Part shown: positions 1 through 64,000 of the stretch, one piece after another
How positions within the stretch are numbered: the first letter of the stretch is position 1
Layout of the letters: every line of letters starts with the position of its first letter
Assembly (NCBI RefSeq): GCF_964194155.1
Contig: NC_135897.1
Coordinates: 84,382,001-84,446,000, forward strand
From: Cetorhinus maximus
Lineage: Eukaryota
Direction: 5' to 3'
DNA length: 64,000 nucleotides
The notes under the pieces: generated by a model
The model's input: only the letters and a program-made list of their open reading frames with translations
Databases searched by the model: none
What the model was told of the DNA's origin: nothing
Program-made: the position numbers and the translations under genes

Positions 1-112
1 GTCATTGGTTCTTGTACTGAACGCTAGATTATTAATCGAAATGTTAAGACTGAAAGATGTAAAAATCTAAGGTCTTGATTTTGGAGGCAGGTATTTTGCA
101 AAATTAGTTGCA

Positions 113-326
113 AGCCTTCGGAGCTCTTCCTCAAAAGGCTGTGGAAGCAGAGCCTTTGAATGCTTTTAAGGCGGAGCTAGATAGATTCTTGATTAACAAG
201 GTGGTGAAAGGTTATTGGTGTGGACAGGAATGTGGGGTTGAAGTTACAAGCTATGATCTTATTGAATAGCGGAGCAGGCTAGAGGGGCCGATTGGCCTAC
301 TCCTGCTCCTAATTGGTATGTTTGTA
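113..326 (+). mobile_element. CR1 LINE 3' end fragment
   Basis: FKAELDRFL-coding end and 3' tail gaggggccgattggcctactcctgctcct. Absent from duplicate copy B. Confidence 0.8.
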
Positions 327-986
327 AAATTTGCTTTAAAAGCATGGCCGAATGTTTCTTTCTGAAAATTTCTGTTCAGAAACCTACTTTTGTTGAAACG
401 AATGTCAGAATTTGCATTTGTCTGGTGCCTTCCCCTTTTATACGATTGCACCGTAAGTACAAAAGCACCCGAGGGTTATGTGCTGAAGTGCCTGGATTTG
501 GACTTGAGCCCGTGTATGACCTTCTGTCTCTAACGCGATAGTGCACGCACTAAGTCAAGATGGACTCCTTGTTGTTATAGAACAAGCTAACCATAGACAT
601 CACCACTTCAGAGGGAAGATTTATTTAATAGCAAATGCCTGATAAAATTCCACACTCGTTTAAGAGAGTTACTGTCCACTGACACTTCTTCACAATGTTT
701 AAATGGTATCAAACCTAAATGCCTGGAAGACAACAAAACAGAGCGCAGTGATCACTGACGTGGTTAAAATGATTGTTTATGTGCACGTCCTTGAGTTCAT
801 TGCTAATCTGGATTTAGTTCAACATATCTGATGTGATGTTCTCAAAGTATCATCAAATGCAAAGAAACACTTGGATATGAAAAATCTTTCTGAAGAAGCA
901 GGTATCAAGTTCTGAAGGAATAACCAATCTCAACCTGACACAGAAGATCATTGTATATATAATCCCACAAACACAAAAGAAAAACC

Positions 987-1080
987 ACCTACCTGACTAA
1001 AAGTGTTTGATGTGGTATTACTCTGAGCCTGTCAGATTAAGAGTTTCTTGCAGCGATGCTGGACTGGAGTTGTGTCTTTT
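987..1080 (-). other. Putative non-coding 5' exon of an unseen paralogue left of the window
   Basis: Homologue of 10543-10635 with the same CAG|GTAGGT donor. Confidence 0.45.
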
Positions 1081-1252
1081 TTTAATATCATGATATTATT
1101 GGCGAATTTGTGCTGTTCAGCTGTTCCTTTAATGAGAAGTGCCATGATTGGTCAACAGCAGTGGTTCAGTCATTGTTATTTTGAGTAATACTGATGTATA
1201 ACAGGAAATAGTGTGTTTAACTTAAAGATCTAATAATGCATTGTATAGATTC

Positions 1253-1253
<1 letters not shown>

Positions 1254-1284
<31 letters not shown>
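1254..1284 (+). repeat. (TG)n microsatellite
   Basis: About 15 TG units; only a short tgtgtgtgt run at the homologous site near 10846. Confidence 0.95.
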
Positions 1285-1285
<1 letters not shown>

Positions 1286-2443
1286 ATACCTCGGTTTTAA
1301 ACTTTTGATTAAAAAAAAACAATTGTCACTTTATTTTGATGTGTGGAGAGTTTGCCTTTTGCTAAATTTGAATTTATACCACAATCTGTGTCACCTTGGT
1401 TTGCCTAAATTTGGAGCTGTGGTCTTCATGTGGTATCAGCGATAAGGAGGCGTTGGAGACGATGCAAAAAGGTTTCAGAAGGATGTTCCCAGAATTGAGA
1501 GAATAGAATTATCAGGAAAGGCTGAAGAGGCAGGAGCACTTTTCTGTGGAAAAGAAAAGGTTGGGGAGTAACCTGATAGGGGCCTTTAAGATTACAAAAA
1601 GTTTGATAGGTTAAAAGTGGAAAAAATGCTGCTTTTTATGCACGAGTCTAAAGTGTTTTGAAAGTTGGGTTGAGGTTGAACAATGTGATTTAAAGCAAAC
1701 AAAACCTTACATTTGGCAGTAGGCCCATATATTATTGTCTACTGGAACTGAGTAGAACTAGACTGAGTTAGTGTGTCCTGTTCCTATTGACATTTGTGGC
1801 TTGGACTGGAACCACTGTGTCCCTGGTTCTCTGCCCCTCCCTGGAGTTGTTCTGTATTCTTTTCTCCTACAGAGAGAGAAAGCAGAGGATTGCATGTGTG
1901 AGAAACAGATTGTTTGGAGAAGAGGAAAGGACAACATCTGTGGAGGATGAGTGAGATAGCACAAAGATAAGAGTGCGTGTGTGTTGGCTGGTCAAATGGG
2001 GATTGGGAGGAGGTGTCTGGATAGAGGGGAATGAGTGGAGCTGCAAGGTATGTTGGTCTGAGTGTTATATAGGAGAATGCTGGGGAAGGCAGAGTGTGGG
2101 GTTTGGCGCCTGAAAGTGTTTTAGCCACTTTCTCGCCCTCCTGAGGTCCTAGATCCTCTTATGGCATTGTCTCCAGGTTTGAGGGATTACACTCCTCCTG
2201 CAGACATCCCCAAGCCTTTTCCATTCATACCTACTTCATTGGGGAGTTTGGCCTCATGTTTCTCAAGGACTGGAGAGAATACCTCACTGCTCTCAGTCAG
2301 AACCTGCAGCCTGACCTCCAAGGCAAGATTTGAAGAGCCTCGCGGGTAGCCCTCCCTGTTTTCCTTTCCAGTTCTGTGACTACTGAAGCCACGGAAATCA
2401 ATATCGGGATTTCCCAGACGAGAGTCGCATAGATGTAGCTATT

Positions 2444-3260
2444 GTCATGAACGCTGAACTTTACAATGTGATTATGTTTGAAAATGTCCCCTTTAACTTA
2501 CAATAAAACAGAACGTCCTGAAATGGGGTGGGGAGGTCGTCAGGGTGGGTTCCTGAGAAATACCACCGTTTGGAGAAATGCCAAAGTAATCCGGTTGTTT
2601 TGGAGAGAGAAACTAAAATGGAAACTCATTGGAGTGAGGTGGCAGCACTTGCATGATCTCACAGAAAAGGCAGCTGCTGTTTGAGATGCTGAAACAAAGC
2701 AGCTTTCTCTGTGGAAAAGCAGGGTGAACCGTTTCATGGTAACAGCCAAGCAGGATGCTTGTGAGAGTTTGGTTTCTGTTCAAAAAAAAGTGAATAGAAT
2801 AGACTTGGCTTTTGGAAGATTTAATGAATGGTGAGTTGTCTTGATGTGGCTTGCTGGTGGTAATTGGATCCTGAAAACTTGAACGGGGAGTGGAGTGATT
2901 GTTGAAGGACTCTGGAAGTTTAGACCTGGCATGGCGGGCAGATGTGAATCTCTGCTGGAGAGCTGGCAATGAATGTAGGATTGTTCCCGTGGTGCCACAT
3001 CTCTGTCAGAAGCGATGTGTTGCATGTAAAGGCATTTCCTAAAACATATTTCGGATTTGTTAATTATTAAATGTGAAACATACCATTTTAGCTTGTTGTA
3101 TCAGTTGCTTGTCATTTGATGCTTGATCCTTGTTATTTTAGTTTGTTACATTAAAGCAAGATCTTGTCCACCTGAGTATTTCTGTTGGTAGTTTGTGAAA
3201 TTTGTCTCTTTTATAAAAAAAAGTTATTGGTCCCTATAAGGATGATCTACATCGTCCCTA
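2444..3260. mobile_element. Probable decayed solo LTR
   Basis: Starts tgtcatgaac just where duplicate homology ends; non-coding, LTR-like composition. Family not identifiable. Confidence 0.3.
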
Positions 3261-3728
3261 GGCAAGGGAGTAAGATAAATACAATGCAAATAACAAAGGA
3301 AACATGTACCATTGTTCACCAAAAGACCCTTTCTTTTAAATAATGCTACATAATCTTTTTGAAAGAGTTAGCTGCATTTAATTTATTTCTTTTCATCTGG
3401 TCCAATGGTCACTTCACAACTGTTGAGCTAATGTAACAGCACTTTGGTCTTGCTTCACATTCTAATATGCTGACATGCTGTTTGGAAAGCTCATGGTTGT
3501 ACTATCTTTATGCAGGCTTTTTTTCTAAAATGGGAACTTCCTCTTTCAATTTACACAATATCTGTTTATTTTAAATGGCTGCAGGTCTTCAGGCTGAGGA
3601 TTATCCTGTTCACCCTCAAAACTAGCTCCCTTGTCAATGCAAGTGCACAAACACACCAGTGTCCAACTTCTGCTGAATGTACAGAAGGAGAGGAAGGTGG
3701 CAAAGCTGCAAGTGCCCAGTGCAATCAA

Positions 3729-4424
3729 GGGCAGAATTTCACGTTTCCCTGTGAAATATCTCGAACGGCTTTCCCACCAGGCTCCCACCTGTCCAGACCT
3801 TCCCTCAATTTTCTGCTGAGATGGATGAGGCTGTTGCTGGCCCACCTGCCGTTGCTCCAGTTAAGGGCCTTAAGTGGCCAGTTATTGGCTGCTTAAAGGC
3901 CGTTTCCCGCCTAGGTTCAATTTTCTGGCTAGCGAGATGAATTCAGGTGCCGGGGAAACCCGAAAATTAACCATGTTTAGGTCTCATGTTGGGTCAGGTG
4001 GTGCCAGGTGCCTCCATGAGCAGCCTCCTTTTCATAACAGGCATCTCCACCCCACCCCGCCCCCAAACCCCACCTGTGCCAAATGGACTGGCTCACGCCG
4101 GTCCTCCCTCTCCCTGGCCTCTCCTGCAACACACCACCCTCCTTTTCCCACCCCTACCCTAGAACCTCACCTCCCCATCCTGCCCTGAGACCCCAAAAGT
4201 GGCCCTGGGCTCATGGAACTTGGGCTGCATGGATAGCTTACAGTCTCAGCCCTGTCCACTGGAGCTTCTGGCGCTGCAGGAACTAGAGAGCTGCTGGCCA
4301 ATCAGATTGGCTGGCAGCTCTCTGGAGGGACTTCGTCCCGAATGAGGGGCAGTAGTTCCGCCTCCAACCAATTAATACTTGTTAGAGCGTTAAATGGCTG
4401 CACGGCAGGCAGTATTGGCGGGAC
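3729..4424. mobile_element. Harbinger-type MITE, left part; the right end probably resumes at about 6310-6377 after a LINE insertion
   Basis: Begins gggcagaatttc, the terminal repeat shared with the elements at 27324, 44667 and 55294. GC-rich body. Confidence 0.6.
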
Positions 4425-6309
4425 TACTTCCATGCCAAACAGCACAAGCAGCAGGAGAAAGACAGAGCTAAGTTTGCCCGCAACGTACGGATCAGATCTA
4501 AGCTCTGCAGTCCTGCTAGATCCAATCGTGAATGGTGGTGGACAATTAAACAACTCACTGGAGGTGGAGGCTCCACAAATACCCCCATCCTCAATGCCCA
4601 GTACATCAGTGCAAAAGACAAGGCTGAACATTTGCTACAATCTTCAGACAGAAGGGCCAAGTGGATGATTCATCTTGGCCTTCTCCGGAGGTCCCCAGCA
4701 TCACAGATGCTAGTCTTCAGCCAATTTGATTCACTCCACGTGATATCAAGAAATGGCTGAAGGCACTGGATACTGCAAAGGCTATGGGCCCTGACAGTAT
4801 TCCGGCAATAGTACAGAAGACTTGTGCTCCAGAATTTTCCGCGCCCCTAGCTAAGCTGTTCAGTACAGCTACAACACTGGCATCTACCCGGCTATATGGA
4901 AAATTGCCCAGGTACACAAAAAGCAGGACAAATCCAACCCGGCCAATTACCGCCCCATCAATCTTCTCTCGATCATCAGTAAAACAATGGAAAGAGTCAT
5001 CAACAGTGCTATCAAGCGGCACTTGCTTAGCAATAACCTACTCACTGACGCCTCGTTTGGGTTCTGCCAGGACCACTCAGCTCTTGACCTCATTGCAGCC
5101 TTGGTTCAAACATGGACAAAAGAGCTGAACTCCCGAGGTGAGGTGAGAGTCACTGCACTTGACGTCAAGGCCGCATTTGACCGGGTGTGGCATCAAGGAG
5201 CCCAAGCAAAACTGGAGTCAATGGGAATTAGGGGGAAAACTTTCGCTGGTTGGAGTCATACCTAGCACAAAGGAAGATGGTTGTGGCTGTTGGAGGTCAG
5301 TCATCTTAGCTCCAGGACATCATTGCAAGAGTTCCTCAGAATAGTGTCCTCAGCCCAACCATCTTCAGCTGCTTCATTAATGACCTCCCTTCCATCATAA
5401 GGTCAGAAGTGGGGATGTTCGCTGATGATTGCACAATGTTCAGCACCATTCGCAACTCCTCAGATACTGAAGCAGCCCATGTCCAAATGCAGCAAGACCT
5501 GGACAATATCCAGGCTTGGGCTGACAAGTGGCAAGTAACAATTGCGTCACACAAGTGTCAGGCAATGACCATCTCCGACAAGAGAGAATCCAACTACTGC
5601 TCCTTTCTGTTCAGTGGCATTACCATCACTGAATCCCCCACATTCTGGGGGTTACCGTTGACCAGAAACTGAACTGGACTAGCCATAGAAAAACTGTGGC
5701 TATAAGAGCAGGTCAGAGGCTAGGAGTTGTACGTCGAGTAACTCACCTCCTGACTCCCCAAAACCTGTCCACCATCAGCAAGGCACAAGTCAGGAGTGCG
5801 ATGGAATACTCCCCACTTGCCTGGATGAGTGCAGCTCCCACAACACTCAAGAAGCTGGACACCATCCAGGACAAAGCAGCCCGCTTGATTGGCACCACAT
5901 CCACAAACATTCACTCCCTCCACCACCGACACACAGAGGCAGCAGTGTGTACCATTTACAAGATGCACTGCAGGAATTCACCAAGGCCCCTTCGAAAGCA
6001 CCTTCCAAACCCACAACCACTACCATCTGGAAGGACAAGGGCAGCAGATAGATGGGATCACCACCACCTGGAAGCTCCCCTCCAAGTCACTCACTGTCCT
6101 GACCTGGAAATATATCGCTGTTTCTTCACTGTCGCTGGGTCAAAATCCTGGAACTCCCTTCCTAACAGCACTGTGGGTGTACCTACACCAAAAGGGACTG
6201 CAGAGGTTCAAGAAGGCAGCTCACCAGCACCTTCTCAAGGGCAACTAGGAATGGGCAATGAATGCTGGCCCAGCAGAGAAACCCACATCCCGTGAATGAG
6301 TTAAAAAAA
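4425..6309 (+). mobile_element. CR1/L2-clade LINE (family B), 5'-truncated, decayed RT
   Basis: GPDSIP, NYRPI, ALDVKAAFDRVWH, PTIFSCFINDL, MFADD. 3' tail gggcaatgaatgctggcccagc...cacatcccgtgaatgag followed by an A run. Confidence 0.92.
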
Positions 6310-7064
6310 GGATGATTTTGCCGCTGACTCCTCGGATGGCGGGAGGAGAAACCCTGTCATCTTAACACTCCTGGACCAACAGAATTTCTCTGATCTTTGC
6401 TGTATTTAGCCCTCCCTCGCTCCCAATTTTCTGATCACTGAAATGAACATATTGACCTGAAATGGTCTCTCTCATTTTCCAGGTATTAATAAGATGTCTC
6501 TTTAAGATTAAACACTATGGCTGTATGTTGCTATATTTCTCTAAGACGGTAATGTTATATGTTATACAGCCATCAACGGTGGACACAGTGAAGCGTGAAT
6601 TTTCTTGATCAGAATGCTTCAGTCAGTTTATGTCAAAATCAGATGAAGCAATGTGATTGTGCAATGTTCCAAAATTCTACTTTATAGTTACATCCTTGTG
6701 TTTTCTACTGCAAATTATGAAACATATGTGTTTCCTACTGAAAATTATGAAACATGTAAGCCATCTATGTGTATACATTTTTCACTCTTATTGAAGTTAC
6801 AGGAGATAGCTATCTGTGAGGTGACTCGTTACTTTTAAAACTTCTTTTGTGAGTCTTTATGATTCTGCCACCAGAATAAGAGAGTGAGACACTAGGAGCT
6901 GGTGCATGTATGGTTACTTAGATACAAGTTTCTTAGTATCTTCCTATCCTTAGTGAATGATCTGGTTGCTGTGATTATGGTAAATTTGAACCTGGGTGAA
7001 TGCCATGGTTGCTGGTGATTGTGATGCCAGAGGTCCTGGGGTCTGGGTTCAAACTGAGGTATTA

Positions 7065-7268
7065 AAATCTTCCTTGGCCAATATGTATTCCTCAGCTGAC
7101 ATCACCAGGGGCAGACCAACTTAATTCATCTCATTGCTGTCTTGTGGGATCTTGTTGTATATAACTTGGTCACTGTTTTTGACAAGAAAACAAAATCGTG
7201 TCTATATTTCAAAAACATTTCGATCACCCTGAAGCACTTTTGCAGTAGGCATTACATGAACTCAGTGC
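7065..7268 (+). mobile_element. DeuSINE (SacSINE1-like) 3' remnant
   Basis: tccttggccaatatgtattcctcagc...ttgtgggatcttgttgt matches the body of the 46050-46430 copy. Confidence 0.5.
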
Positions 7269-7269
7269 C

Positions 7270-7275
7270 TTTATT
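7270..7275 (-). terminator. Candidate polyadenylation signal of paralogue A
   Basis: AATAAA on the minus strand about 90 nt after the stop codon. Confidence 0.3.
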
Positions 7276-7364
7276 CTTCCCATCTCCCAAACATTTTTTT
7301 CAAATCTCTTCAGGAGTTTCGGTTTCCTTCTTAGTAATTTGAATAATCGAGGTCAAGGAGAGGT

Positions 7365-8441
7365 TCAAGGTGATTTTGCAAGGTTTGTGTTACGTTCTTT
7401 TACAGTGTCTGCTGTTGGTTCGTTGAGCACAGATTGTGAAGCGTTAGCATGTAAGGACAGATTGTTGGGGGAACCATTGGCCTTTGAGTTTCTTTCCAGA
7501 CCTAACTTTGACCTGAATGCCTTACAAAACAGAAAGTAGATCACAGGATCGAAGCAGGCGTTAAGCGTTGACAGCACAATGGCAGATTCTTTAAAGTGGT
7601 AAAGAGTCTTTTTCCAAAAACATCCAATGATGACATTAATCTGACTTAAAATGTAAGCAAGCCTTGCGATGTGGTAGGGAACAAAACAAACTAAGAAGAC
7701 AGTAAGGAGGATGAGGATGTTGTTCTTTGCCTTGGCTTGCTTCTTGAGTGAGCTTGGAGATGGGGATTTGTCAAGACGTTTTGCAGTTTGAAAGTAAAAG
7801 AAGCAAAGCCCCATTAGCACGCAGAGAAACAGAAATGTGCCTCCAACATGGAGGAATATATGCCAGTGAATTCCCGTACCACTTCTAAATCCTAAACATG
7901 TTTCTTTTGTACTATTCTGGGCTGGCTTTTTCCATGTCAGGTACACGTATGAAACTCCAAGGCTGAGAAGTACACACCAGGTTCCAATGGAGACAATTTT
8001 TGCAGACTTGGGTCTTTGAAATGCATATATTTTCAATGGTTTGACAATTTTCAGGTATCTAGTGGCCGCAATGTATCCCAGGAAGAGAATGCTTGAGTAC
8101 ATGTTCAAATAGAAGATGCATGTCGTAAAATTGCAGTAGATTATTCTCAGTATTGTGGAGCCCAAATTGCGCTCTCCTACGATTCTTATAGGCAGTGAGA
8201 GGACCAGCAAGAAATCGGCTACGACCAGGTTCTTTAAATAGATGATGATGCTGTTGCGGTTGGGAACGTGACAGAAGTAGACCCAGAAAGCCAGGCTGTT
8301 GAGAATGATTCCAACTACACAAACTAACGAATAGGCAGTAATCGTAAATATTGCCAAGCCACCAGAAGAAAACTGGCACGTGATGTTGCCAGAGGAATTT
8401 GTGCTTGAGCCAATCTCGATGCTTGCTGTAGGGTCAGCCAT
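7365..8441 (-). CDS. P2Y14/GPR87-group class A GPCR, ATRY-type paralogue A (358 aa, single coding exon)
   Basis: Intact ORF with 7 hydrophobic segments. TM2 YLKNLVVADFLL..LP, TM3 C..FYLNMYSSILFLGYIAATRY, TM6 CFVPYHxxR, TM7 KExxx..DPVIY. N-terminal sequons NSS/NIT; N-terminal, ECL2 and ECL3 cysteines. Splice acceptor ...aacattcAG lies 8 nt before the ATG. Confidence 0.93.
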   Translation of the reverse strand: MADPTASIEIGSSTNSSGNITCQFSSGGLAIFTITAYSLVCVVGIILNSLAFWVYFCHVPNRNSIIIYLKNLVVADFLLVLSLPIRIVGERNLGSTILRIIYCNFTTCIFYLNMYSSILFLGYIAATRYLKIVKPLKIYAFQRPKSAKIVSIGTWCVLLSLGVSYVYLTWKKPAQNSTKETCLGFRSGTGIHWHIFLHVGGTFLFLCVLMGLCFFYFQTAKRLDKSPSPSSLKKQAKAKNNILILLTVFLVCFVPYHIARLAYILSQINVIIGCFWKKTLYHFKESAIVLSTLNACFDPVIYFLFCKAFRSKLGLERNSKANGSPNNLSLHANASQSVLNEPTADTVKERNTNLAKSP

Positions 8442-8803
8442 CGGTACACCTGAATGTTAAGGCAGAATATGTTATTTTTCTGAAATGGCATCATGTAACA
8501 ATTTGCTAAAAGAGGCAATCCTTGAAAAGTGTTGGGACGGGGATTAAGTATTGTGATCGACTAATTATTTTTTGATAACTGGCTGTTGATGTACTTTCCA
8601 TTCATTATGGAATGTTAGTAATGCAACAGCAAACCATGACAACAGACTTGATGTGCTTTGTGTTAAAGCAAACAATAGCTTTTCTCAGGAAAAGGCACTT
8701 AACACTGCCCATCTTTAACAAAAAGCCTTTGATATATCACTTTGTCACAACGTTGCAGAATTTATGTAACTACAGTTTGAAGACTTTGTGCTTGTTCATC
8801 TTG

Positions 8804-8920
8804 AAAGAAAGAGCTTGCATTTATATAGCACCTTTCATAAATTCAGGATGTCCAAAAGCACTTTACATCTAATGAAGTACTTTTGAAGTGTAGTCACTGT
8901 TGTAATACAGGAAATACATG
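8804..8920 (-). mobile_element. DeuSINE 3' tail fragment
   Basis: aaagaaagagcttgcatttatatagcaccttt...gaagtacttttgaagtgtagtcactgttgtaat. Confidence 0.65.
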
Positions 8921-9479
8921 AACAGATTTCACAAATTGTATTGCGTTCAATACATTAATTGTTTATTCTCTGGATCTCTTGTTTTCGATTCTGGTAAATG
9001 AATGATAAATAGTAATTAAGAACTCTGAATCTGTGAATGCCACAAAATGCATGGGGGAAACTGCATTGGTTTAGGTTATGAACTCATAACCTGGACTTAC
9101 TTCCTCCTATCTGCTGGTCTTCAAACAAAAAGCAAATATCAAATGTTGGAAACTTTAAGTGCCAATAATATGTGAACTTTGTCCATTACCTGCTCTTCCC
9201 CCATTTCATTTCATTCACCTTATAAAGTAGTCTATTTACCTTTTAGATCTAACAAAAAGATTCACACCTAAATGCTATTGCAATCTAAGGCGTTGATAAA
9301 CCTGGCGTGTTTTTCCAGTGCGTTCTCTTTTCATCCCTATTAGCTGCAGTTGTATTTGCCTGTGATTAACATAAACATTTTGCAGCAACGTGACTGTTTC
9401 AGCGATTCACAGAAGAGTGCTTTCAGGATGTGTGTGTGACAGCGCCTCTTTTCGAGTCAAAACAAATAAACTAAATTAA

Positions 9480-9705
9480 CAAAATCAGGGACAAATTAAA
9501 AAGCAGCCCCTTAAAGGGAAACTGCAAAAACAGAGACAAAATTTAAAGGAAACTGACAAACATCAAACCAAAATGTGATCGAGGATCAATAAAACACTCC
9601 GGCCCCTGCGGGTGCCCACCGGGCATTGAAGGCTTCAACGGTGCCAGCGGACATTGCTGTGCTCTCTCTCCAGGGACACCCGACGACGAATGTAGCCACG
9701 GGAAA
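9480..9705 (-). mobile_element. Tx1/L1-like LINE 3' end
   Basis: Minus-strand peptide RGYIRRRVSLERE..AGTVEAFNARWAP followed by a T-rich 3'UTR. Confidence 0.55.
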
Positions 9706-10542
9706 CTTAGACGTTTCCACTCTAATGAAGGGAGTTACACACCTGCTTTCTAATTCTGTGTGAATGAAATTTTCCAAATCTGACCATTGGTCATTGTACC
9801 GAATGCTAGATTCATAACTGAAAAGTTAAGAAAGAAAGATGGAAAGAGCTAAGATTTTGATTTTGGTTGCGGGGTGTTATTTACCCTGGTTTGCTTTAAA
9901 ATTATGGACAAATGTTTTTTCTCCTAAAAATTTGACTGCTTTTAAAAAGCTTACTTTTGTTGAAGCAAAAGTCAGAATTTGCTTTTATCTGTTGACTTGC
10001 ACTTCCCCAGTACTGCATTGTTACATGTCAGCCTAGATTATATGCTTTAGTTTCTGGAGTGGGACTTGAGCCCATGTATAACCTTGTGTCCCTAATGCAA
10101 TAGTGCTAACACTAGTGAATTGCTTGTTACTATAGAAATAATTAACCATAGACTGCTCTGCTTCAAAGGGAAGATTTCTTTAATGGCAAATACCAGATCA
10201 AGTTCCACACCTATTTAAGAGTGTTAGTCTACACCAAGGTTTACCTCACAATGTTTAAATAGCAACAAACCTAAATGCCTGGATGGTGACAAAGCAGAGC
10301 GCAGTGATCACTGACGTGGTTAAATTGATGGTTTATGTGCACGTCTTCGATTTCATTGCTAGTTTGGATTTCGTTGATGACATCTGATTTAATGTCCTCA
10401 AAGCACCTTCAAATGCAAAGAAACGCTTGGATGTGAAAAATCCTTCTCAAACAGCATGGAGCAAGTTCAAAACGAACCACCAGTCTCAACATGACACTGA
10501 TGGTCTCTGTATATATAATCCCAGAAACGCACAAGTAAAATC

Positions 10543-10635
10543 ACCTACCTGACTGAAAGTTTTTGATGTGGTATTATTCTGTGCCTGTCAGATCAAGAGT
10601 TTCTTGCAGCGATGCTGGACTGGGCTTGTGTGTAA
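10543..10635 (-). other. Putative non-coding 5' exon of paralogue A
   Basis: Minus-strand donor CAG|GTAGGT at 10551-10543, conserved in the duplicate (995-987) within a well-conserved block. No ATG in the exon. This gene family typically has 5'UTR exons. Confidence 0.5.
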
Positions 10636-11039
10636 AAAAAAATGTTTTTTAATCCTTGCGATATTCCTGGTCAAGTTGTGCTGTTCAGCATTTCCCAGAC
10701 TTAGTAAATAGCGAGATGAATAATCAAGTGCTCAGTCAGAAGTTCAGCTCTGACCAACATTATGAGTTTACTAGTGATGTAAAACAGGAAACATGGTGTT
10801 CAATTTAGAGATCTGACTATGCATTGCATTATTTCCTTGTTTGATGTGTGTGTTTCACATCAGACCTTGGTTTTAAACATTTTGTTGAAGTATGGAGAGT
10901 TTGCCTTTATAAAACGTTCTTTGCCACCTTGGTTAGTTTAAATTGGCAGTTCTGGTCTCCATGTGATAACAATGATAAGGAAGCACTGGGCAAGGTGTAA
11001 AAAGATTTCACAAGGGTGATACCAGAACTGAGAGGATTA

Positions 11040-11872
11040 TTGTCGTCAGCTGACCCTTGATTCGGCGATGACGTCTACTGAGGGTTGGGAGTTTCTGTTA
11101 TGGGTCTTCGTGTCACTGAACAGGCCGATTCTTGATCCACAGATCTTTGGACACATGGCATGTAGGATGTCCCACCAAGTAGTGGGATCTGGAATGCAGG
11201 ATTATCTTCTTTTTCTTTCTTTCTTCTCTGCCATGGTGCCTCATCATTAAGGTGTTTGGACTCTTAAGCTCAAAACCGCTTGATGGTCAAGTTGTCGCCA
11301 TTTTGAACGATTGGTAAAGAGCTCCTCCCAGTCATTAATGGCAATGCTGCCACACTTCAGGGAGAGCTTCAGATTGCCTTTGAAGCAATTTCTTTGTGCT
11401 CTCCTGGAACACTGGTCGTTTGAGGGTTGGGAAAGCAGGATCTGGCTAGGGAGACACCGTTTGGCCTTCTGGACACTCTGTGCAGTCCTTTGAAGTTGAT
11501 TTTGCAGGAGCTTTGCCTAAATGCTTGTGGAGCTGGCATCAAGGAGGATGATCCTGCCATTGTTCATGGAATTTCTCCAGCACTCTTATGTGTCGCTCAT
11601 AGACGTAGGGGAATGTGGTGATGGCCTCGGACTTTTGCTGACTTGCAGAGATCTTTTTTGTCAAACACTCGTGGCTGTAGCTTGTAGAAGGCTGAGCTGG
11701 TGCAGCTGATCTGGCAATGTCCACCCGTGACGTCAAGGTTGGGAAGAGGTGCTAGACAATGGGAGGTCCAAAAGGTCGTCAGTGGTAGGGCACGCGAAGG
11801 AAGATTGTGTGTTTTAACAGCTGTGAAGGTGGAAGACAGCTGCAGCGGCAGGGTGGTCCTGGTCGCCTTGCC
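11040..11872 (-). mobile_element. RTE-clade LINE 3' fragment
   Basis: Minus-strand YSHECL..Y.RHIRVLEKFH and C-terminal C.SRIGLFS motifs; decayed. Confidence 0.7.
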
Positions 11873-12467
11873 TCAACATATGACTGAGAGGATACAACTC
11901 ACCTCCTGACTCACCAAAGCCTGTCCACCATCTACAAGGCACAAGTCAGAAGTGTGATGGAATACCCCCCACTTGCCTGAATGACTGCAGCTCCCACAAC
12001 ACTTGAGAAGCTTGATACCCTCCAGGATAAAGCAGCGCGCTTGATTGGCACCCTGTCCACAAACATTCATTCACTCCACTACCGTTGCATAGTGGCAGCA
12101 ATGTGCGCCATCTACAAGATGCGCTGCAGAAACTCATCAAGGCTCCTTGGGCAGCACCTTCCAAACCCACGACCGCTACCATCTAGAAGGACAAGGGCAG
12201 CAGATACATGGGAACATCACCGCCTGGAAGTTCCCCTCCAAGCCACGCCCCATCCTGACTTGGAACTATATCGCCGGCCCTTCGACGTCACTGGGTCAAA
12301 ATCCTGGCACTCCCTCCCTAACAGCACTGTGGGTGTACCTACGCCACATGGACTGCAGTGGTTCAAGAAAGCCGTTCACCACCACCTTCTCAAGGGCAAC
12401 TAGGGATGGGCAATAAATGCTGGCCTAGCCAGCGACGTCCACATCCCGTAAACGAATTTTAAAAAAT
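11873..12467 (+). mobile_element. Family B LINE 3' end
   Basis: AAPTTLEKLDTLQDKAARLIG; same tail as 4425-6309. Confidence 0.9.
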
Positions 12468-13501
12468 GCTGAAGAGGTTGGAACACTTTTCTCTGGAACA
12501 GAAGTGGCTGAAGAATAATCTGATAGGGATTTAAGGTTACAGAGGCATCTGACAGATTAAAAGTGGGAAAAATGCTGCTTTTTGTGCACTAGTTCAAAGC
12601 ATTAAGATTGGGGTTAAACAGTGTGATTTGAGGCAAAAAATAAAGCTCACATTTGGTGGTAATCCATAGATTATTGTCTATACTGGAACCGAGTAGAACT
12701 AGACTGAATTAGTGTGTCCTGCTCATTACAACATTTGTGGCTTGGACTGAAGCCCCTACGCCCCTTGTTCTCGGCTCCTCTCTGGAGTCCTTTGCTCTCT
12801 TCTGCTGTAACAGGAGAAACCAGAGGGTTGCAAGTGTGAGAAATGGATTTTGTGGAGAAGAAGAAAGGGCAAGATTTGTGGAGGATAACTATGAGACATG
12901 GGAGTGAGGTGGCACAAAGATAAGAGTAAGTGTGAGTGTTGGCTGGTGAAATGGGACGTGAGAAGGTGTCTGGGTAGAGGGAACGAGGGGAGCTGCAAGG
13001 TATGTTGGTGTGAGTAGTATTATATAGGAGAATGGCGGGGAAGTCAGGGTGTGGGGTTTGGCCCCCAAAAGTGTTTTGCCACTTCCTCGCCCTCCTGAGG
13101 TCCTGGACCCTCTTACGACGTTGTCTTCAGGTTTGAGGGATCACACTCCTGGTGCAGACTTCCTCAGCCTCTTCCATTCACTCCTGCTTGGTCGGTGAGG
13201 TTGGCCTTATCTTTCCCTGGGATGGGAGAGACTACCTCGGTGCACTTCCTCAGATGCAACAGTAGGTCCTCCAGGTAAGATTCTAAGACCCAAAGGGGCA
13301 GCCTTCCCAGGTCTCCTTTCCTGTTCTGTAATGGTTGGAGCACCAGGAATCAATATATACTTCAGTCATTCTGACCCCTGTCAGAGTCCCTTTAACTAGA
13401 AATTGTTCCTTTGATAGATTTGGTGCATCATCCTGTCCATTATGACACAGCCAATGGTAAAGTCTGAGTTGTTCAAATCCCGGAGGGAAACTTGAGACAA
13501 C

Positions 13502-14960
13502 TGTCATAACCTATTTTTGCAATTTGTATGTTTTGTTCTGTAGGCTTTGAATTCAGCAGTAATAAGACCACAGAGTCTCGAGAGTTTTTTTTATAAAACT
13601 AAATTAAACATTTATCAATACAAGACAGATTGTAAGCACGTACATATGTCTGCAAAATTAGTACTATAATAACTACAAAAATCTCCTAATTAATCTGACT
13701 CTCAGTCCCCCCCCCCCCCCCGCCCCCCACCATGTTAAGGCACCAAGAAAACACACAGATTTAAACAGACCCCTGGCAAAGCATACTCTGGACATTTGCA
13801 TTCAAAATGAGTTTCTTTCAGCACTGGGTCCTTGTAGATAGACTCGAGGCTTACAGGCTGGAGGCCAACCTAAATTGCTTGGCGTAATCGGGTACTGTCA
13901 AAACTGGTGTCGCAGTTAATAGTTTTCAAACTACCAAATGCCTTCTGACACTCCTGTGTCTATTGAAACTTGTTGTTCTTTTATTTATTTTGCTTCAGTG
14001 AGTTGAGCAACCACACTGCTCAGATTTGATACAAATTTCCAATAAAACCCATTCATACCCAGAAATCTCAAAACTTCTTGTTTTGTTATAGGCATTGGGA
14101 AATCCATAATAGCCTTAACTTTCATATCCCTCAGAGCCACCTTACCATGTCCAGTGTTATAGCCTAGATATGTGACTTAGGCTTTTGCAAGTTCACTTTT
14201 AGCCAAGTTCATCACCAAATTAGCTTCTTGTAATTGAGTAAATAACTCCTCCAGATGTTGTGGATGCTCATCCCACGTCTGACTGAAAACTATTAAGTCA
14301 TCAATATAAACAGCACACTTGCTTAGACCTGCAATTACTTTGTTTCAGTCTTTGAAATGTCGCAGGTGCATTCTTTATACCAAATTACATGACTTTAAAT
14401 TGATATAGTCCATTTGGCATCACAAAAGCTGATATTTCCTTTGCTCTTTCCGACAACGGTACCTGCCAATATCCCTTTAGCATGTCAATCTTTGTGATAA
14501 ATTTCGATTGTCCCACTTTCTCAATATAATCCCCCAACCATCGTATCGGATATGAATCCATTTTTGTCACCACATTCACCTTTCGATGGTCCGCACACAG
14601 TCTTTGTGTTCCATCCAGTTTCGGTACCAGTACAATAGGTGAACTCCAGTTACTGCAACTAGACTCAATGATATCATTTTGAAGCATGAAGTCAATTTCT
14701 TTCTATACTTGTGACAACTTTACCAGATTTAATCGATAAGGATGTTGCATTACCGAAGATGAAACTTCTACAGATACATCATATATAGCTAAGTCTGCCC
14801 TTCCCCAACTTTTTTTCCACAAATAGCTTTGTATGACTGCAATAGCTTTCCCAAATCACACTGACACTTGTCTGGAAGGTAACTCAATGTTATGTTAAAG
14901 TTTTCAAGTACCGCCTCCTTATCCAATTTGATCAGAAGAAAATCAATTTCAGAATCCTGC
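13502..14960 (-). mobile_element. Ty3/Gypsy LTR retrotransposon fragment (RT plus probable LTR part)
   Basis: IIESSCSNWSSPIVLVPK.DG..RLC.D.RKVN, KIDMLKGYWQVPL, VYIDD at about 14297-14311, FLGM.GFY. Stops and frameshifts present. Confidence 0.88.
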
Positions 14961-14964
14961 AAAT

Positions 14965-15330
14965 GGCCTAGTAGGGGTGGGATGAGGGGAGAGGACGGAG
15001 TGGGAGAAAATATTGAAATAGGCTAAAAGGTGGGGATAAAACAATGATTGGAAATACATTTTAAAAATAACAATAATAGAAATAAGTGGGAAAAAAAATA
15101 TATAAAAATTTAAAAATAAATATTTGAAAAAAGGGGATCGAAAAGGGGTCAGGATGGGGGAGAGAGTTCACGATCTGAAGTTGTTGAACTCATTGTTAAG
15201 TCCGGAAGGCTGTAGAGTGTCTAGTTGGAAGATGAGGTGCTGTTCCTCCAGTTTGCATTGAGCTTCACTGGAACATTGCAGCAAGGATGGACATGTGGGC
15301 ATGAGAGCAGGGTGGAGTGTTGAAATGGCA
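14965..15330 (-). mobile_element. Penelope-like element, GIY-YIG C-terminus and 3' region
   Basis: LLQCSSEAQCKLEEQHLIFQLDTLQPSGLNNEFNNFR. Confidence 0.8.
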
Positions 15331-16499
15331 AGCTTGTGGACGTTGGAATCCACTTGGGGTAAGTCGGAGACGGAGTTAGTCACTGAGGAAGGACATATGG
15401 CCGTGAAAGCGAGTTTTAGTAAACACCTTGTCAAGCACCAGGAGAGAAATGGAAAACAATGAAGGTGAACAGGGCAATTTTCTTAGTTGTAATATTTTTC
15501 TGCCACTATTCCAAGCAGAGCAGGGAGTTCTTGTGGTATCTTGGCCAATTTATGCTTCCACATCCAATATCTTTCACTTTATAAAGCGTTTATTATTTCC
15601 CTTTTTTATCACTCATTCATGCTCCTTTTTGCCTTTCTATATAGATCAGCTGGCTGTTGATCTCATCTGATTATGATGGGATCTTTTGTCCAAATCTGCT
15701 ACCGCGTTTACCCTCAAAACGTTGGTTATTGCATGTCATTGGTTCTTTGAGATGTCACGGGAATAAGATGAGGCGCTAGTTAAATTCACATTCCTACTTG
15801 TCCCCTCCTTTCTAGGAAAGAGGAATTACTGTATGACTAATGTGAGGAACTATAGTATCCTTTCTTGAGCTTTCAGTCAGCTGATTTCACTCTTTGCACA
15901 GTAGCTTCTTGTTTTATAGGACTGAACTCAGATGGCACCGTGTGTTAGAAAAGTAAGGAAGTGACTTTTATGCTTTCTGCAATCGGAATTGTAAAGGTAA
16001 CGTGAGGAGAATATGTTCAATGTAAAACGTTGAACAAGAGACGATTAAACAAGACACTCGATGTGTTCCCACACTGGGATGCACAAAAGGTGACATGTCT
16101 TGGCTGAATAGAAAAAAGAAAGTGAGACTTGGGTTAATAATGCAAAAGAAAATAGAGCACAGAAAATGGTGGCAAAACATATAGAAAGGCAAAAAGGAGC
16201 ATGAACAAGTGATAAAAATGGGAAATAATAAAGGCTTTTATAAGCACTATATAAATTGAATGAATAATTACAGGCAGCAGGAAGGGTCAATTAAGGAGAA
16301 AGCCAAGTTGCCTTTGGAGGATGAAGGAGTGATCAAATGATTACACCGTGTCAGTTTTCATAGAATAATGTAATGGAAATGAACAGGTGCAAGTGCAACT
16401 GTTTAAAAAAAAACTAATAGGATAACGCCAATAGCATGGGCATGACAGGCTGAATGATGGCCTCTATGCTGTGTCATTGCATAAGTTTCTGGTGTGGGA

Positions 16500-16960
16500 A
16501 ACTTTATTAAAAAAATGTTAAAATGGGCTTTTGTTACATGGAGACATTGGAGATTCTGGGGCTCTTCTCTTTAGAACAGAAATGGTTAAGGGAACATGTA
16601 GTAGGGGTGTTCAGTATCATGAATGGTTTTGTTAGAGCAAGTAAAGAGAAATGGTTTGCAGTTGCCAAAGGGCTGTTGACCAGAGGACTCAGATTAATGA
16701 TCATTGGCAAAAGCACCAGAGGTGAAACGAGGATCCTTTTCCTTTTGCACAGTGAGTTATTATGATCCACAATGCACTGACTGAAGAGGTGGGTGGAACC
16801 AGATCCAGTGACAGCAGTCAAAAGAAGGGAATTGGATAAATACTTGAAGGAAAAAGGTTACAGAGTTCCGGGGAATGGGACTAATTGATTAAGTCTTCCA
16901 ATGAGCTGGCACAGGCTTGCTTGGCCAAATAGGCTCCTCCTGTAATTCCATGATTCTATA
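16500..16960 (+). mobile_element. Decayed CR1 3' fragment
   Basis: LGLFSLEQKWLR..., KGLLTRG; CR1-type tail. Confidence 0.7.
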
Positions 16961-18007
16961 AGCGGCACCCAAACAGATATTAAAATGCTGAAGAAAGATG
17001 GTAAGACAGACTGTTCACATATATATAACTGTGTCGTGGAATGCTGATGAAGATGTAGAATAGTTTGCCCAGTTGCCTGGAGGAGGAAGACGATAGCCTG
17101 GATTTTGCAGTGGAAATGAGGGTGAAGCAGTCAGCGTTCACTATCATTACTCCTCTGAAACTGAAGCAACTCCTTGCGCCTGTGCGTGCACGGTTAAATG
17201 CGGAAATCCAGAAGTTGTCGTCAGTGATTCTGTGCTTGCCCATAGGGTGCGCTGCTGAGATCCTTCAGAATACAGTCAATTAGAAATCACTGAACTGATG
17301 AGAACTCCTATGTTCTTAGTCTCACTGTAAAAAGGCTTGATAAAGTTACACCTTGTTGAATGAGGTGTAATGGCATTTTCAATGGCACGTTTAGTTCACA
17401 ATTGCTACTAAACAGCCTCACTGGCTGTTATAATTGTTAAATGTCATATTTCTGCCGTATGATAAAAACATTTTGTAATTTTTAAAAAGATTTATGTGAT
17501 ACTTGAGCTTTTACCTTAATCTCATGTGTGTCCCAATCATTTATTTCACTATCTGTAACATAATATTGAAAAATTGAATGTGAAGGGATTCAGTAGTTTT
17601 TACTTGCTATTTTGCTGTCTGTGGGAATATTTTAACATGAATGGCTGCTTATCCTGCTTGATTACATCACTATGGCTGGATTTCTGGAGATCCCTGTGTC
17701 TTGGCATGAGATTCAAACCAATGTCAGGAAAGGGGAAAACCATGCCCCGTTGCTAAATCTTTGTGGGCAGCTTTCTTTGAGGTCAACGGTCTGTGCCCTG
17801 CTTCACTATTGATCATCAGATCAAGTCTAATGTAGAATAAAAGCAAGAAAGGATTGGAAAGATATTTGAGAATATGGGCAATTGCATGGGTAATTATTTT
17901 TGAGATTTGCATGGTAGACTGCAGCTTTTTGTGGTTCTGTATTTTCTTGTGTTCCATCGGGTCTGTTGGGCACCCAGTGATCACATGGACCAGGCTCTCT
18001 TCCTCTT

Positions 18008-18772
18008 AGAATGGTTACAGTATAGAAGGGGAACATTCAGCCCATTGTGTCTTTGTCAGCTTCCTGCAAGAGCAACTCACCAAGTTCCACTCCCCTGCCT
18101 TTTCCCCATAGCCCTGCAATTTTTTTTCTATTCAGATAACTTTCCAATTCTCTTTGTAAACTCTTGGTTGAATCTGTCTCCATTACACTCTCAGGGAGTG
18201 CCTTCCAGATCCCAACTGCTCACCATGTTTAAAAAAAAAGGTTTTCCTCATGTCATCGTTTTTTTTTGCCAATCACTTTAAATCTGTTCTTGACCCTTCT
18301 GTCAGCGGGAACACTTTTTCTCCCCATCTACTCTGTCCAGACCCTTCATGATTTGAAAAATCCCTATCAAATCTCCACTTAATTTTTTCTTCTCAAAGGA
18401 GAGCAGCTGCAGCTTCTCCAATCCATGTAGCCAAGTTCCTCATCCCTGAACTATTCTCAAAAATCTTTGCTGTACCCTCTCTAATGCCCTCACATCCTTC
18501 CCAAAGTGCGGTGCCCAGACCTGCACACAATATTCTAGCTGAGGCAAATCAGGGTTTTTATACATGTTCATTGTAACTTCCTTTTGTACTCTATGGCTCA
18601 ATATATAAAGCCCAGGATCCCACATGCTTTATTAACTGCTTTCTAACCTGTCCTGCCACCTTCAGTAATTTGTGTACATGTACATCCAGATTCCTCCTTC
18701 TGCGCCCCCTTTAGAATTGTACCTTTTATTTTGCCGCTTTTTGTCCTTCCTACCAAAATGAATTGCTTCACA
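18008..18772 (-). mobile_element. Decayed CR1 3' fragment
   Basis: PQLEYCVQVWAPHFGKDVRALERVQQRF. Confidence 0.85.
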
Positions 18773-19449
18773 CTTCTTTTTTCTATCTGATGTTACAGCA
18801 GTTATGCACTATATCTTTGAAAGCCTCGGATGTGGTTGAGGACCAAGTGAAAGAAGTTCTAAATTACAAATATGGTCAACATTTGTCAAACCCATTGGTG
18901 AAATATCTCAAGTTTCCCCGCAGCAGTCAATGGAAATACACAAAATTGCATAAGTTCTCTGCCAACGAAAGTAAATTACAGTCAACCATCAGACAAACCT
19001 TAAACATGTTACTTGTTCCAGTTGTTGAGCTTTCAAAATATGAAGCTTTATTAGTAGGCTGTTAATTGTGGATTTAACAGAATTACTTCAGCTCAAATTA
19101 GAGAGCCTCAAAGGGGAATAAAGGGCAGAAGAAACACATTTGGTTTTGGACTTGATTTCCAGAAAAATGGATCACTATTGTGTGGACAAATTTCATGGAA
19201 GAAATTCTGTGACTGACTGTGTAATAATGGAATCATGTGTGCTAGGGAGAGAAACCAAATCAAATACTTGAAGCGACACAATAGTTCTGATGCATCCATT
19301 GTGTTGGATGTGGAGTCCAACAGCGAGTTCTTACCCGCTGGGTGACATCTCTCTCTGCCTCTGTCTTGTCAAAACGTAAATACTGAAGCAGTTTAAAATG
19401 TTGGCTTTTTGTAAAAAAAACAAATGTGTCAGGAGATTGAGTAATGGTA

Positions 19450-19638
19450 AAAACAAAAAAACTGCAGATGCTGGAAATCCAAACCAAAAACAGAAACAGA
19501 AATACCTGGAAAAACTCAGCAGGCCTGGCAGCATCGGCGGAGAAGAGCACAGGTGAAAACGAAACGTCAACTGTGTTCTTCTCCGCCGATGCTGCCAGAC
19601 CTGCTGAGTTTTTCCAGGTATTTCTGTTCCTGTTTTTG
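19450..19638. repeat. Penelope-terminus inverted repeat (72-bp arms, 10-nt loop)
   Basis: 19485-19556 is the reverse complement of 19567-19638 with 4 mismatches. The sequence matches Penelope ends at 42140-42225 and 53760-53840. Confidence 0.9.
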
Positions 19639-19957
19639 ATTGAGTAATGGTAATTGATGCTCAATCAATTGTTAAATTTAAATCTGAAATTGCTAGATTT
19701 TTGTTAACCAAAGGTATTAAGGGACATGGGGTAAAGTTGGGTATGTGAAGTTAGGTCACAGATCAGCCATGATCTAATTGAATGGCAGAAAAGGCTCGAG
19801 GACTAAATGGCACACTTCTATTTCTATGTTTCATGGTTGGGCATGACTTACGGTTGGTCAACTTGCATGTGGTCTTTTGAGGAAGTGACCTTTATGGGCC
19901 CAGTGCACTGGGGGATTAAACTCAGATCCTCTCGCTGCTGATGTGAAAATGTATGGA

Positions 19958-20995
19958 TTAATTGAGTACATTATGTGATGCATTAGCAGGGACAGAAATA
20001 TCATTGAGGGGTAAATCCTTTGCTTTTTTACCCAGGCCCAACTTTGATCTAAATGCCTTGCAAAACAGAAAGTAGATCACTGGATCAAAGCATGAGTTAA
20101 GCGTTGACAGTAAGAGGGAAGATTCCTTAGCGTAATACAAAATCTTTTTCCAGTGGCAGTCCAGAATGGAGTTTGTCTGGCTTAAAACATAAGCAAGTCT
20201 TATGGTGTGGTAAGGCACGAAGCAAACCAAGAACACGACAAACAGGATTAGAATATTGTTCTTTGCCTTGGCTTGCTTTCCCAGTGACTGTGTACAAGGA
20301 GACCGGCGGAGTTGTCTTGAAATCTGGAAGTAAAAGAAGCCAAGTCCAACTAACACACACACAAATATGATCAGGCCAATAATGTGGGTAAATGTGTACA
20401 CAACCTGTTGCTTTTCAACTTGTATGCAGACCTGAGAGTTTTGTGGCACTGTCTGACTTTCCATATTTATTAAAAGCATAAAGAGGCTTCCAAAGAGGAG
20501 GAGGACACCCCAAGTTCCCAGAGAGAGAAGCTTGGCAGCCTTCAGATTTTGAAATGCATATACTTGGAGCGGTCTGACGATTTTCAGGTATCTGGTGGCT
20601 CCAATATACCCTAGAAAGAAAATACTGGAGTAGATGTTCAAATAGAAGATGCACGCTAAAAAATTGCAGTAAATTCTGTTCACGGATGATGTGGAGCTCG
20701 AGTCACTGACTCTGAGGATTTTTACCGGTAGTGATAGGACCAGGAGGAAATCAGCTATGACCAGGTTCTTCAAATAGACTATAATGGCATTGTTGCTGGG
20801 GATGTGACAGAAGTACACCCAAAATGCTAGGCTGTTGAGAATGAATCCAGTTATACAAATAAATGTATAGGCAGTAACAGTAAATATTGTGAAGCCTTTT
20901 GAAAAGTAAACACAAGTGGAGTCGCTGTGATTGTTTGCCATGCTTGTGTAGTTTGTTCTACCCCCACTTGCGTAGATTTCTGTAGACGTATCCAT
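19958..20995 (-). CDS. P2Y14/GPR87-group class A GPCR, ATRY-type paralogue B (345 aa)
   Basis: Intact ORF clearly paralogous to 7365-8441 (ILNSLAFWVYFCH, YLKNLVIADFLLVLSLP, GATRYLKI, KQAKAKNNILIL, CFVPYHTIR, KESSL, CFDPVIYFLFCKAFRSKLGL). Good ccATGg context; acceptor 8 nt upstream. Confidence 0.93.
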   Translation of the reverse strand: MDTSTEIYASGGRTNYTSMANNHSDSTCVYFSKGFTIFTVTAYTFICITGFILNSLAFWVYFCHIPSNNAIIVYLKNLVIADFLLVLSLPVKILRVSDSSSTSSVNRIYCNFLACIFYLNIYSSIFFLGYIGATRYLKIVRPLQVYAFQNLKAAKLLSLGTWGVLLLFGSLFMLLINMESQTVPQNSQVCIQVEKQQVVYTFTHIIGLIIFVCVLVGLGFFYFQISRQLRRSPCTQSLGKQAKAKNNILILFVVFLVCFVPYHTIRLAYVLSQTNSILDCHWKKILYYAKESSLLLSTLNSCFDPVIYFLFCKAFRSKLGLGKKAKDLPLNDISVPANASHNVLN

Positions 20996-21184
20996 GGAAG
21001 CATCTGAGGGTTGGTGGTAGAGCCAATTAGTTGGTCAGCCTCTGATTTTTGCCGCAATAACATCCAGTGAAATAAATGCCAATATGGTTTTTGTTCAGAC
21101 TGTGTTCCTGTCTGCTGCTAGAACCAAAACAAAAGTGACAAAGAGTTGTGACAGATACTGCATGTTAAAACAGGGATCTCAGTT

Positions 21185-21500
21185 TTGAGCTCCCAAGCCC
21201 ACGACCCCTACCACCTAGAAGGACCAGGGCAGCAGATGCTTGGGAACACCACCACCTGCAAGTCCCCCTCCAAGCCGCACCCTACCCTGACTTGGAAATA
21301 TATTGCCGTTCCTTCACTGTCGCTGGTTCAAATTCCTGGAACTCCCTTCCTAGCAGCACTGTGGGTGTACCTACGCCTCAGATGGACTGCAGCGGTTCAA
21401 GAAGGTGACTCAGCACCACCTTCTCAAGGGAAATTTGGGATGGGCAACAAATACTGGCCTAGCCAGCAATGCTCATATCCCGTGAAAGAATGAAAAGAAA
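21185..21500 (+). mobile_element. Family B LINE 3' end
   Basis: ctagaaggaccagggcagcagatgcttgggaacaccacc... and the family B tail. Confidence 0.85.
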
Positions 21501-23800
21501 ATCGGCCATTATTTATAACACATTTTATTTGCCAAACCTGCAATTGCGATGTTACAAACGGCAGATTCTTCAAATATTTAAATTATGATCATTTTCTGGT
21601 GTTCAATTTATAACCAATTCAGGGGAATTTTTTTTTTTTACAGTTTTTTATCTCCTCATTTAAAAAAGTAATTGGAGGTACGCTTGAAGTGCCGTAACCT
21701 GCCAGGCTACAGACCAAGTGCTGGAGAGCAGGATTAGGCTCACTGGCTACTTCTTGGCTGGTATGGACAAGTTGGGCCAAGTGATCTTCTTCTGTGCTGT
21801 AACGTTCCAAGATTCTATGATTAAAAAATGATGTGGACTGCCTGTTCGGTACTGAGCTGTACAGACCAGAAAGGCACCAGAGTCGGGGTTTGCTCTGTGA
21901 TGAGTAAATTGATCCACACAGGGGTGCAACTGGACACTACAGTCAGCCTCAGTGACTTTGGACAAGGGAGGAGTAAAATCGCAGAAGGTGTAAGTTGGGT
22001 AAGGATGTGATTAGGCTTGCACTCCATTATTGATGAGGCTACCAAACTTCACTGTCCAACCTCATGTGAAGAATTACTATTTGCAAGAGCTATTGGAGAA
22101 CAGCATGAAGCCATCAAACCACCCTTAGCAAGAGACTGAAGGAGTGGTGGAAGATCATTCACTAGCCACTTTCCAAAAGGTCTTGGATAAGTACCTAGCG
22201 GAAAAATTGCAGGGTTATGAGGAAAGACAAGGGGATTGTGACTAAACAGATAGCTTTTGCATAGTGATAGGGTAGACACGATGGACTGAATGGCTACTTT
22301 CTCTGCTGCAAGAATCAATTTCCTGCTGACTTGAAGATGCTGAGAACGTGGGAAACGTAACTGCTCTTCTGTAGAAAAGCCATCTACTAATTCTCAGAAC
22401 GCTTTTTGCTTGTATTTAACCTTGCAAAGAAAACTTTAAAAAAAAGTTGGTCTAACCAAAGTTAGCCCTCAACTTCCTCCCCTCTGGTGTTCATGAGTTT
22501 GCAGATGAAGTTGTAAAAGGGAACATATCTTCTATTGCTGTTGCAGATCCCACATAACGAACAGAGAACCACACAAGGAGTGTATGTTGGACACAGGGCT
22601 GTATAACACTGTAACCCTGGTTCCCTGACCCAACTTCCCATGCAAATCTGTATGGGCATGAGCCAAAATAGGACTGGTATGGAGCAGCTTTTCTGATGTT
22701 AACATGGGCTGAAGAAGTGAATTATTCAAACAGAATCAAACTACATTTTAGACATTTCTGAACCCTCACTCTAAGAAATGAACTGTGAAGTTGCAAATTA
22801 GAATGCCGACAATCCTGAGCATCTGGCTTCTTAATCGCTCGCTTTTTCTGTTCCTGTCCTTTATCCTCCTTTTTTCTGAACACCTGCGCACTGTTCCTCA
22901 GCCAAGGGGGTGAGTTTGTAGATCCTCTCCATGAGACTCATTAAGCGACTCATTTATTGCAGAGTACAGTAAAGTAGGTCTCAGCTAGGCTAATTATAGA
23001 CCGCAGCTAGACCCGGAGCATTTACACAAGTCTCAGCCGATGAATCACTGAGTACATTAACTCCACCAGAAGGTGGGTGAACGTACACTATGGCTAAACC
23101 GTTCACAACTCATGCATGCAAAGCTTGGCTTCCTCTTCAAAAATTATTTTTAATCATGATAGGCTTGTGCTCTCACTTCCCAAGGTTTTAAAATGGAGAG
23201 CAACAGGTTATCAGATGGTATAAATAAAGTGTGTTTTTGATCAAGAATTAAGGATTTTCTTTGAGCGACAGCGAAGGGAAGAATCAACTTAAAATCCTAA
23301 GTGGTAGCTGGGATTGTACTTTGACATTCACCTCGATGAATAATGGCCTGCGACCTGGATTCCCAAGCGCAGCCCATTATCATGATAAACCTGAAAGCAA
23401 TGCTGAGTCAAAGTAGCACGTTACTGAATTTCTGAAATTGTTGCATTCTTTAACTGGTTCACTACTGTCTGCTGCCGTCACTTTATAACTTAAAACTTAT
23501 AGTTAATAGATTTTCCATAGCAGTTTGAGTTTTCTGAAAAGTTTGACTATTTCACCAGCTGTCGGAGAAGGGTGATAACAGAAAAATATTGGAAATACAC
23601 AGCACAGTGTCCATCAGCAGCTGGAAAGACTGATTAACATCTGGGTGATTCACCATGATGGCGAAGGGTCCCTGTGTGAAATATTTATTTTCTTTAGCCG
23701 AATGTTAGTCAATCTGCTGTACCTGCAGCATTTTCTTCCGTTGTTTCTACTCCAGCTTTTCAACACTCTTTCGGCATCCTTTTTTTCCTCTTCTCTCAGG

Positions 23801-23890
23801 CTTACCTGGACATGTTAGCAGATTTCTGAAGAAAGGAATGTTGTATTCAGTTCAATGGGCACATAGAACTTCAGCTGAAGTTTTTTTTTT
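23801..23890 (-). other. Candidate 5' non-coding exon of paralogue B
   Basis: Strong minus-strand donor CAG|GTAAG (23808-23801) in non-repetitive sequence 2.8 kb upstream of the CDS. Exon start unknown. Confidence 0.3.
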
Positions 23891-24505
23891 AAAAACGGGG
23901 AACCTGGCGGTGTTTCTACCTCTTGGAAGAAACCCTTCAGTTTGTGGCTGTTCGCATCAGAATCTGTACCAAGGCATGCAGAAATTTAACGAACAAAAAC
24001 CACCGCTATGTCTTTAATCTATTATCAAACCCATTCAAGTGCAATCTCCTTGTTTTGTGGCAACGAGTTGCAAGAAACAGCTTTCTGTTTTACAGCACAG
24101 TGAACCGTGCTGCTGTTCAGTCTCAAACCCTGTTTGCATCCAATCCGACATGTTAAATAAAATGTCACTAGTCATATTCCTGTTTTGTCAAATAGCAAAT
24201 TGTTTGGACAAAATGTTCAGCGTTAGTTTTGCACATGACAAAATAAAAACGTAGACGTGTAGCAATTATAATCAGAATATTACATTAAGTGGTACTTACT
24301 GAAGTTTTGATACCTGGTTTGTTCACGTTGCTGAATTGATTGCTGTGCATACAAGACAAAGTGCCTCTCTTCCTATTGGTCACTCTGCTAGTCAGGTTAG
24401 CTGATCATAATTTCCTGCCACAGCTAAGGCCAGGAAGTCAATTTCTGTGGGCACGTATTATAACTTAGTCGTATTCGATCATTTCGAGAAATACTCTTAA
24501 ATTCG

Positions 24506-24997
24506 GGGAGATGTTGGCAGAGTGGTAATGTCACTGGCCTAGAAATCCAGTGGCCCAGGTTAATGCTCTCGGGATAAAAGCAAAATACTGCAGATGCTGG
24601 AAATGACTTGGGTTGAAATCCCATCATGGCAGCTGGCTGAATTTGAACTGAATTTAAACTCGATTAAGTAATGCATTTGATTAATTTTGAAAATCTGGAA
24701 ATTAAAATAGTCTTAGTAATGGTGACCATGAAACTAGCGGCGATTGTTGTAAAAATCCAGCTGATTCACTAATGTCCTTCAGGGAAATCTGTCCTGTACC
24801 TGGTCTGGCCTGACTCCAAACCCAATGTGGTTGACTCTTAACTTTCCTCTGAAATGGCCTAGCAAGCCACTCAGCTGTACAAAACCACTACAGAATGGAC
24901 TGTAGCGATTCAGGAAAGTGGCTTCTCAAGGGCAAATAGCGACGGGCTAAAAATACTGGCCTCACTAGCGCTGCTCACATCCCATGAAAGAATACAT
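24506..24997 (+). mobile_element. tRNA-derived SINE with a family B LINE-like tail
   Basis: A-box-like ggcagagtggtaa, B-box-like ggttgaaatccc, body tggtctggcct...gtggttgactcttaac, tail ...cacatcccatgaaagaata. Confidence 0.75.
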
Positions 24998-25099
24998 GAA
25001 AAGAAGTTTGGTGGAATAGGACACTTGATGTTGCCCTGAAATGGAATGACTTGTGCTCACTAATTCCCCGAGTTTATCATACAAAGTTATATTGCTACA

Positions 25100-27130
25100 A
25101 TAAAAATAATGATGTGACAAGGAATTTATACAAAAACATTGGTTAGGCTATGATTCGGGTATTGTGTGTAGTGTTGAATGCCCGTTAGCAGGTGCTAGTG
25201 GTTGAACGGGCTGGAGCTCTTTTCTATGGAAAAGGGATGCCTGAGAGGTGACCTAATAGAGAAGTTAGTGATTATTACAAGGGATTGATCAGGTAGCTGC
25301 AGAAAGATATTTCCACTTGCAGGCAAGACCAGAACCAGGGACCATAAATTGAAAATAGTCACTAATAAATCCAGTAGACAACTAAGCAGAGACTTCTTTA
25401 CCCAGACAGTAGTTAGAATGTGGAACTAGCTCCACAAGGAGTTGAAATAAGAAGATAGAAACAGGCTATTCTGCCCAAAAGCTGCACATGCCAGTGTTTA
25501 TGCTCCACGTGAATCTACTCCAACCCTTCTTCAAATCCCATCAACAAACCTTTCTATTCCTTTTGTCCTTGTGTGCTTTCCTCAATTTATTTATGGAATT
25601 AGCCACCACTCAATCCCGACAACTCTGACTGTAAAGATTTCTCTTAGTCTCCCCTCTAGATCTTTTGTAAATTATTTTTGATCTATGACCTCTGGTTGTT
25701 GACCCACTCGCCAGAGGGAATATTTCTTCTTTATCTACTCTATCAAAACCGCTCATCTTGTTGAAAACCTCCATTAGATCACCTTGTAATCTTCACTGTT
25801 CCAGGGGAAACAGTCCTAACTTTTCCGACCTCTCCTCATAACTACAATCTCTCATCCTTGCCTACATCCCAGTTAAACCTCCTCTGTCCCATCTTTTAAG
25901 GCCTTTACATCTTTCCTGAAGAATGGTGCCTAAAATTGTCCACAATACTCCAGCCGAGGCCTATCCAGTGAGATATAAAGTTCTAACATGACCTCTTCAC
26001 TCTTTTTTACCTAGCAGAGTGAATTTAGGCTCTGTAGCGCCACTGGTGGTTTCACTATGGAAGTCCCAAGACAAGAAAATGGAATTGCTCCTGCTTCTGG
26101 CCATTTCCAGTGTGGCCTGTGGGGCTGGAGAAGATTGAAGAGATAGGAATGGATGAGGCCAAGGACAGATTTGAAAACAAGGATGAGAATTTTAAAACCA
26201 AGATGTTGCTTGCCTGGGAGCCAATGTACGGTCAGAGAGCACAGGGGTGGTAGGTGAACGGGACTTGGTGCGAGTTATGGCATGGGTTGCTGTTTTGGAT
26301 GACCTTGAGTTTATGGAGGGTCGAACGTGGGAGACTAGCCTGGAGCGCAGTGGAATAGTAAAGTCTAGAGATAACGAAGACATGAATGAGGGTTTCAGCA
26401 GCAGATGGGCTGAGGCAGAAAGAAGGTTAGACAGTGTTATGGGGGTGGAAATAGGTGGTCTTATGATTGGGCAAATACCCCTGGTTGGCAGAAACCTATC
26501 AATTTCTGATTTAAAATTAGCAATTGACCCAGCATCAGCTACCTTTTTGTAGATGAGTTTTCCAAACTTCAAACCACCCTTTGCAGAAGTGTCTCCTAAC
26601 TTCACTCCTAAGAAGCTTTAATTTTTAGCCTATGTCTGTAATCCTAGACCCCCTCCTGGCATAGGTAGTTTCTCTCTGCCTACCCTATTGGCTTCTCTTA
26701 AAGCCTTGGAAACTTCAATTAAATCACCCTTCAATATTCCAAATTCCCAGGAATAAAATGCTGGTCGGTGTAATCTCTCCTTGGAGTCCAGATAACAGTC
26801 TGGTAAATTCATGCTGCACTCCCCTCAAGGGCAACATATCCCCTCTAAGGTGTGGTGCTCAGACTGCTCACAGTACACCGGGTATGATTTAATCAGGGGC
26901 TTGTATAGCTGAAGTGTGACTTCTACTCCTTTGTATTCTAGTCCTTTAGATATAAAAGCCAACATGCCATTAGCCGTTTTTGCTTATTTTTTGTACTTGT
27001 TAATGATGTTTTAATAATCTGCATACGTGGACCCCTAAGTCTTTTTGAATCTTCATTGTTTCAAGTTCTTCATCACTTGGATCTGACCTGTTTTTAGGTG
27101 CAAACTGCATGGCCTCCTGCTTGTAATCAT
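25100..27130. mobile_element. Cluster of decayed CR1 (both strands) and L2 (about 26130-26470, minus) fragments
   Basis: LRGDLIE, NFKSEIDRFL, LKGDLIEV, and L2-type ISLSLDF..HAITRTKSRSPTTPVL..L.P peptides. Confidence 0.75.
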
Positions 27131-27323
27131 CCACTGACCATCGGCAGTGCTATCGAAAATTTACTAGTAATTCTGATGTATGGGGTAGATTATCTTCAAT
27201 CTTACAATGTGGAGGGCTGGACGCGAAGATTCAAATAGGTGTACAACAAGGCGAATAGAGATTTATGTGCAGCTGTAATGAAGACAGCCTGGATGGCAAA
27301 GTGAAAACTTGGAGTGAAACCAA

Positions 27324-28726
27324 GGCCAGAATTTTCCCGTTGGCGTGTGGGGTGGGGGGTTGGGCGGGCCTCGCAATTGTAAAATGACGCGCGGTGACGT
27401 TGGGCGAGCATCCCGATATTTAGGGGCTGCTCGTGGACCTGGGCGCATATGGCGCCTCTCCATGATCCATGGCTTGCTGTTCAAAAGGAGTCAAGATGGC
27501 CAACTGGGCCTGGCCTCCGCCAGTCTGCATCCGCTTGGTGGCATTGTGTGCAGTCTTCTCCTGAAAAGGAGGGAAGAGCATTGATTGGTCCAGCCTGTAC
27601 CTGGATTCCCATTTCATCCCTGCCAACCCAACCGGAGTGGGACATTGCAGGGCTCCAGATCTCCGTTACCCCGCAGTTGCCGCACACTCACACAAAGAAG
27701 CCAGGGCTGACCCCACCCCTCGCCCAAATGCTGCCTCCATCACATTTGGCAGCACAAGGTGTAACCTTGCAAAGCCAAGGAGGCACAAGCACGTGGAACG
27801 CGGAGGGCACCAGATGGATTGGTGCCCCCCCCACCTGGAAGCTCCCCCCTCCCAGCACGTTAGCACCCTGACTTTGACATGCTTCCCAGTTCCAGCACTA
27901 TGCCTAGGTGCAGATCCTTGAATTTCCCCCCCTCCCTGATTCTATACTCTGGGTGTCAGTGTCACACATGCTGCGGGTGCGGAACCCATCTCAGCACAAC
28001 CCTCAGGGTGAACTAGGCATGGGCAATATCTGCTGGCCCACCCAGCGAGGGATACGTGCCGTGAAGAATTCAACGCAGTAACTGGACTCAGAGTTTCTGG
28101 GAGGTGGGGGGGAGCGGGTGGGTGGGCGTGGAGTCGGTCGGGGTTGAGGTTGTGGGGGAAAGGGTGACGGCTGCATTAAGTGACTTCAGGCAACATGGTT
28201 CTCATCCTTCCTGTGTGCAGGAGGCCGTTGAATCTTTTTCAGCACTGGACCCATGTGCGTCGCATCACATCACGGGAGCTCACACTCTCGGCCACCTCCT
28301 CCCACACACGTTTGGTCAGGTGGGGAGGCCTCCGCCTCCCGTCCCTCGGAATCAGGACCTCCCGCCGCGCAGCCACCTCCTGCAGGAGGGCAGCTAGGCA
28401 CTCACCTGAGAACCGAGGGGCACAGTGCCCCGCTGCCCTACCCTCTGGCCTGGCCTGCCCTCCGGACTTGCGTGCTCAACAGAAGCCCTCTGGCGAGCCA
28501 TTATACCGGCCATTGTGCTAGGCCTTTAAACAGGCTGCCGGGTCGCCATTGGACCCGGCGTTCCGTGCATGCCCGCTGGTGCCCACCCACTCCCGCTATC
28601 CTCGGGAGTCGAGAAATATGCTGGGCCGGCCTTAATTAGCCCGCCCACGTAAAATGGCGGCGTGGGCGGTGATCGGGCCCATGTTCGCTCCCGCTCGGCC
28701 CACCCGACATGAGGAAAATTCTCCCC
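27324..28726 (-). mobile_element. Non-autonomous PIF/Harbinger derivative with a Myb/SANT ORF remnant and an internal LINE-like segment
   Basis: TIRs ggccagaatttt / aaaattctcccc, 3-bp flanks caa/cga. Minus-strand 28206-28421 reads APRFSGECLAALLQEVAARREVL...TKRVWEEVAESVSS..VMRRTWVQC*KRFNGL. Confidence 0.78.
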
Positions 28727-28959
28727 CGAGTTACAGAAAACAACAGCCTGGTAAAATCAAAGAAGTGCTTGAAATACTTGACGCTTGTTAATTCGTCACT
28801 TTTCATGAGGGAAATGAAAGGCATTTTATTTAAATGGAGCCAGGTGTATCTCATAGTTTTCATCTGACTAGTGCGCTGATAGGTAACTGGTCAGCAAGAG
28901 ATGTGTAAGATGAATCAGCTGTGGCTCAGTTTATTTTGTTATTTTCTATTATGTCGAAC

Positions 28960-29495
28960 CAGTTGTTTTGCCTTTGTTTCCTTTAGACTTAACTATTCCA
29001 AATGCTCTGCTAGCTACACCTCCCATAAACTTGAGCTGATCCAAATCCCGGCTACTCATATCCTCATTCAGGCCAAGTCCTATTGACTCATCATCCCTGA
29101 TCTGCATTGGCTCCCAGTCCGGTGATGCCTCGAATTTAAAATTCTCATCTTTGTTTTCAAATCTCTCCATGACCTTGCCTCTCAGTTTCTCTGTCCCTTC
29201 CTCCAGCCCCACAACCGTTCCAGGTCTCTACACTACTCGATTTGTGTTCCTTTATGGCATTTTATCCTGTTTCACAATGGTATTGGTAGAATTGACATGG
29301 CCCTCATCTCTGGAATTCCTTCCCTAAACATCTCCCTAATTCTACCTTTCTCTCTTTTAAGCGCTCCCTTAAACCCAATTCCTTAGCTCACCCCTTCTAA
29401 TGTCTCCTTTTGTGGCATGGTATCAAAATTTGCTTGAACAACTTCTGTGAAGCGCCTTGGGAGATTTTTTTACTATGTTAAAGGTGCTACATAAC
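28960..29495 (+). mobile_element. L2 LINE 3' end
   Basis: RLNYS..., LHWLPV..RLEFKIL-like region; tail tgtgaagcgccttggga...aaaggtgctacataa. Confidence 0.75.
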
Positions 29496-31069
29496 TCCAA
29501 TTTGTCGATTTCATCCTTTTCAAAAGGAATTTAATTTTCACTTTCGGAGGGTAGAAAGTTGACAGCTGTTGATTGATCACCCATTGGATGATGGAAAAGG
29601 AGAATAGGACAGATTGTGTAAGAAACAGCTGATCTCCTATCATAAGCATTCCGCTCCTGTCTTCTCCATTAACAACGCACACGCGAAATATCTGTGTTAC
29701 GGGTCGAACAGGGTTTATTTCTGTTGGGTAAAAAGCACCAGGCAACTTTGTGGAACAACCTAGAAAGATTTTGTCTGTAATTCATGAAATGGTCCCCAAA
29801 CACTGAAATGCTCTGCGTGGACATTAAAACAGCAACTGATCACTCCTCTGGCCTACAGCGAAAACACACTGAATTTTAGTTCTTAAAGCAGCTAAGACTG
29901 CCAATTTCTAAGGTTTTAGCACTTCAGGCGTAAATGCTCCATTCTGAAATGATGATGATGTTGCCAAATAAATGAAGATACTATTGACAGGCTTCTGACC
30001 CTAAAATAGTTTTCATAAGGTAAAGAAGTATTAAAGACACCAAATGGGCAATCATATGTAAAAGCTTTAATTTCAATTAACATTTTATTTGTAGTATATG
30101 CTCCATCTTCCAGAATCTCTGTCGCCAGCATTCTCCTTTACTCCAGTCCGTGCTCTTCCGTTAGACTCAGCTTTCCAAGTATATTGAGAAAAGGGTGAGC
30201 ACTGTTCTCTCATATACTTTTTTTTTTTGATCCTGTTTCTAAGTGACTGTTTGCTCTCTCTTTAGCCATATTGCTTCCCTCCAAACAAAACTGCAGCAAT
30301 CTTCATGGCACAAAGTAAGCAGGTGATCAAATTGTCAGCCTGTGTCACGCTGTTCTTAAATGAGCCTCCAGGAGAGATCGGACCAGAATATTTAATTCAT
30401 TCACCCTTGTACGCCCCACCTCGCGGGCTGGTAAGAAGTGCTTGTCCAGCTCTTTGATGACGTAACCAAGATCAAATGTGCTTTGGGAAAAGCCTGAATT
30501 TTTCTTTTTACGCAGTGGCCCCTTTTAAGACTAAAGTGAAACTGGGGAGCATTCTGAAAGATGGTTAATTGATTTCCCAATTATGACATCATTAGGTTCA
30601 AAGAAATGCCCATGTGACCTGAAGTTGCCATGGGGATGAAAAGCTAAGAAGGAAAAAGGTAAATGGAAAGTTAACTGTAGTGGTTCTTCAGCCTGTCTTT
30701 ATGGTAGGCAGTTCAGAACACACACAATTCAGGTGAGAGGAAGCAAGGTAGGCTCTCCATGAATGGTGCAGTTTTCTGTTTGACAGTTTAGAACAGATTC
30801 TTGTGTTGACGCAGGTCTCTGAGAATAGAGCAGAGATTGTGTTACTGATTGTGTTGTACAGTTGGAAAGGACAGAGAGCTGAAGGTAGGGAGAGCAGATG
30901 TTGTGGATTGGCTAGGACCACTGCTGCTGATGATCTTAAATTGGTTGTCAAGCAGTCTGCTAAGAATTACGCTGACAACCAATTTAAGATTGTCAGTCAG
31001 GCTGAAAGTTTGGCGCATTTGCTTGTACTAGAAGCTACATATATATATATTAATACACAGGGTCCTGTT

Positions 31070-31420
31070 CTTTGCAGACAGAAAAAACATGGACACACAC
31101 TGCGCCTGTTTCAGCTAAACAAAATAAGTGACAGCCATTCGCTGATTCATTCCTAAGGGCAATGCCTTGACCAATCAGGGCCAAGTTGCTGGTTTAAATT
31201 TCAAACAGTGCTTGGCAGTGAACTGTCAGTCGTGATCACTGGTACATTCTCCATGGCAATGCCTCTACCAATCAAAGTCCACTTGCCAACCAATCAGCAC
31301 TCTCTTCTCACACAGTATAAATTGTTGTTTTTCCCCTTATATTGGTATTCTTGCGAAGTGTCCTGATGAGTATAAAATGAAAAGCTTTGACATGTCTCTT
31401 ATTTTTTCAGCAATATTCAA
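31070..31420 (+). mobile_element. Penelope-type pseudo-LTR with CCAAT/TATA boxes and a hammerhead motif
   Basis: Three CCAATC boxes (about 31171, 31269, 31290), TATAAA at 31316, then a hammerhead core. Confidence 0.55.
31359..31392 (+). ncRNA. Minimal type I hammerhead ribozyme motif
   Basis: UGUC-CUGAUGA-GU(AUAAA)AU-GAAA-AGCU-UU-GACA: stem I UGUC/GACA, conserved core, palindromic AGCU replacing stem III. Confidence 0.65.
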
Positions 31421-31444
31421 GACAATATGTTCTTGTGATATTCA

Positions 31445-31612
31445 AGGCTCCTTGTTCTTTGGAAAATAGTGTCATGGGGATCTTTTACATTCACCTGAGA
31501 GGGCAGATGGAACCTCAGTTAAACGTCTCATCTGAAACACGGCAGCTGTAATGGTGTAGCACTCCCTCAGTACCGCACTTGAGTGTCAGCCTTGATTTTT
31601 ATGTTCAAGCCT
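31445..31612 (-). mobile_element. DeuSINE central (Deu) domain
   Basis: Reverse strand reads ttcagatgagacgtttaactgagg...ctctcaggtgaatgtaaaagatccccatgacactatttt, like the AmnSINE1/SacSINE1 core. Confidence 0.75.
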
Positions 31613-32624
31613 GATGCTCCAGTGCAGTCCTAATTAAACTCTGTGTTTCAACCTATCAAGGAAATATTGAAGATAACTAAAGATCAGCTGAACTGTCAAA
31701 TATCAAAAAATTAACAGGCATTCAGCAAAATTAATTCTGTTTTCAGGTTGCATGTTATTAGTGCTTATGTTTGTGTACAGTGCGACCGTATGAGCTACAT
31801 TATGATTGCACTGATCTATTGAGTAACATGAACAGGTAGAGCTTGAGTTGAGAGTGTTAAGTATCAGAAAGATATACTCCATTTCCTCGAACAGTCCGGT
31901 TACAATTCACCCAAACTAACATGAGAGGGAAATATGTGTATGATTTAAGGAATTAAAACTTTGAAATGTTTGTCCAAAGTTACTATTCACTTTATCCTAT
32001 CTTGACTGATTTGCACTGCTGATATTCCTAATGAACGATTGAATCTTTAATCTGTCTACACTTACCCATTGAACTTCATCTCCCTGAACCTTGGAGATTA
32101 TAATGTGAAAGCTGACTCAATAATCAAACACTGACTGCCCTGCTGCAGTTTTGCATTCTTTATCTCAACCTGTTATTGACCTGTAAGGATGCTACCCAGA
32201 GATGGCATCAATCAGTATAATTTTTATCGACGTCATGTGCTAGCCATGCATGATAATGAGCTGTGTATCTCAAGATCGGACTGGCCTTCGTAACTGGGCT
32301 TATATTGATATTTGTTGATGTCTCATTTGGTGTAATATTGATACTAGAGTTTGAGCTTTTCTTATCTCTAGGGTCGTGGAGAAATTTCACAAGGTTTTAT
32401 CTTCTCTTGAGAGGTTAGTTTGAGGCTTGACCCTCCACTGAGCATTTTTGATAGTTTTTCGAAAGCGTAGCACATCTGTGAACATTTAATTGTGTGCCTC
32501 AGCACTTACACCCTACCTACTCCCTTCCAACTCGAATTTCTTCTGTGTCTGTGCCAATGTATGAGAAGTGCCTTACTGGGTTATCATCACATCTGTCACC
32601 TCAACTTTCAGCCTCTTGGGACTT

Positions 32625-33390
32625 TTATTCTTTGATGGGATGTGGGTGTTGCTGGCAAGACCAACATTTCTTTGCCCATCCCTAATTGCCCTTGAGGCGA
32701 TAGTGGTAAGCCGCCTTCTTGAACCGCAACCAAGTAACAAATGAACTGGCCACTGCTAATTGTGGGGCCTTGTGGGTCCCCAAACTGCCTGCATTTCTGA
32801 CAAAAAAAAAATGCCATACGCTTCACCTCAGAAAATAATTCTGGAATGAGCTTAAAGCAGTAAAATACAGCAGTCAGATTGTTTAAAAATAAACAATTGA
32901 CATACTGATGTCCATTGTCCAGTCTGGCCTGTTTGTGACCCCATTCCCACATTAATGTGGTTGACTCATAACTGCTTCCTAAAATAGCCTAAGAAGCTGT
33001 TCAGTTGCCTCATCACATGGACTGCAGTGGTTCAAGAGGCCAACCTGCCACCATTCCAGGGTAACTAGACATGGGCAATAAATGATGGCCTGTGTAGGGA
33101 CACAAGGACCCTTCCAAACCAATGACCACCAACCTAGAAGGACAGAGGCAGTAGGGGCATGAGAACACCACCACCTGCAAGTTCCTCTCCAGCCACACAC
33201 CATCCTGACTTGGACCTAATCACCGATCCTTCCCTCTTCCTTCCTAACAGCACTCTGGATGTACCCGTGCAAGGTCAACTGAAGCGGTTCAAGAAGGCGG
33301 CTTACCACTATTGCCTCGAGCAATTAGGGATGGGCAATAAATGTTGGTCTGGCCAGTGATACCCTCATCCCAGGAAAGAATAAAAATCCC
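32625..33390. mobile_element. Family B LINE and SINE tail fragments, both strands
   Basis: Family B tail on the minus strand at 32625-32730 and twice on the plus strand in 32950-33385. Confidence 0.7.
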
Positions 33391-34009
33391 AAGAGGCTGA
33401 ACGTTGGGATGACAGATGTGGTGATAACCCAATAGGGCACTTCTCATACATTAATTTGAATCACTAAGTACAGCATTGAAGCAATATGTTAGCAACAGCA
33501 AGAAAAAGTTAAAGCATTTGAATAAACCTTAGGAGTTTCTTGTGCATTTTAATGCTGTTTAAATATTGTTGCATTTCTCCCGAATCTCACCAGAATGAGA
33601 TTCCAGGGAGTCCAGCAGCTATCTGGTACTTTTTCACTTGTGAGGCTAGAAGCTAGAGAGTAGATAGACTATTCATTACAGAAGGCATCATTCTATAGCT
33701 TGCTGCTGTTCTTGCATGTGTGTCTTTCAGCAGGGATCCATCATAACACTTGAGAGCAAGAGTCCCAGTTGACTCCGACTCAGACTGCTTCCATTCCTAG
33801 CCCAGAATTATAATACTTTCCATGAGATCAGCGAACTCAGCATAGACCAAGAATTGACCCTGTGATCATTTTCAGCTTCACAGCCCTTGTGTGCAACACC
33901 AGTTTACTCAGTGAAGCAACAGGGAAATTGCATTTCTGCCCTTAGCTCTTTCACTTGCTACAGAGAGTTTAAGGATTATTTCTGTACAGTGTTTTGATAA
34001 TTTATATTC

Positions 34010-34860
34010 AGTCATATTCAGGGTGAGATAAGTCTGTCTACTATCACCATTGCTGTTCAACAACTATGTGGAAGGCATGATAAAAGAAGCTTGAGCTGTA
34101 GTACAGAAAGGTGTTGACGTAGGAGGTTGCTTGGTGAAGATAGTGAGATTTGCAAATGATCAGGTCCAAGTGGCTAGCACATCAGAAGATCTACAGATAG
34201 ACTGAGTGAAGTAGTAAAATGCTTACGCAATGAAAATTAATGTAAAAGAGACAAAGTTATGAAGATTGCAAGAAATAATGGCAGGAAAGCAGAGGTCAAG
34301 ATAAACGATCAACAGCTGGACCAGCTTTCACAATTTAAGTATCTGGGAAACATCTTGTCAGAAGATGGTTACTGCCCTAAAGAAATCAGAGCTAGAATAG
34401 CAATAGCAAAGAACATACTCCCTAAACAAGAATGGCACAGCAAAAGAATCAGTTGAGATCTTAAATGCCTTATTACATTTGAGGCTGAGAAATGGACTGA
34501 GAAAAGCGGACATCCAAAAACTAGACAGTTGTGAAATGTAGCTCTGGAGAAGGATGGAGTGGGTCAGTTGGTGCGAACACAAGCGGTGAAGAATACTTCA
34601 GGATGGTGGAGGAAGAAAGGTTATTAGCAGATATCACCAAGAAAAGGTAACAGTGTTGGACTGACATTCTAAGGCATGAGAACGTGCTGAAGAAGTGAGA
34701 GAAGGAAGATTAGAGGAATGTAGACCAAGAGGGAGAAGAGAATAATGATGTTGGACAACTTGAAAATGAACATGTGAGACTCCTACAAGCAACTGAAAAG
34801 GAAAATGCAAGACCACGAGGCATGGAGAAATGAACAGAGGACCTGCACTCGGGTAGACCA
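34010..34860 (+). mobile_element. Old RTE-clade LINE RT fragment
   Basis: LSPLLFN-like and RFAND motifs; MKINVKETK; QLSQFKYLGNILSEDGYCPKEIRARIAIAK. Confidence 0.75.
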
Positions 34861-36025
34861 CCTATACTGTCCCGGATTTTGCAGCAGTGACCAAGGAATG
34901 TCACTTGTCCATTAATTACACTTACAGCGGATCACAGACCTTGAATGGGGTTTTAATGCAACAGCCAAGAGTAATCAGTGAGCCATTTTTGACATAGCGC
35001 TGTCTATGGGGGATCTGGGATCTGTGTGAATAGGGAAAGCAACAATGCTTCAAGCAGTTCAGTTGAAGAATTCTTACTGAGACACACAGAGTCTAAACAA
35101 AGAAGTGCAAAGTAGAATGTTTAATTCAATTTCAAATCATTTACAAAAATCAAAATAAGCAAGTGCATCACCCAAAAGGAAATCGTCTTGGCATACTGAC
35201 ATGGGAGTCTGTTCAATTCTCTGTCCAGATCCACATCCCCTTCACTCCATTCTGCTGCAAGAGGAAGGTTAGTAAGGAGTGGCCTGTGGAATGTGACTGC
35301 TGAATAAAATGAAAGACAGGATGATAATGTCTTAACATCAATGTAGGAGCTAAGGACAGCAAATGTTGGAAACAAGCAGCTGTCCCATAGGATCTGGGGG
35401 GTTTAAATATAGGCCAAATTTTATTGCTACTGAAGAATGTTTATGAGGAGCATTAATCAGCAATGCACTTCACTGCCTCCATCAGATCTTTAGATGTCAG
35501 TAAATGTGCAGTCAGCTTCCCCCAGTGTCACAATAGAAGAAAATACAGGTAGTCAGACAGTGCTTTGTGGCCCTTATAAGCAATATACACAGCGGACTGT
35601 GTCTAGATTATGGATGTACACGTGTTCTCACCCATGTTTCAGTTTAGGAAAAAGGCTAGTGGGCAAACATGTGGTGCCCAATCTTGCTGGAAATTTAACA
35701 GTGTGTTAACAGTGCATACTGTTATTAATTTGCAAATTTGAAAGTTCTGGGATTAAGAGTTAGTTGCAAATTTCCCAAACATTCTAGCCGCCCTTATGAA
35801 ACATTTATGTGGCTTGGACATTTGAGTTGTGTGACTAGTCGCTTGCGTAGGTTTTTGGAAATGCTCCTGCTGTCTCTCCAATATGGAGCAGTAATGGGCT
35901 TGACATAGCATTTGTCGTAAAATCTAATGATTTGGCCAAGGGAACCAGTAGGAACTTGGAGGTGATTGCCTTGTTAGAGCTGGATGGTTAAGTGCACGTA
36001 GCATTTGGCAGTGAATTCCAATGTC

Positions 36026-36994
36026 TCACAAAGACATTTCTATTTCGTGACCTTGTTTTACTCGCATCTTTTTAAACAGCAGCTTGGTGAATAACTTGCA
36101 GAGCAGGAAATAGATGATTGGATCAAGGCAAACATTAATTGCACACAGAAGCTTTGAGAACTCCTTTGCATAATACAGTGTGTCATAGGTTGTACAGCCT
36201 TTCTGATTGTTTGGTCTCTTATAGACGAGTCTCATGATATGGTAAGGCACAAAGCAGATGGTGAAGACACCCATGGTGCTGAATATGTTACGATTCACTT
36301 TCTTTATCATGTTGCTTGAGTCCTTATGTAATTTTTGATCGGACCAATATATTTTTTTAAAAATGGCTGAATAACACAGCATGAGGAGGACAAAAGTGAT
36401 CCAGAAAATAACTTGGCATTTAATAGCTGTGAATTGATACCAATTTTTACTCTGCTCATTTCTAAAGTCAAAACACTGTGTTGTAATTTTGTCTGCGGAG
36501 GGCATGTTTGTCAAAATGATGCTGATCACGGCGCTGCCCATTATGAAGACCCAACAACCTGCACTAATGACCTTGGCAAAGATGACCTTTTGCACCATGA
36601 AGTTTTTCGTGGGCCACGCTATCTTCAGATACCTGTCGAAACTGATCAGGCCGAGGAACATTATGCTCAGGTACATGTTGCCATAGAAGAGCACGAGATT
36701 GTAGCGACACACAAATGCTTTCAGCTGCCAGGGTCCAAGATGTGAATCGGACAGGATTTTAAAAGGAAGTGTGATGAGCATCATCACATCAGTGGTGACG
36801 ATGTTCTTGAGATAAACCACAAAGCTGGATTGACTTGAAATGTGACAGAAGATCCAGGTGGCCAGTGCATTCAGCAGTAACCCTCCAATAAAAACAAAGA
36901 AATACAAAACTGGAAGGACCACCTTTGTCACTTTGGTGTACGCCAAATCTTTACAGTCGGTCGCGTTGGGAGAATCTGTGCTCATGTTCTGCAT
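36026..36994 (-). CDS. P2RY14: P2Y purinoceptor 14-like GPCR (about 322 aa from the ATG at 36994)
   Basis: PVLY..FIGGLLLN, YLKNIV, LPFKILSDSHLGPWQL..FVCR, NMYLSI, LISFDRY, RNIFS, CFVPYHIMR, KEF, NVCLDPIIYF match vertebrate P2RY14 best from recall. The ORF-track start at 37015 lies upstream of a ttatttttcAG acceptor (37002-37004), so the ATG at 36994 is more likely. Orthologue versus co-orthologue needs a tree. Confidence 0.85.
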   Translation of the reverse strand: MQNMSTDSPNATDCKDLAYTKVTKVVLPVLYFFVFIGGLLLNALATWIFCHISSQSSFVVYLKNIVTTDVMMLITLPFKILSDSHLGPWQLKAFVCRYNLVLFYGNMYLSIMFLGLISFDRYLKIAWPTKNFMVQKVIFAKVISAGCWVFIMGSAVISIILTNMPSADKITTQCFDFRNEQSKNWYQFTAIKCQVIFWITFVLLMLCYSAIFKKIYWSDQKLHKDSSNMIKKVNRNIFSTMGVFTICFVPYHIMRLVYKRPNNQKGCTTYDTLYYAKEFSKLLCAINVCLDPIIYFLLCKLFTKLLFKKMRVKQGHEIEMSL

Positions 36995-37822
36995 TTTTGT
37001 TCTGAAAAATAACATTTTATTGTTTAGATGGATTTTAAAAATAATATTTGAATGTAAATTGCTGTAGTTAGAATTTTACTGTTAATATATAGGCTCATAG
37101 GAAGTTTAGGAATAGAAATCCCATTTGGATCAACAAGTCTGCCTGATTTGAATTCATCTTAACCCCCTTTCTCTCCGTAGCCCTCATTCTTCTCTCTCTC
37201 TCCAGAAGCATACCAATTACATTTTTCTATGCATAGCTGTTATGAATGTGCAAAATAATTTTGACTTCTATTCCCTTCTAACTGTCAAATATTTAAATTG
37301 TATGTGATAATAGTTGAATAACTCATTGCAATGAATTTTGATCAGATTAATTTTCTTGTTTCATATCATTTACTGAGCATCAACATTCCACCTTGAGACA
37401 TCTTCTATTCTTTCCATGGATTGCATTTCTAAAGCCTTGACTGAGATATTTTCTGCTAATGAACTGCAGATTAATTTGTGATGCCTGGGCCCTTACCACA
37501 TGATAAAGGAGAGATTTGTAAAAGCTTGGGGAAGGTAGGATTGCACTTTAGTAGGACGTGTGTCCAGTTTTGTTAGTCTTGGAGAGAGAAAAAGAAAGAC
37601 TTGCATTTTTATCTAGCGCCTTTCATGACCTCTGGGGTCCTGAAACATTTTGCAGGCAATGGAGTGCTTTCTTTTTGAAGTCAAGTCATTATTGTAGGAT
37701 TCTACACTTTAATATTTTGTTCTATTGACAGTTGTTCTTTAAATTCTTGATCCAATGGTTGTTTCAGCAATGTGCATTTCGGGGAATGTTGCCTGATATT
37801 TCTGAGCACTTGATAAATGTGG

Positions 37823-40320
37823 AAGACCATAAAACGTAGGAGCAGAAGGAGGCCATTCGGCCCATCAGGTCTGCCCCGCCTTTCAATGAGATCATGGCTG
37901 ATCTGATAATTCTCAACTCCACTTTCCTGTCTTTTCCCCCTTAACCCTTGATTCCCTGACTGATTAAAAATCTGTCTATCTCAGCCTTGAATGTACTTAA
38001 TGAATCCAGCCTCTTCAGCACTCTGCGGTTAAAAAAAAATTCCACAGATTTGTTACCCTCTGAGAGAAGAAATTCCTTCTCATCTCTTTTAAATGGGCGA
38101 CCCCTTACTCTGAGATAATGCCCTCTGGTCCTAGACTCTCCCACAAGGGGAAACAACCTCTCAGCATCTACCCTGTCAAGCCCCCTAAGAATCTTATATG
38201 TTTCAATAGGGTCGCCTCTCATTCTTCTAAACTCCAATGAGTACAGGCCCAACCTACTCAACCTCTCCTCATAAGAAAATCCCTCCATACCCGGGATCAA
38301 CCTAGTGAACCTCCTCTGGAATGCCTCCAATGCCAGTATATCTTTCCTTAGATAGGGGGACCAAAATTGTTCACAGTATTCTAGGTGTGGTCTAACTGGT
38401 GCCTTGTATAGTTTTAGCAAGACTTCCTTATTTTTATACTCCATTCCCTTTAAAATAAAGGCCCACATTCCATTTGCCTTCCCTATTACCTGTTGAACTC
38501 GTATGTTAGCTTTTTTGTGATTCATGCACAAGGACTCCCAAATCCCTCAGTGCTGCAGCCTTCTGCAGCCTTTCTCCATTTAAATAATATTCCGCTTCTC
38601 TATTCTTCCTGCCAAAGTGCATAACCTCACGTTTTCCCACATTATATCCCATCTGACAAGTTTTTGCCCACTCACTTAACCTGTCTATATCCCTCTGTAG
38701 ACTCCTTGTGTCATCCTCACCACTTGCCTTCCCACCAATTTTTGTGTCATCTGCAAACTTGGCGATAGTACATTCACTTCCCTCATCTAAATCATTAATA
38801 CATATTGTAAATAATTAAGGCCCCAGCACTGATCCCTGTGGCACTCCACTGGTTACAGGTTGCCATTCCGAAAATGCCCCCCTTATCACAACTCTCCGTC
38901 TTCTATTTGTTAGCCAATCCTCTATCCATGCTAATATACTACCCCCAACACCATGGGCTCTTATCTCATTAAGTAGCCTTATGTGTGGTACCTTATCGAA
39001 AGCCTTCTGGAAATCCAAATATATTATGTGTACTTGTTCCCCTTTATCTATCCTGCTTGTTACCTCCTCAAAGAATTCTAATAAATGTTAGACATGATTT
39101 CCCCTTCATAAAGCCATGCCAACTCTGCTTGATTAGATTATGTATTAAGCCATGCTGACTCTGCTTGATTAGTTTATGTATTTCTAAATGCTCTGCTATT
39201 ACACCCTTTATAATAGACTCCAACATTTTCCCAATGACAGATGTTAAGCTAACTGGCCTGTTTTTCGTCTTCCTCCCTTTTTGAATAAGGGTGTTACATT
39301 GGCCGTTCCCCAATCCTCTGTCGCTTTTCCAGAGTCTAAGGATTCTTGGAAGATTACTACCAGTGCATCCACTATTTCTGTAGCTACTTCCTTGAATATC
39401 CTAGGATGCAACCCATCAGTTCCAGGGGACTTATCGGCCTTTAGGCCTATTAGTTTCCCTAGTGCTTTTTCACGAGTGATAGTTATTGTATCTAATTCCT
39501 CCACCCCTTTTGCCCCTTGATTATTTATTATTTTTGGAATGCTATTAGTATCTTCTATCGTGAAGACTAAAGTAAACTATTTTTTCAACTCATCTGCCAT
39601 TTCCTGGTTCCCCATTATTATTTCCCCAGCTTCATTCTCTAAGGGGTCTATGTTCACTTTGGCCTCTCTCTTCTTTTTTATATATTTAAAGAAGCTCTTA
39701 CTGTTATTACATTACTTGCTAGTTTACCCTCAAAGTTTATTTTCTCCTTCTTTATTATTTTTTGGTCATCTTTTGTTGGTTTTTAAATCTTTCCAAATCC
39801 TCTGGTTTACCACTAATCTTTGCCACATTGTATGTTTTTTCCTTCAATCTGTCCTTAAGTTCCTTGGTTAACCATGATTGGTTTATCCTCACTGGGATAT
39901 ATATTTGTTGAGAGTCACGAACTATTTTCTTAAACGTCTGTCATTGTTCATCAACCGTCTTTTCTGCTACACTCCTTTCCCAGTCCACTCCAGCCAACTC
40001 TGCTCTCATTTCATTGTAATTGCCCTTATTTAAGTTAAGCACAGTTGTTTCTGACCCAAGTTTCTAATTCTCAAACTGAATGCTAAACTCTACTATGTTA
40101 TGGTCACCATTTCCTATGGGATCTTTTGCTCTGAGATCATTTACTAAACCTGCCTCATTACACATTACCAGATCAAAAATAGCATAATCCCTGGTTGGAT
40201 TCACAACACATTGTTCTAAGAAACTGTCCCGAATGCACTCTATGAATTCTTGCTTGTGTCTACCTCTGCCAATTTGATTTTCCCATTCTACATGAAGATT
40301 AAAGTCACCCATGATTAATG
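37823..40320 (-). mobile_element. CR1 LINE, about 2.5 kb, endonuclease end through 3' tail
   Basis: MGDFNL, KSPGTDGLHPR, DFQKAFDKVPH, GVPQGSVLGP, RPHLEYC; CR1 tail. Confidence 0.95.
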
Positions 40321-42134
40321 GGCAGTTGGACTTGTCAAAAATAAAATAAAGCTTTTAAAAATATTTTTGCATATCTTGTAAAGTAGCTGCCTGTAAAGGA
40401 GACAACAGTTGCAGCCAGACCACTTACCCATTGGCCTCTGTTGAAGCATGTTGTATGAATATGCCAAATTATTAGTGATTTAAATTACAGGAACTTTAAT
40501 CGATAGCAATTCTTGCTTGGAAAGGAGAAATTTATTTATGCACCAGTAAATTCCATAGTTACTGCTACATAATGCTACTTAAATATTGGGTCTATCTGAA
40601 TGGTAACTTGCAAAGCAATGTACCATTATTATGGGATCCTGCTGTGTAAAAATGTTGACTGATGTAGCTAATGCTCTTCCAATGTAGCCATTGTCTACGA
40701 AGCTCTTTGAGGAGAGAAACCTTGTTACTCTGAGGGGTCTGATATGTCAGGGACAGCAAGATTTTTTTTTTACAAATATCACCAGTTTCTAAATCATATT
40801 GGAGGCAGGTTTTGAATACTTGGGTTCACGTAAAAAAACAAATTGTGACCTTGAGTTTTCCATTTTGACATCATTGTACCTCAGTTGGATCACAGCCTTC
40901 ATTAGGTTTTGGTGCTGCTGTTCTAAAATCTAAAATCCAACAGAGGGCACTGTCTTATCATCAGTGATGTAACCAGCAAACCCCAATTTGTCACGGAAAT
41001 TGTGAAGAATTGTTTAATAAATGTTAACCACTTGCTAAACCTCATTTGAGGATTTTGTCCCAAAAATATGTTGACCTTCAAAACCCACTGAAGCATATAA
41101 ACCAGAGGAAATATGAACATATCAAATATTTTTCTATCTGCTGAATTACCCAAGGCAAGTTATTGATTAAATGCAAATAAATGCCATAAGTGTGAAAAAA
41201 GTAATGTTGCAGTGAACTGGTGAGCCTATGAACATATGATCGATGTGCGATCACTCTGCGCTAGTACCCCCATGCTCTTTCAAGATAACCATCTGCCTAT
41301 GGCTGATAATTCAGCAGAGAAACTCTGAGGAATGGGACGCACACCTTACTGGCATTCCAGCCTACTGAACCCTTTTCCCGCTTGTTTCTCTCTCACTTTT
41401 CTCCCTGCTCACTCTTGTGGACTCTCCGGTCCAATTTTCAGCTCAGAACGTTTGTCCAGTTCACCTCACCCCCCCCCAATTTCCTCTCCTCTTCATTCAG
41501 GGCCATCTGGCTAGTTATGGAATCCGTAGCTCACAGTGACTGAGAACTTAAAACACTTCCCTGGGATTTTGTGGCTCAGCTGTTCACCACTGTAGCCAGG
41601 AGACCCCAAGAGCCATGTTAATCCAGTGTTTGCAAAGGCTTTTAAAATGGCCTTGAAAATGTGTGTGTCTAACCTACATGTCAAATATCAAAATAGAGTT
41701 AAATGTCAAAATCAACCCAATGATTTCTTCATGCTAAGAGTCCCCCCCCTCCCCCCTCCCGCTTCCATCTAGCTCTTGTGTGTTCTTGCGCTTTCTCTGT
41801 TTCTGGACTGAAACTGTAGTTTAATTGCCAACTCAATTTTGTTTTAGTTTATTGTGTTCAACAGCTTCATAACATATAACTTTGCTGCGAGCTTTTCAAA
41901 CCACACCTGGTGGGGACTACATAGAGCCTCAGAATGTGGGACTCGATCCTTATCTCTGACATTCAGTCGTTATAAAATAATAAAAGCCTTATTTAACCAC
42001 CATGTTCGGGGCTGTGACAAAGGATTCTACTCTGAATATTAACCTGCCTTTGTCTTTCAAGTGTTGACTGATCTCTGCAATTTCAACATGTTATTGTTAT
42101 ATTTACTAATTTCTTTCTCCTAATGATGCAAATC

Positions 42135-42225
42135 ACAAAAACAAAACAAAAACAGAATTACCTGGAAAAACTCAGCAGGTCTGGCAGCATCGGTGGAGAA
42201 GAAAAGAGTCGACGTTTCGAGTCCA
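42135..42225. mobile_element. Penelope terminal fragment
   Basis: aaaacagaattacctggaaaaactcagcaggtctggcagcatcggtggagaag...gacgtttcgagtcc. Confidence 0.7.
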
Positions 42226-42277
42226 CATCCAAATCACATCCCTTGTTTTCCCAACTTATACAAAGAAAAAAATGAGA

Positions 42278-42570
42278 ACTTACTTAGGATCAGCTACAGA
42301 TCTTGATGTTTTCTGTAAACCTTCACAGATGATGACCCTTTTGACAATTTCCTCAGCATGCAATTCTAACACCAAATGAATCCAAAGCTGCTGAAGTGAA
42401 GCTTAAATAAAAGGAAGAAAGATAGTTGTCCAACCCGAAATAAATTTACTGGTTTGTGGAGTAACTGTGTAAGCAAACGGTAGATGACAACTATTTATCA
42501 AACTGGTGTGGTAGGTGGGGCTGCTGTTCCTCAGATATCACACCTTTCAGGAAGTTACAACTTCCTTTAT
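42278..42570 (-). promoter_or_regulatory. Candidate first exon and promoter of the P2RY14-like gene
   Basis: Donor GTAAGT at 42283-42278 (minus). AT-rich TATA-like stretch at about 42403-42412, RUNX-type TGTGGT at about 42507, and ETS-type CAGGAAGT / ACTTCC at about 42548-42565, all in a non-repetitive island. Confidence 0.35.
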
Positions 42571-42847
42571 AATCTTAAACGGGGCAGATTCTAGAACGTG
42601 TTGTCGATTGTCAACACCAGTTTGAGGCCCATTTGGTAGCCATTGGTGCTCAGTGCCTCCAGAAAAATGTAGCTCTCGGGCTCTTTGTCAGTCTCCTTTG
42701 GATTAAGATGAAAGAACAGGTGTCACGGATGAACCCTGTACGAATGAGGAATTTCCAAAGAATTGCTAATTAGATTTTGGGAATCTTCTTTCAAGAGAAA
42801 AAATTGTAAGAAAGAGTTACCTCTAAATTTCTTCTGAACAAATGCAT

Positions 42848-45800
42848 TTGGAGCAGGAGTAGGCCACTCGGCCCCTCGAGCCTGCCCTGCCATTCAGTCA
42901 GATCATGGCTGATCTGATTGTTATCTCCCGCCTACCCCCAATACCTTGCATCCGCTTGTTGATCAAGAATCTATCTATCTCTGCCTTAAAAAAAAACAAA
43001 GATTCTGCTTCCGCTGCCTTTTGAGAAAGAGAGAACCAAAGACTCACCGCCCTCAGAGAGAAAATTTCTCCTCATCTCTGTCTTAAATGGGTGAACCCTT
43101 ATTTTTAAACAGTGGTCACTAGTTCTAGATTCTCCCACAAGAGGGGACATGCTGTCCACAGCCACCCTTCAAGACCCCTCGGGATCTTAAAGGTTTCAAT
43201 CAAGTTGCCTCTTACTCTTCTAAACTCCAGTGGATACAAGTCTAGCTTGTCCAACCTTTCCTCATAAGACAACCCACCCATTCCTGGTATTAGTCTAGTA
43301 AACCTTCTCTGAACTGCTTCTAACACATTTACATCCTTCCTTAAATAAGGAGACCAGTACTGTACACAATACTCCAGATGTGGTCTCGCCAGTGTCCTGT
43401 ACAACTGAAGCATAACCTCCTTACTTTTGTATTCAATTCCCCTCGCAATAAACAATAACATTCTATTAGTTTTCCTAATTACTTGCTGTACCTACATATT
43501 AGCCATTTGTGATCCATGAACTAGAAAACCCAGATCCCTCTGAATCTCAGAGCTCTACAATCTCTCACCATTTAGATAACAAGCTTCTTTTTTATTATTA
43601 GTGCCAAAATGGATAATTTCACATCTGCCCACTTTATACCCCATTTGCCAGATCTTTGCCCGCTCACTTAACCTTCTATGTCCCTTTGTAGCCTCCTTAT
43701 ATCCTCTTCACAACTTACTTTCCTATCTATCTTTGCGTCATCAGCAAATTTAGTAACCATACCTTCAGTCCTTTCATCTAAGTCATTTATATAAATTGTA
43801 AGATATTGAGGCTCCAGCACTGATCCCTGTGGCACACCATTCGTCACATCCTGCCAACCAGAAAAGGACCCATTTATGCCTACTCTCTGTTTCCTGTTAG
43901 CTAGCCAATGTTCTATCCATGCCTCAACACCATGAGCTTTTATTTTCCTCAGTAACCTTTGATGTGGCACTTTATCAAATGCTTTCTGGAGATCGAAGTT
44001 CAGTATATCTACCAGTTCCCCTTTATCCACAGCACATGTGACTCCTTCAAAGAACTCCAATAAATTGGTTAAACATGATTTCCCTTTTGCAAAACCATGT
44101 TGACTCTTCCTGATTGCCTTGAATTTTCCTAAGTGCCCTATCATAACATCTTTAATAATGACTTCCAACATTTTCCCTAAGTCAGATGTTAACCTAACTG
44201 GTCTGTAGTTTCTTGCTTTGCGTCTCCCTCCCTTTTTAAATAAGAAAGTTACATTTGGTGTTTTCCAATCTAATGGAACATTCCCAGAATCTCGGGAATT
44301 TTGGAAAAGTAAACCAACGCATCAACTATCTCTTAGCCACTTCTTTTAAGACCCTAGGATGAAGTCCATCAGGACCCGGGGATTTGTCAGCCCACAACTC
44401 CAACAGTTTACTCAGTACCACTTCCCTGGTGATTGTAGTTTTCCTGAGTTCCTCCCTTCTTCCAATTCCTGGTTTTTGGCTATCTCTGTGATGTTACTTG
44501 TAGCCTCTATAGTGAAGACTGATGCAAAATACCTGGTCAATCCATCTGCCATCTCCTTACTTTCCATTATTAATTCCCCAGACTCACTTTCTATAGGGCT
44601 AATGCTCACTTTGCTAACTTTTTTCTTAATTAAATATCCGTAGAAACTCTTCCTATCCATCTTTATGAGCAAAATTTTTAGCTTGGCGGGCAGGCGTGCG
44701 CCCGACCCAACCAAGCGTAAAATGACAGGTGATGACGTTGGGCGAGCTTCCCGATGTCATTGCGCACTCGCGCGATATTTCAGTCGGTGGGTGCAAGCCA
44801 GAGTCGGCAGCACGCCCGCCAACAATTAAAAGGCCTGTTAAGGCCATTGAATTATCAATTCACTTGAATTTTTCGCTGTGCCCGAGCATTGGCGGGGCGG
44901 GCGAGAAGGCCAAGTGGCCTTTGCGCTTTTTGGGAGACCTCGTCCACGGGCGGGATGAGGTTTCCTAAAGCAAACAATAAAGCGAAATAAAAATTTTAAA
45001 ATTTAATTAATAGCATGTCTCCGCTCATGTGACAGAGTCACATGACGGCACGTTTCATTACATTTTTATTTTCTTTATTTCTCTCTTTTATGCCTCTTCA
45101 TCTCACTGAGGTAGCTCTTTGCCTCGGGGAAATTATGAAGTGTGCACTTGTGCACCTGCTTGAAGTTCTCGCGCTCGCCCTCCTCCCCCTCTCTCCCGCC
45201 GCCCCCCCGCACAGGCAGAGCTGAGCGCTGCCACTCGCCTTTCATGCTGAGTGGGCCTTAATTGGGCCTAAATCACCTTCCGGCCCTGACCATGGGCGGC
45301 GGTCGTCTTCCCATCCGCCACTGCCTCCCCCCACCGCTGAGCCCACCCGACATGCGGGAAATTGTGCCCTATATTTCTAGCCAGCTTTCTCTTGTACTCT
45401 ATTTTTTTCCCTCCTGATTAATCTTTTTGTCATTCTTTGCTGTTTTTTTATATTCTGTCCACTCTTTTGACCTGTTGCCTGTCTTTGAGCAATTATATGC
45501 TTTTTCTTTAAGTTTTACACTATCTCTAGCTTTTTTAGTTAACCATGGATGTTGTGTCTTCCCCTTGGGATTTTCCTTTCTTGTTGGAATATATCTATTC
45601 TTTCTATCCTGAAAAATCCCCTTAAATGACTGCCACTGCAACTCTATGGACATTGACCTATCCCTTAACTTAATTAGCCTGTATACTTTAGCTTGCTCTG
45701 CTTTCATGCCCTCATAATTGCCCTTATATAAGTTTAAATACTGTTCTTGGACCCACTCTTCTATCCCTCAAACTCAATGTAACATTATAATTGCTGCTAC

Positions 45801-45958
45801 GTAGAGGGGCTTTCACTATGAAATTGTCAGTTAATTCTATCCCATTGTACAATACCAGGTCTAGTATAGCCTGTTTGCTGGTTGGCTTTAGAACATGCTG
45901 TTCAAAGAAACAATATTCTATGAACTTCTCATCTAGGCTACCTTTGCCCATTTGATTT
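42848..45958 (-). mobile_element. CR1 LINE, about 2.4 kb, interrupted by a MITE
   Basis: SQHGF.KGKSCLTNLLEFFE, DLQKAFDKVPH, KFADD, RPHLEYCVQYWSP. Confidence 0.95.
44667..45369. mobile_element. Harbinger-type MITE inserted in CR1
   Basis: Imperfect TIRs gagcaaaattt / aaattgtgccc, 3-bp duplication TAT (44664-44666, 45370-45372). The CR1 sequence rejoins on removal. Confidence 0.85.
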
Positions 45959-46049
45959 CTCCTTGTGCATTTTCTCTCATGACAGATTTCAAAGACTAGC
46001 CTGAGGTCTAAGAGCAGGCAGCACCTTTCACAGTTTCAAGGGGCTGCAC

Positions 46050-46430
46050 AGTGCTTTACAATCTATGAAATACTTTTGCAGTTTTGTCACTGTTGCAATG
46101 CAAGATAAGGGGGACTCAGTTTGTACACAGGAAGCTGCACAATGTGATTATGATCACATAATTTGTTTTTCAATGATGTTTGAAAGATTGATATTGGTCA
46201 AGACACAGGGGATAAATCTCATGTTCTCTTATAAAAAATAGTGCTTGAGAGGACAGGGAGTGTCTCAGTTTAACGTCTTATCCTGAAGCTACACCTCTGA
46301 CAGTGCAGCACTCTCTCAGTACTGGCACCAGAATGTCAGCTTTGTTTATTTTCTCAAGTCCCTGGAGTGGGACTTCAAACCATTGCTGTCTGTCTGAGGC
46401 GAGATTGCTACCAGCTGAGTCATGCCTGAG
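46050..46430 (-). mobile_element. DeuSINE (SacSINE1-like), near full length
   Basis: tRNA-like head (gactcagctggtagc...gggtttgaagtcccactcca), Deu core (gagtgctgcactgtcagaggtg...aagacgttaaactgag) and 3' tail. Confidence 0.75.
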
Positions 46431-47844
46431 TTAACACTGAAGAAAGGTGAAGGGGGAAAGGATGCTTCAAAAATGCTAATATTGTCCTCCCCTTTTGTAT
46501 CTGCAGAGTAGGAAATTGGAACAAGAAAAGATGATTTCATTGATTAATGCAAGCAATATAGATTGTTTCTGAACGGTAAGCTGTGAGGCTTGGTGTAGGA
46601 AATGATATTGTTGGTCATGGACAATATGAAAGCTGTCAAAAAGATAGATAGAACAATGGAAAGAGAAGAGATTGGTGATTATTATTGATATTATCGATGA
46701 CCAGCTCCTTTTTGTTCTTCCATTCAGGGGGTGTGGTTGGGGCTGGCTATCAATCTAGACACTCTCACCTCAGGAATCAATCTAGGATTAATCTCACGTT
46801 GATCCAGAGCTTCCTGAAGCAGCGTACGTGGAAAGTTACACTGAAATATACACCAAACTTCAAATCAGCAAGCTGCGACAATTTTTCCTGAGAATTTCAT
46901 TATCAAGAGCTGGGATGTGAAAACCAATGTTAAGCTCGAGGAAAACAGTGTAAACAGTTGTCTAAGCAAAGCACCAAACTTGCAACATTTTCCTTCTTCG
47001 GGTCCCTGATGAAAATTAAAGTTGAAGCAAGCAAACCATCACTAAGCACTGAATGTTTGAGGAATTTTTAAATGTAAATTATTCTTATGCAATAAAGATG
47101 CATTCAGAGATGGAGGAAATTGTCATTGCGGAGAATCGTCAGCAATACTTCTGGCACGCTGGGAGACTTTTCAAAGTGATATTGCAATTCTGCTTGTGGT
47201 AGACACTGAGCTGACCAAATAGAGAGAAATTTTAATGAACGGAAACCAGAGCACTATAGATGCTGGGAATGCGAAACTAAATCAAAAACCCTGGAAACAC
47301 TCAGCAGGTCTGAGAGCATCCCACAGAACTGAGGAAGCATTCCAATACTCGAACTCCAACTTGTGTGTTCTCACCAAATGTTGTCTGAACTATTGCAGGT
47401 GTCGAGGATTTTAAATGATGGGGTTTCTGCCTCAGTAACCACTCCATATAATGTGTTCTAATAATCCTGAGCGACAACTTCCCCTTTCATTCTTCTGTTG
47501 ATAATCTGGACTCTATGTCTCATTGTTTCTGCTTTTTGCCAAAGGGGTAACAACCTATCACTATTTACCACTTCAAAACTCTTGTGAAAGATTATTTCTC
47601 CCTTAACTGCTGTTGTGATAAATAATAGCGTTTACGTTTTGCATTTTAAAATGTTATTCTTTGCTGTACTTTTTCCCATGACCCTAATGATCTTACGCCC
47701 AAATTTGCATGCAGAACTCCCAAATGTAGCCTCACCAATTGTCATCAATTTTATATTTAATGTCCTCGTTTTAACATTTGTAATTTCATTTATCTTATTA
47801 TTGATTCTTCTCCATGCCCATCCATTTGTGATCATCACACTTTA

Positions 47845-49440
47845 GGAGAGATGTGAGGAACCTTGAGATGGTGCAGAAGCGATTTACCAGAATTGTTTCC
47901 AGGAATGGGGGATTTCGGTTAGAACGTTGTTTAGAAAAGCTGGAGCTGTTCCCCTTGGAGAAACTTAAGGGAGATTTGATAGAAGTGTAGAAGACAAGTT
48001 TGGATAACTGTTCCCATTAGCTGATAGCACAAGGAGCAGCGGAGTCAGATTTAAGGTTTTGGGTAAGAGGTGCAGGGGGACTGTGAGGAGGAACTTTTTT
48101 ATGCAGTGAGTAGTACTGACCTGGAACACCCTGCTCATGAGGATCCTGGAAGTGGAAACAGTCAATGATTTCAAACGGAAATTGGATGGGCACTTGCGAG
48201 AAATAAACTTGCAGGGCTATGGGGCTCATGGGAGGAGTGGGGTTGACTGGATTGCTCTGTGGAGAGCCGGCACGGTCTCCATTGGGCCCAATGGACTTTT
48301 CCTGTGCCATTCGTTAACGACTCTATGACAATCCCTTCAATGGATTGTGTGCCTGGACCCCTGGATCCTTATGTTGCATTTTCACAGAATCACAGAATTG
48401 GTATGGTGCAGAAGGAGGCCATTCAGCCCATCGTGTCTGCACTGGCTTTCGAAATGAGCATTATGACTTAGTGTCACTCTCCTGGGCCTTTTCCCCAAAC
48501 CCTTGCACATTGTTTCTATTCAAATAATCATCTAATGCCCTCTTGAATGCTACTCAAACAGATCATGGCTGATCATCCACTCCTATACCATTTATTCCCA
48601 CATATCCCCATATCTCTTGATGTCAACAGTCTCCAGAAATCTATCAATTTCTGTCTTGAATATGCTTAATGACTGAGCCTCCACAGCCCTCTGGGTAGAG
48701 AATTCCAAAAATTCTCCAGCCTCTGAGTGAAGAAATTCCTCCTCCTCTCAATCTTAAATGGCCTACCCCTTATCCTGAGATGCTGTCCCCTAGTTCTAGG
48801 TTCACCAGTCAGGGGAAACATCCTATCCACATTTACCCTGTCACACCCTGTAAGAATTTTGTAAGTTTCAATGAGATCACCTCTCATTCTTTGAAACTCT
48901 AGAGAATGCAGGCCCAGTTTCCTGAATATCTCCTTATAAAACAATCCCGCCGCCCAAGGGATTAGTCTGGTGAACCTCCGTTGAACTCCCTCTATGACAA
49001 GTATATCCTTTCTTAGATAGGAGACCAAAACTATACATACTATTCCAGGTGTGGTCTCACCAAGACTCCACAATTGCAGCAAGACATCCTTACTCCTGGA
49101 CTCAAATCCTCTTGCAATGAAGGTCAGCATACCTTTTGCCTTCCTAATTGCTTGCTGCACCTGCATGATAGCTTGTAGTGACTCGTGAACAAGGACACCC
49201 AGGTCCCTTTGGACATCAACGCTACCCAAAGTTTCACCACTTAAGAAATACTCTGCCTTTTTATTTTTTTCTAGCAAAATGGATAACGTTGCGCTTATTT
49301 CATATTACATGCCATCTGACCTGTTCTTGCCCATTCACCTCACATTTCTAAATCCCCTTGAAGCCTCCTTGGCATTCTCCTCACAACTTACATTGCCACC
49401 TAGTTTTGTGTCAACAGCAAATTTGGAAATATTACAAATG
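47845..49440. mobile_element. Adjacent CR1 fragments (47845-48330 plus; 48385-48550 and 48555-49440 minus)
   Basis: NDFKRKLDGHL; QRDLGVLVH..LRKDILVIEGVQRRFTRLIP..MRGDLIETYKIL. Confidence 0.9.
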
Positions 49441-50112
49441 TTCCATCTGTGAAAGGTGGCACCTCAACAGTGCATCATTCCCTAAGAATTGCTTAGTTAA
49501 TGTGCTCAAGTCTCTGGTGTGGGGCTTGAACCCACAACCACTGACTCAGGCATAAGCGCTACCAACTGAGCCAAGGCTGACGCTTAATAGGTGATCTGTA
49601 GGCTTAGCACAGCACTTGGTTTATAGTATCAAAGACCTGTAGGTGAAGCAGATGTAGACAGCACTATATGAGTGGCCCATTTTAAGAATATGCTTTTCGT
49701 GTTAAGTTTGCGAACATATGGTTATATCCTCATTCACGTTCATCTCTTAAAAAAAGAGAAAAGAAGGGACAGAGCACATTTGGATTTGTGGAAGTAAAGT
49801 GCAATGGATTACTGGAAAATGAGCCTTCTGCTCTTGGGTAGCTAGGAAATGTCTGAGAGGTACATGATACTTCCTTGTCGGAAAGCCAATTGCTGCAATC
49901 TAAGTTCGGGTGTTAGTGGTGGAGTATTGTGGTGACTGTTAAGATTCGATGCTACAATTAGCTGGCTTAGGATTTGTAGGAGAGCAAATGATTTGGCTGA
50001 AAGAGTTTTTATATCCATAACAACATGGGGGACAGTGCTTTTTTGGAGCCGGGTGACCAATTGGATGTTTTAGTTGACAGTAATGTCTTGCTTTATATTG
50101 AGGCGATTCCAT

Positions 50113-51055
50113 TCAGAGAATTCTTTCTACTCGCATCTTTTTAAATAGCAGCCTGGTGAATGACTTGCACAGCAGGATGTAGATAAAAGGGTCAAGGAAA
50201 GTGTTAAACGCACAGAGAAGCTGTGAGACCTCCTTTGCATAGTACAGTGTGTTGTATGTGGTACAGTCTCTCTGATCAGTTCGGCCGTTGTCATAGGGGA
50301 CTCTGATAATCTGGTAAGGCACAAAGCAAATGAAGACTCCCATGATGCTGAATATGTTACGATTTGCTTTCTTTTTCACGTTGCTGGAGTCCTTTTGGAA
50401 TTTTTGATCGGACCAGTATACTTTTTTTTTAAGATGGCTGAATAACACACAGTGAGGAGAACAAAAGTGATCCAGAAAATAACTTTGCATTTGAAAACCT
50501 TGAAATGGTGCCAAGCCTCACCCAACTTGTTTTTCAACTGATAACACTGTGCTGCGGTTTTCTCTGTAGGGGTCTGGTTTGTCAGAATAATGTTCGGCAG
50601 CGCAGAGCCCATCGTGAAGACCCAACAACCTGCACTGATGACTTGGGTAAAGATGACCTTTTGCACCATGAGGTTTCTCATGGGCCACACTATCTTCAGA
50701 TACCTGTCGAAACTGATCAGGCCGAGGAACATTATGCTCAGGTACATGCTGCTATAGAAGAGCACGAGAGTGTAACGACACACAAATGCTTTCAACTGCC
50801 AGGGTCCAAGACGTGAATCAGACAGGATTTTAAAAGGAAGCGTGATGAGCATCATCACATCAGTGGTGACGATGTTCTTGAGTTAAACCACAAAGCTGGA
50901 TTGATTTGGAATGTGACAGAAGACCCAGGCGGCCAGTGCGTTCAGCAGTAACCCTCCAATAAAAAGAAAGAAATACAAAACTGGAAGGACCACTCTTGCG
51001 GTGTTCCTCAGTCTGTGCAGCCTGTGATGTTGGGAGAATCTGTCCTTGTGTTCAT
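50113..51055 (-). pseudogene. P2RY14-like pseudogene, paralogue of 36026-36994
   Basis: Colinear with the intact gene but split over three ORFs. Frameshift near 51010 (MNTRTDSPNITGCTD then TGA), TAT>TAA nonsense at 50883-50885 in YLKN, frameshift in the A9 run at 50422-50430, and a one-codon deletion in TM6 (FTICF>FICF). Confidence 0.88.
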
Positions 51056-51119
51056 TTCTCTCTTTTTTGAGGAGAAAACAATTAGAAATTTGGTTACATT
51101 TTGACATCGGGTTACGTAG

Positions 51120-51425
51120 GACATGTGACACAGAAACAGACCATTCTGCTTACCAGCTCATGTTGGTGTTTATGCTCCACCTGAGTCTTCTCCCATCTTT
51201 TCTCATCTAAACTCGACAGAGTACCTGTCTATTCCCTTCTCCCTCAAATGCTTGTGCAACTTCCCCTTAAATGCAACTACACTCTTCACTTCAATCACTC
51301 CCTGTGGTAGGGAGTTCCACGCTCTTACCACTACTTGGGAAGGAATTCTGCTGAATTCCCTCTTGGATTTTTTGTTGACTCTCTTAAATTGGTGAATACT
51401 TGCACTTTCCCACAAGAGGAAATAT
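51120..51425 (-). mobile_element. CR1 3' fragment immediately upstream of the pseudogene ATG
   Basis: VVRAWNSLPQGVIEVKSVVAFKGKLHKHL. Confidence 0.75.
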
Positions 51426-52154
51426 CCTGTCTCATTTCTATCAGAGAGTAGTATTTTTGTCATACCGTTTAGGATTAATTTGAAACATGACATGAGAAGT
51501 GTAGCTTGTGAGGAAATTGGTGACTGTATACGTGTAGTTCAAAAGCACTCTCCCATTAGGTTTCTATTTCTTGAGTCTTGTCTGTGGGTAATTGTCTGTC
51601 TTCCTTATCTCAGGAACCAGGTCTGTGCCTCATCATGTTATGGTGCCTAGCAACGATTCTTCATGTTTTATTTGGAATGCGTGGGTGTTTCTACATAGGT
51701 GTACTGTCCTTTTAAATTTTTTTGCATAGTGACTGAGTGTTTTGAAAAGGTTGACTTGTGTGTGGGCTGCACTGGGATTTTGGGGGCTGCTACATGGAAT
51801 ATTGGAGCCTGAATTGGTTGGACACTGGACTGTTTTTTCCAACAGCTTTTTGCTCCTCCCCCCCACCACCCCAGCCCCAATTTTTCCTGCCAGTTTCTCC
51901 CTCTCTCCATCCCCTTAGTTCTCGTGGGATGTTCTCTGGTACCTTGTTTACTTCTCAGATGTAGCAACCTTTTCTATGTCTCTTGCTGTCTACCCCTCAC
52001 GTCCCCCACCAATGTCCTGAGGTCAGCTGAAGTATCTGTGACATTGCATCAGCTGAGAACACAGGTTAGATATTGTACCTTGACTAATGTTGCATGTGTG
52101 CGTGAGCTACGCACTGCTTTAATCAGGAAAGCCCAAGATCCTTGTAAATGCAGT

Positions 52155-53493
52155 TAAGAACATAAGAATGTAAGAAATAGGAGCAGGAGTAGGCCATTTG
52201 GCCCCTCAAGCCAGCCCCGCGATTCAATAAGATCATGGGGCTGATCTGCCCCAGGCCTCAGCTTCTCTTTCGTGCCAGCTCCTCTTAGCCCTCGACTCCT
52301 TGATATTTCAAAAATTCTATCTACCTCCTCTTTAAATGCTCTCGGTGATCTAGCCTCCACAACTCACTGGGGTAGAGAATTCCAGACATTCACAACCCTC
52401 TGAGAGAAGAAATTCCTGCGTATCTCAGTTTTAAATGAGTGTCCCCTTATTCTGTAACTATGTCCCCAAGTTCGAGATTCCCCCACTAGTGGAAACATCA
52501 CAACATCTACCCTGTCAAGCCCCCTCAGAATCTTGTAATTTTCAATATTGCCATCCCTTATTCTTCTAAACTCTAATGAATAAAGGCTTAACCTGTTTAG
52601 CCGTTTTTGATAAGTTAACCCCTTCATCCCAAGAATCAGCCTAGTGAATCCCTTTTGAACTGACTCCAGTGCCAGTATATCCTTTCTTAAATATGGGGAC
52701 TAAAGCTGTACACAGTACTCCAGGTCTACAATATCCTGTACAGTTGTAACAAGATTTCCCTATTTTTAAACTTCAACCCCCTAGCAATACAGGCCAAAAT
52801 TCCATTTGCCTTCTTAATTACTTGCTGCACCCGAATGCTAACTTTTTGAGTTTCATGCACAAGAACACCCAGATCCCTCTGTGTAGCACTTTTTTGGAGT
52901 CTCTCTCCATTTAAGTAACAGTCTGCCTTTTGATTCTTCCTACCAAAGTGCATGACCTCACACTTTGCTACATTAAACTCCATCTGCCAAGTTTTTGCCC
53001 ACGCACTCAACCTGTTTATATCCCCTTGCAGATTCCTTATGCCCTCATCACAACATGCCCTCCCACTTATTTTTGTATCATCAGCAAATTTGGATACATT
53101 ACACTCTGCCCCCTCCTCCAAGTCATTAATATTAAGATAGTAAATAATTGAGGCCCTAGGACTGATCCTTGTGGCACTCCACCAGTTAGGTCTTTCCAAC
53201 CTGAAAAAGACCTATTAATCCCAACTCTCTGTCTTCTGTTTGTTAACACAGAATACATTACCATGCTAATACATTACCCCCAATACCGTGAGTTCTTAAC
53301 TTGTGCAATAACCTTTTATGTGGCACCTTATTGAATGCCTTCTGGAAATCCAAATACACTACATCTACCAGTTCCTCTTTATCAACTCTGTTTGTTATAT
53401 CCTCAAAGAGCTCTAGCAAATTTGTCAAACATGATCCTTTCACAAAATCATATTGACTTTGTTTGATTGCATCAAGCTTTTCTAAATGTCCTG
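52155..53493 (-). mobile_element. CR1 LINE RT and 3' end
   Basis: YLDFQKAFNKVPH, GVPQGSVLGP, SKFADDTK; tail aagaacataagaatgtaagaaataggagcaggagtaggcc. Confidence 0.95.
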
Positions 53494-53728
53494 ATGTCCA
53501 AATGGAGTTTAATGTGGGAAAATGTGCAGTTGTTCACTTTGGCAGGAAGAACAAAAAAGCAGAGTATTACTTAAGTGGAGAACAGCTGCAAAATTCTGAG
53601 GTGCAGAGGGATCTAGGTGTTCTAGTACATGAATTGCAAAAAGTAATTTTGCAGGTACAGTAAGTAATTAAGAAGGCTATTGGAATGCTATCCTTTATTA
53701 TGAGAGGGATTGAACAACATAAAAGTAA
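53494..53728 (+). mobile_element. CR1 internal fragment, opposite orientation
   Basis: QMEFNVGKCAVVHFGRKN..QRDLGVLVHE. Confidence 0.85.
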
Positions 53729-54403
53729 GGATAAAAGCAAAATACTGTGGATCTTGGAAATCTGAAACAAAAACAGAAAATGCTGGAAAAACTTAGCAGG
53801 TCTAACAGCGTTTGTGGAGAGAAAGACAGAGTTAACGTTTTGAGTCCGTACGACTCTTCATCAGAGCTAAAGAGAAGTAAAAATGTGATGAAATTTATAC
53901 TGTTTAAGGGGGGTGGAGCAGATGAAGCTGGATAAAAGGCCAGCGATAGGTGGGGACAGAGGAGAGATTGACAAAGATGTCATGAACAAAAGGACAAAGG
54001 GGATGTTAATGGTAGTGGTAAAGGCTAAAGGAGGTGCTGATAGTGGCATTAAGATAAGAAAGCAGAATGTAATAATAGCAGGACAAGGGTAAGCACTCTG
54101 GAAAGAACAACTTGAACAAATGACAGATGGCCCTTGTGGGTGTGGGTTGGGGGAGGAGACAGTGATAAGGAAAAAAAGATCGAAAGTAGGCTAAAAAGTG
54201 GGGATAAAACAATTAATATATGAACAAAAACGAAAATAAATATAAATAAGTGGATAAAAATAAAAAAATGAAAATTAAAAATGAATATAGAAAATAAGGG
54301 GAAAAAAGTGGCGAGGTCTGAAGTTGTTGAACTCAGTGTTAAGTCCGGAAGATGAGGTGCTGTTCCTCCAGCTTGCGTTGGGCTTCACTGGAACATTGCA
54401 GCA
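53729..54403 (-). mobile_element. Penelope-like element 3' part with a degenerate hammerhead
   Basis: LQCSSEAQRKLEEQHLIF end; homologous to 14965-15330. Minus-strand CTGATGA-A-GAGTC-gtacg-GACTC-AAAA-CGTT at 53833-53864. Confidence 0.8.
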
Positions 54404-54496
54404 GATGGCCCACCCCTTGTAGAACCTGCTCGATTTGTGGCTCCATTAAATTCACAACGAGGGCCCAAGTTGATTCAAGAGTGAAATTGTGCAACA

Positions 54497-54830
54497 GGGG
54501 AGACAATGACGCAGTGGCAATGTCACTGGATTGGTCATCCAGAGGCCCAGGCTAATGCTCTGAAGATAAGGGTTCAGATCCCACCACGACACTGGTGGAA
54601 TTTAAATTCAATTAATAATCTGGAACTGAAGAGCTAATCTCAGTAATGGTGACCATTGTCGATTGTCGTAAAAGCCCATCTGATTCACTGTGGAAGGAAA
54701 TCTGCCATCCTTACCCAGTCTGGCCTACATGTGACTCCAGACCCCACAACAATGCGGCTGACTCTTAACTGCCCTCTGAAATGGGGCGGCATGCTCTTCG
54801 ATTCAAGGACAACTAAGGATGGGCAACAGT
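54497..54830 (+). mobile_element. tRNA-derived SINE, same family as 24506-24997
   Basis: ggggagacaatgacgcagtggcaatgtcactgg...gggttcagatccc...tggcctacatgtgactccagac. Confidence 0.8.
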
Positions 54831-55293
54831 TACCCCTGGACGATGGGTTGCAACAATGAGGCGGTTTTGGGGGCAGAAACACCATTTTGATGCCAGGATG
54901 CATGTCATCAAGGGTGCTTGGATGATCAGGAGCATTGTCAAGAGTTAACCAGGCTTTAAATGGAAGATTGTTTGGCTGCAATAATCCCTGACACTTGGCA
55001 CAAAATGATGATTAAACCAATCCTCAAAAATGTTCCCATTGACCCACGCCTTACGATTGGATTTCCATATCACTGGGAGAAATACCTTGGAATACCCCTT
55101 GAAAAGCCCTGGGGTTTTCTGGACGGTACACAAGCAAAGATTTAAGCTTAAAGTCACTTGCAGCATTGGCACCGAGCAAAAGAGTTGAGCCTGTCTTCAG
55201 CAGCTTTGTACCCTGGCATGGATCTCTCCTCTTTGGCAATGTCAGTTCTCAATGGTATTTTTTTTTCCAAAAAAGCCCGGTTTAGTCAACATT

Positions 55294-55981
55294 GGGCAGA
55301 ATTTCCCCGCCGTTTGGCGGGGGGGGGGGGTGTTTAAGAGCGGGCGCGTGGAGGCGTGTCTCCGATTGGCACCCCCGATTGGGGGTGCACTGCCATTTTA
55401 CATGGGCGGGCCAATTAAAGCCCGCCCAGCGTTACGTCCACCCAGAGGCGCCATGTGTTCCTTGTGTGGGTGGGGGGGGGGGGATTCCCTGAGCCGAGAG
55501 TGCAGCTCTTTTGAGCATGAGCATGAAAGAGGGCACTCATCACCCTGAGGCTAAGTGCTGCCTCAGGGAGATTGGCTCTGCAGTGGAAAATTAGAAAAAA
55601 AAATTCCCTGACATTCCTCACTGTCACATGAGTTGGGACATGTCCATCACTTTTAAATACAGTTTAGTTACATTTTTAAAAACCTACATGAAACATCATC
55701 CTGCCCGTGGATGAGGTTTTATGCTTTATCTAATGCCCACCAGGGCTCCTGGCCTACCCGCCAACCTTAAGGTTGGACGGGCGGGTCCATTAATTACTTT
55801 ACCGACTCTGTCAATGGCCTCAATTGGCCATTGACAGGTCGGTGGGTTCACAGCTGATTATGCTGAGCCCCCGCCTTCCTGAAAATTTAAATGGAGCGCG
55901 GTGACATCGGGAGTTCCACCGTCATTTTATGCATCGGCGAGTGGACCCCACCCCCCGCTCGCCGACCAGGAAATCCTGGCC
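55294..55981. mobile_element. Harbinger-type MITE inserted in Tigger
   Basis: TIRs gggcagaatttc / gaaatcctggcc; 3-bp duplication ATT. Removal restores the VFNVD codons. Confidence 0.85.
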
Positions 55982-56482
55982 ATTAAAAACTTGCCGAGCA
56001 CAATCTCCACCCTCTTCAATGATTGCAGCCAATGCCTCAAGGTAAGCATAAGCTGCCTCCTTGTTAGCACTGACGGTTTTACCTGACATCTTGTTATGCA
56101 AATTGGCCCTGGCTTTAAAACGCATCAACCACCCTCTACTTATATTTAAAGGTTCGGCATTAGAACTCTCCCCCTGTTGTTTCTTTCAATAATCATAACG
56201 ACTTCTAGCCTTTTCCTGAATCATGCTTAAACTCACAGGAGCACAGCGATGATTTTGATCCTGCAGCCAAATGATTAGCAGTTCTTCAACCTGAGCAATA
56301 AGCCCAACATGCTGTCTACTTATCACAGTTGATTGCATAGGAGCCTTGCCCTTAACATGTTCCTGCCTTTCAGAATGGTCACAATAGTTGTTCAGGGGAT
56401 ATCCCAAACTCTATTGAGTTCAGTATGTGTCTCATCTTTTTCGGACCTCTTAATTTATTCCATTTTTGTTTTCATAGTAATT

Positions 56483-57379
56483 CACAGAATCATACAGTGC
56501 AGAAGAGGCCCTTTGGCCCATCAAGTCTGCACCGACACGTGAGAAACACCTGACCTACCTACCTAATCCCATTTACCAGCACTTGGCCCATAGCCTTGAA
56601 TGTTATGACGTGCCAAGTGATCATCCAGGTACTTTTAAAGGATGTGAGGCAACCCGCCTCCACCACCCTCCCAGGCAGTGCATTTCAGACTGTCACCACC
56701 CCCTGGGTAAAAAAGTTTTCCTCATATCCCCCCCAAACCTCCTGCCCCTCACCTTGAACTTATGCCCCCTTGTGACCGACTCTTCAACTAGGGAACAGCT
56801 GCTCCCTATCCACCCTGTCCATGCCCCTCATAATCATGTACACCTCGATCAGATCGCCCCTCAGTCTTCTCTGCTCCAACGACAAAACCCAAGACTATCC
56901 AACCTCTCTTCATAACTTAAATATTTCATCCCAGGCAACATCCTGGTGAATCTCCTCTGCACCCCCTCTAGTGCAATCACATCCTTCCTATAATGTGGCG
57001 ACCAGAACTGCACACAGTACTCCAGCTGTGGCCTCACCAAGGTTCTATACAACTCCAACATGACCTCCCTACTTTTGTAATCTATGCCTCGATTGATAAA
57101 GGCAAGTGTCCCATATGCTTTTTTCACCACCCCACTAACATGCCCCTCCGCCTTCAGAGATCTATGGACACACATGTCAAGGTCCCTTTGTTCCTCAGAA
57201 CTTCCTAGTGTCATGCTGTTCATTGAATAATTCCTTGTCAAATTACTCCTTCCAAAGTGTATCACCTCACAAGTTTCAGGGTTAAATTCCAACTGCCACT
57301 TATCTGCCCATTTGACCATCCCGACTATATCTTCCTGTAGCCTATATTCCTGTAGCCAATATAGCGTCTATATCTTCCT
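56483..57379 (-). mobile_element. CR1 3' fragment inserted in Tigger
   Basis: WADKWQLEFNP..VRPQLEYCVQFWSPHYRKD; flanked by the direct repeat GTAATT (56477-56482, 57380-57385). Confidence 0.92.
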
Positions 57380-58309
57380 GTAATTGTTCTATGTTTCTTA
57401 GAAGAAGAAATATCACTTGCACCAGATTTACGTTTTTCTGCCATTATTATGCCAAAGAAACACTAAATTTTAAGAAAATGTTGGAAACGCAAAGGTTCAC
57501 AAAGTCAAGATGGCATTTTAACAGCAACTGAGGGTCTTGAGTCAGGGAGATGGGCGGCGCAGATGGTCGTGCACAGGTATGACCATTTGAACTTGTTCGC
57601 TGGCATGGCGCCATGAAGTCAAAACCGACGTGGGAAAGTCAAAACAAGGTGTCAATTTATAAATGTCGTGAGTGCCGTTCATTGTAACTCGAACGTTGTA
57701 GAGTCGAGGACTGCCTGCACAAAACACTTTCAAACATATACTACATGGAAACTGTAGTATCCGGGCAGAGTAAAGTATATTTTCAATGTGAAGTACCCCC
57801 CACCTCCTATCATGGCTGTACGAATTCAATGCGAAACCTGCTCAGTGGCAAATAAAATTGTTTAGGCGTCACCCTGGGGTCAGTGGTGGCACTCGTCTCT
57901 TTGGGTCAGAGAGCGTTTGAAGGATTTTCTTGTGGCCAAATTGGTTGTCACATTACAACTGAAGAGTAATTCATTGGCTCTTAAATACTTTTGGAATGGT
58001 CCTGAGGCCTTGAAAGGAGCTTTTTATATATGCAAGGTCTTTCAGTACAATCTAGTTGTGGTGGTTCTGACAATTTTGCAACATTTTTGCAATTGTCCTG
58101 TGCTTGTGAAATTGTTTTGGGTTCCTTTTTCCACATTAACTAACTTTCCCTTCTGGAGAATAGTTAACAATCGCTCCCTCCTACGTTGGACAGTGTTTAG
58201 CAATATGATTACTTTGAATGATTAATAATACATTAAATAACAAGACTGTGAGAAGGTAGCGGATTTGCAAGCACTGCATTAATTTCACAAAGTACACCTG
58301 GTTGAGCAA

Positions 58310-59190
58310 AAACAACAACAACTTATTTATATAACAACATAAGCAGCTTATATTTATGTAACACCTTTGACATAATAAAACACCCAAGATGCTTCACAGG
58401 AGCATCATAGAACAAATATTTGACATCAAGCCAGACATGCATTGGAGACTGTTCAAAGGAGGTTTACTAGATTGATACCTGGAATGAGTGGGTTGTTTTA
58501 TGAGGATAGGTTAGACAGACTGGGCTTGTTTCCACTGAGTTTAGAAGAGTGAGGGGTGACTTGATTGAAGTATACAAGATCCTGAATGGCCTTGACAAGG
58601 TGGACGTGGAAAGGATGTTTCCTCTTGTGGGTGAGTCCAGAAATAGTGGGGCACAGATTTAAAGTTAGGGGCTGCCCTTTTAGGACAGAGATGAGGAGAA
58701 TTTTTTTCTCTGAGGGTTGTGTAACTTTGGAACTCTCTTCCTCAGAAGTAGAGGCAGGGTCACTGGGTATTTTTAAGGCAGAGGTAAATAGATTCATGTT
58801 AGGCAAGGGAATCTAAGGTTATTGGGTATTGGTAGATGGGACTGTAGAACTCGAAACACAAACAGATCAGCCATGATCTTATTGAAAGGTGGAGTAGGCT
58901 TGAGGGGCTGAATGGCCTACTTCTGCTTCTACTTCATGTGTTTGTATAAGGAGACATTAAGGAAGATGACCAAAAGCTTGGTCCAAAAGGGAGGATTTAA
59001 GGAGCTTCTTAAAGGACTCATGAAAGGTAGGGAGCCTGAAAAGGTTTAGGGAGGGAATTCTAGAGCTTAGGACCTTGGCAGCTGAAGGCACAGCCCCCAG
59101 TGCTGCAGCGACTGAAATCTGGAATGCTTAAGAGCCTCGAGTTAGAAGGCACCAAGTATCTCAGAGAATTGTGGGACTGGAGGAGATTAG
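58310..59190. mobile_element. L2 3' end (minus) interrupted by a CR1 3' end (about 58450-58947, plus)
   Basis: L2 tail at 58310-58445 resumes at 58948 (ggagacatt..gaccaaaagcttgg). The CR1 has RGDLIEVYKILNGLDKVD. Confidence 0.8.
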
Positions 59191-59984
59191 GAATAAGAAG
59201 GGGTCATTTAGCACAACTGCCTTGCTATTGTACTCTCTTCCCTGTTAATAAAGCCAAGGATTCCATATGTTTTTTTCAGAATTGTCATCTCAATTTGTTC
59301 TGTCATCTTCAAAGTTTTGCGTACAAACACTCCCAGGCGTCTCTGTTCCTGCTCCCCCTTTCAAATGATACCATTTCATTTAGACTGTCTTTCCTCTATC
59401 TCCCTACCAGGATCATATCTCTCTGCTCACAGTCCTCTGTGTTAAATTTCATTTCCCAAGTGACTACCTACTGTGGGTCCACAGTGTTTTAATGGCAGAA
59501 GTATCAGATGCTCACTAAGCTGTCAGGTTATATTCTCCCAATAACCCCAGAATTTGTTAGAAAGCACCATTGTGTTTATAACAGCTCTTCTGGACAACTT
59601 ATAAATTCCACAGAAACACCTTTATGAATAATCATTTATTTTCTCCCCCTTCCCCAAAATAGCCACTTGAGTTTGTGGTCCTTGCAGTTGGAAGTAACTA
59701 GAAGGTGTTCATTTTTTGGGAACAAAAACTAGCTCTGCTCTCTAACCTACACCGTGCGGTAATATTGCTATTGACAGACTCAGCAGCACGCAGTGGTCCA
59801 AAACAAAATGACTGGGATTGGCCAAATGGCTGCCTCCTGTGCTGTAAATGACTCTATGACTTCTTTTTTCACACTTTTTTTTTCTTACGCAGTATTGTGG
59901 CTTTTCAGGTTTTGCTTGCACCTCTCCAAGCTCTTGGCAAGCGCTAATCAAGATAAGTCATCTAAACATTTTTTTTTGGGGTAT

Positions 59985-62690
59985 TTTTTCATTGATTCAC
60001 AGGATGTGGTGTCGCTGGCAAGGGTCAGCATTTATTGCTGTTCCTCATTGCTCTTGAGAAGGTGGTAGGCAGGGAGTTCCAGGATTTTGATCTAGAAAGA
60101 TGATGTATTTTCCAGTCAGGTTGGTATGTAACTTGGAGAGGAGCTTGCAGGTGGTGGTGTCCTGTGTGCCTGCTCCCTTGTCCTTCCAGGTGACAGAGGT
60201 CACGAGTTTGGACAGGGATGTCAAAGAAGCTATGGTGAGTTGTTGCAGAGCATCTTGTTAATGGCGCAAGCTGTGGCCCTGGTACACTGTGGTGGAGGAA
60301 GTGAACATTTAAGGTGGCGTATTGGGTGCTGATTAAGCTGGCTGCTTTGTCCAGGATGATGTTGAGGTTCTTGAGTGTTATTGGAGCCACACTCATCCAG
60401 GTTAGAGCCACACTCATGCAGGAAAGTGGAGAATATTCCACAATGCTCTAACTTGCCCCTTGCAGGTGGTGAACAGGCTTTGGGGAGTCAGGAGGTGAAG
60501 CACTTGGCACAGAATTCCCACCTTCTGACCTGCTCTTGGGGCTACAGTATTTATATGGCTGTTCATGTTCATTTTCTGGTCGGTGGTATCCCTCAGGATG
60601 TTGATAGTGGGCATTCAGTGATGATAATGCCGTAGAATGTTAAAGTGAGGTGGTTAGCTTCTCTCTTCTTGGAGATGGTCATTGCCTGGCACTTAAATGG
60701 CACCAAAGTTACTTGCCACTTATCAGCTCAAGCATGGAAGTTGTTCAGATCTTGCTGCCTCCGGGCATGGACTGTTTTGTTATGTGAGGAGTTGCGAGAG
60801 GAGTAGCAAACATTGTGCAAACATCAGTGAACATCCCCACCTCTGAACCTGTGGTGAAGGGAGGACATTGAGGAAGCAGCTGAAGATGATTGGGCCTAGG
60901 GGACTTCAGGGCAGTTTTCAGGGCTGAGATAATTGGCCTCCAACTACCACTGCCATCTTCCTTTAAGCTGGGCGTGACTTTAACCTGTGTTCTCCATGAT
61001 ACCTAATGACTTCAATTTTACTTAGGCTCTCCTTGATGTCTTGATGCCAGGAACATGCCATGCTCACCTCACCTCTGGAATTCAGCTCCTTTGGCCATGT
61101 TTGGACCATGGCTGCATTGAGGTCTGGAGCTGCGTGGCACTTTTGGAGCTCAAACTGAGCATTGGTGAGCAGGCTTTTGCTGAGTAAGTGACACTTGATA
61201 GCACTGTGGTTGACACCTTCCATCACTTTTCTGAAGATCAAGAGGGTGGTAATTAGCTGGATTGGATATGTCCTGCCTTTTGTGGACAGGACATTCCTGT
61301 ACAATTTTCCACATTATTGAGTAGATGCATTTGTTGTAGTTGTGCTGGAACAGCAAGGCCAGGAGCCTGACTGGTTCTGGAGCACAGGTCTTCAGTCCTA
61401 CAGCTGGAATATAACCTTTGTCATATTCAGTGCCTTCCACTGTTTCTTGATATCACGTGGAGTCAAACAAATTGGCTGAAGACTGGCATCTGTGATGCCG
61501 AGGACCTCGGGAGGAACCCGAGATGGACCATCCACTTGGTGCTTCTGGCTGCTATGTTTGCAAATGCTTCTGCCTTTCTTTTGCATTTGTGTTGCACTCC
61601 ACCATCAGTCAGGATAGTGATGGTCATGGAGTCTCCTCCCTCTGTTTAATTAACCACCGTGACTCACGACTGGATATGGGAGGACGACAGAGCTTTGATC
61701 TGATCGGTTGGTTGTAGGATCGCTTAGTGTTGTCTACTGCATCCCTGTGTTTATAGCTTCATCAAGTTGGCACTTCATTTTTAGGATGCCTTGTTCTGCT
61801 CCTGGCATGCTGCCCTGCATTCCTTGTTGAACCAGGGTTGGCACCCTGACTTGGTGGCAATGGTATGCCAGGCCATAAGGTTACAGATTGTGGTTGAGTA
61901 CAATTCTGCTGGTGCTGATGGCCCACAGCATCTCATGGTTGTCTAGTTTTGAGCTGCTAGACTTGTTCTGAATCTATCCCATTTAACATGGTGATAGTGT
62001 CACACAACGTGATGGAGGATGTCCACGATGTGAAGATAGGACTTCATCTCCACAAGGACTGTGTGGTGGCCAGTCCTACCAGTGCTGAAATGGAAAGGTG
62101 TATCTGAGACAGTTGAGGATGAGGTCAAGCTTTTGCAACCTTGTTGGTCCCTTCACCACCTGCCACAGGCCAGGTCGGGCAGATATGTCCTTCAGGACTT
62201 GGCCAACTCGGTCAGTAGCCATGCTACCAAGCCACTCTTGGCAATGGATAGTGAAGTTCCCCTCACAGCGTACATTCTCTGCCCTTCCCACCCTCAATGC
62301 TTCTTCCAAGTGAAGCTAAATGTGGAGGAGTACAGATTCATCAACTGAGGGAGGGTGATGGTGGTAATCAGCAGGAGGTTTCCTTGTCTGTGTTTGACCT
62401 GTTGCCATGAGAGTTTAATTGGGTCTGGAGTGAATGTTGAGGACTCCCAAGACTCCCCTCCATCACTGTACACCACTGTGCCACCATCTCTGGTGGGACA
62501 TACATACCCAAGGATGGTGATGGAGGAATCTGGAAATTGGCTGTAAGGTATAATTTGGTAGTATAACTTTGTCAGACTGCTGCTTGACTAATCTGTGTGA
62601 CAGTTCTCCCAGTTTTGTGACAAGTCACCAAATATTAGTGTGAAGGACATTGCAGGGTCAACTGGGCAGGGTGTGCCTTTGTCTGGGTAA
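59985..62690 (-). mobile_element. Family B LINE, about 2.7 kb, older and more decayed
   Basis: Homologous to 4425-6309 (MEYSPL, KTCAPE, NPANYHP, VQTWPKELNSRGEV) plus the endonuclease region (GNF..H.QEWLGS..TD, PTR..LDLIL). Confidence 0.9.
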
Positions 62691-62829
62691 ATGCTCTGTC
62701 CATGTTATTTTTGTTATAGATTTCCCCTCGTATTTGATACAACAAAATAATTTGCTAAGAAAGCTAAGAGTCAAGAGCTGCATATCTGAAATTGGCCAGA
62801 CAATAATAAGGATAACATGTTACTTTTCC

Positions 62830-63060
62830 TAAAGGGGGCTGAGGAACCAGATGGGTTTTACAGCAATCTAGTAATTTCATGGTCACCATTACTGAGACTA
62901 ACTTCATTCAATTAAAATTTCGTTGAAGTAATTGAATTTAAATCCTTCAACTGCTGTGGTGGGATTTGAACTCATATCTCTGGGGCCTCTGAGGTCATTA
63001 GTCCAGCACGTAAATTTGAGTTCCTAGTCCAGTGACATAACCACTATGCCAATGTTTCCC
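62830..63060 (-). mobile_element. tRNA-derived SINE 5' part, 24506 family
   Basis: Reverse complement of head and body: ttcatggtcaccattactgagacta...gtgggatttgaactc...tagtccagtgacataaccactatgcc. Confidence 0.7.
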
Positions 63061-63214
63061 TTCAGGCTTTCTGAATCTTGCTGTGCAAGAGATTCTCTGA
63101 ACATCAAACTAAGAATCAAAAGGGCCCATTCCACTCTCATTCTGGTAAATTATTCCGTGTGATTTTGAACCACAACTGTTCACAGTGAGCAGCTGACTAT
63201 ATATAAATAAACTT

Positions 63215-63875
63215 TTTTCTATTTATTCACGAGATGTGGGCTTCGCTGGCTGGGCCAGCGTTTATTGCCCATCCCTAGTTGTCCTTGAGGTGGTGGTGAG
63301 CTACCTTCTTGAACCGTCACAGTCCATGTGGTGTAGGTACACCTACTGTGCTGTTAGGGAGGGAATTATCTGCTGCCCTTGTCCTTCTAGCTGGTAGCAG
63401 TCGTGGGTTTGGAAGGTGCTGTCTAAGGAGCCTTGGTGAGTTTCTGCGTTGCATCTTGTACATGGTACACATTGCTGCTACTGTGTGACAGTGGTGGAGG
63501 GAGAGAATATTTGTGGAAGGGGTGCCAATCAAATGGGCTGCTTTTTCCTGGACAGTGTCAAGTTTCTTGAGTGTTGTGGGAGCTGCACTCATCCAGGCAA
63601 GTTGGGGGGTATTCCATCACACTCCTGACTTGTGCCTTGTAGATGGTGGACAGGGTTTGGGGAGTCAGGAGGTGAGTTACTTGTCACAAGATTCCTAGCC
63701 TCTGACCTGCTCTCGTAACCACAGTATTTATGTGGCTAGTCCCCAGTTCAGTTTCTGGTCAATGGTAACCCCCGAGGATGTTGATAGTGGGGGATTCAGT
63801 GATGGTAATGCCGTTGGAAGTCAGGGGGTGATGGTTAGATTCTCTCTTGGTGGAGATGGTTATTGCCTGGCACCT
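63215..63875 (-). mobile_element. Family B LINE 3' end
   Basis: MSAAPTTLKKLDTVQEKAAHLIG; family B tail. Confidence 0.9.
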
Positions 63876-63924
63876 TGACTGATTGGTTTGCACCATTCCC
63901 ACAACAATATTTAATATGAGCATA

Positions 63925-64000
63925 CACACATACGAATTTGGAGCAGGAGTAGGCCACTCAGCCCCTCAAGCCTGCTCCGCCATCCAATTATATCATGGCT
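63925..64000 (-). mobile_element. CR1 3' tail, runs off the window
   Basis: ggagcaggagtaggccactcagcccctcaagcctgctccgcc. Confidence 0.8.

What the first reader, a model, noticed from the sequence alone, without database searches (positions are those of the whole stretch)
1..51055. Actively diversifying tandem array of P2Y14-group receptors (birth-and-death cluster)
Seen: three intact genes and one pseudogene, all on the minus strand, forming two subfamilies (ATRY-type pair; FDRY-type P2RY14 pair), plus a duplicated upstream block implying a further copy. Known: mammals have single GPR171, P2RY14, GPR87, P2RY13 and P2RY12 genes in one co-oriented cluster inside MED12L. Inference: this is a lineage-expanded nucleotide/UDP-sugar/metabolite sensor repertoire in a cartilaginous fish, possibly in leukocytes. 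It is the best candidate for an undescribed system here.
Basis: partly seen in the sequence, partly recalled or inferred. Interest (0 to 1): 0.7.

Follow-up and report, generated by a model that had tools for sequence, protein, structure and literature searches.

The report
Shark P2Y14 and orphan GPR206 cluster
This shark DNA lies inside a MED12L intron and holds tandem copies of two different receptor genes, true P2Y14 duplicates and members of an apparently fish-only orphan family (GPR206), which likely sense extracellular nucleotides; most copies are old rather than a fresh burst.

Summary
In detail: three intact receptor genes, one pseudogene, and the predicted extra copy 1.4 kb left of the window. 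The window is the middle of the known GPR171–P2RY14–GPR87–P2RY13–P2RY12 cluster, in one MED12L intron of a lamniform shark (NCBI labels identical neighbouring proteins basking shark): 10 intact genes, 3 pseudogenes.

The FDRY genes are tandem co-orthologues of P2RY14. The ATRY genes are not P2RY14 (AU p=0.004). They belong to an orphan clade catalogued in 2019 from gar and teleosts as GPR206/GPR212. I found no paper placing it in sharks, and no tetrapod member.

"Actively diversifying" is overstated. Subtypes A and B predate the shark–ray split, and four paralogues have 1:1 white-shark orthologues. Turnover is real but slow, with gene conversion among the P2RY14 copies. One copy (36026–36994) evolves fast in its ligand-facing loops. 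GPR87 is a pseudogene here.

Likely function: Gi-coupled sensors of diphosphate-bearing nucleotides, with a remodelled base pocket. No ligand, coupling or tissue was tested. This is a modest extension of a known family, not a new system.

The parts
1..64000 (+). Part of one ~276-kb intron of MED12L that holds the whole receptor cluster on the opposite strand
   Evidence: MED12 Pfam exons flank the cluster. Exons matched to the MED12 paralogue stop at window-relative -68037 and resume at +207962.
330..2404 (-). Duplicated upstream block of GPR206-type gene A2, whose coding exon lies just left of the window
   Evidence: 72-76% match to 9890-13356; intact A2 ORF at -2500..-1379
993..1127 (-). Inferred 5'-UTR exon of A2; donor after 993, 5' boundary approximate
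   Evidence: Conserved exon and GT donor in 4 of 4 A-type upstream blocks
7365..8441 (-). GPR206/GPR212-clade orphan GPCR, subtype A (A3, P0001), intact, 358 aa, ATRY motif
   Evidence: Contigs of three RNA-guessed runs of relatives cover this coding exon.
8450..10548 (-). Inferred 2.1-kb intron in the 5' UTR of A3 (GT..AG)
   Evidence: Acceptor AG before 8449 and donor after 10549. Contigs stop matching at 8449, 8449 and 8453; the joint itself was not displayed.
10549..10700 (-). Inferred 5'-UTR exon of A3; 5' boundary approximate
   Evidence: low contig depth at 10601-11000 in X1-X3
19958..20995 (-). GPR206/GPR212-clade orphan GPCR, subtype B (P0002), intact, 345 aa
   Evidence: 92% identical 1:1 white-shark orthologue
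32039..52060 (-). Left copy of a two-gene segmental duplication (F1 + pseudogene); the right copy (F2 + F3) lies at about 65400-89300
   Evidence: Collinear blocks at 33-40 kb offset; flank divergence 15-16%
36026..36994 (-). P2RY14 co-orthologue F1 (P0003/P0123), intact, fast-evolving, with pocket changes H5.36Y, K176R and 6.62N
50113..51055 (-). P2RY14 pseudogene (two frameshifts and a premature stop), 95% identical to F3

Best explanation
The window is the middle of the P2Y12-like receptor cluster inside a MED12L intron and carries two distinct gene types, tandem P2RY14 co-orthologues and shark members of the fish orphan clade GPR206/GPR212, both predicted to be Gi-coupled receptors that likely sense diphosphate-bearing extracellular nucleotides. 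Shown: gene order GPR171, A1, A-pseudogene, A2, A3, B, F1, F-pseudogene, F2, F3, GPR87-pseudogene, P2RY13, P2RY12; the clade assignments; A and B both present in sharks and rays; a two-gene block duplication; identical tracts between P2RY14 copies. Inferred history: unequal crossing-over added copies at a slow pace, some decayed, and gene conversion homogenised parts of the coding exons while ligand-facing loops diverged. Inferred function: agonist phosphates are held by Y3.33, R6.55, Y6.58 and K7.35, TM6/TM7 move inward and R3.50 engages Gi, as in human P2Y14. The GPR206 base pocket (Y/F4.60, H5.40, G5.43) would admit a different, probably larger, base than uracil.
For: Trees: ATRY genes form a 100% SH-aLRT clade with sturgeon, gar, bowfin and teleost proteins (34 of 88 rows; 16 of 47 rows). 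That clade includes a protein labelled Si:ch73-309g22.1, the marker of Rinne et al.'s clade. AU rejects ATRY+P2RY14 (p=0.0045) and ATRY+GPR34L (p=4e-5). FDRY genes group with human P2RY14 at 97% and 95%. Age: A1, A2, B and F2 share 90% clusters with white-shark proteins; 25 subtype-grouping against 1 species-grouping site in the A1/A2 quartet. Conversion: pseudogene/F3 coding divergence 4.9% against 16.4% in flanks; pseudogene/F2 tract p=1e-4. Pocket: Y3.33, H5.36, R6.55, Q6.62, K7.35 and E7.36 kept in 20 of 20 elasmobranch A-type proteins, R3.50 in 115 of 116 clade members. Residue roles come from PMC12075594 and PMC12738662.
Against: No ligand, coupling or tissue data. The same cage residues are kept in shark GPR171, P2RY12 and P2RY13, and partly in GPR34L and GPR34, so they do not fix the ligand class. 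AU does not reject ATRY+GPR171 (p=0.118). The careful bootstrap tree did not finish, and AU groups were named after seeing the trees. No A-type pair passes Bonferroni for conversion (best p=0.0075 of 24 tests); clustering of subtype sites in ECL1 is p=0.08 in a region chosen afterwards. A3, F1 and F3 have no white-shark orthologue in the hit lists, which leaves room for younger turnover. B-type and teleost members lack H5.36 and K176.
Confidence: 0.7

Rival explanations
1. One reading: one P2Y14-type family expanded recently in this shark lineage and is diversifying by birth-and-death into a UDP-sugar sensor repertoire.
For: 3 pseudogenes among 13 loci. Species-level P2RY14 pairs in Hypanus, Pristis and Stegostoma. 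F1 is accelerated 2-4 fold. NCBI names all neighbours 'P2Y14-like'.
Against: ATRY+P2RY14 rejected as a clade, and the four own ATRY genes rejected as a clade (p=9e-5). Orthologues are shared with white shark and rays. Flanks have diverged 15-21%. Whole-gene dN/dS is 0.31-0.83 in 9 of 9 pairs, none above 1.
Confidence: 0.1
2. The genealogy is as described, but GPR206 receptors are not nucleotide sensors: they bind a lipid or peptide as reported for GPR34, GPR87 and GPR171 (recalled; BigLEN also in reference titles), or signal mainly without ligand because D3.49 is missing.
For: Position 3.49 is non-acidic in 20 of 20 A, 12 of 12 B and 80 of 84 teleost proteins. The base pocket is remodelled, and H5.36/K176 are absent from B and most teleosts. 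A sister relation to GPR171 is not rejected.
Against: The A subtype keeps the full basic diphosphate cage including H5.36 and a basic ECL2 residue. K7.35 is kept in A (20 of 20) and B (9 of 12), whereas shark GPR34 and GPR34L have N there.
Confidence: 0.25
3. Extra copies are mostly redundant dosage duplicates drifting toward loss; F1's pocket changes reflect decay or conversion from an older paralogue, not a new ligand.
For: F1/F2 dN/dS is 0.83. F1 replaces H5.36, invariant in 20 of 20 other elasmobranch and 74 of 74 tetrapod P2RY14; H184A abolishes agonist competition in human P2Y14. Local pS in ECL2 is also high (0.29).
Against: F1's frame is intact. Its TM2-ICL2 and TM7 stay conserved (pN 0.05-0.06) while ECL2/TM5-top pN is 0.33, above the 0.154 flank rate (p=6e-6, 7 regions tested). 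A1, A2, B and F2 have been kept in two shark families.
Confidence: 0.25

Closest known systems
GPR206 (main text) / GPR212 (supplement) orphan clade of Rinne et al. 2019, PMC6504862; zebrafish si:ch73-309g22.1, si:dkey-83h2.2
   Same: Same clade by tree with a Si:ch73-309g22.1-labelled protein and gar; many local duplicates; no lobe-finned or tetrapod member listed there or found here.
   Different: That survey had no cartilaginous fish and placed the clade 'near GPR34'. Here it occurs in sharks and rays as two old subtypes, sits between GPR171 and P2RY14 in the MED12L intron, and groups with GPR171/P2RY12-14/GPR87 rather than GPR34.
P2RY14 (UDP-glucose receptor; PDB 9ydu, 9j0b)
   Same: F genes: best PDB hit (E 9e-85), same clade and same syntenic position; K2.60, D2.64, Y3.33, DRY, R6.55, K7.35 and E7.36 kept.
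   Different: Three intact copies plus a pseudogene instead of one. Elasmobranch copies carry I/V at 5.39-5.40, C5.43 and R6.62 where human has S, N, F and Q. F1 lacks H5.36.
Mammalian GPR171-P2RY14-GPR87-P2RY13-P2RY12 cluster
   Same: Same gene order and one orientation; antisense nesting in MED12L. The mouse cluster is stated in PMC10213973; its order and MED12L nesting in mammals are recalled.
   Different: Five extra GPR206 loci, four P2RY14 loci and a dead GPR87.

Membership tests
P2Y12-like class A GPCR group | 7tm_1 domain; monophyly with P2RY12/13/14, GPR87 and GPR171 | tested here: met
   98%; 97%; 99%
P2Y12-like class A GPCR group | Location in the MED12L-nested cluster | tested here: met
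P2RY14 (ATRY genes) | Orthology: one clade with human P2RY14 | tested here: not met
   AU p=0.0045; separate 100% clade
P2RY14 (FDRY genes) | Orthology: one clade with human P2RY14, apart from GPR87 | tested here: met
   97% and 95%; left open against GPR87 in the sparser tree
P2RY14 (FDRY genes) | Agonist-contact residues K77, D81, Y102, K176, H184, R253, Y256, Q260, K277, E278 | tested here: inconclusive
   F3 keeps 9 of 10, F2 8 of 10 and F1 7 of 10
P2RY14 (FDRY genes) | Activation by UDP-sugars through Gi | not testable with these tools
   Needs a cell assay
GPR206/GPR212 orphan clade | Groups with gar and si:ch73-309g22.1-type teleost proteins | tested here: met
   100%. The link rests on one UniRef label (P0051); Rinne's own Ensembl sequences were not fetched.
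GPR206/GPR212 orphan clade | Absent from lobe-finned fish and tetrapods | tested here: inconclusive
   0 of 120 listed hits (of 252) are named from such taxa. All 12 unnamed representatives that fell in the clade nest among teleosts (24 of 150 were placed). No tetrapod genome was scanned.
GPR34 / GPR34-like | One clade with GPR34L | tested here: not met
   AU p=4e-5; this shark has separate GPR34 and GPR34L genes on other contigs
GPR171 | ATRY genes as divergent GPR171 paralogues | tested here: inconclusive
   An intact GPR171 sits beside them; a sister relation is neither recovered nor rejected (p=0.118)
Birth-and-death multigene family | Pseudogenes, copy-number differences and paralogues evolving independently | tested here: inconclusive
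   Pseudogenes and varying copy number are present; independence is broken by conversion among the F copies

The most novel reading that the evidence does not exclude
GPR206 is a sixth ancestral member of the jawed-vertebrate P2Y12 cluster, lost on the line to tetrapods: a nucleotide-type sensor with a non-acidic DRY position and an enlarged base pocket. In sharks its A1/A2/A3 and the P2RY14 copies form a ligand repertoire in which selection diversifies the extracellular loops while gene conversion keeps the signalling core uniform.
Probability: 0.3. Interest if true: 0.55.

Novelty: new member of a known kind. Interest (0 to 1): 0.35.

Why it matters
It corrects a systematic label: NCBI calls these shark and fish proteins 'P2Y14-like', but half belong to a separate orphan clade. 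It pushes that clade back to the ancestor of jawed vertebrates and gives it a syntenic home. The slow-evolving shark A subtype keeps the whole phosphate cage, so it is a better starting point for finding the ligand than the divergent teleost copies. F1 against F2/F3 is a natural pocket-mutant series for P2Y14 selectivity. It does not reveal a new kind of system.

Tried and rejected
Schöneberg et al. 2007 on the P2Y12-like group is not held; I saw only its citation. It may already mention these fish receptors.

Literature: 10 searches. None found for ch73-309g22.1 in main texts, P2Y14+teleost+expansion+phylogenetic+shark or P2RY14+cartilaginous fish+duplication. GPR206/GPR212 returned only Rinne 2019 as relevant. 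One search was swamped by general shark papers, and none of the 20 listed held the receptor terms. Searches gave nothing on fish paralogues at listing level. Subscription journals are not covered.

The ESM Atlas search with a white-shark homologue gave only generic 7tm_1 clusters. No RNA holder is on record; expression of B, F1 and the pseudogene was not examined. Rfam gave 0 hits and TRF 4 trivial arrays. Earlier scan findings: none.

Positive selection by pairwise dN/dS: 0 of 9 pairs above 1. A conversion signal in the A genes did not survive correction. Structure and complex prediction were not run, because likeness to solved P2Y structures would not separate the rivals.
Full report
1. Observation. 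The window holds three intact rhodopsin-family ORFs on the minus strand (7365-8441, 19958-20995, 36026-37015; Pfam 7tm_1 E 8e-38, 8e-36, 3e-39) and a broken fourth at 50113-51055. The pseudogene has a frameshift near 51005, a TAA at about 50884 and a 2-nt insertion near 50425. About half of the window (51%) has two or more matches elsewhere in the 464-kb region, mostly repeats. The block 330-2404 matches 9890-13356. The gene it predicted is there: an intact 373-aa ORF 1.4 kb left of the window.

2. The whole locus. I read 200 kb on each side. In window coordinates, all on the minus strand: GPR171 (-59.2k), A1 (-23.8k), A-pseudogene (-8.8k), A2 (-2.5k), A3 (7.4k), B (20.0k), F1 (36.0k), F-pseudogene (50.1k), F2 (76.0k), F3 (84.9k), a decayed gene (100.7-101.6k), P2RY13 (136k) and P2RY12 (178k). 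That is 10 intact genes and 3 pseudogenes. MED12-family exons lie on the plus strand on both sides. Comparison with the paralogue on contig C8 puts the nearest exons at -68037 and +207962, so the cluster sits in one ~276-kb intron. Exact look-up found 9 of 10 proteins; the 6 encoded outside the window carry NCBI names from Cetorhinus maximus. The decayed gene is 73-76% identical to three shark GPR87-like proteins and groups with them and with coelacanth, arowana and emu GPR87. GPR87 is therefore a pseudogene here.

3. What the genes are. I built trees of 88 rows chosen from about 430 proteins held (LG+G4), 47 rows (mixture model; the bootstrap search did not finish, SH-aLRT only) and 44 rows. 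F1-F3 join elasmobranch and chimaera proteins in a clade with human P2RY14 (97%, 95%). The ATRY genes form their own clade (100%) with sturgeon, gar, bowfin and teleost proteins. It lies in an unresolved three-way split with GPR171 and P2RY12/13/14/GPR87. AU tests reject ATRY+P2RY14 (p=0.0045) and ATRY+GPR34L (p=4e-5), but not ATRY+GPR171 (p=0.118) (groups named after seeing the trees). All 12 unnamed 50% representatives that fell in the clade nest among teleosts (24 of 150 placed).

4. Known? Rinne et al. 2019 (PMC6504862; I saw passages and supplement part 4) name a set of 41 gar and teleost genes with many duplicates GPR206. Their supplement lists GPR212 with 6+35 genes, including si:ch73-309g22.1 and no lobe-fin or tetrapod entries. 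I take the two names to be one clade because the counts agree. A lumpfish protein labelled Si:ch73-309g22.1 falls in the ATRY clade. Their genome set held no cartilaginous fish. Ten searches found no paper on the shark genes, but Schöneberg 2007 could not be read.

5. Age and mode of evolution. Subtypes A and B each contain sharks and rays, so they split before those groups did. A1, A2, B and F2 each share a 90% cluster with a white-shark protein. The A1/A2 quartet gives 25 subtype-grouping sites to 1 species-grouping site. The four intact ATRY genes of this genome are rejected as one clade (p=9e-5). F1 plus the pseudogene and F2 plus F3 are two copies of one block whose flanks differ by 15-16%. 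Against this, A3, F1 and F3 have no white-shark partner in the lists, and the 90% clusters give 1-3 A copies per shark species and species-level P2RY14 pairs in Hypanus, Pristis and Stegostoma (lower bounds). So turnover continues, slowly.

Gene conversion is supported for the F group. The pseudogene and F3 differ by 4.9% in the coding exon against 16.4% in flanks; third positions differ at 12 of about 310 (rough p=2e-6). A pseudogene/F2 tract has permutation p=1e-4, and F2, F3 and the pseudogene share 133 identical bases despite 16-17% overall divergence from F2. In the A group no pair passes correction over 24 tests. Across shark orders the ECL1 region groups A2-type proteins together (89/89) while the rest groups by order, but the site clustering is p=0.08 and the region was chosen afterwards. 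This is suggestive only.

Whole-gene dN/dS is 0.31-0.83 in 9 pairs. F1 carries 2-4 times more unique replacements than F2 or F3 against three outgroups (p 0.02 to 3e-7). Its ECL2/TM5-top differs from F2 at pN 0.33, above the flank rate (p=6e-6), though local pS is 0.29. Selection and conversion from an older paralogue cannot be told apart here.

6. Gene structure and expression. A conserved segment ending in a GT donor lies in the upstream block of 4 of 4 A-type loci: after 10549 for A3 and after 993 for A2. An AG acceptor lies 8 bases before the ATG. Contigs of three runs guessed to be RNA (three studies, two related organisms, 91-95% identical) cover the A3 coding exon and stop matching at 8449, 8449 and 8453. 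Unique bins nearby have depth 0-0.02 in those runs while run X8 covers them. This hints that an A-type gene is transcribed and spliced in relatives; paralogue and tissue are unknown and the joint was not displayed. The duplicated block is thus the 5' exon with its likely promoter.

7. Mechanism. Human P2Y14 holds diphosphate with R6.55, K7.35, Y3.33, Y6.58 and Q6.62, the nucleoside with K176 and H5.36, and couples Gi through R3.50 (PMC12075594, parts 1-2 of 3 read). H184A blocks agonist competition and F5.43C raises ADP-glucose potency (PMC12738662, passages and one section). Mapped on an alignment, the 20 A-type proteins keep Y3.33, H5.36, R6.55, Q6.62, K7.35 and E7.36 in 20 of 20, with R or K at K176. 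They carry Y4.60, H5.40 and G5.43 in 19 of 20 each. B-type and teleost members mostly have Y5.36 and lack K176. Position 3.49 is non-acidic in 112 of 116 clade members and R3.50 is kept in 115. I infer Gi-coupled sensing of a diphosphate-bearing ligand with a base larger than uracil, and possibly raised basal activity (recalled effect of D3.49 loss). The cage is shared with GPR171, P2RY12 and P2RY13, so it does not fix the ligand; about a quarter of my weight stays on a non-nucleotide ligand. F1 has lost H5.36, which is invariant in 20 other elasmobranch and 74 tetrapod P2RY14 proteins: either a new specificity or decay.

8. Verdict. A real feature inside a known cluster. The new parts are the shark members, synteny and subtypes of GPR206, the dead GPR87, and the conversion and acceleration among P2RY14 copies. 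New member of a known kind; interest 0.35.

Noticed in passing
L024:6695-7628 (window-relative 100.7-101.6 kb), minus strand: GPR87 is a decayed pseudogene (stops and frameshifts), while intact GPR87-like proteins exist in Chiloscyllium, Heptranchias and Heterodontus. How widely sharks lost it is unknown.
   Followed up: partly
L020:3186-4216 (window-relative -8814..-7784): Second pseudogene, A-type, with three frameshifting indels and the ATRY motif changed to VTKY.
   Followed up: yes
L023:912-1862 (F3): Intact frame, but with odd changes (proline to threonine in TM2, arginine in TM6, short C-tail); this exact protein is not in the collection. It may be decaying.
   Followed up: no
P0123-P0143, P0259, alignment A3: Elasmobranch P2RY14 proteins share I/V at 5.39-5.40 and R6.62, unlike tetrapods; the 12 in alignment A3 also have a lysine just before 5.43. 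The ligand preference may differ from UDP-glucose.
   Followed up: partly
L041 (C8) and L042 (C16): The genome holds both GPR34 and GPR34-like (GPR34B) genes; the latter is on the same contig as the MED12 paralogue.
   Followed up: partly
window-relative +148993..151770 (L029) and -50523..-47948: 925-aa open frame resembling a Penelope-like retroelement reverse transcriptase plus endonuclease, and a near-identical broken copy (family label recalled, not tested).
   Followed up: no
window 4481-6309, 11896-12465, 37836-39702, 42837-45707, 48637-49436, 52171-53731, 56807-58949, 60063-64000: Many decayed LINE-like reverse transcriptase fragments (label recalled); they could seed unequal crossing-over.
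   Followed up: no
window 14385-14687: Short ORF resembling an LTR-retrotransposon reverse transcriptase fragment (label recalled).
   Followed up: no
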